A stretch of 64,000 bases of DNA from Pecten maximus (GCF_902652985.1 NC_047020.1:29760001-29824000), one strand, 5' to 3'; shown: positions 1-64,000, counted from the stretch's first letter. Notes: generated by a model from the letters alone, not told the origin. A program made the numbers and translations.

Positions 1-1166
1 CAATTAACATACAAGACAAGAGACAGATAAATTTTCTAACTTATACAGGTTTGATAAAGAAACTATCAACTATATATACATCGCACCAAGCAGATTAATT
101 CTTTTTTAGCTACATCTCATGAGGCAGATGAACTTACAATTTATACACTGTCACATGTACAGCATAAACATAGCTTCTGGGAAACAAACATTTAACAGTC
201 AACATAATTATGTGATTGATTCACAGAATTTGATCATGTCATTCAGCAAAAAAAGGTCAAACATTTACATACTGGGCACATGCATGGTGATAAGTAAATA
301 GTTGCATGATTGGATTTTAAGACAGTATAATTTTTCTATTGATGATAAGGATTTAAAAAATCCATTATATGTTTGATTTTTAACATGGCAGGATACAGTG
401 GATTCTCATGTGACACTGCATCCAAAAGATTAATCATCTAACTGTAAGATAAGTTACTAAAGACATTTCTTCTACATAAAAGGAAAAAGAAAACAGTACA
501 AGTTATAAAGTAAATTGAACTAAACAGTCTATATGTAGTGTACTCAACAGAATCTCTATATAAACTCCCCCTTATCAAAATTATCATCTTGACTTGTTGT
601 TTAAGATCTTATCACAAAGTGATTTACTGTGAATATTTTTGTATAGTGCACACTTTTTTCATAATTTGACAAGTGAAAAAATCCACTGCACACTATATAC
701 GCAGGTACACAAGCCTTTGCCGGTCAGATGCATGGATGTCATGAATTGTAATTGTTTCCCTCGACATTAACAATATTGAGATTCATGAAAATTTCTGCTC
801 TTTCTACCCAGAAAACTTGAACCTATAAATAAACAACTTTTAAATTAGTAAGAGAGCAAATTTGCTTCATCTGAATATTAGAGACTTATAGATTTGTTCA
901 AAATTTAAGATAAGGCAAAATTTATTCCAGATGTTCAAACATGAAGAATTTTTTTTTTTTTATTTTCACACAAGACCAGTATGGTGATCTAAAGCCACTA
1001 AAGACTGGGTTTATTAGTCACTAGAGGTTTGTATACTATGGGGATTACTCTGTGGGCAACCTTGTCACCAAACAGCACGGTGGTGATGTCTACTCACAAT
1101 ATTTAGAGCACAATATCAATGTAAGAGGGCCACATGACTGACAGGTGCCACGACATTATACGTTAC

Positions 1167-1316
1167 CAATAATGGCTGCAAGACGTCGGGGGCTCACAGC
1201 TCGGATATGAAAAGGAAACCCCCTAAGGTCCTGATATATGGGTGAGGATGAGGTTTTGTGTTTTAAGTCTGGGCTGTGTCGTGACCAGTCACTCTCGGAT
1301 TCATTGTGATTGATCC
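1167..1316 (-). CDS. Candidate MYCBP2 cassette exon (150 nt, phase 1-1)
   Basis: GC-richer open frame, TAG acceptor, G|GTAACG donor; INHNESESDWSRHSP...RAVSPRRLAAII. Confidence 0.5.
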
Positions 1317-2344
1317 CTACCCGATCGGTAAGGTGACGGCGCAGTAAACAGAAAGTACACCAAAGCATTTCAGTGAGCAAACTTAACAGGCCAATATAAA
1401 TAATAAACAGAGGGACGACAACATCAGACCTTTATCATACAATACTGATCACAAAGGCATCACAGAAAGTCAGCATACAATGATATCAGAAATAAATCCA
1501 TCATACAAATATTGCAAATCAAAACTGTAAGACTATCTGAAATCAAAATTTCAGGCCAGCATGAAGAACAGCATTGAAAACCAAAACTCTGGCTAGTCGC
1601 ATTTTAATAATCAAATAAAGAACCGAAAAAAAAAAACAAAAAATGGAAATGAAACTACGGGCTTGCTTCATAAAACAAAATAGGTCCATCAAACTCTAAA
1701 TTCAAGACAGTCAAACAATAATAGAAAAGTCATATCAAAATCAGCGATTGTTTTGAAAATAAATTTCCAGATTTTTCTCCACAACACAGCCAAAGATTAT
1801 CTTTGTAGTACGTGTAAATTTAGATAGTAGGTGGACTGAAGTATTCATCATATATCCTTTTTCATTTCATACCTTACTTTTCGTTGTTCAATTAATCTCT
1901 TTCTCAAGCCGGATATTAATCATAGCTCAATTTTAACAAAATTGTTCACACATCCGAAATAAATATTTAATTTTTTTATGGATAATGTTTCCATATTTTC
2001 ACACTGACTGCTTTCCTCAGACCAGAATATACTTGTGCATAAAAATGTGTGCAGTCGTAAATTGATAACAGAAAAGATAAACGAAGCTCGCAAACCTGAT
2101 TTTAGCTGAATGATTACCACATGATCAACTTGAAAAAAATTGCCTTATGGTTAAACATGAAAATATTATGAAAAAAAAAAAAAAAAATGTTAGTAAGATC
2201 ACCTTTGATTTCTGGAAATTTCAATGAATAAAATTCAATGACAAATGCATGAAATGAAAGAAGATAAAACCACTTAGCTTTTAAGTGTCATGAGTGTTGA
2301 TATCTACTGATGGTAGACCACAGTCAATGTTTAGATAACCATGA

Positions 2345-3075
2345 GACAATGACAGTGACAGTCAATATTAATATATCCATCAGAAATGATAGGCAAGTCA
2401 ATATTTATATCTCCATCATAGAATGATAGTCAAGTCAATATTTATATCTCCATCAGAGAATGATAGTCAAGTCAATATTTATATCTCCATCAGAGAATGA
2501 TAGGCAAGTCAATATTTATATCTCCATCAGAGAATGATAGTCAAGTCAATATTTATATCTCCATCAGAAATGATAGTCAAGTCAATATTTATATCTCCAT
2601 CAGAGAATGATAGTCAAGTCAATATTTATATCTCCATCATAGAATGATAGTCAAGTCAATATTTATATCTCCATCAGAGAATGATAGTCAAGTCAATATT
2701 TATATCTCCATCAGAGAATGATAGTCAAGTCAATATTTATATCTCCATCAGAGAATGATAGTCAAGTCAATATTTATATCTCCATCAGAGAATGATAGTC
2801 AAGCCAATATTTATATCTCCATCAGAGAATGATATTCAACAGTCAATATTTATATCTCCATCATAGAATGATAGTCAAGTCAATATTTATATCTCCATCA
2901 TAGAATGATATTCAAGTCAATATTTATATCTCTATCATAGAATGATAGTCAAGTCAATATTTATATCTCCATCACAGAATGATAGTCAAGTCAATATTTA
3001 TATCTCTATCATAGAATGATATTCAAGTCAATATTTATATCTCTATCATAGAATGATATTCAACAGTCAATATTT
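2345..3075. repeat. 37-bp minisatellite, ~19 copies (intronic)
   Basis: Unit AGTCAAGTCAATATTTATATCTCCATCAGAGAATGAT. Confidence 0.95.
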
Positions 3076-3260
3076 AAACTCAGATAATCATATAAAACAA
3101 ACTCGTATTGAGGCAATGACTTGGAAATAAACTACTGTAGTTAAAAACTGAAAATTTGTAACAATGTTGAATGAAATAATGTGTGGCTAGAAAAGTGCTT
3201 TGGACAGAGACCACGAAGAAGGCAGCCAACGTACACATAGAAAAGAGAAATGTTTCGTAC

Positions 3261-3326
3261 CTACGGCTCCATAGATTCCTTCACACTCACCGTAACCCTT
3301 CGACATAAAATCCTTGCAGCCAAAGA
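3261..3326 (-). CDS. Candidate MYCBP2 cassette exon (66 nt, or 36 nt using the donor at 3291)
   Basis: AAG acceptor after a T-run; two in-frame phase-1 donors (G|GTGAGT, G|GTACGA); VFGCKDFMSKGYGECEGIYGAV. Confidence 0.35.
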   Translation of the reverse strand, partial: SLAARILCRRVTVSVKESMEP

Positions 3327-4845
3327 CTTTAAAAACATAGTAATGACATTAGAAGCCTGGTGAAGATGATAAGCATACTCTCCTACAAGAACGTGCATTC
3401 TTAGTAAAGATCAGTTAGATTTTGTATTTAACAATTATATTTCTCTTACCCTTATTGAATAAGTCGTCAACAGATGAAATTGGTATCAAATGGTGGTGAC
3501 TTGATATCACAATTAAGGTTGTTTTTTTTAACCTTTTCCACAGGTTAAAATGTAAAGATCAGGAAAGCTACATTTGTTCACAATTATATCATAATACAAA
3601 GACTTAAACATATTTTATAAAGTAAAATCCATGCTTCGATCTTTAAAGGAAAAATAAATATATTTTGCAGTAATTTTCATACCTGTAAAACCTTGGCCTA
3701 CAGCATTGACATGTAGGTGAGCATGCTCTAAGATTATAATATGATAAATGTATAGCCTACATTGGTTTCCCAGTCAAGATTTACTATTGTCATCAGACCT
3801 TCTGTATTGTAAAGAGAATCATAACAGTCAAGGCGAATCACAGGAGTGCCAACACAAGGAAAACCACATAAATACAACCAAAATTCAACGTGTGTGCAAC
3901 TCAAACAAATATAGCAATGTCTTGTAACCTAGATATTTCTTTATCATTATTATAATGTTCCTGACCTGGGGAAATGTGTGTCAAGCAAGAAATTAAAATA
4001 CCTAGAATCATACTATTAAATTAAATAGTAAAATCAAGTACATAGTAGCTTTTACAATAATATTACTTTCAGATTTTTAAAAGAAAGCATTTCTACTTCT
4101 CCTATTGATGAGAAACAGAACGTTCATTACAAGTCATGTACATTAATCTCATTGCTAAGTTAAATCACACCTGGGCAGACAATAAATGTATCAACACAAA
4201 CATAATGAAAACTACAATTCAATAATGAAATATCATTTAAAATTTAATAAATATATTAAAATGTAACAATTATAGATTTAAGGAATAACTTCATTGTAAA
4301 CATGCTTCTGTCAAAATCAAAAAGTCTGTTTCTTGCCTGGAAATGAATATCTTGGCTCTCTTAACAATATTCTCTCTTTTTGAATATCTTAGCTCTTTTA
4401 TCAAATTCTAAATATTCTTTCTTTTTTTTTCAAAGAAAAAAACTGAAACATACTGATCTAGCTAACCTCATAATTATCAACTTCAGAAAAAAATGTCTGA
4501 AGACTATTTTGATTCAACTATGTATAAAATGATATATCTCTATCAAATAAACTATTCCATCTGCTACTATGTACACTCTCTCTTGTGTAATCATATCTAT
4601 ACTATTTCACTCTGAATTATATTTAACAAGTCTGCCCAGATTGCAGTCAGTGTTTTAGTTATAGATAGAAGTAGACTGCAGTTCTTATGCACTACACTGT
4701 AAACAGAACAAAAGAAATATTGAATGATAGCTGCTGTAAACTGAAGAAGGTGCAATGAAAACTAACAGATGTTTAGAAAAGAGGACCTGCCACCAAAACA
4801 ATAAGTCGTGCTACTGTTGTTAAATACACTGATCACATTACTCAC

Positions 4846-5178
4846 CTAGAGCTTTGACAAGTTCCTTGACAGAAACACCCTGTAATTCAGGAGGAACAGT
4901 GTTGCCATCCCGTCGTGAGGATTTAGGTGAGCCTGGGGCAGGTGACCTATTACTGGTGATGACTGCTAGGGATGGGGAATCTAATCGTGCTGGAGACACA
5001 GTCTGGGGTGAAAAGGAAACTGGAGAGGATCGCTTTTTTGTGAAGCTGGCTGAAGGAAGAGATTGGACACGGGTCAGCTCTTTGGTGTGGGATGTCCCAC
5101 CTTCAGAGTGATAGCCATTGCTCATACCAAACGATGGTGCAGGTGACTGGCCAAAAGATGGTCCATTGGATCCCGAAC
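4846..5178 (-). CDS. MYCBP2: MYCBP2 exon 58 (Ser/Pro-rich)
   Basis: Open 333 nt, TAG acceptor, GTGAGT donor; ends PPELQGVSVKELVKAL. Confidence 0.85.
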
Positions 5179-5532
5179 CTAGCCAAAGAAAAAAATTCTG
5201 ATTACACATGTCTATTTGTTTCCTACACATTTTTTTGTTTTCGTTAAAAATATCAATTAATTGTTTTCCAATTTTGGTAAGCAGGAAATTACTAAGGATA
5301 AAAAAGAAGCAATTAATACGACCAACTTTATGTCTCTCTTCATGTCAACTTTGTGACTGCTTCCATAGAAACCATTTTCTTTCATGTTTAAATCCTCTGC
5401 CTTACACTAATGAACAAAGCACTAAAAAGAATAAAATACTTTCATTATGTCATATAAATCTTTCTACTTCATTCTAACAGGACATATGTTAGAAGGTCTA
5501 TCCCAAAGGTTCATATGAAACAATATACTTAC

Positions 5533-5589
5533 TCTGGTTACCAAAGGCAAATGCACTTGAAGGTAGGCTAGCACTCCTGGCAAAGTTAG
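5533..5589 (-). CDS. MYCBP2: MYCBP2 exon 57 (57 nt, symmetric phase 1)
   Basis: TAG acceptor, GTAAGT donor; ANFARSASLPSSAFAFGNQ. Confidence 0.72.
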
Positions 5590-5910
5590 CTATAACAGAA
5601 AATGGCAGTGGACATGGTTACAGAAATATCTTTTTTCCGGTACTGGTAAAGTTATCTTTTATACAGAAAATGGAATTGTTACAAACCGAAATATCTGTTT
5701 CCCCAATACTGGTAAAATTAACGATAACAGAAAAGGCAGGGGACATGGCTACAGACAGAAATATCTATTTCCCCAATACTCGTAAAATTAACAATAGCAG
5801 AAAATGGCAGGGGACATGGCTACAGAAATATCTATTCTGCGGTACTGGTAAAATTAACAATTACGGCAGTGGACATTGTTACGGAAATAAATTTAGCTAT
5901 AACAAAAAAC
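5575..5910. repeat. Degenerate ~62-bp tandem repeat overlapping the exon 57 acceptor
   Basis: Recurring TACTGGTAAA...ACAGAAAATGGCAG(T/G)GGACATGG(C/T)TACAGAAATATC. Confidence 0.8.
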
Positions 5911-6000
5911 GCATCTAGATTTTCTGTCAAGTCAGTAAAAAGACACCACTGTAAATCTGACTATAAAACACAGACCACAAGACAGGTGTTCTGTACATAC

Positions 6001-6298
6001 CTGGAGAAGGGTGTGTTCCTCCAAACACAGATCCTGGGGTACCAAACACAGAGTACTGAGATGAAGCCTGCGGTGAGGCTCCAAAGTCAAAGCCCTTAGC
6101 AACAGCTGCATTGAGTGTGTTGAAAGAGAAAGGGTCCTTTTCTCCACTTAGGGGTAGTTCAGGGATGTCGGCCTCATGTTGAAGGTACACGATTCCTTCC
6201 TTCCCTGCTACTAAGGACCATGTTTCCCCTTCTTGTTGACAGAACTGTTCTGCACTCTCAGGGTCGATCTTCACCCAAAGCCCATCCTGATTGGTTAC
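6001..6298 (-). CDS. MYCBP2: MYCBP2 exon 56
   Basis: VTNQDGLWV...EGETWSL...YLQHE...GFDFG. Confidence 0.92.
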
Positions 6299-6703
6299 CT
6301 GGGAATGTTAAAGGACATCCTTTTGGTTAACTCATTATTCTATCATATGAGCATATAGCTACAATTTTTTTAATTGGAAAGAAAATGCCTGAAACAGTGA
6401 ATGCATTCTCAGATAGTTTATTTGTCTAATGCATTTATAGGTCCATAATTACCTTTTAGTTCACACTACGTGACTGTCCCTTAGAATTAGTACTGCTTAG
6501 TTCTGTGTAATGAACAGTACTCCATTATGTGTGTCAATTTGTTGATCATATTTATGTTAGTGGCATAAGAGATATACATCAGTCAATAAGAATATTGAAC
6601 ATTCGTCAACATATTGTGATAAGAAAATCCACCGATAGTTCTACTAACAACATAAATATACATAATTGTAAAATGATCAGTATACAATACTCATGTAACT
6701 TAC

Positions 6704-6828
6704 ATCTTCGAGTGCTGTGATTCTATCTCCAAGGGTAAGCATCCCGACTGGTGTGGCTTTGAGACTGGGGCGGCAACGGATATTATGGCCAAATGACCCG
6801 CATTTCAACACCTGGTAAACACCTGGAC
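6704..6828 (-). CDS. MYCBP2: MYCBP2 exon 55
   Basis: GPGVYQVLK...GHNIRCRPSL. Confidence 0.94.
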
Positions 6829-7146
6829 CTAAACAGGCATAAGAAAAATTACTAATGGCAACAATAACTCCATGTCTTAGAGACTTTTCCTAAAATTACA
6901 TAATGATCTCAAAAATGTAAATGATAACGTCCAGAAAATAAAGGTCTTCAGAAAATAATGGTCTTTTTAATTGATGTATATTATTACAGGAGACTACACA
7001 AGAAACTTTTGTGTTTCTTATGAAAGTAACTTATTGTCTTTTTTTTCTTGTTTGATTCCAATGAATAGACTTATTCCTAAATTTGAAGAATTTAAAAAGT
7101 TAATTCCCTAATGTAACCTGACCCAAATTTAAACACTTGAACTTAC

Positions 7147-7375
7147 CCCTCTTAGGCTTGTTAGTCTCTGCTCTGACGAGTTCTGGCAGCTTCTTGAGGA
7201 TGGTCTCTTTAATGATCTCATCCATGAGAGACTTTGGCTCCTCTAATGGTACCAGTAGGGTCTTACCCAGGTGTTGGTTATACTGTAGACACCAGCCCTC
7301 GATATGGCCACTTATACACCAGTCATTTAGTGACTCCTGGCTCAGTCTCAGCCATACACCATCATCATTGTGAAC
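7147..7375 (-). CDS. MYCBP2: MYCBP2 exon 54
   Basis: HNDDGVWLRL...WCLQYNQHLGKTLLVP. Confidence 0.95.
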
Positions 7376-8120
7376 CTGTATCAGTTGGGTTAATATAAAT
7401 CAAGATTAAATTAATTGACAGTAAGTGGATAACATGGGTTAGATCAATGCACAGAGCAAAAGGAATAACATGACAGTACTTCTAATAAATAGTTTTGTGG
7501 CCCAGCAAGGAAAAAGTGTATACAACTTAATACCCGAGTAAATCCATACAATTCTTCTGTATTCAGTCTTGTGGACCCACAGGGATAACATACGGGTTGT
7601 AAATCTTGACAATTCCACTACATAACTGTAACTGTAACCCAATCTCGAGATTTTGATAATTCTATTAGCTAAACTATATGCATGGGAGTTATTTTCGCAT
7701 TAGATGTACATTTTTGTTTTCTTGCACACACATTCCAGAAATACTACCTAAATCTCATAACAATACATGCCGGGAAGATGTTTGCGACTAAATTAACTTT
7801 GCATATTCAGCATAAATTTCTCCTCCATGTGAATTTCCAAGATTACAATATCATAAGTTAGGTGGGTCTGTATATTGTCTATAAGGATACTAGTGGTTAT
7901 TATACATAATGGACCAGGAGTAGTGTTTTGTACAGGGTTTTATACTTTTATTGACCATAACATATCTTTTAACTGGTTTATTGTTTGCCTATGCAATCTT
8001 TCTACATACACAACAGATACAACTTAAACTGACACTTTGATAAAACAGAATGGCACTGCTACACATTTGTAACTTAAACCTTGTGTATATATTATAGTGC
8101 TATATAGATGTCATGTTTAC

Positions 8121-8237
8121 CTCATCAACAAAAGAGATGACACCCTCAGGCTGTATGATTCCCAGCTGTTCACTCTGGAGGGAGGGGTTCACTCGTATCC
8201 TCAGACCTGCACTGTTCTTAGCTACAAATCTACGCAT
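8121..8237 (-). CDS. MYCBP2: MYCBP2 exon 53
   Basis: FVAKNSAGLRIRVNPSLQSEQLG. Confidence 0.95.
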
Positions 8238-8498
8238 CTGAAACATCAAATCAGGATATTATGAAATTCTAGAGGAATATTTGCAATATCATCAACAAGA
8301 TTTTTTTTTTTTTTTGTAAAAGTTTTATAATTACAAGCAAATGACAGCTTTATTGAACTTTGTTGAAACAATCACCGCAAGGCAGGACATGCTGTGATCC
8401 CAAGACTCCTTTCAAATGCAAATTATGCCACGTAGGGATATAATTTATATTGATCCAGTTGATAGTAACAGTAATAAGTATCTGCAGTGTAACATTAC

Positions 8499-8587
8499 CC
8501 GATTCTGTTGGTGCGGCTTTTTCTCGTTCTTGGTTGGTGGAGTCAGCCCCTGGGGAGCCTCCTTCACTTCCACCTTGACCACCTCTC
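8499..8587 (-). CDS. MYCBP2: MYCBP2 exon 52
   Basis: KVEVKEAPQGLTPP. Confidence 0.9.
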
Positions 8588-8863
8588 CTGTAATAAAACA
8601 TTTAAAATCAAGGTACAGCAGCACTGATGATTCCTGCCAGAGATAATCAACTCAACAGTTTTCCTTCCATGATTCTTCATTAATTCTCTATGTAGATTCA
8701 GAACCTATAAACTCACATCAAATTTCTGTGGAAGGTGACATTTCATGATGGTGGCTATGAAAATTATCTAGAAGAGATAAAATGTCCATGAATCATTATC
8801 AAATTAATTAATCTATTATAAGAAGCTAGGGGTCATGTGGCACAAGTTGAAACCTGACAGTAC

Positions 8864-9035
8864 CTGCTTCAAAGCCATCGATAGTGACATGTATATTGTA
8901 GAAGCCGACGCTGCCCGGTGTCCAGTTGGCACTGAAGGTTCCGTCATTGTTTGCTCTGACCAGCATGTTCTCACTAGGACGAAGAACAGCTGGAGCAGCA
9001 AACCTAAGCTCCTCAAATGAGTAGTTCTCATAGGC
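8864..9035 (-). CDS. MYCBP2: MYCBP2 exon 51 (RAE1-binding region)
   Basis: YENYSFEELRFA...RPSENML...ANWTPG. Confidence 0.96.
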
Positions 9036-9330
9036 CTACAGGGAAAACAAAGAGTTTAGATACCCAGACACCTATACACAAATACAATAAAGTGATATAC
9101 TACATTCTAATAGTTATATCCAATTAGAATGCTTCAGTGAATTTGACTATGTTTACAAAATAAAAAATATACAGTGAAAAACGTACATCTGACATTAATA
9201 CAATCCTATGGGAAAACACAGAATGCTTACCGATTCTTATATAGCTGCATTCAATTTGATAAATAGTTTGCATTGAATATAACAATCCATATTGATAAAC
9301 TTTAAGTAGACTATGTTTTTTGCACCATAC

Positions 9331-9519
9331 CTTCATCATACAGATGGCATGGAAGACATCCTTCCTGTCCTTGACTGTAGGTTCATAAGGTGTATCTAGA
9401 CAGGGAGGAGGGTGGCCTCCAAATGTCATATTACCCTCGTCAGGACGACTCAGTCTGCGGACACGTTTCTCATCCTCTCCCAATACACCCATATCGACAG
9501 GTACAGCCTTTACTTCAAC
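9331..9519 (-). CDS. MYCBP2: MYCBP2 exon 50
   Basis: VEVKAVPV...MTFGG...AICMMK. Confidence 0.94.
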
Positions 9520-9634
9520 CTATAAAAGGTGTTCAATATTAAACTGTTACAAAGTAAACCTACTGTTATAGTCCAAATTACTTCTGAGTAATTCAATTTC
9601 ATAATTTAAAAGTGAACTTTCAATATTTCTTTTA

Positions 9635-10640
9635 GTCAGCACTTATCCTGGATTCTAGAACTAAAACCTATTAAGTACAATGCCTTTCGTCTGACATTAC
9701 CGTGGACTCTAGGACTAAAACCAATAGAATAATGAACTTTGGCTTATCTTTATCCTGGACTCTTAGACTCAACCTTGATATGGTATTTTTTGTTTGGTCT
9801 GCCTTTACCTTCAGGTTTTAAACTATTCGTAAGCTTTCATTGGCCTATGGTGTTATCCAGAGCCCCGTTCGATTTGCACTCTTCTAAGAAGAGAAGCCTT
9901 CTAAGAAGATCGTATTCCGTTATATGTAAATCGAGTAAACCGGGAGAATAAAACAAAAAATAAGCAAGTTTTTAAGTTTTCTCAAACACGATGACACAAA
10001 CATGTGCATGTATGTGTTATAAATCCTTCTCTAGTGAAACTCATCACTCGCACACTTAAAACATGGTCGCCGCCATCTTGGAAGATAAATCTTCCAGCTT
10101 CGAGACGGAAGAGGTAGAAGATCTTCCAGAAGCAGAAGAGCTTCAAATCGAGTGACCGGAAGATATATTCTAGAATGAGAAGAGTGCAAATCGAACGGGG
10201 CTCTGGACTATAGACCTGAATCCTAAAGTACTAATTAATTTTGTCTGGCCTTACCTTCAGTTCTGGGACTAAAATCCATTAAATACTAGTATTAACTATT
10301 TGGTCTGGCCTTACCTTGAGATCTGGGACTGCAACCCATTAAATACTAGTATTAATTACTTGGTTGGGACATTCACAGAGTTCTGTGACTGAAACCCATG
10401 AAATAATTATTTGGTCTGACCTTTCACCAAGTTCTGGGTCTGAAAAACTTGATGTATTAATTATTCAGTCTGACCTTACCCTGAGTTCTGGGACTGAAAC
10501 CCATGAAATATTAATTATATGGTCTGGCCTTTCACCCGAGTTTTGAGCCTGAAAGTATTAATCATCTGTCTGACCTTTCACCGAGTTTTGAGCATGTAAG
10601 TATTAATCATCTGCCTGGCCTTACCCTGAGTTCTGGGACA
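9635..10640. repeat. Degenerate ~56-60-bp tandem repeat copied from the exon 49 end and donor, split by a MITE
   Basis: Recurring TCTGGCCTTACCCTGAGTTCTGGGACT. Confidence 0.8.
9856..10207. mobile_element. MITE with perfect 30-bp terminal inverted repeats (PIF/Harbinger-like)
   Basis: TCCAGAGCCCCGTTCGATTTGCACTCTTCT at 9856-9885 and its reverse complement at 10178-10207; CpG-rich; GAAGA subterminal motifs. Confidence 0.85.
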
Positions 10641-10769
10641 TTGACCAGGTGGTTGTACTGATCCTTTGTCAGCACAGTGATGACTGCTGGCCAGCTACAT
10701 TTGAGCTCCTCTTTGTTATAAACAATCTCACACTGTGAAGGGTCGAGGTAAGAGTCGGGCTGGAGCCAC
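10625..10769 (-). CDS. MYCBP2: MYCBP2 exon 49 (filamin-like fold start)
   Basis: WLQPDSYLDP...TKDQY. Confidence 0.95.
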
Positions 10770-11059
10770 CTTCAAATATATTTAGCGTCTCCCCATCATA
10801 AATAAATAGCTAGCTTTTTCAGTAAAAAAAAAACCACGTTGATTTCCAAATTAAAGCTTTTTTTTTTATCTTCATTGTCAGATATGGAAAATCTTGGATA
10901 ATTTTGAACACAAAATTACGTATATCAAATTGTTTATTTGAGATTCATTGAACATATTAAATCATTATCAAAATTAATTAAAAGTAAATATTGGTAAGTT
11001 GTTATCAATTATTCAAATCAGATTCAATTAAGTTCTGAGATCTGTGTCCAAATATGTAC

Positions 11060-11232
11060 CTGGCTAATCGTCCACCACTGGTACCAGGGCTGCATGACAC
11101 AAAGTCTTTGAGGAAGGAACGCTCATTGGACTGCCAGCAGAATGGAAGGTTACCCTCCAGGGCCTGCATGATGGTGGGAGGGTGGGACAGAGCAAAACCC
11201 TTCTCTAACAGTGATGAATGAGCATTGAATAC
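11060..11232 (-). CDS. MYCBP2: MYCBP2 exon 48
   Basis: KGFALSHPPTIMQALEGNLP...GGRLA. Confidence 0.95.
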
Positions 11233-11454
11233 CTGGTGTTATAAAACAACATTCTGAGTACACGTCAGTTAATTTCTTATGTATTCATGTGTCACATATC
11301 AGCTTTCCTTTCTACCTTTGAGTCAGTACCTGTTTCCAGTCTTCATCAAATCTGATTTAATTTTCAATACTATTAGTAGCAAAATGCTATTATTAAATTT
11401 TCAGTAGCAAATGCTTTTTTTATAATAATTACATATCATGCTGTATGTACTTAC

Positions 11455-11510
11455 CAACTGTGTACTTTCATCTATAAAATCCATGTCTTCGTCAAGTTCC
11501 TCCATGGTCA
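11455..11510 (-). CDS. MYCBP2: MYCBP2 exon 47
   Basis: EELDEDMDFIDE. Confidence 0.9.
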
Positions 11511-11742
11511 CTGTAAAACAATGCATACAGTAAGTTAATGACATATTAACATGATTGTTTTAGGTAAGGTATAAGTGAACTTTCAATAGTTAACTTTGAG
11601 AACACATACTTCTACTATAACAGCAAATAGCAATCCACGACATCTTTGCTGATAAAAAAACAAACTGTTAAAGTATTTTATTTGTAGAAATTCTGTGTAA
11701 TACTACTGATAAATTCTTAAGAATGTTTGCTTGCAGACTTAC

Positions 11743-11830
11743 CTGGGGGTAGGCCAATATCCTTTTTGATGAGAGAGCCAGAACACATGCCACCCAGGTA
11801 GGCCAACTCCTGTTCTAACTGTAGAAGGTT
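11743..11830 (-). CDS. MYCBP2: MYCBP2 exon 46
   Basis: QLEQELAYLGGMC. Confidence 0.93.
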
Positions 11831-11844
11831 CTACAAAACAAAAT

Positions 11845-14360
11845 CATAGAGATTGTATCAGACTGTCTTCATATCAGGACAGTGTTAAAACCATGCACAG
11901 AAACTGTATCAGACTGTATTCATATCGGGACAGTGTTAAAACCACAGAGACTGTATCAGGCTGTCTTCATATCAGGTCGATATTAAAACTACAGAGACTG
12001 TATCAGACTGTATTCATATCGGGACAGTGTTAAAACTACAGAGACTGTATCAGACTGTCTTCATATCAGGACGGTGTTAAAACTACAGGGACTGTATCAG
12101 ACTGTCTTCATATCAGGACAGTGTTAAAACTAGAGAGACTGTATCAGACTGTCTTCATATCAGGAAAGTGTTAAAACTACAGAGACTGTATCAGACTGTC
12201 TTCATATCAGGAAAGTGTTAAAACTACAGAGACTGTATCAGGCTGTCTTCATATCAGGTCGATATTAAAACTACAGAGACTGTATCAGACTGTCTTCATA
12301 TCAGGACAGTGTTAAAACCACAGAGATTGTATCAGACTGTCTTCATATCAGGACAGTGTTAAAACCACAGAGATTGTATCAGACTGTCTTCATATCAAGT
12401 CAGTGTTAAAACTACATAGACTGTGTTAGACTGTCTTCATATCAGGACAGTGTTAAAACTACAGAGACTGTATCAGACTGTCTTCATATCAGGACAGTGT
12501 TAAAACTACAGGGACTGTATCAGACTGTCTTCATATCAGGACAGTGTTAAAACTACAGAGACTGTATCAGACTGTCTTCATATCAGGACAGTGTTAAAAC
12601 CACAGAGATTGTATCAGACTGTCTTCATATCAAGTCAGTGTTAAAACTACATAGACTGTGTTAGACTGTCTTCATATCAGGACAGTGTTAAAACCACAGA
12701 GATTGTATCAGACTGTCTTCATATCAAGTCAGTGTTAAAACTACATAGACTGTGTTAGACTGTCTTCATATCAGGACAGTGTTAAAACTACAGAGACTGT
12801 ATCAGACTGTCTTCATATCAGGACAGTGTTAAAACTACAGAGACTGTATCAGACTGTCTTCATATCAGGACAGTGTTAAAACTATAGAGACTGTATCAGA
12901 CTGTCTTCATATCAGGACAGTGTTAAAACTATAGAGACTGTATCAGACTGTCTTCATATCAGGACAGTGTTAAAACTACAGAGAATGTATCAGACTGTCT
13001 TCATATCAGGACAGTGTTAATACTACAGAGACTGTATCAGACTGTCCTCATATCAGGACAGTGTTAAAACTATAGAGACTGTATCAGACTGTCTTCATAT
13101 CAGGACAGTGTTAAAACTATAGAGACTGTATCAGACTGTCTTCATATCAGGACAGTGTTAAAACCACAGAGACTGTATCAGACTGTCTTCATATCAGGAC
13201 AGTGTTAAAACTATAGAGACTGAATCAGGCTGTCTTCATATCAGGACAGTGTTAAAACCACAGAGACTGTATCAGACTGTCTTCATATCAGGACAGTGTT
13301 AAAACTACAGAGACTGTATCAGACTGTCTTCATATCAGGACAGTGTTAAAACTACAGAGACTGTATCAGACTGTCTTCATATCAGGACAGTGTTAAAACT
13401 ACAGAGAACGTATCAGACTGTCTTCATATCAGGACAGTGTTAAAACTACAGAGACTGTATCAGACTGTCTTCATATCAGGACAGTGTTAAAACTACAGAG
13501 AACGTATCAGACTGTCTTCATATCAGGTCGATATTAAAACTACAGAGACTGTATCAGACTGTCCTCATATCAGGACAGTGTTAAAACTACAGGGACTGTA
13601 TCAGACTGTCTTCATATCAGGAGAGTGTTAAAACCACAGAGACTGTATCAGATTGTCTTCATATCAGGTCAATATTAAAACTACATAGACTGTATCAGAC
13701 TGTCTTCATATCAAGTCAGTGTTAAAACCACAGAGACTGTATCAGATTGTCTTCATATCAGGACAGTGTTAAAACTATAGAGACTGAATCAGACTGTCTT
13801 CATATCAGGACAGTGTTAAAACCACAGAGACTGTATCAGACTGTCTTCATATCAGGACAGTGTTAAAACTACAGAGACTGTATCAAACTGTCTTCATATC
13901 AGGACAGTGTTAAAACCACAGAGACTGTATCAGACTGTCTTCATATCAAGTCAGTGTTAAAACTACAGAGACTGTATCAAACTGTCTTCATATCAGGACA
14001 GTGTTAAAACTACATAGACTGTATCAGACTGTCTTCATATCAGGACAGTGTTAAAACTACAGAGACTGTATCAGGCTGTCTTTATGTCAGGGCAGTTTAG
14101 TTTATTTTGTTTAACATTACCATTTACAGCCATGGTCATTTAAGGATGTGTCGCGTTTTGGAGGTGGAGGAAAACCAGAGTACCCAGAGAAAAAACACCG
14201 GCCTATGGTCAGTACCAGGCAACTGCCCCATGTGGGTTTTGAACTCCCAACCCAGAGGTGGAGTGCTAGTGATAAAGTGTCGTGACATCTTAATCACTCG
14301 GCCCCTATGTTAACACAACAAAGACTGTATCAGGCTGTCTTTATGTCAGGATAATGTTAA
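11845..14360. repeat. 47-bp minisatellite, ~48 copies, filling intron 45
   Basis: Unit ACTACAGAGACTGTATCAGACTGTCTTCATATCAGGACAGTGTTAAA. Confidence 0.97.
14096..14306 (-). mobile_element. tRNA-derived SINE inserted in a terminal unit of the 47-bp array
   Basis: A-box-like GGCCGAGTGATTAAG, B-box-like GAGTTCAAAACCC, core GGGTACTCTGGTTTTCCTCCAC, A-rich tail. Confidence 0.8.
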
Positions 14361-14597
14361 ACCCTTGTAATACTGGTATGTAGCCAATTGTGTATAAAGC
14401 AGTTCTTAAGGGGGAAAATTGAACTTGCAGTACAGCAACAAAACCAAGAAAGTTCTCATTTTCTAAATGCATTAGGGAATTTATCTTTCATGAGAATTGT
14501 TCTTAGAGACCATAGGACCACAGTTGGTTTTGTTTACCTCAACAAAATGATACCGATCAATATATTGTATTTTATGAAGAAAATAAGAGAATATTAC

Positions 14598-14716
14598 CTC
14601 TAAAGGTTTGGAATTCCACTCGTATCCAACAATGCAGCATTTGAAGCCGTAGAAACAAGACTTCTCATCTTTGATGTAATCTGATGCAGTCTCTAGTGAA
14701 AATACTACTTCACTAC
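14598..14716 (-). CDS. MYCBP2: MYCBP2 exon 45
   Basis: FSLETASDYIKDEK...YGFKC. Confidence 0.95.
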
Positions 14717-15118
14717 CTGCAAACAAATTTTGAATAGACTTTTTTACCTCAGTAATACTGTTTCAACAACAGCTTCATAAATTAAGTTCTTGCTTCATCA
14801 TTTCGGAAACAAATAGGAATAGTTACATTTACATAATATCATTAATCATACTTATTGCATAAACATAATTTTGTGAATTCATATTCGAAAACCACATACC
14901 AATGACATTTATTCAAGTTTTATTTGGCCTGTATGTCTACTGTTCTACAAGAAAAAATGATTACATAATATCACTTTGAGTAAATGCACATGCCATTGAA
15001 CAAATGATTGTAAGCACCAGAACTACACAAACAAGATTTACTGTGCAATTAGTTAACAGGAAAAAAAATCTAATGGTACAGTACTAGAATTAATTTATCA
15101 TCATATTAATTAACTTAC

Positions 15119-15353
15119 CAGGAAGAATGATTGCATTCTTAGGCCAGTTGTCTGCCCCTGAGAATTTTTTTCGGAGGGGACTATAGTTCTGCTTGTTGGG
15201 CAGATCCTCAATTTCCTTGGTAACACTGGAAGTGATGCTAGTGGTGTTGATGATGCTAGGAATCAACAGCTGAAGTGTGTCCTCAGCCTGGGCTGTACCA
15301 CAGAGGGGGTCAAACTCCAGCACCATCCACTTGACAGACTCAGGGAACATGAC
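15119..15353 (-). CDS. MYCBP2: MYCBP2 exon 44
   Basis: FPESVKWMVLEFDPLCGTAQAED. Confidence 0.95.
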
Positions 15354-15776
15354 CTTAAATTACATGATATTATTGATAAATAATCAGTGATTTGCTAAGT
15401 TTGTACACAACAACACAGTAACCTGATCCTTTTAATTTTATAAATCTCATCTCCTTTGAAATCATGTTCTTGTAGAAAAAACAAATAACTAAGTCTTATT
15501 CAATGACATATTCTTTTATCATTAATTATACATGACTTCGGACATGACAAGCTTGTTGACCAAAGAAGACAAACAACTAAAACCAAAGATTGAATTGAAA
15601 TTGGCCGTTTATTTATTAAACGACAATTGAAATAAACTTGCAATACAAGTTGATATTCATAAAATCAACCATATGAATCGAACTTTGGTCCAAGGTGATT
15701 GTGCTAAATAATCTATTCTAGTAAGTGTTATTCATCTCCATTAAACATAGTGTTCTCGTAGTTCAAACAAACGTAC

Positions 15777-15965
15777 CTTGTAGTTAGCTACGGTAGCTGG
15801 TTTATAGGGATGGTCACTCTCCACCACGGCATAGTGATGTGAAGTTGTGCCCCCGTTGTTCTCTGTGCTCCCATCAGGGGAGGGCTGGGGCTGGGTAACT
15901 TTACTGTTGATACAAGTGAGGGCAGGCAAAATCTCCTGTATCATACCCAGCACTTGTACTGCCCC
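15777..15965 (-). CDS. MYCBP2: MYCBP2 exon 43
   Basis: HYAVVESDHPYKPA. Confidence 0.95.
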
Positions 15966-16169
15966 CTACAAATACAACACATGTATCGGTAAAGAAGTCA
16001 GTTTTTTCATCATGCTTTAATTTAAACGGGTACCTTTTAGTTCAAACCAAACTTGTCTAAAAATGACAGAACCAAGCTAAAAACCCTTACAGACAGGAAC
16101 TTAATTGTCAGCACAGAAACAATAGACAATCCTACCAGAGTACCTTAAGACAGGTGACCACATACTCAC

Positions 16170-16270
16170 CCGGGGGTCTTGAGAGGCTACAGGTCCAATA
16201 TACGCCAAAATGAGTGGCAGCAGAGAACAGAATAGATGGGAGTTTCCTAGGATTGATAATGATTCTTCCA
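16170..16270 (-). CDS. MYCBP2: MYCBP2 exon 42
   Basis: LLPLILAYIGPVA. Confidence 0.94.
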
Positions 16271-16506
16271 CTGTAAAATAAAACATGTTGTGATCTTTAT
16301 TTGTTCATGGTGTTTAACAATAAAACCTGTTAATGTTTGTAGCATTGGGCTGTATAACAATAATGGTCTTCATTGTAATAAAACAACTGAATTTTATTTG
16401 TATTGGTTCGTCTTCACTATCTGCTTCATCATTATTTTGACCCAAATTGAAGAAGATGATTCTGAAAAGATACTGTCCAACACTGTAAGTCAATGTATTT
16501 ACTTAC

Positions 16507-16646
16507 CAGGCAGGCCATTGGCTCGGTGTAAGATATCTGTAGTTACCCTACAGATGGCAGCCACCACATCAATAGCATTTTTACGTGCCTGGAGTTCAAC
16601 AAGACTCTTGCTGTTCTGTTGATAGGACTCTCCATCCTGAGGTGCA
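16507..16646 (-). CDS. MYCBP2: MYCBP2 exon 41
   Basis: AIDVVAAICRVTTDILHRA. Confidence 0.9.
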
Positions 16647-16770
16647 CTGAAGAGATACAAATACAGCCTTGTTCACAATATCTGTGAATCACTAATAACC
16701 ATCGATTCCTAGCACTACTTTCACAGGAATTATTTTTTTAACTCAATAACTTTTTTTATAATAAAACAGG

Positions 16771-16953
16771 CCTCAGTTTCATCAATGCTCCTTAAATCAA
16801 GGAAAACATTTTCCAAAGACAGCATCATTGGAGTATAGGAAACATTCAGTTATAATAAGGAAACTTTCCTGAGATTCTGTACAGCTTTCCTATGGAATAA
16901 TTCAAAATTAAGTTAAAGATTTTCCTTCAGTTAAGGAACAATGAAACTGAGGC
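16771..16953. mobile_element. Short Harbinger-like MITE
   Basis: TIR GCCTCAGTTTCAT / ATGAAACTGAGGC; flanked by CAG and (C/T)AG. Confidence 0.7.
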
Positions 16954-17325
16954 TAGATAAACTTTATAATGCTGTAATTTTCCTTCAGTTAAGGAACAAT
17001 GAAACTGAAGCCAGATAAACTTTATAATGCTGTAATTTTCCTTCAGTTAAGGAACAATGAAACTGAGGCCAGATAAACTTTATAATGCTGTAACTTTCCT
17101 TCAGTTAAGGAACAATGAAACTGAGGCCAGATAAACTTTATAATGCTGTAATTTTCCTTCAGTTAAGGAACAATGAAACTGAGGCCAGATAAACTTTATA
17201 ATGCTGTAATTTTCCTTCAGTTAAGGAACAATGAAACTGAAGCCAGATAAACTTTATAATGCTGTAATTTTCCTTCAGTTAAGGAACAATGAAACTGAGG
17301 CTAGATAAACTTTATAATGCTGTAT
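16921..17325. repeat. 58-bp tandem repeat, 7 copies, made of the MITE right end plus flank
   Basis: Unit TTTCCTTCAGTTAAGGAACAATGAAACTGAGGCCAGATAAACTTTATAATGCTGTAAT. Confidence 0.93.
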
Positions 17326-17419
17326 TTACTGGAAGGTCTGGATTATTAAGTGATCATGTTCTGATAAAGAGATAACAATTAAACAGAGGATGAAGGTTCT
17401 ATAGAATAAGATGATGTAC

Positions 17420-17598
17420 CTGTAGTACAGGATTTGAGGTATCTGTCCACGCATATGGTTGGTTCCATTGCTGCTAAGTGAACAGGCAGCAAAGTTGAAG
17501 GTTGTTCCATCAGGGCATTTGACTTTGTTTATACCATTGTCCCCATTCAGAGTGCGGGCTCCGTGGTTACGTAGTCTGATGGTATACTTCACCCCCTC
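17420..17598 (-). CDS. MYCBP2: MYCBP2 exon 40 (PHR2)
   Basis: CSLSSNGTNHMRGQIPQILYY. Confidence 0.95.
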
Positions 17599-17806
17599 CT
17601 AAAGAAAACCAATTGTTTCTAGTGGTTAGAAAATGTAATAAGGACGCGATATTTGAAAATCTCACAAAAATCTGGAAATAGATCAGCTTTTAAATGCAGT
17701 AAAACTTCGCCATTTTAATATTTAAATAACTGTAAATAAATGAATATGAACTGCTACAAATTGAATGTGTAGGACACTTGCAAGTAGAGATCATATCATG
17801 GCTTAC

Positions 17807-17938
17807 CTTTATCGAGACAGGACGGTCAAACTTGATTTCGGCGATGTCATTGACACAGTCCTCAGGACTGTAGGTACCTTTGACAAATTCTATGCTGCGC
17901 CACCGCTGAGCATGGTTGGTATCTGTTGGACCATCACT
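17807..17938 (-). CDS. MYCBP2: MYCBP2 exon 39 (PHR2)
   Basis: RWRSIEFVKGTY...DIAEIKFD. Confidence 0.93.
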
Positions 17939-18252
17939 CTGCAAACATACAAGTCAAAATCATAATTCACCATATTTTCCCAAAATAAAGTAGTTCATAA
18001 ATAGTGACATTCTGTTATGCTGAAGTTGGCTGGGATTGTCTTCCTTTTCTGAGACAAATGTCCACAGATAATTGGCCCAGCTGGATGATTATAAAATGAA
18101 AAATATTTAATTTGCACCGAGTTGGTACAACAATCAAGGGTGGTTTAGATAATTATAAATTGAAGACAATTCTTGTCAACCTGTTAACATTAAAATAAAT
18201 CAATGATAATGCTTAGAGTGTTTAGCTGGTGATCATGTTCATGTCTACTCAC

Positions 18253-18456
18253 ATCATCAAGTAGCTCCATTTCATACTCATAGCGCCCCTCTCCTCCATA
18301 GACACACACACCAGCGATCACAATGCCTGGCTTGTCCACACTGAAGGAAATTGCATCTGGACTGCCATTCCCTGTGTTCCAATACGCACTCTGACTCGTG
18401 CGAGTAAACCTGTTGGGGGTCACCAACAGTGGCCGTGTTGTTGTGCCAAGATCCAT
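18253..18456 (-). CDS. MYCBP2: MYCBP2 exon 38 (PHR2)
   Basis: WNTGNGSPDAISFSVDKPGI. Confidence 0.96.
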
Positions 18457-18690
18457 CTAGGATAAAGAAGTTTTAACATCTTTAATTCCTTACAATCAGC
18501 TGACATTTTGTAAAATTGAAACCTCAAAATTAATTCAAACTGCATTATTTGAAACATTTGATGTTATATTCAAAATTACTCCAAAAACCTCTGGCATTTC
18601 TATGGGAAAAAGTCATACCAGTTAACCAGATTGTTTACATGTGATGTGTACTGATCTCCTTAAAGGGTTTTACCACACTGTGTAACATAC

Positions 18691-18882
18691 CTCGAGCCCA
18701 GTGGCTGTGGCGGAGAGTTCGCTGACAATAGTGGAGAGTAAGGAACACGTGTTTCCCACCAGCACTGTAGGATACAGGGACATGTCACTACTCAGCGCCT
18801 GTCTCACCGGCAACATCACAATCATCAGCAGCTTGTCAAGTATTTCCTTAAATGTCACATGACTCCCACCAATGCCCGACAT
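18691..18882 (-). CDS. MYCBP2: MYCBP2 exon 37
   Basis: FKEILDKLLMIVMLPVR...IVSEL. Confidence 0.94.
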
Positions 18883-19118
18883 CTACAATAAACAGGTCCT
18901 AATTATATTAGTCAACAGTTGATAGACACTCAGTATTTCAGTTGAAATAAATATGGTGTAAGCACCATGAGAATTCATTTTATTTGTTTAAGACACTTAA
19001 TGTACAAAGTTTGGAATTCAGCATTTTTTTTTTTTACATCTTATTACTTCCTTTTAACAAATATTGAACAACAAAGTTTATAATCAATGCAGAAATATAA
19101 ATTTTAAATAAAACTGAC

Positions 19119-19349
19119 CTCAATTCGGTAGGTCATATGGCCAACGAGGATAGGGAATTTGTGAACCTCGCCCAAGCGGGCCATACTGTTGGTATTGTCA
19201 TCCATAATGACAGATTGTCGCCTCAGAATCTCCTCCGTGTGTGGTTCACAGTTGATAGGCATAATATTGGTGAGGCGGATAGTTGGGTGACACATGGCCT
19301 CCATCACAGCTGCCAGTAGGCGTCCATACCCATTGACATTCATCATGTC
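19119..19349 (-). CDS. MYCBP2: MYCBP2 exon 36
   Basis: RLLAAVMEAMCH...HKFPILVGHM. Confidence 0.94.
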
Positions 19350-19703
19350 CTGTACCACAAAATTATTATTAAGTAAATGGAAAGTCAGCTATGTGATTTA
19401 TGAAGTATTTTTCATAAAAACACATTTATACATTAATTTAGTAGCATATCCAGCAACTATTGATGATCCCAGTTCGTTCAACAATGTATTTACCTGATGT
19501 CTAATTCAGAAACAAGGAAATAACTGAAGATGGTCTGATTATTTACACAAAAATATCTACAATTTTAAATATCATCAGATGCAAATCATATTTCAGGTCA
19601 ATATTTGCCCAAATCTCGGATAAAAACTCAAACTGAGTAAAATTTTATCTCAAATGTGTACAGTCAACTGGGACTTTGGCTCTCCCTAACTTGTGGTACT
19701 GAC

Positions 19704-19975
19704 CGGTTCTAGCTGGTTAAGTAGGTCACACAAACATAGCCACTTGAGGTTTCCAGTCGGGTAGAAGGCATGGAAACAGGCTCGGAATGTCCTGTGACAT
19801 TCCAGTAGTATCTCCTCCTCCAGCTCCTCGAACACCTTGCCTGGAGGCTCTGATAGGTACATGTGTACCTTTGTAGGGCGAACCTCCTCGGCCAGGATAC
19901 GGCGTAGTAAGTCCTGTGTGTCACCTACACAGTGGGCTAGCTTGGTGGATTCAGACATACCTTTCTGTAGTTTGT
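19704..19975 (-). CDS. MYCBP2: MYCBP2 exon 35
   Basis: ECHRTFRACFHAFYPT...CLCDLL. Confidence 0.94.
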
Positions 19976-20338
19976 CTGGAGAGTAGAGAAGAGTACAGAA
20001 TGCAGGACAGGAAGGAACTTGGAGAATATGGTCTTTATTTTATATGACTTTCATATATTTTGTACCTTCTCAAACTTTACCTGAACAGAAACATCTTAAA
20101 CATATTTTTGGTTTATTGAAAAAGCAGTTTCCTGATGAGAGCAGTTAGTGACGAATGGTCTGTTTCCAGATAATGAATTAAAATAGCTTAACTTTGTAGG
20201 CCTTTCAGAGGAATCTCTGAAACTATTTGTTTCAAACAACATTTTTTTTAAAAAGCAGATTAGATTGTCTGCTACAACTACCAACAGTACAATCTAGCCC
20301 AATTTCCCACTGGGTGATTCAGTCTGCTGGAGACTTAC

Positions 20339-20531
20339 TGCCATCAGGGTAGATCTGTGTGACGTAGATCCGGAGGAGACACAGACTAGCCTTACAGATG
20401 TATACCACCCGCCGTAAATCCGACAGGGCTGCCATGTAGTTGTCTCCCCTTAGTCCGTCCATTTCTGCCAGTGAGGAGTGGAAGGTATTCCAGCTCCACT
20501 GTAGTAGCTTCAGTAGTGCCTCGAAGTTCTC
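20339..20531 (-). CDS. MYCBP2: MYCBP2 exon 34
   Basis: FEALLKLLQWSW...LLRIYVTQIYP. Confidence 0.93.
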
Positions 20532-20779
20532 CTGATCACACAAAAATATAATCTTACGAAAGTCTGCATATGATTTAATACTTCTCCCAGATAATTACAA
20601 ATAACAATTTAACATCTCATAGTCTATCAATTAGAAATAATTGATACTTGATCTTATGCTCCTCCATGAGCAGCTAATTCAACATGTCTTCTCATAGTCT
20701 TTATGGACAAGTAATATTGCATGTTCGAACATTGGAAAATATAACAAATCAATGCCACCTCTCCTATGCAACAATATAT

Positions 20780-21002
20780 ATCATGAAGAGGGGTTCGAAC
20801 GTGACCTTCGACCCTTTAATCTTAACTGATGACCACCTGAATATGATCAGATGTACTTCAGCTTGATGTTATATATTATATCATAAATATGTGTTGAGGC
20901 GTTCACAAGATATGTCATTGATACTTAACAGGATGGGATGCGATGGGAGAACATGGGTAACATTATTTGCCGCTCTCATAAAAAAGTGAGGGCATAAAAA
21001 TT
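20780..21002 (+). mobile_element. Possible decayed Helitron/Helentron-type non-autonomous element
   Basis: TGACCTTCGACCCTTT motif, 3' hairpin CTC...GAG followed by GGCATAAAAA; recognition by resemblance only. Confidence 0.35.
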
Positions 21003-21045
21003 ACGCAACTGAAGAATTGATCCTTTAGAGGCTGAGTCGACTTAC

Positions 21046-21142
21046 TGGTGAGACAGAACAGGCAAAGTCTTGACTGAGGACATGGGCAGGCTCGGTGTGA
21101 TCAACCTTCCTCACAGCTCCTGGACTGTCTCTCGAGGGCAGT
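21046..21142 (-). CDS. MYCBP2: MYCBP2 exon 33
   Basis: LPSRD...EPAHVLSQDFACSVSP; CAGCAG acceptor. Confidence 0.9.
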
Positions 21143-21686
21143 CTGCTGAGATGTTATGAGAAAAGATTCTGTTAAGTTTAGTCTATTTCTGATAGAAAAA
21201 AACATTGATAACTATAAAATGATCTTAAATGCAAAAAAATTAAGATACTTATCACATGACTCAAAATCTTCCATTTTGACTGGTTTTATAGTCAAAATGT
21301 GGAAGGCTTAATTAGATGGAGACAGCAATTTTGTTGCTCTATTCATCCATATTATTATGTCACAATCAATTTCTGACTGGCACAGCTGATGAGAAATGCT
21401 CTGGGATAATCTAGTGACATATGAAAATTATTATATGGGCGAATTCACTGGATAATAGACTGATTATGTGACAGGCAAAAACAATAATTCATACCGAGAT
21501 GTTAATGATGACATGGAAAATAAATTATTGAACAATATAATGTCAGATATTTACTTCACTGACACAGACAATACCTTAGTTTTTACAGGTTTGATTTACT
21601 GCACTGCAAACGCATAAAAACTAATTTTCATTTTGCTAAATTGTGCTCTTCTGTAGAGAATAAATTTTTCAGTTGGTAATATTGAC

Positions 21687-21770
21687 CTGTACAGTAATTG
21701 TGGGATTTGTCCAGCATTGACATCCGTTCCATTATTGGACTTGCGAGAACTTCTGAACTTGAATACCACT
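21687..21770 (-). CDS. MYCBP2: MYCBP2 exon 32 (PHR1)
   Basis: SNNGTDVNAGQIPQLLY. Confidence 0.95.
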
Positions 21771-21981
21771 CTAAAACAGAAAAAGAAATTTAATTTTCAC
21801 ACAAAGTCTACAGAATATAAGAAATTTAATTCTGAACAGATACATCATTCAACGGCAAGAAATCAATTAATCCTAGACCTTAAAGCAACTTGTTCCACAA
21901 ACACTATCACGCTTTAGTCTTTGCCAGGTCTCACATTTGACCTCCATATCGTGATTATCCTAACGAAGGGAGACTACTCAC

Positions 21982-22116
21982 TGGTCCTCTGTGGTGACGA
22001 CAGACTGCCCTGTAGAACCACAATCACTACTAGGCCCAGAGATCCTTGCCCAGGCCACATACCAACTGTTTGCCTGGAGGGTCACTGGTTCCTCAAACAC
22101 CATGGCAAACTTCTCC
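21982..22116 (-). CDS. MYCBP2: MYCBP2 exon 31 (PHR1)
   Basis: WYVAWARISGPSSDCG. Confidence 0.95.
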
Positions 22117-22508
22117 CTGTAACAGATTGTCTGCTTTAGACATGTCACCATAACCATACCATCGTACAGGAGAATTATATGTTTATGACCTCTATGATAC
22201 ATTTGCTGAGACATTTTGATATCCTCATCTATAGTGTACCCATAATTCAATATCAATCAAATCTTATTCCTTCAAACTTTTTTTTCCTACTTTTCTCTTG
22301 GGTTAACATATACCAAACGGCTAAACAATGATATAATCTATATACATATCAGACGTGGAACTCTGTTCCAGAGGTAGAACACAAACCATCTATCATCAAC
22401 ACTGAGATATCTATATCCCCGTCCAGCTGAATGTATGTGGCACTCACTTCCACAATCGTGATTATGAACTATAAATATTTCTAAGACATATTACATAACA
22501 TAGCATAC

Positions 22509-22603
22509 CTGGCTCCGCACTCAAATGCCATCTCTTCTGTCTCAGCCAATAGCTCTCCATCCTGGGCCTCATTCTCTCCTCCCTCAGGACCCAACTCAAA
22601 CAG
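22509..22603 (-). CDS. MYCBP2: MYCBP2 exon 30 (PHR1)
   Basis: LFELGPEGG...DGELLAET. Confidence 0.94.
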
Positions 22604-22975
22604 CTAAAACATTAAAATCAGTTTTAATTAAAATTGAAAATCAATGTTATAATAGAATCCAACCTATTATCTCTATAAATTCTTATAACCAAACAAATAA
22701 TAGAATATATCATTCTTTAGATCTGTTTGTAGATTAATAATTCATAATGATGAAAAAAAAACAACCAAAAAACCCCATTTACATTGGATACGTTGAAGGT
22801 ACTAATAATGGCATGTCACTAACACATCGTATATGACAGACATGTAACCTGACCACTTTGAAACATGTTGTCCTCAACATGTAATTATAAACAAATGACT
22901 GTATGACCAACTACATGTAATCTCATGACTATACAATAATTCATTATAGTCAGAGAAAACTGAATGACCAATCAC

Positions 22976-23103
22976 CTTGATACGGCCGTAGTACTCGCCA
23001 CGACCACCAAACAGTCCATAGCCACCCAGGATGATGTCGGTGTCCACCATGAATCGGACAGCCTCCACAGAGTGACCAGAATACCCCCACCCTCCTCCAT
23101 GGC
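22976..23103 (-). CDS. MYCBP2: MYCBP2 exon 29 (PHR1)
   Basis: HGGGWGYSGHSVEAVRF...GLFGGRGEY. Confidence 0.96.
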
Positions 23104-23278
23104 CTGAAATATAACACCACACAAATAAATTAATTTCAGCAGTAAATGATTTTTTTAACTTTCCGTTCTTTTTTTCCTTTTCTTGTTTTCTTAATAAATT
23201 TTCATTCTATGCCTAGTACTGTTTTCATGTAACTTTTTAATTCAAATTGATTCAACTGAATATGACAGATGTACTGAC

Positions 23279-23404
23279 TTTCAAACCTGTTGACCACTGA
23301 AAAGTCCTCCTTGCTGTAGACTTTGGAGGCAGTCATCTTCTCTTTGGTTTCCTCCATCACTGTCAGATTGGAAAGCTGAGCCGAGGTCAGTGTGTCCAAA
23401 CAGC
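23279..23404 (-). CDS. MYCBP2: MYCBP2 exon 28
   Basis: CLDTL...KVYSKEDFSVVNRFE. Confidence 0.94.
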
Positions 23405-23848
23405 CTGAAACAAAAAGGAACAGATTCCTTGTTTTACCTATTTTGAAATTGTAGTTATTGTATCACTTATTAATTCAATTACATCAATCTACTCTTTCAT
23501 CATGTTAATTTCAAAATAGGTTTGAGTAACAATTTCCATTCATGATAATAAGATAAACAGCCAAATGGCCAAATCTAAAAATAAGTGAGGTTAAACAAAA
23601 AAAATTAATAATTGTGATAAAAGAAAAAATCTCTATTCAAGAAAATATTCCTGACTATAAAATTGCAAAACACTATACAATAAGCTGCATTTTCTCCGAC
23701 CTGTACCGATCATGCATAGAATATTAGGAGTCCTCCTCTTGTATACATATTTTTTATGGAAGAGACCTTCATACAGTAAATATGCTTAATACAGATAACA
23801 TATATATGGTGTATCAACAATACAGAGATAGAGCCTGTTGAGGTTTAC

Positions 23849-24024
23849 CTAGCAAATGGAGGGCACAGTGGGACCGTGTTGCCTGGCAACCTATCCGAAC
23901 AGGCACAGAAATCTCAGGCTTGAATAAATCATGGATGTTGGCCATCTTGACTCGAGACTTGAGTGGTCGTGCTTCCGAGGCCATCACATTGTAGCAGGCC
24001 ACCTCGTGTTTTGTATGTGAATAG
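23849..24024 (-). CDS. MYCBP2: MYCBP2 exon 27
   Basis: TRSHCALHLLG. Confidence 0.93.
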
Positions 24025-24221
24025 CTGCAATTACAATTGTACAGTGCAACTGGTTTGTTTATATCTGGATTGCACATATCAAATCTACTATTCCTCATTG
24101 GACATGTGTAAATCATGATCAAACAAGAGAACATGGCAATGGACTGTTTCCTGAGATATTTAATGCCTGACTGAGAATTCATTATTATAAACTAGGGTAA
24201 GTAAAGATATTCTGTACTTAC

Positions 24222-24296
24222 CTCCACAGCACATCATACACAGGATCTAGACACACAGAGTCCTGGGACAAATCCACTTGGTCCTGACCTCCCAGG
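24222..24296 (-). CDS. MYCBP2: MYCBP2 exon 26
   Basis: VCLDPVYDVLW. Confidence 0.93.
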
Positions 24297-24490
24297 CTGC
24301 AATGAAAAACAAGAATAATCATCAATGACTTTCAGGTATTGATGGGTTTCTTTTCGTAAACAGTATGTTATAGTGCAATTGAAGTTTCTTCTACAAAATC
24401 TTTAACTCTTGAACGTTTTTTGTTGTGTTATATCAATCAATTGAAATTAATAGACAAATACAACCGTCCAGCGTAGGGGAGATAACTCAC

Positions 24491-24569
24491 CTACGACAAC
24501 TGCCATCTGCCTTGCTGATCATCAGACACTTCATTATTCCAGCATTTTCTTCTCCCATTGGAATCAAAC
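24491..24569 (-). CDS. MYCBP2: MYCBP2 exon 25
   Basis: KCLMISKADGSC. Confidence 0.9.
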
Positions 24570-24774
24570 CTGTCCAAAAAATGGCACTTTATATTTCTAT
24601 TTACAAACAACACAAGGGACATAAATTTTCTTTGAAATGCTTTGCATTTGGAACTGATTAAAATTTGTCTTTAGTATGAACTACATAAAAGATGATCACT
24701 GTACAAGATGCATTGGCAAAGAAATTTTGGAAGACTCAATATGGGCACTGCTGACTGACTAGTCGAGGACTTAC

Positions 24775-24906
24775 CGATACAAGATGTATTGGCGAAGACT
24801 TTTGAGGAGGCTAGGATATGTGCATTGATGAGCGACTCGTCAATCCTCATATAAGTCTGATCTCCACTGGCATGTATCCATGTTGCACGTCGACCATACC
24901 TGGCAC
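24775..24906 (-). CDS. MYCBP2: MYCBP2 exon 24
   Basis: YGRRATWIHASGDQTYMRIDESLIN. Confidence 0.95.
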
Positions 24907-25386
24907 CTGAGAAAAGGAGAATATGCACTGAATATGGCAAAAAATATTAACACAAAGTACAGCATTGTCTCCCCTAGAATGATTTCCTTCTGAGGGCAAT
25001 GCCAGTAAAATATCTTCCCCACCCAAGGACTCTAGTTTTGTTAAGGGGTACCACCAAAGAATTTATTAAGTAAATTACATTGAAGTAATACGAAGGTAAT
25101 CCATCCATGGATACAAGCGATTTCTTTTGGAGTCCTGGGGTCAGGTAGATATTTTGATGGAATAGCCCTGATACTTTTCAAGTAATCCAATTTTTTTTTC
25201 ATTCATTCAGTCAAAATATAAAGTTTAATATTACAACAATATCTATTTGTTGTTATTTGAAACCTTAACATCTATAACTAAGATACTGTTTAAATGAAGT
25301 AGTATGTTGTTGCAAATACGTACCTTGCATAAAAATAAATTTATGCACTATACATGTATTAGGATACTATCCTATGTCTTACTCAC

Positions 25387-25480
25387 CAATGCCAGGAACT
25401 GGCCCAGGGAGGGCGTACCACAGACCCTTCTTTGTCTTGGCTCCAGCCTCATCAGGGCCTGCTCTACCAAGGGCACCTTT
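25387..25480 (-). CDS. MYCBP2: MYCBP2 exon 23
   Basis: KGALGR...WYALPGPVPGI. Confidence 0.9.
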
Positions 25481-25660
25481 CTGTACACATAATCATTGAA
25501 TAATGAAGTTACTAGATTTTTCACTATTTAAAATAATCAGATCACAGAATTACTAACTATACAACAGTGAAATAGTTTCATTTAACTGCATTTATATTAT
25601 TTCAAATTTGACATGTTTAATCAAATTTTTAATCTTAATTGTATGAATCTAAAAATTTAC

Positions 25661-25775
25661 CTGGAAATTTCCAAAGGTGTAAACTTGACCGTTGGAGAGC
25701 AAGACAACAGAGTGGTGGGCTCCTGTGGCCACCTGAATGGCGCTCAGTGGCAGGTGGACCTTTGTTGGTGTTCCT
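25661..25775 (-). CDS. MYCBP2: MYCBP2 exon 22 (RCC1 repeat)
   Basis: QVATGAHHSVVLLSNGQVYTFG. Confidence 0.94.
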
Positions 25776-25799
25776 CTGTGTAAATAAGGTGTCATTAGA

Positions 25800-25980
25800 A
25801 AATGTGAAATGTATACACCTGGTACAGTAAATGGATGCTGTGTGGGTGAAATGTATACATCAGGTAAATGAATGCTGTGTGGGTTAAATGTATACACTAG
25901 GTAAATCAACGCTGTGTGGTGAAAAATATACATTGGGTAAAGGGCGCTGTGTGGGTGAAATGTATACACTAAGTAAATAA
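25800..25980. repeat. Degenerate ~36-bp repeat, ~5 copies, next to the exon 22 acceptor
   Basis: Recurring GCTGTGTGGGTGAAATGTATACAC...GGTAAAT. Confidence 0.75.
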
Positions 25981-26127
25981 CTTTATAGTGAGGTGACGTG
26001 CACAAATTCACTAAAAGGACACTTAGTATCACTGAATAAACAAATCACATTCAAACTGTAAAATGTTCTCTTTTCTTGATCCAGATTTTAAAAAGAACAC
26101 TCTTAACTTTGTAGCAGGAACATTACA

Positions 26128-26532
26128 ATGATAAATGTAACTTACCTGACTGTTAGGTCCCCCTGGCCTAACTGTCCATACTGGTTACTACCAAATGATA
26201 AATGTAACTTACCTGACTGTTAGGTCCCCCTGGCCTAACTGTCCATACTGGTTACTACCAAATGATAAATGTAACTTACCTGACTGTTAGGTCCCCCTGG
26301 CCTAACTGTCCATACTGGTTACTACCAAATGATAAATGTAACTTACCTGACTGTTAGGTCCCCCTGGCCTAACTGTCCGTACTGGTTACTACCAAATGAT
26401 AGATGTAACTTACCTGACTGTTAGGTCCCCCTGGCCTAACTGTCCGTACTGGTTACTACCAAATGATATATGTAACTTACCTGACTGTTAGGTCCCCCTG
26501 GCCTAACTGTCCATACTGGTTACTACCAAATG
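26128..26532. repeat. 67-bp tandem repeat, 6 copies = last 52 nt of exon 21 + first 15 nt of intron
   Basis: Donor CAG|GTAAGT after positions 26481, 26414, 26347, 26280, 26213, 26146. Confidence 0.97.
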
Positions 26533-26562
26533 CGTAAACCTCCCCAGACTGAAGCAACACGA
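26481..26562 (-). CDS. MYCBP2: MYCBP2 exon 21 (RCC1 repeat)
   Basis: GEVYAFGSNQYGQLGQGD. Confidence 0.94.
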
Positions 26563-27133
26563 CTGAAATAAATGACAACAACATCTGTAGGTCAAGTTAC
26601 AACAATCATAGATTAATAAGTAGCATCAATTATTGATAATACCAGTGGCCTGTTTGTTTATGTGGATAAACCGGTTCATCAATTTTGAATTGTAACATTT
26701 CAGGCATAAATCTTGACGGACCTGCAGATATAAAGAAAGGACTTGAAAGTCTTTGTCAAGGCTTGTCCAAAAGTAACACAAAACTACTAGGCCTGTCATT
26801 ATTCCATAAATAAATTACTATGGTCCAACCGTTTGTACTGCAATAAATGAAAACAGCCCAGGAAGGAGACTAAGAGATGATTGCTAATTTAGCCAAATCC
26901 TTGGAAGGTATTTCAATACAAAAATGATTCTTAAATTATGCATGTTTCAAATGTTTGAGATTATTGGCACAGTGAGAGCATAATTATAAACATATTAATG
27001 AATTTTTAACACATTATTTGACTCACAATGTGTTAGCAATCATAATTCAATACAATTTACTTATTATATATATACTAAAATAACATTAGGACATTATACA
27101 GAATGTGATAAACTAGGTATCCTTGGTATTTAC

Positions 27134-27256
27134 CTGTGTGATGTTGACCACAGGATATCTGAGTGACAGGTACATCCCCGTCCCCCACGGTCACCTCTAA
27201 TGGCGGTAGACTGACCACCTTGTTATACTCAGTCTCCTGGTCACTTCCAACTTCAG
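27134..27256 (-). CDS. MYCBP2: MYCBP2 exon 20
   Basis: VTQISCGQHHT. Confidence 0.93.
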
Positions 27257-27358
27257 CTGTTGATAAGTACACGAAAATGATTTTAGGTGTCTTTCTTTAC
27301 GATAATCACAATCCAATTAATAAAACAATCAATTATCTAAGTTAGAGTAATAACTTAC

Positions 27359-27478
27359 GCTGTGCTTTTCCTTTCTGTTTACTTCCTGATTTAGATCCAG
27401 ATCGATGGTGTTGTCTGACAGGTCGTTCTAGGAGCCGCTTAAAGAACTGCTCTAATGGGGTACCATGGTTACGACCAC
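27359..27478 (-). CDS. MYCBP2: MYCBP2 exon 19
   Basis: Open phase-1 exon with canonical sites (GRNHGTPLEQFFKRLLE...). Confidence 0.82.
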
Positions 27479-27599
27479 CTGAAATGTATATAACTCAATC
27501 AACACTGCCTCCCAAAGTCAACAAATACCCTAAACTTACTTTTTCATCTGCTTCTGTCTAATGACTACTGTACAGAACCTTCCTAAACAAAATAAGTGC

Positions 27600-29335
27600 T
27601 ACCTTTGTCAGTAACACTTGAGATAATGTCAATGTTTACCTTTAGGTCCTACCTTTGTCAGTAACACTTGAGATAATGTCAATGTTTACCATAAGGTCCT
27701 AATTTGTCAGTATTACCTGAGATAATGTCAATGTTTACCTTTAGGTCCTACCTTTGTCAGTAACACCTGAGATAATGTCAATGTTTACCTTTAGGTCCTA
27801 CCTTTGTCAGTATTACCTGAGATAATGTCAATGTCTACCTTTAGGTCCTACCTTTGTCAGTAACACCTGAAATAATGTCAATGTTTACCATTAGGTCCTA
27901 CCTTTGTCAGTAACACCTGAGATAATGTCAATGTTTACCTTTAGGTCCTACCTTTGTCAGTAACACCTGAGATAATGTCAATGTTTACCTTTAGGTCCTA
28001 CCTTTGTCAGTAACACCTGAGATAATGTCAATGTTTACCTTTAGGTCCTACCTTTGTCAGTAACACCTGAGATAATGTCAATGTTTACCATTAGGTCCTA
28101 CCTTTGTCAGTAACACCTGAGATAATGTCAATGTTTACCTTTAGGTCCTACCTTTGTCAGTAACACCTGAGATAATGTGTCCTACCTTTGTCAGTAACAC
28201 TTGAGATAATGTCAATGTTTACCATAAGGTCCTACCTTTGTCAGTAACACCTGAGATAATGTCAATGTTTACCTTTAGGTCCTACCTTTGTCAGTAACAT
28301 CTGAGATAATGTCAATGTTTACCATTAGGTCCTACCTTTGTCAGTAACACCTGAGATAATGTCAATGTTTACCTTTAGGTCCTACCTTTGTCAGTAACAC
28401 CTGAGATAACATCAATGTTTACCATTAGGTCCTACCTTTGTCTGTGACACCTGAGATAATGTCAATGTTTACCTTTAGGTCCTACCATTGTCAGTAACAC
28501 CTGAGATAATGTCAATGTCTACCTTTAGGTCCTACCATTGTCAGTAACACCTGAGATAATGTCAATGTTTACCATTAGGTCCTACCTTTGTCAGTAACAC
28601 CTGAGATAATGTCAATGTTTACCTTTAGGTCCTACCTTTGTCAGTAACACCTGAGATAATGTCAATGTCTACCTTTAGGTCCTACCTTTGTCAGTAACAC
28701 TTGAGATAACATCAATGTCTACCTTTAGGTCCTACCTTTGTCAGTAACACCTGAGATAATGTCAATGTCTACCTTTAGGTCCTACCTTTGTCAGTAACAC
28801 CTGAGATAATGTCAATGTTTACCTTTAAGTCCTACCTTTGTCAATAACACCTGAGATAATGTCAATGTTTACCTTTAGGTCCTACCTTTGTCAGTAACAC
28901 CTGAGATTATGTCAATGTTTACCTTTAGGTCCTACCTTTGTCAGTAACACCTGAGATAATGTCAATGTTTACCTTTAGGTCCTACCTTTGTCAGTAACAC
29001 CTGAGATAATGTCAATGTTTACCTTTAGGTCCTACCTTTGTCAGTAACACCTGAGATAATGTCAATGTTTACCTTTAGGTCCTACCTTTGTCAGTAATAT
29101 CTGAGATAATGTCAATGTTTACCTTTAGGTCCTACCTTTGTCAGTAACACCTGAGATAATGTCAATGTTTACCTTTAGGTCCTACCTTTGTCAGTAACAC
29201 CTGAGATAATGTCAATGTTTACCATTAGGTCCTACCTTTGTCAGTAACACCTGAGATAATGTCAATGTTTACCATTAGGTCCTACCTTTGTCAGTAACAC
29301 CTGATATAATGTCAATGTTTACCTTTAGGTCCTAC
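27600..29335. repeat. 50-bp minisatellite, ~35 copies, starting at the exon 18 donor
   Basis: Unit CCTACCTTTGTCAGTAACACCTGAGATAATGTCAATGTTTACCTTTAGGT. Confidence 0.97.
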
Positions 29336-29480
29336 AAGGAGGTCAAACTGTGCCAGGTCTTTGTTCTTTGTGAGGACATGAGCAAGCTGTTGGGCTTCAT
29401 CCATACTCTGTTCAGCAGCACACATCTTACAGATCCCACATTCACTGCAACCCGAGTCTCCAGACCCACACCCACATGGC
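29323..29480 (-). CDS. MYCBP2: MYCBP2 exon 18 (Cys-rich)
   Basis: CGCGSGDSGCSECGICKMCA; donor AAG|GTAAAC. Confidence 0.92.
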
Positions 29481-29715
29481 CTGTACAACATTTAATATAG
29501 GGGTCCATCAAACTTAGACGATCTAATTATAATGTCATTTTTTGGTTTAACGAACTCAAGATTTTTTTCCTTTAACAGAAATTGTTTTGCAATCATCTTG
29601 GAATGAAAATGGTTCCTCGTCTGGCAATCCAGAACAAGTGCACATATGAATTGTGTGAATATATGAGGTAAGACCATAAGAAATCATGATAAGAAAGAAA
29701 ATACATTGCACTTAC

Positions 29716-29827
29716 ATGCCTGGGTTTCTGCCTCCCTGTACAGAGTGAACACAAGCTATACCATACCCTGTACACTCCCCACACACAGAGCATACCATAC
29801 AGTGGTCAGTCTTCCATTTGTGTCGAC
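29716..29827 (-). CDS. MYCBP2: MYCBP2 exon 17 (Cys-rich)
   Basis: HKWKTDHCMVCSVCGECTGYG. Confidence 0.94.
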
Positions 29828-30119
29828 CTGAAACATCAGATTTACAAGCGATTTGATGTAATTATCTACAGCTTAGTACCTAGATTACTTACAAAATTTA
29901 CTTTTTTGTTTGTTCTACAGGGAGAAGAGATTTTGATTAATTACAAGCCAACATTTTTATCCTAGCATTAAACTTTTTATTGACCCCCATAATATTGTAA
30001 AAAAGCCTAGAACATTTTCATCCTAGCATTGAACTCTTAATCTGCCTCCATATAATATTGTACAAATTCCAGAAATAATTCAAGACAGTGATCTGAGAGA
30101 CTATAGTCAAGATTAATAC

Positions 30120-30188
30120 CTGCACCACAAATGGCCTCCTCCTGCTCTGTCTCCTCCTCTTCTTCGGTCATTGTTACGTTGTTACTGG
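30120..30188 (-). CDS. MYCBP2: MYCBP2 exon 16 (acidic)
   Basis: MTEEEEETEQEEAICGA. Confidence 0.87.
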
Positions 30189-30422
30189 CTGTCAAGTAAA
30201 GATTAGGTAGACAACTCTCATGTAGAGAAAAGACAAGTGTGTTAGCATGTTTAGAAGTTTTTGATATTATGTTAAGGATCAATCTTCATTTAAATTTACT
30301 GTTTATCTTAATCACTTGCATGACAAAAGGCCAATTCTCAAAAGGATGTTCTTTGAGAGGAAAAATACTGGTATATTTTGTAAACATGTACATGACATTG
30401 TACAGTGTGTGGTCAAACAAAC

Positions 30423-30578
30423 CTTCCTTTGAGCCACCAGGCTGAAAGTCGCGGCCACATTGGCCCTTGTTGTTTATTCCGAAGCTGTAAATGAAGCCCT
30501 TGTTGGTGAGAACTATGGCATGGGCCTTCCCAAGGCAGATGTTGGTCACAACTACGTCCTTCAAGTCTGTCACATGAC
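30423..30578 (-). CDS. MYCBP2: MYCBP2 exon 15 (RCC1-like)
   Basis: GKAHAIVL...FGINNKGQCGRD. Confidence 0.95.
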
Positions 30579-31029
30579 CTTCAAACAAAAGTTAAATTAT
30601 TCAGTATGCAACTTATAGTGACATCTTAATCTCATGATTCAGAAATACTACCCGCATATCAAATCTGAAGTTTACATTTAACAGTACATGGAACAGTGGC
30701 CATATAAATGTATATATTATATGGAAGCCTAATGATGTGTCACCCTTTTTCATAATGTATCTGTTTACAACATTTGATGAGTAATGGTCACATATTAACT
30801 AATTGGAAGGAAAATTAAATATTATGCTATAGTATGCTTTCAACTTTTTTCAAAAAGCAGTTATACATTTAGCTTTGTCAAAATGAACAATTGTCTAGTC
30901 AGATCACAATATCAAAATTCTTCAAACAATCTTATGCTGACGACTTAATTTGATATTTTTAATCATCAGTCTGTTTTATGAACACTTTATAAGTTTTGTT
31001 TCGTTCATGACATTATTACTAAGACTTAC

Positions 31030-31197
31030 CACTAGCATGATCACAGTAAGAGGAATCCTTGCCAAACATGAACACCTCGCCTTCCTTGGTAACGAACGCA
31101 CTGCTACCATTGTTACAAGCAGCTTGTATCACAGTCTTTGATTCAAATCGAACCAGCTTCTTTGGTTTCACTGCTTTTGGTTGGCGTCTTCCTTTCG
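31030..31197 (-). CDS. MYCBP2: MYCBP2 exon 14 (RCC1-like)
   Basis: ACNNGSSAFVTKEGEVFMFGKD. Confidence 0.95.
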
Positions 31198-31656
31198 CTG
31201 TCAAATGATAAAAAAGTAAACATTTCAAATTTCTACCAGTTGAGTAGTATTTCTAAAACTAATCATAAACAAGTACATGACTGTATCAAGTGATTAAATC
31301 CCTTCTGTGTGTAAGTTTGTCTCAGAGCAGAGTTATATCTTAAAACAGAGTCAAGGAAATACTTTCTTTCATTGATTTCATATCTCTAAATTCTCATATA
31401 TGTTGGTAATAATGAGAAGTATTATCTTAATGATGTTCAGTTAAACTATGTGTTTCAGACATATCAAGAATTTAATACAACACTGAACTTCTAGCAATTA
31501 ACATTTTTAACACTGAGAGCTCTGTTTAATTAAGTACAAAGCCAATTCAGATTATAGAGAGCCCAAGTGCATTAAAACATATCACATATTGAATAAGAAG
31601 AAAGCAAGGCGATGGGGAAGACTGCCATATCTTCATTCTATTGCCACTTCACTTAC

Positions 31657-31867
31657 ACATGCTAGTATCCCCATCCTCTCCACGACGAGGTGTCCCCACG
31701 AAGAACAGACTACCGTCCTCAGACACAATCAGGGCATGCTGGCCTTCATGTCCTGTGGCGACCTGTACAATCTTGGGTGACTTTGTGATAGGTAGCTCTG
31801 CCCATTTACCCTGAGCAGGTGCTCCCTGTTTGATGCCCAGGGACTGGGACTTTCCACTGTATAACAC
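31657..31867 (-). CDS. MYCBP2: MYCBP2 exon 13 (RCC1-like domain)
   Basis: GKWAELPITKSPKIVQVATGHEGQHAL. Confidence 0.95.
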
Positions 31868-32165
31868 CTGTGATATATAGTGTATATGCTTAATTTGCCT
31901 CCAATATAAATGTTTCAGGCGTCTAGCCATACTAATAGAAATTAATCAAATACGCTGGTATTCTATATTATAAACCATAGCCATACTAATTGAAATTAAT
32001 CAAATACACTGATATTCTATACCATAAATCAATCAATGTTAGGTTTACCTAAAAAAATCAACTAAACACATTTCAACACAATTATCATAATCAAAATTTT
32101 AGTCAGTTCCATCAGAGAAACTTTATAAACTGGTCACAGAGTAATTCTTTGTGTCACAATATTAC

Positions 32166-32242
32166 CTTTCCACCCACAGTTCTGATCAGTACAAAGTCTT
32201 TAGCTCCAGTGATGGCTACGGAATCTTCATCATAGGCAGTAT
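32166..32242 (-). CDS. MYCBP2: MYCBP2 exon 12
   Basis: TGAKDFVLIRTVGGK. Confidence 0.88.
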
Positions 32243-32571
32243 CTGGAAATTACACAGTTCAATAGAAATAATGTTTTCTGCTGTTGATATTGGGTCAGGG
32301 TTATTCCAGTAAAATATATATTCTACAGGAAGACTACAAGAAAGAAGAAGAAAAGAGAAAGTAACTCTATGCATGGTAGTTAAATATGGCTTATTAATTT
32401 CTTCAGTTGGTGGTACATTTTAGTGCTTATTTCTTTTAAGTGCTGTGCGTGTAATTAAAGTTTTTGTATTTTTTTTTCGGGTTTTGTTTCATTTCTGGTA
32501 ACAAACACTGATCTATCTCTTGAGCAAACTTCATACCAAATAGATTACTGTACATCTAATACAACACATAC

Positions 32572-32716
32572 TGATTGAGTGCCTCTCTGTTGTTTGGTCG
32601 TAGGAGGCTGTCCCAAACACATCCATACACTTGCGAGTGAGTTTGAGGGGCAGTTCTCCCGCCACAGTCATGGGACTGACATCAGGGTTGTACAGGCGCA
32701 CCACAAAGCTGTCTTG
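32572..32716 (-). CDS. MYCBP2: MYCBP2 exon 11
   Basis: DSFVVRLY...ELPLKLTRKC. Confidence 0.9.
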
Positions 32717-32994
32717 CTGTGGACAGGATATCATACATATCTAACCATTATACATTTATTGTTTTGTTCACAATATCAATGTCAGATTTTAACCAATTCT
32801 TAAGTTTAATAGAGAAGAGGGAAAAATTAATACAATAGGTAGAGACAGTTGTTGTAGAAATTCATGCCTACTCCGTAATATCATGAAAACTATATCAGAT
32901 ATAAACTTTCCAAAATTCAACCAAAAATGAATTATATTATCCATGATTTATTTACCAGAAAAAATCTCTTTGTGGAGTCATGTGATGTACTTAC

Positions 32995-33065
32995 ATCTTT
33001 AGCAGCTGCAATCTGTCCGATGTTTTCTCCATCACTAAACAAAGCGCTGGGCCCCGGGCCTTTAC
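32995..33065 (-). CDS. MYCBP2: MYCBP2 exon 10
   Basis: LFSDGENIGQIAAAKD. Confidence 0.9.
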
Positions 33066-33326
33066 CTAGCAAAACACACAAAATAAGTATGTTGGGACTG
33101 AAACACATTTTTGTGACACAAACAACATAATGGACTATTCCAACTATATCCATAGCGTTTGGAATCACTCAGCTAATTGGGAGTTCATTGTTCTACTATA
33201 ATCATTTCACTATTTTGTAGCCTACAAAGACTATCGGGTAAAAAGGAACATAATCATATCTATCTATAACGATAACCTATTATCAACTATACATTCTACA
33301 TCCATGGTTCTGACTGTTTGACCTAC

Positions 33327-33423
33327 CATCCAGTTTACAGGAGTTCATTACTGTCAGGTCTTCTTTATTAATGGTACACAGACAGGGTTGAGCATTCTCG
33401 TCCGACCGACAAAACAGCTGATC
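33327..33423 (-). CDS. MYCBP2: MYCBP2 exon 9
   Basis: DQLFCRSDENAQPCLCTINKEDL; phases fit. Confidence 0.85.
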
Positions 33424-33571
33424 CTATGTGAGATGAATGAAAAAAAAATTATAATCACACTTTAGTGTTTTTAACAAATTATTTTTATCATTTGGTAAGA
33501 AAATTTTCAGGATATTTATTATATATCATCAACTTATTTATGATAATGTGTTGTAATGAGCAAAAACTTAC

Positions 33572-33637
33572 CTTTGCACAAGCAAGCCATACAGATGAGG
33601 TTGATACAGTAAATTCTTTCTGTAGATAAATGTGTCC
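33572..33637 (-). CDS. MYCBP2: MYCBP2 exon 8
   Basis: GHIYLQK...WLACAK. Confidence 0.88.
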
Positions 33638-33784
33638 CTGAAAAATGCAAAAAATAATGCATGTTTCATCTTTTCCGCTTTGACAGTATGGTAAGTTTTA
33701 AGTATCTACCGAACGAATTATATGACACTTAATGAAATGTAAATTTTAGTTATTTCACAACAAGCATGAAACAAGTAATATCAA

Positions 33785-33960
33785 CTTATATTCATCACTC
33801 TTGTTGGCCAAGATAGAAGCTCGCAAGGGGTTTTATTGTGGGAGAAAACCCATGTGGTTGAGCAGGTGACCCCATACCTTTTCATGTCTGATCGGGGAAT
33901 CAAACCCTCGCCGTCTAGGTGAAAGGCAACTGTGTTACCACTGTGCCACCCAACCACCCT
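33785..33960 (-). mobile_element. tRNA-derived SINE (internally shortened)
   Basis: A box TGGCACAGTGG, B-box-like GGTTTGATTCCC, GGGTTTTCTCC core. Confidence 0.75.
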
Positions 33961-34708
33961 CAAATAATGATTTATTAATTAATATTAGCTTTGGATACAT
34001 CACGTATAGACACCACAAAAGATTACAACTTGTCATGCAAATCACAAGCCAATTGACTACAAAGGATTCCTCTTAAAGATTGTTATGCAGCTTTGGTAAA
34101 TTAAAGATTTTCATTGTCTTATGCTGGAGTATTTAGTTACATCCCAATTTTTTTCTCTCTGAAAATGCAACTTAAAAACGTACCTGTGCACTATACACAA
34201 GTGTGCACTATATGCACGAATTTAGGATATTTCTTAAAATTCAAATACTTATTAATATGAAAGTTTCACCTAAAATATCACTTTATAGAAAGTGAGAAGA
34301 AAATACATTTGTCTGATTCTAGTCCAGTTTTCCAGTATCCCTAATTTGCAGAGTACCTTGACAATAGTCTGGATGTTGAATGAGTTGGGATGATGAGTTA
34401 GTTTGGATTGTCACTGCATATGTGATCAAACTAGATACACAATGTAGCAAGTTCGGTTAAGTTCGACTACCCAGTAATCAGCTTTGAGCTGCAAAAGTGT
34501 GATGTTGATACTGACTCCACTGCCAGAAAAGTAACATCATGGTAAAACTTTTCGTCGCAGGTGAGACAAATTTAAACAATTAATCAGCATAAATAACATT
34601 ACATAATAAACTTATTAAAATGTGAAATATTGAAATGATATTGAGTTGTCCTCCTAAATACATCCATCAATATAAGAAATGTTAACCTGTAACGTAGATG
34701 AGAATTAC

Positions 34709-34812
34709 CTTAGTTGTGTCTCCATAACCTGTTCCCACTTTGGCTATTCCGTTTTTGTTGTCCAGTATGTACAAATATCTGCCATCAGATGCTACAGCAC
34801 AATCTATTCCAC
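34709..34812 (-). CDS. MYCBP2: MYCBP2 exon 7
   Basis: SDGRYLYIL...KVGTGYGDTTK. Confidence 0.9.
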
Positions 34813-34892
34813 CTACAAGGAACAATAACCAATGTTTATAAACACAATAATATGTGTAGGATATACAGCATAGTAAAACTCAATCTGTAGTT

Positions 34893-35475
34893 TAACCTCT
34901 CCTGTTGTACCAATTATAGCATGACCTTCTCACCTGTTGTATGTAATACTCTGACCTTCTCACCTGTTGTATGTAATACTCTGACCTTCTCACCTGTTGT
35001 ATGTAATACTCTGACCTTCTCACCTGTTGTATGTAATATTCTGACCTTCTCACCTGTTGTATGTCATACTTTGACCTTCTCACCTGTTGTATGTAATACT
35101 CTGACTGTCTCACCTGTTGTATGTCATACTTTGACCTTCTTATCTTTTGCATGTAATATTCTGACCTTCTCACCTGTTGTATGTAATATTCTGACCTCAC
35201 CTGTTGTATGTAATATTCTGACCTTCTCACCTGTTGTATGTAATACTCTGACCTTCTCACCAGTTGTATGTAATATTCTGACCTCACCTGTTGTATGTAA
35301 TAATCTGACCTTCTCACCTGTTGTATGTAATACTCTGACCTTCTCACCTGTTGTATGTAATACTCTGACCTCACCTGTAGTATGTATTAATTTGACCTTT
35401 TCACCTGTTGTATGTAATACTTTGACCTTTTCACCTGTTGTATGTATCCATACTTTAATAAACTCACCTGCTGTA
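34893..35475. repeat. 30-bp (some 27-bp) minisatellite, ~19 copies, starting at the exon 6 donor
   Basis: Unit CTGACCTTCTCACCTGTTGTATGTAATACT. Confidence 0.96.
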
Positions 35476-35618
35476 TCATTTGTGTGAAGTTTCTCTAGTG
35501 TAAACGTGTCGATCAGGCCTCCAGACTTTACCCCCTGGTTAAACCAGTCAGGTAGCTGGGTCTTCCCTAATAATACAGCCTGGACACTCTTCTGTAACGA
35601 GGTTAGTATGCCTGGCAC
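35468..35618 (-). CDS. MYCBP2: MYCBP2 exon 6
   Basis: VPGILTSLQKSVQAVLLGKTQLPDWF; donor CAG|GTGAGT. Confidence 0.92.
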
Positions 35619-35955
35619 CTAACAACATAAAACAGTGATCTAATAAATGCAGCCTGTTTAGTTCCATATATACACAACCAGAATGAAGCCTGCCCGATTG
35701 GTGGCATACAGAATTCAAATTCAATTATGCAAAACAGCTGCAATATATCAGAAACACATTAAAAGAATTCACATGACTTGAAGAGGGCAATGGATGCATC
35801 ACTTAAAATGTAACACAAACTTTTTAAATATCAAGTAAGTGTCCTTGTAATGACTGTAGCAGGTTTTACAGCAGACTTTTGTTTACATCTAAACTTGAAG
35901 GAGAATCATTGATGATTAAATTACTTTATACTCTGTATTAATATATAACTATTAC

Positions 35956-36137
35956 CTTGACATTCTGCATAGCAAGTGGGGATGGACTCATCAACATAGA
36001 GGAGATGGCAGTAAGTAGTTTGCCTGTATCTCCCAGGGCTACAGTGAGTGAGATGAGGGAGGAGCAGGCCAGGGAAGACAGACTCATGTCTGATCCCCCG
36101 ACCATGGCAACCTCCATCAGAAGCTGGAACAGTCCAT
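35956..36137 (-). CDS. MYCBP2: MYCBP2 exon 5
   Basis: GLFQLLMEV...LGDTGKLLTAIS. Confidence 0.92.
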
Positions 36138-36648
36138 CTAAAATGAATACCAGAACAGTTAATCTACAGATCTAGAGAAACACTTTGAAGCATCACTAAT
36201 GCCGATAGAGGAGATTGTAGGTTGCACTACTAGTAAAGCCTGGTGGGAATTTTCCTTCAGCCTAGTGGTTAGGGCACTCAGAAAGAGAGGGAGAGAAAGG
36301 TAGTTTGAGCTGTAGTGTAGGCAGGACAATTTTAGGTACTCCTTCCTATTACATTTAAAACTGTACTATATGGGTCTCATAATTAACAGTAATAATAATT
36401 GAATGGCGCATAGGCCTCATCTTCTAAACAAAGTATGAAAAAATTACCATATCTACAATTTTAGTTATTTACATCTGTAAAGCACAGAATCAAAATCATA
36501 TATCATTGCATGTAAAACTGCTTTACAAATCTCTTAATTTTCAAAAAGCGAACAGCATACTTTATATCTGATCTAACTTCATTAAAAAAAAGCAACAAAA
36601 GAGTACTTCAAACATGAAATATTTTCCAAACTTCAGATGTTTGCTTAC

Positions 36649-36802
36649 CGACAATGTCTGGTGGCTCCAGCTTCATGCTCTCTGGCTGCTGTCCCTGTAA
36701 GAGGTTGAGCAATGCCTGCAGTGCTCGGACACATAGCTCTGGGTACTTGGCGCGTGTCTCTCGTACTAGTTCAAATAGACCACTCAGTCCAAAGGTCACA
36801 AT
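36649..36802 (-). CDS. MYCBP2: MYCBP2 exon 4
   Basis: ALQALLNLLQGQQPE. Confidence 0.93.
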
Positions 36803-36907
36803 CTGGGACACAATCAGGTATTATGTAATTAAAAAAATTTCATTCGGCTTGAGAAAGAAATGAAAAAATGTTCAGAATTCAGCTACATGATACAAAACAA
36901 CACAAAC

Positions 36908-37132
36908 CTTTGGTAACTTTATAGTTGCTTCTTTGCCCTTTTCATCACTAGTGTCGTCACTATCCGAGTCTGACTGAGCAGTGACACTGTGGTGATAGAT
37001 CTGACTCGCCTCCTTCATACATCGTTCAAGGACAGCCTGGCGGACAGCAGAGTATACGTTGAATACGGATGGGTTCAGACTCACATCCAAATTAGGCACC
37101 TGGTTCTCTGTACTCTCTGGACTTTTGTCCCT
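36908..37132 (-). CDS. MYCBP2: MYCBP2 exon 3
   Basis: NPSVFNVYSAVRQAVLE...IKLPK. Confidence 0.9.
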
Positions 37133-37493
37133 CTAAACAATTAAATATACCACAAAATTATGTTATAGACAGCCTACAGTTATATACTTTAATTTGAATG
37201 AAAAAATATATCACCTTATTTAAAATTCAACTTGAACAAATGCTTTAAATTATAATATCAAACAGAGAATCCTTTAACATGCTTAAATTGCTACATATTT
37301 CAAAGCTAATACGCATGCATGTTAAAATATGTATTCAGCTACTAAAGGGTTTTGAAAATTGCCCAAATATATTTCTTATTTCACACACATCACAGATAGT
37401 TCACAAACTGAAACAGACTGACCCATGCCTCAACCCAAAAGAAGAATCAATATAAGCTTGCGCTTATAGCTTGTTTTTTCCAATCCTTATGAT

Positions 37494-38472
37494 TAGTGCT
37501 GTGTATCGGCAACAATGTCACGATACGATACGTATTGCGATACAGACATCACGATACGATACGTATCGTGTATACGTGAAATTGTCATTAATTGAAACAA
37601 ATCAAACAATATTTAACATTCAATCTGAAGTTTTAATGACACTCATTGAACACATTTTTAACAAAAACAGTAGAATTAAACAGATCAAAATAAATGTCAA
37701 ATATAAACAGGACTCTCGATTCTTGTCACTGAAACATTGTCGACTCTGAATGTTATACCTTGGTCAACAACGTGCAACAAGTTACAACTCACGGAAACAT
37801 TCATTTTCACTGCCGAAAAGGGCGCAGATCATTTATTATAAACTAGTTATCGATACATCATGTAGCATGTTTGCTATCAGCTTTTAAACATAGTGGTTTT
37901 CGGCTTTATTTGTGTTAAACCTGTCCACAGTTTTCGGTTTTCAATACTTGTCTTGCTGGTGGTGTAAAATTGTGAAATGAGGGTGATGCCGATTTAATGC
38001 GAATTCAAGTTATTGTGTTCCCGGAATACGTTAACTCCGCCTCCCATTCTGTGCATACGGCAATACTGAATATTCTACTTCGATAGGTAAGTTCCATGTG
38101 CCGTGGACCCTTAACTTGTTTCAAGTCAACGAATATCTTTGATTTACAAGTCGGAGAAGGTTTAGTACTAAGATATAGATATAGATAGAGAGATAAAGTT
38201 AAACGGAATTACACATGGCTGTCAGCGTTAGCCGTTGTCCATATGTATTCGCAATCATCAAGGCGCTCTGCATTGGCGACTTCGTACAATCCGGTTACAA
38301 GCGGTTTACTGACGGTGCGCTTCGGCGCGCTCGATTCGCTGTATCAAATGTGTTACATGGACCCGCACCCATGTCGGAGATATTACGATACAGGGATGAC
38401 TGTATCGATGTATCGTATCGCGGCACAAAACGAACATATATCGATACGTATCGATGTATCGTTACAGCACTA
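37494..38472 (-). mobile_element. Non-autonomous hAT transposon (979 bp) in MYCBP2 intron 2
   Basis: TIR TAGTGCTGT/ACAGCACTA; exact 8-bp TSD CTTATGAT at 37486-37493 and 38473-38480; subterminal CGATA repeats. Confidence 0.92.
37720..38065 (-). pseudogene. Decayed ZBED1/Ac-type transposase N-terminus (BED zinc finger and following region)
   Basis: With frameshifts reads AVCTEWEAELTYSGNT.NLNSH.NRHHP, then FIINDLRPF.AV.NECFREL, then RYNIQSRQCFSDK. Confidence 0.75.
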
Positions 38473-38579
38473 CTTATGATAGATGTTATTGTATTGTGAT
38501 GTAGTGTGTAAGTGTATTTGAATAAAATATTAACTAAACCAACCCAAAATTTGAAAGAAAATGTATGTATATGTCTTGC

Positions 38580-38646
38580 CTTTTGTTTCTTCTCTTTTCC
38601 TTTAGTCTTCACTTTCTTTTTTGTCTTTTTCTTTTCATTTTTCTTT
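38580..38646 (-). CDS. MYCBP2: MYCBP2 exon 2, Lys-rich (KKNEKKKTKKKVKTKGKEKKQK)
   Basis: TAG acceptor; needs a GC donor AAG|GCAAGA; corresponds to the basic N-terminal stretch of MYCBP2; phases fit both neighbours. Confidence 0.7.
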
Positions 38647-39471
38647 CTATAAAATTGAAGAATAGAAATTAAATATATGGATAAGAAACAGACTAGTACA
38701 AGGTACACCAATGGTATATGAATATGAGACTATAGACTGATGTACTACAAATTCTATGAAATCCAACAAATATGTAATTTTATAAACTTGAAATAAAACT
38801 TCTGTTTAATCAATCTCCCCTGACCAGTTTACCACTATTGTTTTTCTTTTTTTCCTTTTTGACATTTTCTATAATGTGTCAGCCAGATTACTACCTTTAA
38901 TACCTTTATGAACCATAATTTTATAAATATGAAAACTTCTTTTATTGGAGTCCTCTTATACCTTAATATAGCAAAACATTACTTATTTAACCTCTGCCCT
39001 TAGCAAGTGAATTTACATAAGGTATGCAGTTATTACATTACTCTTACTCTACAGTTGATTCAACAATTATTATATATCCAGTGTATCTTCTTGAAAATAC
39101 AAGTTATGTCACTCGAAACTAAATAAGACAATTGGTTGTTAGCCTAATTATGATGGCAATGGCCAGAATTAAGGGTTGCAGGACTTAGACAATCAGTCAC
39201 TTTTAACATATTTCCATCTTGTAGTACATGGGAACGTTACAGTACCAGAATGGATAGTTAATGGATTGGAGTACGTAGCTTGTGATACGGTTAGAATACT
39301 GTAGGAAGTTTGGTTAGCCAAATGAAATGAAAGTGGGCTTTCCAGACATTTCCTAAATCTTCAATACAAAATGCAAGAGACATTCTGGGACAGTGAGTAA
39401 TCATTTCAATATAAGCACGATTACAAGTTTTCGTTTTATAATCACATATCGTGGATATTAAATAGTCATAC

Positions 39472-39596
39472 TTAGAAGCGGATATCTCATCGATATCAAT
39501 ATCGAATAGCTCGTGAAATTTGCTGCTGAGAGTTCCTCCTTCCAGGAACCTATCCAGCTCGCTTCTCGACGCAGGCAAAATTTGCACTGCTGCCAT
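39472..39596 (-). CDS. MYCBP2: MYCBP2 exon 1 (MAAVQILPASRSELDRFLEGG...)
   Basis: ACAATGG start context; donor AA|GTATGA, phase 2. Confidence 0.75.
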
Positions 39597-40220
39597 TGTC
39601 TCCAAGACAAAACGGCTGAATTCTTAGTTCTCTTTCACCAATCATAAAATCACAAATCCATCATGTAGGTGATCTCACAACCAGAAAATAGCCACTATAT
39701 ATTCTGACGTCTGACTTTCAACCATATTGAATGAAAAGCAGCAGTTGATACATTTTACAGAATGTCGGTCTAGTAAAAACAAACGGAAATTTCAAATTAT
39801 TTGAGTTGCTGAATATCTTAAGTTCAATGAAATTAAAATATTTTACCATATTTTTTGTCTTAATAAAATTATTTATACCGAATTAATGAAATAGATAAAA
39901 TAATGAAATGAAAATATGATAGACATTTCCGTCTAATATTCATGACATTATGTATTCTAAATACATACTAAATTACGGATAAAGTCGGACGGAACAGGAT
40001 AAATCCGCATTTTCGTTGGCTAGCGCGAGTTAGAATCTATTTAATAGACTCGCGTCTTAGTACTATGAAATAAAGGAATAAATGCAATAATTTTACACCG
40101 ACTTACGTAATTATGAAACACAAGATTGTTCAACAAATCGGTTGCTTTGGATGATAAGTTAGAATGAATTTGTTATTCGCCTACAGTAGCTGTCCCGTAA
40201 TTACGGGGATAACGTCGATA
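39597..40220 (-). promoter_or_regulatory. Probable MYCBP2 5' UTR/promoter region
   Basis: Directly upstream of the ATG; CpG frequency rises; CRE-like TGACGTC near 39705; TSS not determinable. Confidence 0.4.
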
Positions 40221-41698
40221 CAGGGAACTATGAACCAATCGTTATGAAAATTGATATATGAGTGATCTTTGCGCCATCATTTGCTTTGAAGTAAAAAGTA
40301 TGCTCCTCCATGCTTATTTTCTCGATGTACTAGACGTTTTGGGAGAAATATGCAATTTAAAAAAAAAACAAAAAAAACAAAAACAAAAAACAAAAAAAAA
40401 ACAAAAAAAAAAGAAAAAGAAAGAAAGAAAGAAAAAAGCCACAATTCTCTGTAAATGTTCTTATTAAGTTTCCCAGTGGTTACAGGAGATCCTAATTTAG
40501 CTGAAAAACTTCACTTAAAATTAAGAATTTTATATTTGGAGGTACTTCTATTTCACCAAAATATTGAAATTTTAACCCCCCTCTCCTCTACTTTTTCAAG
40601 AATGAAACCACACAAGCTTACATTATGAAAGAATAAAAGCATCACCTCGCCATATAAGTGTGTTTTTTTCTTAATGTTATCTTGAAATAAATCTGTCTCT
40701 ACGTATTCATTGATTAATTCAAACTAGAAAGTTCTCCATGTAATAACAGTTGCTTCCCCTGGTACACTATGTGCAGTATTTCAGCAAGTACTGCGAAGTG
40801 TTTGCAACTGGCTGCAAATAACCGAGAATCTTAATTGGCTTCTCCTGATTCACATAACTCCATGCTGATAATTCTTAACAATTCTCGTTTTTAACTATCA
40901 CACGTCGATTTAAATATCAATTTAAGACACAGCATTAATATATACGTGTATGTATATAGTTTTGTCCTTCTAGGACTAGTTTTTTTTTTTAAACATTTAA
41001 GTACATTGTATCTACTACATTGTACATATATGATGTCCACTTATCAGTATTGTGTAGTAGAAGATTCTGCTCAGGTTTATCTGTATTTCTGTTCAGTAGT
41101 GTCCATACTAGACCACACGCCCCTCTCCGGTTTCTATTTCTGGTGTAAAGAGTGGTGAGACTGAACGTTGAGGGCTGAAATTTTGTGTCATTTCCCCTAT
41201 AATCCAATATACTACTTGGGTCACCATCCTTCACCCATCCTTCACAGCGAGGATATTTCCTCCTCATTTCTAAATTTGATAATGTTTCTGGGGTTTACGG
41301 TGTTCATATGTGTATTATACTCAAATCATTTCTAGTCCTCTCTTCTCTCACTTACACCAAAACCTATCCCTTTTGTAAGTTAGACTGCAGTCGGTATATG
41401 CAGCAGCAATTGTCCCTTGTAGTGCCGAAATGTTGCTAATGCATAGCCAACATATTACACAAAAACCTTTCTTTTGGAAATGCATTGTTTTCTAACAAAT
41501 TCAAAGCAACGATTAAATGAGCGGTCAATAGTGCTGAACTGAACGTTCTGAAATGGTTATAAGTGCATCTTTAACATATTACAATGTATGTTGGTAAATT
41601 AGAGACGGACTGTTACAGAATGATTGCCTTGTCGTTTTAACAATAATTATTGATATACATGATATATATGCTGCAATATCGTATTAATTCGTGATATT

Positions 41699-41829
41699 TA
41701 AGCAATGAACAGTGGTTTAAATGTTGTTATTGTCGATATGGCAGCATATGTTTCCATGCTACATTTGCCCACCATACGTCTTGCTGCCATATCGACTATA
41801 ACAACATTTAAACCACTGTCCAATACTTA
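41699..41829. repeat. Palindromic (fold-back) element, 38-bp near-perfect arms
   Basis: 41709-41746 pairs with 41782-41819 with one mismatch. Confidence 0.85.
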
Positions 41830-41862
41830 TATTTACACTGTCTTACCATTCCCGTCAACTTT

Positions 41863-42162
41863 GAAAAAAACTGAACTAACAAACAAAAATCCCGCCTTTT
41901 TAATGTCACATGACCAACTGGGTGTTATAGCCTGAGGCACTGGGTGTTATAGGCGTATGGTGGCAACTGCCTCTTAGCATTGTGTCAATGGGGAAATGCG
42001 GAGCAAATGTAAATATCTTTGTAAAAACTAAACCAACACAAAAAATACCGCCTTTTGTAATGTCACATGACCCACTGGGTGTTATAGCCTGAGGCACTGG
42101 GTGTTTTAGGCGTATGGTGGCAACTGTCTCTTAGCATTGTGTCAATGGGGAAATGCAGAGCA
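41863..42162. repeat. Direct tandem duplication of ~157 bp (2 copies)
   Basis: ...TGTCACATGACC(A/C)ACTGGGTGTTATAGCCTGAGGCAC...GGGGAAATGC twice. Confidence 0.9.
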
Positions 42163-43619
42163 TTAGTATTCTTTCTTTTGAATTTATCTTACATGCAGTT
42201 TGAAACGGATATTGTGATTATTGGTGTGATGTGTAACGTCCGTATGAAGAAGGTGTCTAAGGATATCTCGGGACAACACACAGAAAGAACAGATAGGAAG
42301 TGAATATGTAATGTAAAACGTTAACATACGACAAATCTACCCCTAGCCAGCAAGAGAGTTGACGGGGAGTGATGACAGGACACAGTCACCCCTTACGACA
42401 TGTCGTGAGGCAATTCTTTCATATTCGATATACTTTCTCCTTGTCTTAACATGACAATCTTTATTATGATTTAGTGATTTCACGCTGTTGGTTATTATAG
42501 GTAGGGTGACTTTTGAACTTACGAGATGGGTTGTTATGTTACTAAACGTTTTATGTGTTTTGTTGTCATGGAACATTGTCACGATTTCTTAAAATCGTTG
42601 ATGTCCATGACGACTACTGCCGAATCGGTAATATCTCAATCGCCGTGACACAATCTTTAATTTTTCTGGTAGATGGAGATGTCTGCTAAAAAAAAAAAAA
42701 AAAAAAAATGTGTACAAATACATTTTATACGGGGAAATAATTCGACAAAAAGCAAAATGTCAGTTTCAACAATCTTTATTCCTGCCGAATAGAAGACATA
42801 ACAGCTGCCTTATGAAGGTGTATCTATTACTAAATTAATATCTCGTTTTCATATTATTTGCGTGTTTTTTGTACAAACCTTTAATGGACGATGATACCAC
42901 TCCTATCATAACAGAACTGTTGACTAGAAAAAAGGTCGCATATTTACATGCAGACGTCTAGAATATTCAGCGATTTGTTTTTGTAATTCATAGTAAAATT
43001 TCGTCAGAAAATCTATCCAAACCATTAATGACCGATATCATTTCAATTCCAGGATCGAAAACAACAAGTACATCCCAAAGGTAAGAACGGTGGTTTGAAA
43101 TCTGTTTTAGCAGGACAGTTGCGGGTCACCCGGTGAATGTCACAGCTCAGGTAAGTAGATATCCTTTCTTCAAAAGGCTGATTTACACCTAGCAAGGTAT
43201 ACTCCGTAAATACAGTACTAACGAGATCATTTCCTCATTTAATATACTTTTATCTCCTGTGTTCACGGAACTTATTGCCCGCTCTATACCGGTTTAGTCT
43301 GTATTAGTGTTCTTATCGCCAGGTTACTGTATGTTTAAACTGTTGGTAAAGTGTGTCTTAAGATGTTTTCATGAGCTGTTTTGCCGAAAGTGATGGTTTA
43401 TTGAATTTATTGTTTCGCTAACATATTTATTTAGTTATTTACCTTGACAATTTAACCATGTTGAACTATTTGACCACACGATTTCTTTAGATTAACTTGT
43501 CTTATGATTTTGCTGTATGTCAGACTTTGATAACAAGGATTTATGCCCGAATCAACGTGATGAACATGTCTACCTTTTTGTCATTAAATCGTCTCTTAAT
43601 GTTCACCTGTTGTCATTGT

Positions 43620-44092
43620 ACCAGACCTCTTTGTCGTAAAACTTGTTCTCTTTTTCGTAATACTAGTTTTTCTCGTCGCAATACTAGTTCCCCTCGCCGT
43701 CATATTAATTCTCCTTGTCGTCATACCGGTTCTCCTTGTCGTAATACTAGTTCTCCTTGTCGTCATACTAGTTCTCCTTGTCGTCATACCAGTTCTCATT
43801 GTCGTCATACTAGTTCTCCTTGTCGTCATACCAGTTCTCCTTGCCATCATACTAGTTCTCCTTGTCGTCATACTAGTTCTCCTTGCCGTAATACTTGTTC
43901 TCCTTGTCGTAATACTAGTTCTCCTTGTCGTAATACTAGTTCTCCATGTCGTAAAACTAGTTCTCCCTGTCGTAAAACTAGTTCTCCTTGTCGTCATACT
44001 AGTTCTCCTTGTCGTAAAACTAGTTCTCCCTGTCGTAAAACTAGTTCTCCCTGTCGTAAAACTAGTTCTTCTTGCCGTCATACTACTTCTCG
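43620..44092. repeat. 21-bp minisatellite, ~22 copies
   Basis: Unit ACTAGTTCTCCTTGTCGT(C/A)AT. Confidence 0.95.
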
Positions 44093-45814
44093 CAAAATGA
44101 ATAAAACTACATGCCGCTGTTTCTTGCTTCTCGAATTAGTCAGTGATGATAGGGGCGTGACATGTTGATAACGCGGAGGCGACCGAGGAAACTAAAATAG
44201 GTCAAAATGTGAAAAAAAATAAAGCTTATGTGAACCGAGACGTTGTACTATTAATCAGCAAATACCGACGTGTTAACGAAACTGTGAATCAAACTCAAAG
44301 TCGATAAAACAAACAGGCTGAAGTCATAAACCAGTGACAGATTTAAATGGAGACAGTTGTGAAAATAACAAAGCAAAAACACCAGGTGTTCCGGAAGAGA
44401 AAACGTCTTCTACATCTCCAACGTAAATCTAAGGTAAAATATAAATATTATGTCAAAAACTGATAACAGTGGTGGTAACGAACGTCAAACACGTACAATT
44501 TCGCAAAATATCCGAATGGGGATAATGATGCTATTATAAAAACTTTTACATGGTTTTTATCAACTTGCATCTGTGAAAACACCGCGTTGGAAGTATTCCT
44601 CTTCAGACAGGTGAGCTAAAAGTATACGGGGATTTATGTAAACACACAACCGATTGTGCTTCGTTAGGATAAAAAAACCTGTTTCTCTGGGAGACATACG
44701 CGTATATAGGTTCACAGATATCTATTTACATGACGACATACAGCAGTAATATCGATCACCTCCACCCACCGTTATCCCCAGCAGGAAGTCTCGTACCGCT
44801 CTATCACCCGGACGTGACGTATGCTGTTATTTACCTGTCACTGCCATACGCGTAACGTCGCAACCACACAAGATTTACCGCCTCACGACGCCGTATATAC
44901 AGCGGCGCGTGCTAAGGCAGGGGAGACAAACCGACAGCCAACAGACGGCCGTGGGTGATGCCCAGTCATTACACCGCCGGTCCCAAATCACCACCAACAG
45001 GAGCATCGTCCTTCTTCAGGTCACGCTGACTTACACCCAACATTTGTGACAACTGCAACCATTTATTAGCGTACCAGAACAAGGCCCCAGTGTGTATGTC
45101 CGGGATAAATATATGTATCGGGATCACGAGCCTCTTACTTTAGTCTTTAAAATGGTTTCAGGTAAGGCAAAGTTGCCATGTCTACGCCGTGTACTTGTCC
45201 ATGACAGTCATGGGTACCACAACAGTATGTCACACGGTCATTTACTTAAAATAGATATATTCATATATAATCATATGTAATTTTAACTATAAATCGGCAA
45301 GACGAGGACAAATACGAACACAGCATTGGTTATAATAGGTTGAGAAAGCATGGATGTTACTATCTATAAATGGAAAATTGAAATTTCACTATTATTAGTT
45401 GTAAGTGAAGATCGAGGTAAGCGGCTGATGTTGAAGTGTCTGAAGTGTCTTTGATTTTAAGTTCAGAGTTTAAGTTGAGAAACTTCAATGATTCTCACTT
45501 TAAGACCTAGACATTATTTTGGATTAACCTAGACTTAGAAAAGATAACATCCTTGTCGATAAAGAAGATATCTTTTTCACGGGTAGCAATATTTGTGTTT
45601 TTTTAGCGACTTTAATGACTTTTTAAATATATTATAATCACTTGTTTTTCAAATTTTTGAGTGAATCTCAGGACCCGAATATTGTATTAAACTTTAACGT
45701 TTTGTTTCAATAATGTCAACGTTATGTCACTATGATTATATATTGTAATGTTCAAAGTCAATTAAAAATCTGTCAAAGGGAAATTTCGCACAATTCACAA
45801 TTTACTTTTTTTGA

Positions 45815-45866
45815 TGTCGGATGGCAGAGTGATAACACTCTTGCCTTTTACCTAGGCGGCCGTCGT
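45815..45866 (+). mobile_element. Truncated 5' head of the same SINE family as 33785-33960
   Basis: GGATGGCAGAGTGATAACACTCTTGCCTTTTACCTAGGCGGC resembles GGGTGGCACAGTGGTAACACAGTTGCCTTTCACCTAGACGGC. Confidence 0.6.
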
Positions 45867-48385
45867 TAACAGATTTGTGTTGTATTAGCCGAACTGTATG
45901 GGATATTGGTGTACAAATCGACAGGAAAAAAACCTAACGAAACAATGAAATTGAAATCCCAACAGAAATTATCAGTTAATAAGGCGTACACAATTTACCC
46001 AAAACAAACATCTATGATCAAGTGAACCTTCAGGTCCGGCATTCCCCGATGCACTTTATTTAGGCGGTCTAATTTTATATTGGTCAGAGGTATTCACACA
46101 AATTTCTCTTGCCTAAACTGACCACAGGAACAATGTTTTCATGCTGACTAGTTTTGAATCATTAGACAGAGTTCTTAAATGTGCAGTTCAACAAGGACCT
46201 TTGTAACTTGTGCGGTATGCCACTTTAAATAATTAGTTGCAATTCTTTTATATTGTATCGACAAAAAAGACTTACCTGGTATTTTAAAATAACAATTATC
46301 CAGTATTATAGAGTAACATGTAGACGAGTATTTTATCGTGTATGGATGAAATGTCATACGATATGTTAGAAGGAAATTGCATTGTATAAACATATCAAAA
46401 ATCCCGGTCAACGACAAACATAAAAATGACACAAAGATTATTGTCATGCAATGTTTTGATATGGAAAGGGAATGATGACCTGTGCGGTGATGACATTTCA
46501 TTTAGTGAGAAGATGTTTATTTTGTTCCTTTTTATGCGACTAAATCGGCCAGTGTCCTTGTATTACTGTAAGATGCCATGAATATACGATCCATCTGTTT
46601 ACGTACCGGTGACAGGTTATCGTCCAGCTTATCTGAAATACTACTAATTTGAGGAGATCCATTTGAAATCAACAACGGTAATGACAGGCCCATCTATTGA
46701 CTGGATAATGTCACGTCACTTGTTTGATTATAGCAATCAATTCCCCAGCAGACATGCATTACACGTGTATATATCCGATAGATAAAACAGATCATCCCGA
46801 CGTAGTAGCCCCTCTGTCCTTGTACGACATCAAGGTCAATCGACTATAGACGCGTCCTTGAGCTGTAAATTTGTCTCTGGGTATCTTAAATAGATTTCAT
46901 TTCTTCTCCATCTTTTACAAATCAGTTAATTTAAATATGTATGACAGGAATACGATAACCTCTGAGTTAGTGGTGGCCGCTGGCCGCTGTACATATAGGC
47001 AAATACGATCATATCCTAATTCCCGGTAAGATATAAGGATATGCGATAACCGCACCAGAAACAATTTGTTCAAAGGGTCTAGTGGCCTTTTTCGGGATCT
47101 TATAAGATCAACAGATTTGGCTTAATATGAAACAACTGCCATATCATATCATATGATACAAATTAAAACTAACCTTATAAGCTCTTAAAGCATGATGTAA
47201 ACGTACTAACTAAATGCCATCCGTAGACTTTGTAAAAAAGTTGTGTAACACTAAATTTGGTGTTATTCAGTGCATGCCCTTGATGGTCAAAATACGTGTT
47301 AACGTCATATTGGATAACACGAATATTGCTATCAAGAAAGTGGATGTTCAAGAATCAGATATAAAAAATCGAGCTAGTCAAGTGCATTATCTTATTTGGT
47401 ATGAAGACCAACGTAAGAAGCTGATAAGCAAGGCTTGTAGTCACTGAGTTCAGGTAGATTATGACTCGATGTCTCACGAGGGCACGTGTTCCATTTTGGT
47501 TTGGCGTGTGGAAGTGTAGAGAGTTCAAAACATTTTCCAAACCACAAAATTTAGCATTGACCACAGCTACGATATAATGACTTAGAATGGTAGCATGAAA
47601 GTTGGATGAAAGCTTATTTTTATTTGGAAATGAAAACCTGTCCGTAGCCATTAATATAGAAGTTTTCAGACACGTGCACATTAAGTAAAATTTATCAATT
47701 GTACATCATGATTTGTATGCCTTGTTAAATGTTGTCATGTACATATTAATATATGGATTGTAATAGAGGAAAAGGCGTTAATAAGAACCCTCTGTTCAAC
47801 TTGGGGGCAATATATATGTTTAAATCAAATGAAAGCTTAGAACTAGTTGAGCGAATTTACGAGCCAAAAATTCTAATGAAGGTCTCTTACAAATACTTTT
47901 GTTATCAATGTGTTCAAGACGATATCTTTTGCAGAAATTGGCAATGTTAGATAACCTTTTACTTATTTCCATATATTTATAGTTGGTGCAGACGTCATCT
48001 CCATATCCTCGGAATTTTCTGTATTTGACACCATACATACTGTAATGTTGTGGTTATTAGTTTGCCCATCCTGTGTAAATGTTTGACTATATTCAACTAT
48101 TAGACAGTCGACTAACATAACTGCTTCCCTATTTGATTCGATATCCAAGTGCTTGTTCCTAATACCACGACCAATGTGAGACCAATGTGAGACCAATGAG
48201 GAGTTTTATGGTCGACTTCATGGTCTGATTTGTAAGTAAATTTCTTTTTCCTTTTGCGATATATTTGTTAATATGCCTAGCGGTTCCGTTGTCAACATCC
48301 AGAATTTCATTTTGAGAATGTGACTCAACCTGGACTTGTATGGCGGGTGTCGTCGACAAAGCAGAAGACATATTTCTCGCCACGA

Positions 48386-48907
48386 ACACCTGGTTTAATC
48401 CTCCTTGTACTTGTTAAGGGCCTCTACACCTAGTTTAATACCCCTTGTACTTTGTTAAGGGCCTCTACACCAGGTTTAATACCCCTTGTACTTGTTAAGG
48501 GCCTCTACATCCGGTTTAATACCCCTTGTACTTGTTAAGGGCCTCTACACCTAGTTTAATTCTCCTTGTACTTGTTAAGGGCCTCTACACCTGGTTTAAT
48601 TCTCCTTGTACTTGTTAAGGGCCTCTACACCTGGTTTAATTCTCCTTGTACTTGTTAAGGGCCTCTACACCTGGTTTAATTCTCCTTGTACTTGTTAAGG
48701 GCCTCTACACCAGGTTTAATACCCCTTGTACTTGTTAAGGGCCTCTACACCAGGTTTAATACCCCTTGTACTTGTTAAGGGCCTCTACATCCGGTTTAAT
48801 ACCCCTTGTACTTGTTAAGGGCCTCTACACCAGGTTTGATTCTCCTTGTACTTGTTAAGGGCCTCTACACCGGGTTTAATTCTCCTTGTACTTGTTAAGG
48901 GCCTCTA
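48386..48907. repeat. 40-bp minisatellite, 13 copies
   Basis: Unit ACACCTGGTTTAAT(AC/TC)(C/T)CCTTGTACTTGTTAAGGGCCTCT. Confidence 0.96.
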
Positions 48908-49319
48908 TGTAAATCTAGATTATTTATTCATACCATACCTTCGTTTTGTCCATTTTGAGTAAGAAGTACGATTTTGATATTATATCTGTTTTTCCGCTTG
49001 TTTTTACACTTTTATCACCGTGACATAATGCTACTCAGCATATTACTATGTAATTGAATCACAGGTATAAAATATAGAAATAAAACACAGAAACGAAGAG
49101 AATACTGACACAATAACAAAATCGTTATTCTTATAGTAAAAAAGACGGCATGTGCGAGGCGTTCCAAGACAAGTCAGAAGACCTTTATTCGATGAACAAT
49201 GTCGACCCAACAACCTAAGGTATTAAATGAAAACCCTATGTAAAAGTCTTATATATCTTTTAGTAGTTAATATACTCTTCTGAAGTATGTGCCAACTTCT
49301 CTTGCCATATAATTTATTT

Positions 49320-49800
49320 GGCTATTTTTCTCTCTTCGCTGAACCAGCCCGTCTGAATATTGACCTGGTCAATTATAGTCACTTTAGCTATTCTCTCTCC
49401 GCTGGACCAGCTCGTCTGAACGGCGTCCTGGTTAATAATGGTTACTAGCTCATCTGAACGGTGTCCTGGTTAATAATGGTTACTTTAGCTATTCTCTCTG
49501 CGCTGAACCAGCTCGTCTGAACGGTGTCCTGGTTAATAATGGTTACTAGCTCGTCTGAACGGTGTCCTAGTTAATAATGGTTACTAGCTCGTCTGAACGG
49601 TGTCCTGGTTAATAACGGTTACTAGCTCGTCTGAACGGTGTCCTACTTAATAATGGTTACTAGCTCGTCTGAACGGTGTCCTGGTTTATAATGGTTACTA
49701 GCTCATCTGAACGGTGTCCTGGTCAATGATGGTTACTTTAGCTATTCTCTCTGCGCTGAACCAGCTCGTCTGAATGTTGTCGTGGTCAATGGTTCATTTT
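49320..49800. repeat. Composite 38-bp/65-bp minisatellite
   Basis: GCTCGTCTGAACGGTGTCCTGGTTAATAATGGTTACTA, some units extended by TTTAGCTATTCTCTCTGCGCTGAACCA. Confidence 0.92.
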
Positions 49801-50639
49801 GCTATCTTAGTCCTTGTGGTGAAATGACCGAATCACGAGTCTTTGAATTACTAAAATGAACTCCCTCCCTCTCTTAACATTTCCTCTTTCATGCCTTATA
49901 CTTTTTATAGACGGAATGTCTTAGTGATGCAGTGCGTTCACTACCTACATAATATTTATTGATATACTCGTTAGCCAGATTTAATTCTTCCCCTTATATA
50001 TTTTTATGGTCGAAGATCGTAAGATAAATTTTACACACAAAACTTGGACAACAATGCAGTTCCCTTAATTAGGATATCTTTACAACAAACCTTGTAAATA
50101 ATGCAGTATGACCTTGTGCTTAACCTTGCGAGAATGTCTTTAACTATTTTTTAAAATGTCGTCTTTCTATGAAAGGATACCCTTATCCAAAATCTTAACT
50201 CTTTAAATCTTGAATTCAATTTGGAAACAAATTTAAGGAAATTTGTATCTTACGGTGGACCTGAATTCAAATGTCATTTTAGGTATATACAAACTTAAAT
50301 CAAATCCAGCAACAGATTTTAGATTGTAACTCATACTCGTATCATAGAAGTATGCATGTTTTCATTGTATCATAAATATTCTAAATATATATACAGCTGA
50401 CCATTTTGAGTTATGTTCTGTCTTGGACTCCACAAAATCACGTTTTATTCTTAAATATTTAATGTAAAAGTCAAGTCTTTTTGGTGAAGATTTAACCCAT
50501 AAGATTTATATAAAAAAATATTTTAAAAAATGTATGCATTGATTTGACTTCTGAAAATGTTAAAACTGACTGGTCAACTGAATGTCCTGTTTAATGACAA
50601 GATATTTATGACAGTTTCACGAAAGGTGGTTGGTGCGAT

Positions 50640-50729
50640 AATTTTGACCTGTCTATAAAGGCAACCTGTCTATAGTGACCGTTTTCCTGGCCCCCTCCTT
50701 GACGGTCTTTATAGACAGGTTTGACTGTA
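50640..50729. mobile_element. Right end of a Tc1/mariner-type MITE
   Basis: Ends ...TATAGACAGGTTTGACTGTA; internal ACCTGTCTATA repeats; left end not found. Confidence 0.55.
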
Positions 50730-51696
50730 TAGGGAGAAGGCATAGATGAGCTGATGTATCTTGTGCCTAATCCTTTATTATAAGTTTCACTATATCTTTA
50801 AATCAAACCATATAGTAAATATCATAGTAGTTAGAATCATATGATCTGGGTGTTTCTATATATAACTGATTTTGTAGTGATACACATGTTCTTATTCAAA
50901 CTTGTACAAGGGTAAATCATAAATCCAGACAATATTATGATTTTATTTTTATTTAATAAATCTATTCCAATATACAAACACCACGCGACGGTTTTGAAAT
51001 ACATTTCCTATCAAAGCACTAACGCACACTTGATACTTACACAACATATATTTCTTGATTATATATAGTCTACATCACACACACTGTTACGGAGATACAA
51101 AATCCATGGGGCCTCTTATGCCCGTGCTGGTAAATGTATATTCCAGTCGGGCTATTTCTAGGCTACTGACACAAAACAACAGAGAAAATACACCTGTACC
51201 TCGGAACGATCCTCCAATATATCAGATAGTACCACACAAGTGTGTCTACAACTCATCAGCTGAGTGGGTAACATTTCACACAGATTATGTTGATGATGGA
51301 TCCTCACATACAATGAATGCATCATGTGGGTATATACGAACGTGATGATTACGACATCCGCCATATATATGTCGGATACCAAGATAAAGGCGGGAATCAC
51401 GTGCATTTGGGGCAAAATTTGATATGGATTAATCAAAAGTTATAGACCTGATTATAGAGAATATATTACATCTCTGTACTCTGGTACTCTCAAAACCAGG
51501 TTGCTCTACACCTGTACGCTGAATGTTCCAATACTATCAATAAACCACAGGTTTACTTAAAGGTTTATTTGTCTATACTTTAAACTTTGTAATATAACAT
51601 ATTTTTACTTCAAACTTTGTAACAGATTCAAACTTTGTAAAATTTGTCGTCACATCAAAACGTAATATAAAAAAATATGCGACATTAATACGTCGC

Positions 51697-52223
51697 GATA
51701 TGTGACTGTTGGCATGACTTTGATATGGGTACACAGTTACACACCTTGATGTGTGACTGGTGACATAACTATGATATCGGTACACAGTTATACACCTTGA
51801 TGTGTGACTGGTGACATAGCTATGGTATTGGTACACAGTTATACACCTTGATGTGTGACTGGTGACATAACTATGGTATCGGTACACAGTTATACACCTT
51901 GATGTGTGACTGGTGACATAGCTATGATATCGGTACACAGTTATACACCTTGATGTGTGACTGGTGACATAACTATGGTATCGGTACACAGTTATACACC
52001 TTGATGTGTGACTGGTGACATAGCTATGATATCGGTACAGAGTTATACACCTTGATGTGTGATTGGTGACATAACTATGATATCGGTACAGAGTTATACA
52101 CCTTGATGTGTGACTTGTGACATATCTATGATATCGGTACACAGTTATACACCTTGATGTGTGACTGGTGACATAGCTATGATATCGGTACACAGTTATA
52201 CACCTTGATGTCGGTATACAGTT
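51697..52223. repeat. 51-bp minisatellite, ~10 copies
   Basis: Unit GATATCGGTACACAGTTATACACCTTGATGTGTGACTGGTGACATA(A/G)CTAT. Confidence 0.95.
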
Positions 52224-54863
52224 ACTCGAGGAAATATTTCACTATGCCGATAATACGCTCTGACGTGTGACTAGTGATGTAATGAACAAGACATAATTCA
52301 AGGTGACGTCATTATATATTCCTATCGATTAAGGGCATTTCTTATACCGAAAGTTAATTATTAAAGTGTATAGTTAATTGTCTTTATCGGTTACATAATA
52401 CAAAGTAGTATGCTCACATTGTCATAATGGACACAAGACACTCTCAAACGTACCCAAGTAACAGAGAATGTGTGACGCTTGGTCAGTCCTGGCTGAGCAT
52501 CATCCAGAAACACAGACGGAGACTGATTTAATCATCAAGGAATCACAAGGATGTGTTTATATATCCATCTTAACAATATTGGTAGGCTTAATTGCAGAAC
52601 AAATTGAGTTATAAGTGTTTTTACAGTGCTCTTATAGACATGACTGAATGATATACGACATAACATTGAAAGTATAAGTACACAATCAAACAATGACATC
52701 ATAGTGGAACAATTTACAAGTCAAATAATAATATTGCCGTTCGAATACAATATTCATATCCCTGTACAACAGAGATGAATTAGTTAGCTCCATGTCGTAT
52801 CCTCATAAATGGCATCCTCGAAATTTGAGGGGTTGGCTTCACGGACGATCTTTGCAATCCATGGTGAGATAACTAATCGAGATCATAATCCTAGTACTTC
52901 TAACACACATACATGCTATAATGTATGTTGAAAATGGTGCTACCAATGGAGTTGAGGTAGTTTACTTTATCCATTGTGGCCAGTAAATGTTCCGGATACC
53001 AAGTCATGTAAAAATAATGTTAATGAAGCGCTATTCATATCATTACCACGAATGACATTGAACTAGTGTTTATATACAAATGCAAAATTGTAACTTCCCC
53101 AAATAACTATCACTTTATCATCTACTTTACTATCAATCTCTTTTACAGCTGGGCAGCAATCTACTGATGCCTTCAGAAGTCAATGGAAATCACCAACAGC
53201 TTACATCACAACAATTTTACAGAGAGGGAACGTTAGGAACAACATTTTGACAACCTTTCAGTTTGGGAAGGAAAAGGTGAGGAGAGGAGACCATGGTGAC
53301 AATCATTTAGATTAAAAGATTAAGAATGATATATTGATTTTTTTGACACCATAGTGAAAATCCCTTATAGGGAGGGGGCAACATGGTGACAGTCCCTTAC
53401 ATTGAGAATGATATATTGAACGTCTACTTTTTTAAGAAGGCGATGGCTTTTTATCAATCCGTTTTTTGTTTGTTTTATAATTGTATATCAAAAATCTTTG
53501 ATGGATCACCATACCTCACTACTGTAGGTCAAGAAATTCCCCCCATATGGATATATCCTTGTGTCCATTAGGATGCCAAATGACAGACTGTGTTGTTAAT
53601 ATTAAGCCAAGGGTCCCTGGTACTAAGAAATACCCGTACAGGTCAATATTACAAAATAAAAAAAAAAAAAAATAAAAAATAATACAATGAAGAGGTGGGG
53701 TATTGGGTCTGACAAAGTAAGTTTTTTTCACTCGCTTTTTATTTGTTCGAGTTGAGAAATATGTAGTAAATCCTCTTTCATGGTCAATCATGACCATGAA
53801 AGGGATGTTTTTGTGCAGTGGACTGTGGTAACAAATGCTGCAGAAGGGAAATATGATCAACAATTAGTCAATAAAGCGGAAAGGATAAAGCCTGTGGCTC
53901 ACAGATTTAAAATTAAATAAAAAAAAAAAAAAACAAACAAACGAAAACTAAACTTAGAAATGATAACAAATAATTACCAGGTTAAGTACTGATGAAGTCG
54001 ATACAGATGAAGGGGTTAACTTCAATGACACATTTAAACACAAGAAAAAACAACAAAATAAAAATTGAAATGATGATTAATTTAAAAAAAACACATTTTA
54101 GTGGACAGCATACCTTACAAATGTATACACATTTCCCCTATTTAATAGCGATGATAGACGTCCTGAGTGACGTCATTTTTATTCACATTTGGATAGTAGA
54201 CAGCATGACTACTTTAAACGCATAATCTGTTGATGTACGGAGTCATACGAGCTGTAGGGACTGGAAAGGCATTATGTCACGATAGATGCTGAAGGAAACC
54301 ATTTGAGACAAAAGTCTAGAGGATGGAAGTAATATCAAAATGGCGGCGCTAAGCCGTTTTCAAAACAGTTTAAAAATATAATCTGAAATGGTCATACCGT
54401 TCAATATTATCATATTAGAAATACGGATTCCAGTTCATATTTTGTTTATAGAACAAGAGCGTCATATTTAGGTGTTTTTTTCACTTGTTATTATAGTGAC
54501 ATAACAGCAACGTTCATATTATAAAATAATGTCTAGTCTTCATAATAATCATTTCCAATACATCCCCTTAACTAACAACAACATATGTCCGTTGGCTTTC
54601 CTTACATGATAATCCCACGATATTTAACCGTAGATAAAGAGTGATTTCCAGATAACGCATAGGTGATTACGGAGTAGAAGAAACGCTATCGTCGTGAACA
54701 GTTGCTTTTGACTAGATTTCGACATAGATTAAACCGATTTTTAATTGATCATTATTCGATGTTTGCATGAAATGTATTTTCTTCAATGCCGATGTCTAGC
54801 GAACTATTGCTCGTGCCCTTGTTCATTGGTAAGCACATACTCATATAGCACTAGCGAACAATC

Positions 54864-55525
54864 TTATAACTTAGCTACGGGCGTGGTCCCGTCTAACAGA
54901 GTCTTATCAGTGATCTCGCTCATAGGTTGTTCTTCCAGACAACCGTTTGTGTAGTCCTTCTGTCGCTCCTGGTTCACCCGGTACTGCTTCACTATACGAG
55001 TTATCTCCTCTGCCGGCGGCGCAATAATGACGACAAGAGCCATGATGACAGCCCAGGCCTGCGTAAACCCAACCCACACCACAAACTGAGCCTCGTCCAT
55101 CATCGGGAAACTTGCCATGATGCCAGGTATAATAAACGCGACGATAGCGATGCTGCACGTCCCTCCTATATACGCTGTCATCTTGGCCTTGCGAAAAGTA
55201 GACGACATTTGTTCGAACGTGGGCTTGGTGTCGTAGTGGAGCCCTTTGAGCTCCTCTCGGTAGTTGAGTTCCCACGGATTCAGAGGGTTGTCGATGTCAT
55301 ATAACTTCTGCCACTCCACATCCTCGTCGGAACTGGATTTAATTTGATTGGTGAATATAGACACGACTATGCAGCAAATCAAACTAGCTCCAAAGCTACA
55401 ACAGGTGCCAGCTAAAATGGTATAGTCTTGTACGGTGTTGAGAAGGAAGTTGTTGAGTCCGCCCTCGTACATAGACGCGACCGCCAGCGTGGCCGTCACA
55501 CCCAGGACGAGACCAGCCAGTCCTC
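54864..55525 (-). CDS. DUR3-like terminal exon
   Basis: CAG acceptor; WQKLYDIDNPLNPW; TAA at 54864-54866. Confidence 0.92.
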
Positions 55526-57764
55526 CTGTAATGACACAAACATATTCAATTTTAATTCACAAACTATCTTTCATCTTAGATCACTGTCATTAAGTCTTAG
55601 TTTACTAGGTGACTGTGCAACATAAATGTTGCTGTGATTGTCTTTTTGTAACTGTTAAGGATTCCACACGTTTTCTAAGTTGCTCTAAGTACATGACGTA
55701 GCAGTAATGTTTGCTTGTGTTTTGCTTAGTCGCCTTCAGTAATGCGAAGTCCAAAAAAGAACGAAATATTTACAGAGGTCTTTGAAAACAATCTCGTTTA
55801 AGTTCAAGACAGTTGGAAAGGGAAATCGTAACGCTTATACGGATTCATTTTAACGAAGGTGTTCCTGATGTGCTTACTTGTGAAAACGCTACAAATCGAA
55901 TTTGTCTTTCGGATTGTGGTCGTCTATGTTCTAGGTTATGTACAGTGTGTTTTTTAATTTTTTTTTTAGATCAGTTATTTTTCGCTTGAAAAGTATGTAT
56001 CTATTTTGGTACAATCAAAATTTAGCGTATGACAGAATAGCGCCATGATATGAACTTGCCACGATGTTTGCCATAGAAAATAAAGGAAAGGAACTACAAT
56101 TAGGACAGTATTAACTTAGAGGAATGCTTCAAGCGCTAAAAACCCCTCAAATAAGATTACCGCTTAAATATTTACGTTTACACTGTCTTGTGTATCGCAT
56201 CTACATAAAACGATATTTGCCGTTAAAACACGACGTGGAAGTTTAACACAATTTTCTTCGTATACAGCAAGAATCATGTGTATGTAAGTTTAAAAGATTG
56301 CGGATTTTGCGTTGCAGTGTTAAAATTACGAGCTAAAGGTTAGGATGCAACTGATGAATTTCATGTATCTCTACTGAACGCGATAGTAATAGGTGTTTTA
56401 ACATAAACAAAAAATAAACAAACGTTTAATTGGGATACAAATATAAACATTAAAAACAGGAAATGCACTGACAGTTGGAGTACTTTTAATAGTGACACAT
56501 TTGCGTCTGTTAAACGAACACTTCTGTTTTCAATTGAAACATTTTTAATCAACCAACATACCATCTATCACCACTGAAAGAGAAAATTTGTCCTGCCTTG
56601 GTAGATAAATGTCTGCGTTCATTTAGTGCTAGCCTCAATCCCCTTACGACAGACACCTTCTGTGTGCCTTTTCATAGCAGAAGGTTTTTTTTTGTGCCGT
56701 CTGAATACAGCGCTGAATTGTCTACAATCTAACATTAATCCGAAATCTTTTTATTTTGTTCTTTATTTAATTCCCAACTGTCAATAATTGTGCTTTTATA
56801 TTTCAAAAAGCAGCAAGCACTTATACTCTAAACAGACGTGACGTCACAGCGAGGCTGTTGAGGCAGATAAGAGTTTTATGAGGCCAGAGTCTGGTGATTT
56901 ATCGCTCATTGATTGGTTTACAAAATACATTAATCACTTCCACAAAGACACCAATTAATTGATACGTATAAAGGCCAACTGGGAAAAAGAAAATCCACCT
57001 TCAGTTTATAGGTTGTTAAGGGTCGTGACCTATGTGGTCTGTACTTTCTATTACCAGGCCAATAAACGGTTGGTATAGAAGGCGCCATTAGCAATGGGGG
57101 TTAAAGCGAGGCGCTAAGTAGCACACGAATGTATGAAGTTGATGGCTTTCGGACAGGTGGAATGATTGGCACTATTCCAAAAGAAGAATTTGTTTATTTT
57201 TCCTTTTCGAAATGGCTAACACGTGGGAATAACTCACTGCCAACATAAACATCAGCGCCATTCTACAGCAGGTCTCGTGTTGGATATATTATATGTTTAT
57301 ATGCTAGATTTTACCTGTCACTGATTGAACTCTAGTAACAATAAACTGACAAGGTTCCTACCGACGATATACAGAAACTAAACCTAGTATGTAATGGAAC
57401 ACAAACGAGCATTAAACATTGTGTGTCAAACAATGTAAAATAACGCGGGGTTTGGGAATCGAAATGGATACAAAATGAAAAATAATACACGGGAAATGAG
57501 CGGAGATCAACACAAGCGGTTAATGCTTTAATACCCAAACGTTCCTTTGCAAATTATACGGTCTAACCATTGTGAAATCAAGCACGTCCTGTGGCAACGA
57601 GGGGGAGATGTAGATTCCCGAGGAAACTAGAGCTATATGATTACACGATCAATTAGAAGCGTTAAAAAGCTTTGATTTGCTGGATTGTACGGTTGAAATT
57701 TGATATGTATGCTTGTAGGTCCAGTGTAATATAAATCCACGAAATCAAGCACCCACGAAACATG

Positions 57765-58059
57765 CCCTGATATCGATATGACCCAGATATCGATATGGCC
57801 CTGATATCGATATAACCCAAGTATCGATATGACCCTGACATCAATATGACCTTAGTATTGATATGATCCTGGTATCGATATTACCCTGATATCGGTATGA
57901 CCCTGGTATCGATATTACCCTGGTATCGATATGACCCTGATATCGATCTGACCATGATATCGATATGACCCTGACATCGATATGACCTTAGTATCGATAT
58001 GACCCTAGTACTGATATGACCCTAGTATCGATATGACCCTATTATCGATATGACCCTGA
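57765..58059. repeat. 17-bp minisatellite, ~17 copies, palindromic core TATCGATA
   Basis: Unit CCCTG(A/G)TATCGATATGA. Confidence 0.93.
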
Positions 58060-58169
58060 TTCAAGTATTTGCTGTTTTATTCATATATATATATATATCA
58101 TTGTTTATATCTTGTTTGCATTTGATATACAGTATACAATATAATATAATTATAATTCGTAATCCCTAC

Positions 58170-58594
58170 CTGAAACCAGTCCTTTGGAAGTCGCTTTAAC
58201 CCATAGGATAGACAGCATGACGGGCGGGAAACATGGGATAGTGAGGATGGCGCCCGAGTAGAATATCCAGTTGAGATCTATACCGGTTTCAAATATGATA
58301 AGTCCAAGAGGTATGATTGAAATAGTCACCCAAATAATACACCAGTTCTTAAACTCTATTAGGTAGTCCTGATACTGGCGGTACCGACCATGGATCGGGC
58401 ACTGATAAGGGGGTTGTATACCCGACGTTGACTTCCGGTTCACTCTGCGCAGGTCCTCGACGCAATGGTGACATCGACTTACGCTGCGACACTGACAAAG
58501 CTGGTCCCGCTCAGAGTCGTTAGCGTATGTGGCTGTTATCGTCTGCTTCTTGGTTCGACCACACAGCACGCAATGCGTCCTCTTCAGTCCTTTA
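58170..58594 (-). CDS. DUR3-like exon with Cys/His-rich loop and TM segments
   Basis: Within ORF 58150-58659; phases fit neighbours. Confidence 0.9.
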
Positions 58595-58862
58595 CTGGAA
58601 CAAAATAACATTACAATTATAAGAAATTCTCCCATGTTTAAAAACAGTAGAATATCCAAGTGAAAACAATATGATGAAAGTTAGGCTAATTTCTAATATG
58701 ATTACGTAAGCCAGTATAGCAATTAGCCTGGTATGATAATTAAGAAAAAGAGGTAAGTTGTATAAGTATTAATTAATTAAAGTAAAAAGTCATTTATTCG
58801 TTTGAAGGAGGAACCTAATATTTGCATAAAGAAAGCTTTGTTGATAATGTTGTTTTTTTTAC

Positions 58863-59028
58863 CGGAATGGCCTAAGGTAGGTCTGGTATATGTCGTATAC
58901 GACGATTGAGGAGATAGCCATCACCTCCCCGGATCCAGTAGACATCAGAGCCATGGCGCCCATCGTTAGGATCAGAATCCCGCCAGCAGATCCAAGGATC
59001 TTTTCAGCGATCAACGGCGTCACCAAAC
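58863..59028 (-). CDS. DUR3-like exon (GLVTPL...YDIYQTYLRPF)
   Basis: MSTGSGE...YDIY motif; canonical sites. Confidence 0.93.
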
Positions 59029-59257
59029 CTGTTCAGAGAATATTTCGTAAATAAGCACCCCCTGATATTTCGGCATCACCAATTATAAAAGATGGTGGTT
59101 TCATTTGGAAGTCTTGTCATTGAAATGGATCTTACGAGTTATATTTGAGCAAGCTTCCAGCTGTTGAGGCTGTGAGTTTAACAATTGTTAATTAGACATG
59201 TGCACAGGGTTTACATAGATTGTTCTTACTATTGTTGCGATTGATTGTGTGATTTAC

Positions 59258-59891
59258 CTTGATCGAGTTGACCGGCGTTGAGAAGATGTGTGCCGTTTTC
59301 AGCACTGAGAGCAATATAGGCCATGCCTGTGGTGGTTGCCATGGTTGAGGGGATGGAGAACCACATAAAGCCGGCTAGAAGGAAACCCCACACACCTTGT
59401 ACTGGTTTGGCGGCGATTCTGCTCTGCCAAGACGCTTGATCGCAGTATGTCACAGCAGACGATACAAACACTTCAATGACGCCGTACAGTAGCGCTACTC
59501 CAGACCGAAAAGTAAGGAAACTATACTCAGCATTCTCTTTCGGTCCTTTTACACAAGATATAACTTTATACATTTTAGTGACGTCACCGATATTCTCAAA
59601 TTCACTCTCACTGTGAAGAATTTTAACAACAAACACGATTAAAAGTGTGAACACTAGACATGCGTTGAAATAGGAAACGTAGAATGTGGTTCCTATCCCA
59701 CCAATCAAAGAGTAGGATCCAAACAGGGTTGCCATGACAAGCAAGCAGAATTCATCTGACGCGTACTTGGTCAGTGATTGGATAGTAGCTCTTCCAGCCA
59801 ATAAAAGGCCAATCATGATGACCAGGTTTGTTAGGAGGGCAAAACAGCAGAAGACGATGTGGGCAGTTTTTCCAAATCTAGCATGGATGAC
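59258..59891 (-). CDS. DUR3-like exon (VIHARFGKTAH...LDQ)
   Basis: Within ORF 59229-59951; canonical sites. Confidence 0.93.
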
Positions 59892-61680
59892 CTGTAATTT
59901 ATAAAAGATAATCTGGGATTTAAATTTTGTAATAGCTTTCGGATTTGTCATGATTATTCTGCTACTCTGTTAAAATAAATTTTAAAAATAAAATTCACAT
60001 TACCTTTTCAACACGATTTGTTCTGAAAATCATGCTAACAATTTAAAGTGAGAAATAACCATAATAAATATACAAAGCAAAGGAGCGTCCATATCAATAC
60101 TACAAATGGACATTGCGACTTTGCTAGGCAAGGAAAAGGATAGTACGGTTCCATCTTCGTGTGTAAAAGTGTAACGTTTCCGAGTCACTTGTGTCAAATT
60201 ACACCCAAACATTATACGTAATGGTATTTGTTTGTGATTGTCATTGGCTACTTTCATGGGGACTCGAAAGATTTATGATATTCATAAAAGTACGATAAAC
60301 GGTTTCATTAGGTCATTGGCCTACACAAGGTCACATGATCTAGAATGTAAATCTCTACATAGCTCCACATAATCGGAATAACTGTCGCTCGCCTGGTTTC
60401 ATTTTGTAAGTAGTTAATAAGAGGTAGATGCGTATATAGAATATGTTTCAAATGGATTTCAAATGAAACATTTTTTCGTTCAGAAATAGGGACATGTGCA
60501 CAATGCGTGTATGATAATCGATAGAAAAGTGTGGTATGATTAAAAAAAATGTTTCGGAAATAAAATGGGAAATGCAGTTCAATCACAGGATTGAGCGGAA
60601 GTGAACAGCACAGATAGTTCAGGTAAGATTTAAGTCAGTCACGTGTCTGCCTCACAACAAGCATTGAGTCTTTAGATTGAAGAGAAACATCTGTTTGATG
60701 TTACCTATCATAAGCGCTTAGCTTTTAATCAATCAGATTTAGGTTTTTGCAGTACGGCTTCTATAGCGAGCCCAAACTGTCGTGCAAAGTACGAGTAAAC
60801 CAAAGTCTCTTTAATAGCACAATACTTAACAATCAATCGGCTTCGAAGCAATGCTTGAGCACTTTATATTAATCAAACGTGTTGCTGATCTTGCTCGTTT
60901 GTAAAACGATCAGGTAGAAGATAAAACAAAACGTTTCACAGTACGGAAGTAAGGCATGTTTGTGTGCCAATAACACTCCATCAACAAAATTCAATGGCTG
61001 TGTTAAAATGTCACTTTTGGTTCAAATAACACATGTAAATGACCTAAACTAAAACGAAGTGTTGTTTAAGATGCTTAAAACGACCTTTCCAACTATGTAA
61101 TTCAGCAGAAACCATTTCAGCGTCATTTTAAAGTTAAAGAATGAAGACCAACATAATGAATGCTCCTTTGGTGATACACTATGTAGAACAATATACCTTG
61201 ATGACCTTCGTCTGTGTAGTTCTGATATACCTTATTGCAGGTCAACAGTCATAGAGCCTGAATTCAGGAGTACATATATACTGGAAATCCTGTCTACAAG
61301 ATTTTCAGAAAATTGCAGGAAGTTGTAAAGGACCGTAATAAATGTATTTGTGATACATTACAAGGTACATCATAAATTAAAGCTGTGATATATACTTCAA
61401 GTTATCTTATCGAGCGATTCGACCGTAGACTATGTAATACAAACACCTTATTTCGCACCATAACAACATAACATGTACATTGTTTTGAGGACTGAGTATC
61501 GACATTTGTTTTTTATACTATAAGAGTAACGTTGTCACGATGCCCTTCCTGGCATAGTGTTTACTATTGCTGTTCTTTCGAAATGTTCAGGAAGCAGACT
61601 GACTATTATACGAGATAAACTTTTATTGGCAGCTTAAGCAAAATCATAGCGGTTTTTTTTATGAGACTGAATTGCTTTAC

Positions 61681-61797
61681 CTGTAGATAGGTCTTGGCTC
61701 CCGGTGCCCGGGTTTTAAACTGTACTGAGAAGATGGGGAAGATGAAGATGTTGATCATGATTCCAACAGCATACCAGAAAGGTCCGGCGATTCCATT
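61681..61797 (-). CDS. DUR3-like exon (NGIAGPFWYAVG...APGAKTYLQ)
   Basis: CAG acceptor, GTAAAG donor, 117 nt, phase 0-0. Confidence 0.92.
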
Positions 61798-61837
61798 CTG
61801 TTAGATATACAAAGCAAAATATATTAGTGTTTCCAAA

Positions 61838-62075
61838 TAACAAGTACAATGTTTAACATGTACAATGTATGACAAGTACAATGTTTGACAAGTACAATGT
61901 TTAACATGAACAATGTATAATGTTTGACAAGTACAATGTATGACATGTACAATGTATGACAAGTACAATGTTTAACATGAGCAATGTATAATGTTTGACA
62001 AGTACAATGTTTGACAAGTACAATGTTTGATATGTACAATATATAAGATGTACAATGTATAACATGTTCAACATA
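61838..62075. repeat. Degenerate 16-bp repeat next to a DUR3-like exon acceptor
   Basis: ACAAGTACAATGT(T/A)TG units. Confidence 0.85.
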
Positions 62076-63507
62076 TAACACACAAAATGTATAACAGTTA
62101 CATTTTCAGACATTTAACGGAACAAGGTACGCCAAAGCGAACATTACATTTGATATACACTCAAACTAACACACGATTTAATCAACAAAAATAGAAAGAA
62201 TAAAAACTGTACGTGAATTACTAAAATTAACTTCAGCACGCGAAACGAAACAAAATAATAAAAACGCGAAAGGGAGCGTACACCGAAACGGACGTCAAAT
62301 TCATTGTTATCATCGAAATCAACGTAAATCAAAACAATTGTACACAAAGACGAACATCGAATTCACTACACTCTTAAACTTGAATTTGATGAAAGGGAAT
62401 ATTGAAATTGATACAGTTGTACGTCCATGACCCCTTTATAAGTACGGGGTAGGTCTCGCGGTAACACACTGCTAACGGCTTGTATTATCTACAAATGTAT
62501 ATTAAAACCTATTGACCAATAATCAACACTTCACAGGATTCTGCCTGCAGTGTGTCGATAATCTACCAAAAGAGAAAGTAAACAATGGCATCTCTCCATG
62601 GGTGGGTGGGCGTGCCGCCATGTCTCAGGAGGAGGAGGAGTATCGAATATGTTTAGTTCAAAATAAAAACTTCAAATGCAAATATTCACGAAACTGCTTT
62701 AAAAAGTTAACAAATAACATTAAGCTGCCTTTGTATGCGTTGCGGGGTTAATTATCTGATTTGATATCCAGTGTAGTCCCAGGGACGTGATGTTTATCGG
62801 CTACTTTGCTGTTCATACTGTCTCCAGCTCAACGTTTCATTCCCAGCGGTTTGATAAGATTGTCGCCCATGAACTACAACGGCTAATAAATCTATTAAAT
62901 ATAGTCGATAGCAAACGTGGAATTTACAACATTTAAAAGATCAATCAACTGGAATCAATCATGCTTCGTTTTGGATGTATGTAATCACACTGTAAAGTTA
63001 AACATGAAACAGAAAACGCCGGTTTGGAACCGACACGACTGTTCTGCTTATGGTGGTATACACCGTACACGTTTAATAAACAAACACCTAGTCCAAGTAG
63101 ATCAAGCCTGACAAATATTTAAGAAACTGCTTACATAAGTGTAATAAAACCAGAAATCATTCCATAATGGAGATAAATAATTAAAAAGGGGTACATATGA
63201 AGAGAAATTTTTTTATGGATTTTCGTAAAAGATACAATATTTCCTAAATAACCATAGTTGTTATATACCAATATCATTGTGTGGTACGGACTCGAGTAGA
63301 GTAGGAATAACATTGTAATCCTAGCCTTATACCGATGTGTATCCAAAATAGGATAAATGAATAGGAAAACATGCTTTAAATGGTTAACGGCAATGAATAC
63401 CGAGATAATAACGAAACTTTAATTCAAACTCAAAATCGATTAAACGAGTGCAAAACATAAAAAAAAATGCGTTAAGACTCCTGAAAAAGTACGAGGGAAA
63501 TAAGCAC

Positions 63508-63628
63508 CGTACAAATCTTGGTTGAATCGACGACACCCGCCATACAAATCTTGGTCGAATCGACGACACCTCTAGTACAAATCTTGGTCGAATCGACGAC
63601 ACCTCTCGTACAAATCTAGTTCGAATCA
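63508..63628. repeat. 33-bp tandem repeat, ~3.5 copies
   Basis: TACAAATCTTGGTCGAATCGACGACACC. Confidence 0.88.
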
Positions 63629-64000
63629 CAGGCGTCTGCAACTGGTTTGTATTTATAAAAAAAAAAACATTAGACCATATTCCTACTATATCAACAAGGT
63701 TACACTTATCTTTCTTAGAGCTGTTTGAAACAGACAGTCTGATTGGTTGACAAATATATTTAGTATTGTTTACAGAGCTGTCGATCAATCAAATTGCCCG
63801 TTACAAAACTGCTCAAATTATTTCCTACTTCAGTTTCACAGTCGATGTATAGTCGGCTATCACGACCGTTTTTGGTCCATTTTCTCACCTTTAAATAATT
63901 GCCACGCGACACAAAACTATCATGCATTGATATTCAAGGATTCTAAACCAAGGGACGATACTGAAGCTTATGTGCATTTGATGTTTTAGTCGGATTGAAC

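Follow-up and report, generated by a model that had tools for sequence, protein, structure and literature searches.

Five intronic tandem arrays in a MYCBP2/Highwire/RPM-1-type gene of the king scallop, Pecten maximus, are, with a probability that we put at about 0.8, junction-spanning minisatellites of the kind described as "mirages" in amphioxus and in intron 7 of human F7. Part of the gene occupies 4846-37132 on the minus strand of the window, the 64-kb (64,000-nucleotide) stretch of genomic DNA analysed here, which contains no stretches of N. Each array is intronic and runs head to tail with at least three units in the ~10-160 bp range, and its terminal monomer spans an exon boundary, with exon parts of ~9, 13, 49, and 15 nt at the donors and ~13 nt at the acceptor. 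The 67-bp array sequence occurs at a single place in the genome by genome search, and the other arrays hold the host exon's own end. Comparison of the five junction units reveals no relationship of one to another, in agreement with the earlier note, which had called the arrays unrelated. Their origins are therefore local and independent.

Architecture of the junction arrays

The host gene was modelled by dynamic programming over splice and codon signals with tandem arrays masked, giving 54 exons with a median exon of 134 nt and a median intron of 337 nt. Pfam searches exon by exon identify two PHR domains as well as RCC1-like and Filamin domains. RNA contigs confirm all 12 of the intron junctions listed for the gene in the span 21982-27480 and amend one modelled exon to 23849-24024. 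A simple gene finder run without masking mistook array units for exons of 15-30 nt. As such, junction arrays may inflate or distort bivalve gene models, a caution for annotators. Nothing unusual is implied for MYCBP2 itself; a normal mRNA is made.

Table 1. Junction arrays, the exons they adjoin, and other arrays of the host gene (positions within the window; a slash marks the exon-intron boundary).
Feature	Position	Strand	Remarks
Exon heading 30-bp array	35468-35618	-	Donor CAG/GTGAGT; gene model
30-bp minisatellite, ~18 units (TRF 17.8), 89% alike	34922-35467	-	~9 exon nt per unit
Exon heading 50-bp array	29323-29480	-	Donor AAG/GTAAAC; last 13 nt and donor open the unit
50-bp minisatellite, ~35 units, 93-96% alike	27599-29335	-	Unit of 13 exon nt and 37 intron nt
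82-nt RCC1-repeat exon heading 67-bp array	26481-26562	-	..FGSNQYGQLGQGDLTV; donor CAG/GTAAGT; RNA joints
67-bp minisatellite, 6 units (TRF 6.1), 98% alike	26127-26529	-	Unit of last 49 exon nt and 18 intron nt
Exon heading ~58-bp array	10625-10769	-	Donor AGG/GTAAGG; last ~15 nt and donor repeated
Decayed minisatellite, ~54-60-bp units, ~8 copies, 71-88% alike	10238-10639	-	~15 exon nt per unit
57-nt exon, acceptor and first ~13 nt repeated upstream	5533-5589	-	Gene model
Acceptor-spanning array, ~66-70-bp units, ~6 copies by eye (TRF 70 x 2.6)	5577-5915	-	
47-bp x 48 intronic array	11848-14096	-	Ends 38 nt upstream of acceptor of exon 11743-11809; not a junction copy
37-bp x 4 array	25826-25978	-	Ends 50 nt upstream of RNA-verified acceptor 25775; no clear junction copy
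58-bp x 7 ordinary internal intronic minisatellite	16919-17324	-	95 nt from donor; comparison case

The array positions given in the earlier note are all borne out by TRF and then by a reading of the minus strand (Table 1). Each unit of the four donor arrays does carry a copy of the donor, as the note had it, but the arrays do not begin exactly at the splice site; instead, the first unit of each consists of the last 9-49 nt of the exon together with its donor. In the 30-bp array every unit closes with ..ACAACAG/GTGAG, which makes 17 pseudo-donors. The 50-bp array contains 33 pseudo-donors, the 67-bp array five with the same sequence as the real donor, and the ~58-bp array three that are still recognisable. 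Copy identity by TRF spans 98% down to 71%, consistent with the claim that the arrays range in age from near-perfect to decayed.

The fifth array duplicates an acceptor, as had been claimed, together with ~13 nt of its exon, although its unit measures ~70 bp rather than the ~62 bp first given. The real acceptor is the last copy. Internal copies at 5857 and 5721 align without an AG, and those at ~5790 and ~5655 likewise lack it by reading. Two further arrays, said to abut acceptors, carry no copy of the junction and end 38 and 50 nt upstream; these are the 47-bp and 37-bp arrays, and a partial 47-bp unit lies at ~14330-14375 beyond an apparent tRNA-like SINE insertion. Plainly internal arrays are found in the host gene at 29950-30066 and 31924-32028 as well as in the comparison case.

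These features suggest that a tandem duplication in the DNA took in a segment of 30-70 bp lying across an exon-intron boundary, and that slippage or unequal exchange would then have amplified it. Since the duplicated segment straddled the boundary, every unit reproduces both the exon end and the splice site. Slippage between pre-existing direct repeats was considered as a source and finds no support, since donor-like 9-mers are not in excess at +15 to +90 of the 50 array-free host-gene donors (5.76 versus 5.77 identities).

Splice-site use at the 67-bp and 50-bp arrays

The RNA evidence takes the form of assembled contigs, which for the key joints come from two runs of a single study. Of the five junction arrays it reaches the 67-bp and the 50-bp one, at a depth that rare isoforms could escape. 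At both, the authentic exon-proximal donor is used and the reiterated donors are silent or minor. The 82-nt exon is flanked by RNA joints of 25775 to 26481 and 26562 to 27134, and the presence of the former joint and of this exon within one 2.8-kb contig shows that the first donor of the 67-bp array is used. At the 50-bp array, a contig joins the unique exon body and the first donor to exon 27359-27480, the evidence for the first donor being a contig loose end, with 30 nt unique in the window, at 29325. Joints thus set the boundaries of the 82-nt exon and of exon 25661-25775, and the loose end sets the donor end of the exon that heads the 50-bp array.

No joint from a pseudo-donor is present in the RNA contigs at the 67-bp and 50-bp arrays, at low depth. 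The joints found are all ordinary exon-to-exon joints, and none begins or finishes within an array, which speaks against intron creation by tandem duplication (the Rogers model) at the arrays. The "ladders of competing splice sites" proposed in the earlier note are not what the contigs display: at both arrays they use the exon-proximal donor and none of the copies, rare use being possible. The roles that the note built on such ladders, namely exon-length tuning, triggering of NMD, U1 decoys, and new exons, likewise have no support so far and stand as conjecture.

The gene would survive its arrays if the spliceosome takes the copy contiguous with the exon body, as it does at these two arrays and presumably at the rest. 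The site used would be the first donor, or the last acceptor in the acceptor array, leaving the remaining copies as plain intron. With upstream-first choice, extra donors may be harmless and extra acceptors harmful, which would account for a bias toward donors relative to acceptors.

Donor-specific excess of arrays across the genome

Within the gene, the excess of arrays at donors is modest, ~3-5 fold, and weak alone, the gene having been picked after the pattern was seen. Under a uniform-seed model applied to the 54-exon gene model and 10 arrays, four donor-straddling arrays are observed against 1.27 expected (P(>=4)=0.028), while arrays at any junction give P(>=5)=0.08. These values would accord with chance overlap in a minisatellite-saturated genome with short introns, in which straddling arrays survive as harmless without any bias. 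With a median collapsed intron of 300 bp, 7-16% of random seeds would straddle a donor, and minisatellites make up 13.8% of the window and 41.9% of a 200-kb block. Moreover, minisatellites taken together show no enrichment in donor-like sites over random segments. Among 82 minisatellites in an unselected 264 kb (the window and the 200-kb block), a position-weight matrix finds 13 donor-like arrays versus 8.6 expected at a weak threshold and one versus 2.3 expected at the median threshold, and none of nine donor-like arrays inspected in the C1 block is convincingly exon-anchored. Junction arrays thus make up a small fraction of minisatellites, and the effect is visible per donor only.

The genome-wide count argues strongly against chance overlap, which we consider very unlikely. 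In this test, matches to three spaced copies of one word were counted over the whole genome, and array numbers were extrapolated from the matches listed. Five words, of the same composition or "dead" by one base, served as controls. The consensus donor word CAGGTAAGT gives 4,834 matches in three spaced copies versus 279 for the reversed word, whereas the five control words range over 39-543. Among these, GATGCAGTA gives 39 matches (~15 arrays in all), ATGACGTAG gives 543, and the dead variant CAGGAAAGT, with T changed to A at +2, gives 423, with five arrays among the matches listed (approximately the first 160 Mb). Similarly, spaced copies of the 10-mer CAGGTAAGTG and of AAGGTRAGT yield 656 versus 8 and 3,318 versus 302 control matches, respectively. 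As a single word, CAGGTAAGT is just 3.4x commoner than its reversal (22,640 versus 6,606), yet arrays of the consensus donor word exceed those of the five control words more than 10-fold and are ~20-40x as dense genome-wide as control-word arrays. Over the first 24 Mb of C1, the donor word accounts for at least 15 separate arrays. We put the share of consensus donors that head an array at ~5%, compared with ~0.3% of matched word sites. Real 5′ splice sites head arrays at some ten or more times the rate of matched words, and in Pecten maximus chance, even with minisatellites this abundant, does not account for the junction arrays. The earlier proposal that arrays are repeatedly seeded at exon junctions is supported for donors, and not for junctions in general: three spaced copies of the acceptor word TTTTTCAGG show no excess (27 versus 43 reversed), although a single low-information word speaks only weakly against an acceptor bias. 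The donor-word arrays found across the genome all differ in unit sequence, and this, together with the single genomic location of the 67-bp unit, argues against splice sites of introner-like or transposon-borne origin.

Two loci selected by word were read for exon anchoring, which is clear at one and unclear or antisense at the other. The first, C1:4556637-4560947, was chosen by the donor word alone and for one array, and carries three arrays anchored to donors within 4.3 kb: the one for which it was chosen and two of its other three, a further point against chance overlap. Its exons make one 106-aa frame, and two of them have no match in Pfam. At the second, C1:5116064-5119513, the array has no clear sense-strand exon ahead of it and is antisense to the only evident gene, so a consensus-word array need not be junction-derived.

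This apparently unanchored array is what would be expected if CAGGTAAGT or a near relative were a minisatellite core that amplifies anywhere, with exon ends merely housing it and splicing irrelevant. Such a DNA-motif effect would also fit the dependence of the excess on the exact word, which the T-to-A change at +2 abolishes, and chance would account for an estimated ~40% of the word's single copies. We nevertheless regard it as quite unlikely. The donors of anchored arrays are diverse and several lie far from the consensus (AAG/GTAAAC, AGG/GTAAGG, CAG/GTGTGT, and CAG/GTGAGT), and the unit phase begins 7-49 nt inside the exon and not at the motif. Nor do the 82 arrays have a common core: no 6-mer is strongly shared among them and the recurrence of AATACTAGT is not enriched, on which grounds a universal minisatellite core was rejected.

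A ten-fold excess requires either a mutational bias or selection. In the latter case, extra 5′ splice sites could be kept for U1 recruitment (less premature polyadenylation, or exon definition), for dosage tuning coupled to NMD, or for in-frame insertions. The 30-bp array is suggestive here, as its first 10 pseudo-donors are consecutively in frame and stop-free and its observed unit lengths of 27, 30, and 33 nt are all multiples of three; the genome is also AT-rich, and such introns are assumed to be rich in cryptic poly(A) signals. A selected function is unlikely all the same, given that use of any pseudo-donor in the 50-, 67-, or ~58-bp array would introduce a premature stop, that no transcript contig uses one, that the copies decay with age as unconstrained sequence does, and that the mirages and the F7 array are splicing-neutral according to the published reports (PMC1557585, PMC3087553, PMC3902484).

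The preference for donors over ordinary intron sequence may, on the reading that we favour, stem from a duplication bias linked to transcription or splicing rather than from selective retention. Tentatively, and with rather less than even confidence, functional 5′ splice sites of the king scallop may be hot spots of minisatellite birth through mutation coupled to transcription or splicing, rather than through selection or the DNA word alone. A candidate process would be template switching after the polymerase pauses, or after an R-loop-linked break forms, at the exon-intron boundary. Were this so, it would amount to a splice-site-directed source of structural mutation and would offer thousands of natural F7-like cases for the study of 5′ splice-site choice and of new exon-intron boundaries.

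Relation to mirages, human VNTRs, and intron gain

The architecture is already described in lancelets and humans and is new for a mollusc. In amphioxus, minisatellite-like duplications of exon-intron boundaries, or "mirages", occur in Adh3, troponin C, the globins BflGb6/9, and PGBD5, and their authors regard the mechanism as "unclear" and, for that lineage, the phenomenon as "possibly general" (PMC3087553, PMC3902484). Somatic and allelic instability has been shown for Adh3. As in scallop, units of tens of bp span the boundary and repeat its GT or AG, 5′ and 3′ sites are both affected, and a normal mRNA results. The scallop arrays differ in having a bivalve mollusc as host and in their donor-biased, genome-wide excess measured against control words, a measurement for which we found no amphioxus counterpart in the open literature searched.

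Human junction-spanning VNTRs are known in F7 intron 7 (37 bp), IFI6/6-16 intron 2, CBS intron 13, LMNB2, and PDGF intron 4 (PMC1557585). Their first monomer consists of the last exon nucleotides and the donor, so the real donor has identical pseudo-donors behind it. F7 splices from the most upstream site only, through 5′-to-3′ scanning (PMC1557585), and the RNA contigs reveal the same use of the first donor at the 67-bp and 50-bp scallop arrays. IFI6 and CBS splice from their first two pseudo-sites as well, whereas the scallop contigs, at low depth, show no such use. The human cases are isolated examples, unlike those in scallop, and junction minisatellites have so far been curiosities of a handful of human genes and a few lancelet genes. 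If the scallop result holds, their origin becomes statistically testable across a genome, and 5′ splice-site choice can be studied in a large set of natural experiments, with identical donors in series that are in frame or lead to a premature stop.

Tandem duplication has also been invoked in intron gain and splice-site creation, in the Rogers model and in Hellsten 2011, Zhuo 2007 (as cited in PMC3087553), and Gao and Lynch 2009. There the duplicated signals are used and a new intron is made, whereas the scallop intron pre-existed. In both, a within-gene tandem duplication carries AG/GT, and the scallop arrays could likewise serve as starting material for new exon-intron structure.

Junction-spanning arrays in the MYCBP2/Highwire-type gene

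The window is AT-rich and rich in minisatellites (44 TRF rows). The exon model of its minus-strand gene, obtained with our own small dynamic program over splice sites and codons, has 54 exons. Exon-by-exon Pfam searches place two PHR domains, an RCC1-like domain and a Filamin repeat in the gene, a set that, judged from its sequence, is the MYCBP2/Highwire architecture. RNA contigs from four runs confirm 12 listed intron junctions of the gene (21982-27480) and correct one modelled exon to 23849-24024. Within its introns, summed contig depth is very high, with many loose ends, at 24924-25301 and 26625-26813 in all four runs; these peaks are probably dispersed repeats expressed elsewhere.

Reading the sequence of the four arrays that an earlier note had described as beginning at 5′ splice sites confirms that each consists of tandem copies of a donor-straddling segment, and a fifth array repeats an acceptor. 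The five junction units share no relationship with one another and the 67-bp unit occurs at a single genomic place; each unit is a local copy of its host junction. Two further arrays, said to abut acceptors, in fact stop short of them, 38 and 50 nt upstream, and carry no junction copy, and three additional arrays in the gene are internal.

Arrays and associated features in the window
Feature	Position	Unit	Copies	Exon sequence per unit	Junction
Minus-strand gene	4846-37132
Donor array	26127-26529	67 bp	6, 98% alike	49 nt	CAG/GTAAGT
Donor array	27599-29335	50 bp	35	13 nt	AAG/GTAAAC
Donor array	34922-35467	30 bp	about 18	about 9 nt	CAG/GTGAG
Donor array	10238-10639	about 58 bp	about 8, decayed	about 15 nt	AGG/GTAAGG
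Acceptor array	5577-5915		about six	first ~13 nt of exon 5533-5589	acceptor
Putative tRNA-derived SINE, minus strand	14100-14330
Partial array unit beyond it	~14330-14375	47 bp
Long open frames, minus strand	54867-62000
Array, no donor motif	57765-58060	17 bp
Array, no donor motif	61837-62096

In the acceptor array, the AG is lost in four internal upstream copies (at 5857 and 5721, and by our own reading also at ~5790 and ~5655) and retained in the outermost copy (5896). Such loss fits selection against competing upstream acceptors. Elsewhere, a ~230-bp stretch inside a 47-bp array reads as a tRNA-derived SINE, and the partial unit beyond it implies that the array is older than the insertion. 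The two arrays of the stretch with long minus-strand open frames carry no donor motif in their units.

Use of the repeated splice sites

For two arrays only, the 67-bp and the 50-bp, RNA contigs show that the mRNA uses the exon-proximal site. A 2.8-kb contig joins 25775 to 26481 and 26562 to 27134, giving an 82-nt exon without an extra 67-bp unit, and past 27480 the contig runs on into the unique part of exon 29323-29480 and then its first donor. The RNA contigs, which cover these two of the five junction arrays, contain no spliced repeat copy. By computation, use of any pseudo-donor (a donor copy within an array, downstream of the real one) in the 50-, 67- and 58-bp arrays would lead to a premature stop. 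In the 30-bp array, pseudo-donors 1-10 keep the reading frame and meet no stop; its units translate as GEKVRVLHTT, and the unit lengths seen (27, 30 and 33 nt) are each a multiple of three. The roles put forward in the earlier note, from tuning exon length to acting as U1 decoys, are not supported so far. Each 50-bp unit also holds a 15-nt piece flanked by AG and GT (GVTDK), which a simple gene finder takes as an in-frame micro-exon and which is likely to be a trap for automatic annotation.

Donor bias within the gene and across the genome

Four of ten arrays in the gene straddle a donor, against 1.27 expected under a uniform-seed placement model (P(≥4) = 0.028), and for arrays at any junction P(≥5) = 0.08. 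Short introns, and the choice of this gene for its pattern, make this evidence suggestive only.

An annotation-free test tallied the sites at which a 9-mer occurs in three spaced copies across the assembly (918,306,378 bp in 3,983 pieces, the longest 60,076,705 bp). The consensus donor CAGGTAAGT, at spacing 15-45, gives 4,834 matches against 279 for its reverse, TGAATGGAC; a permuted word, GATGCAGTA, gives 39 (about 15 arrays genome-wide), the reverse of that word, ATGACGTAG, 543, and a variant with T-to-A at +2, CAGGAAAGT, 423, with one giant array and 5 arrays in about 160 Mb. The excess recurs for CAGGTAAGT at spacing 46-76 (3,737 vs 115 reversed), for the 10-mer CAGGTAAGTG (656 vs 8) and for AAGGTRAGT (3,318 vs 302), whereas the donor word counted singly exceeds its reverse by a factor of just 3.4 (22,640 vs 6,606). 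The first 24 Mb of a single chromosome hold at least 15 donor-word arrays, every unit different. From these counts we estimate that several hundred arrays go with roughly 9,000 genuine consensus donors (~5%), against about 0.3% of control word sites. For acceptors, one word searched in the whole genome shows no excess (27 vs 43 reversed). A process that seeds arrays at exon junctions, as first proposed, is supported at genome scale for donors.

The bias shows when counted per donor rather than per array. Minisatellites taken together are not donor-like, with donor-like sites in 13 of 82 against 8.6 expected. In a 200-kb block of one chromosome (C1:10000001-10200000), none of the nine inspected arrays with a donor-like site looks exon-anchored; seventy minisatellite arrays, including a 26-bp array 11 kb long, make up 41.9% of this block. 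Anchoring was also read at two loci on C1 picked by donor word. At C1:4556637-4560947, a plus-strand gene fragment has four exons, canonical sites and one 106-aa frame, with no Pfam match for the two exons tried. Three of its four arrays (44-, 39- and 59-bp units) are donor-anchored within 4.3 kb, and the fourth, with 19-bp units, is internal. The second locus is antisense to the sole evident gene, and anchoring there is not clear-cut.

Origin and relation to known systems

The arrays probably arose by tandem duplication followed by unequal exchange, and are probably tolerated through upstream-first splice-site choice, which has been demonstrated for human F7 (PMC1557585). Under this rule extra upstream acceptors would be harmful, which would fit both the bias towards donors and the AG losses in the acceptor array. 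When tested, neither direct repeats already present nor a shared core motif was supported as the source of the preference for donors over ordinary intron sequence. With low confidence, we lean towards a transcription- or splicing-linked mutational bias over selection as the cause of the donor excess.

The P. maximus genome paper nowhere mentions tandem repeats or minisatellites (PMC7191990). Junction-spanning arrays are known in human F7, IFI6, CBS, LMNB2 and PDGF (PMC1557585), and amphioxus "mirages" in Adh3, troponin C, globin and PGBD5 (PMC3087553; PMC3902484), which their authors regard as possibly general and of unclear mechanism. The scallop arrays differ from intron creation by duplication, since no repeat copy is spliced in the RNA contigs, and from introner-like elements, since their units are not dispersed. 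With the human cases and the amphioxus mirages they share every defining feature tested. The junction-spanning arrays in the gene are real, and constitute a new, molluscan instance of an already described architecture.
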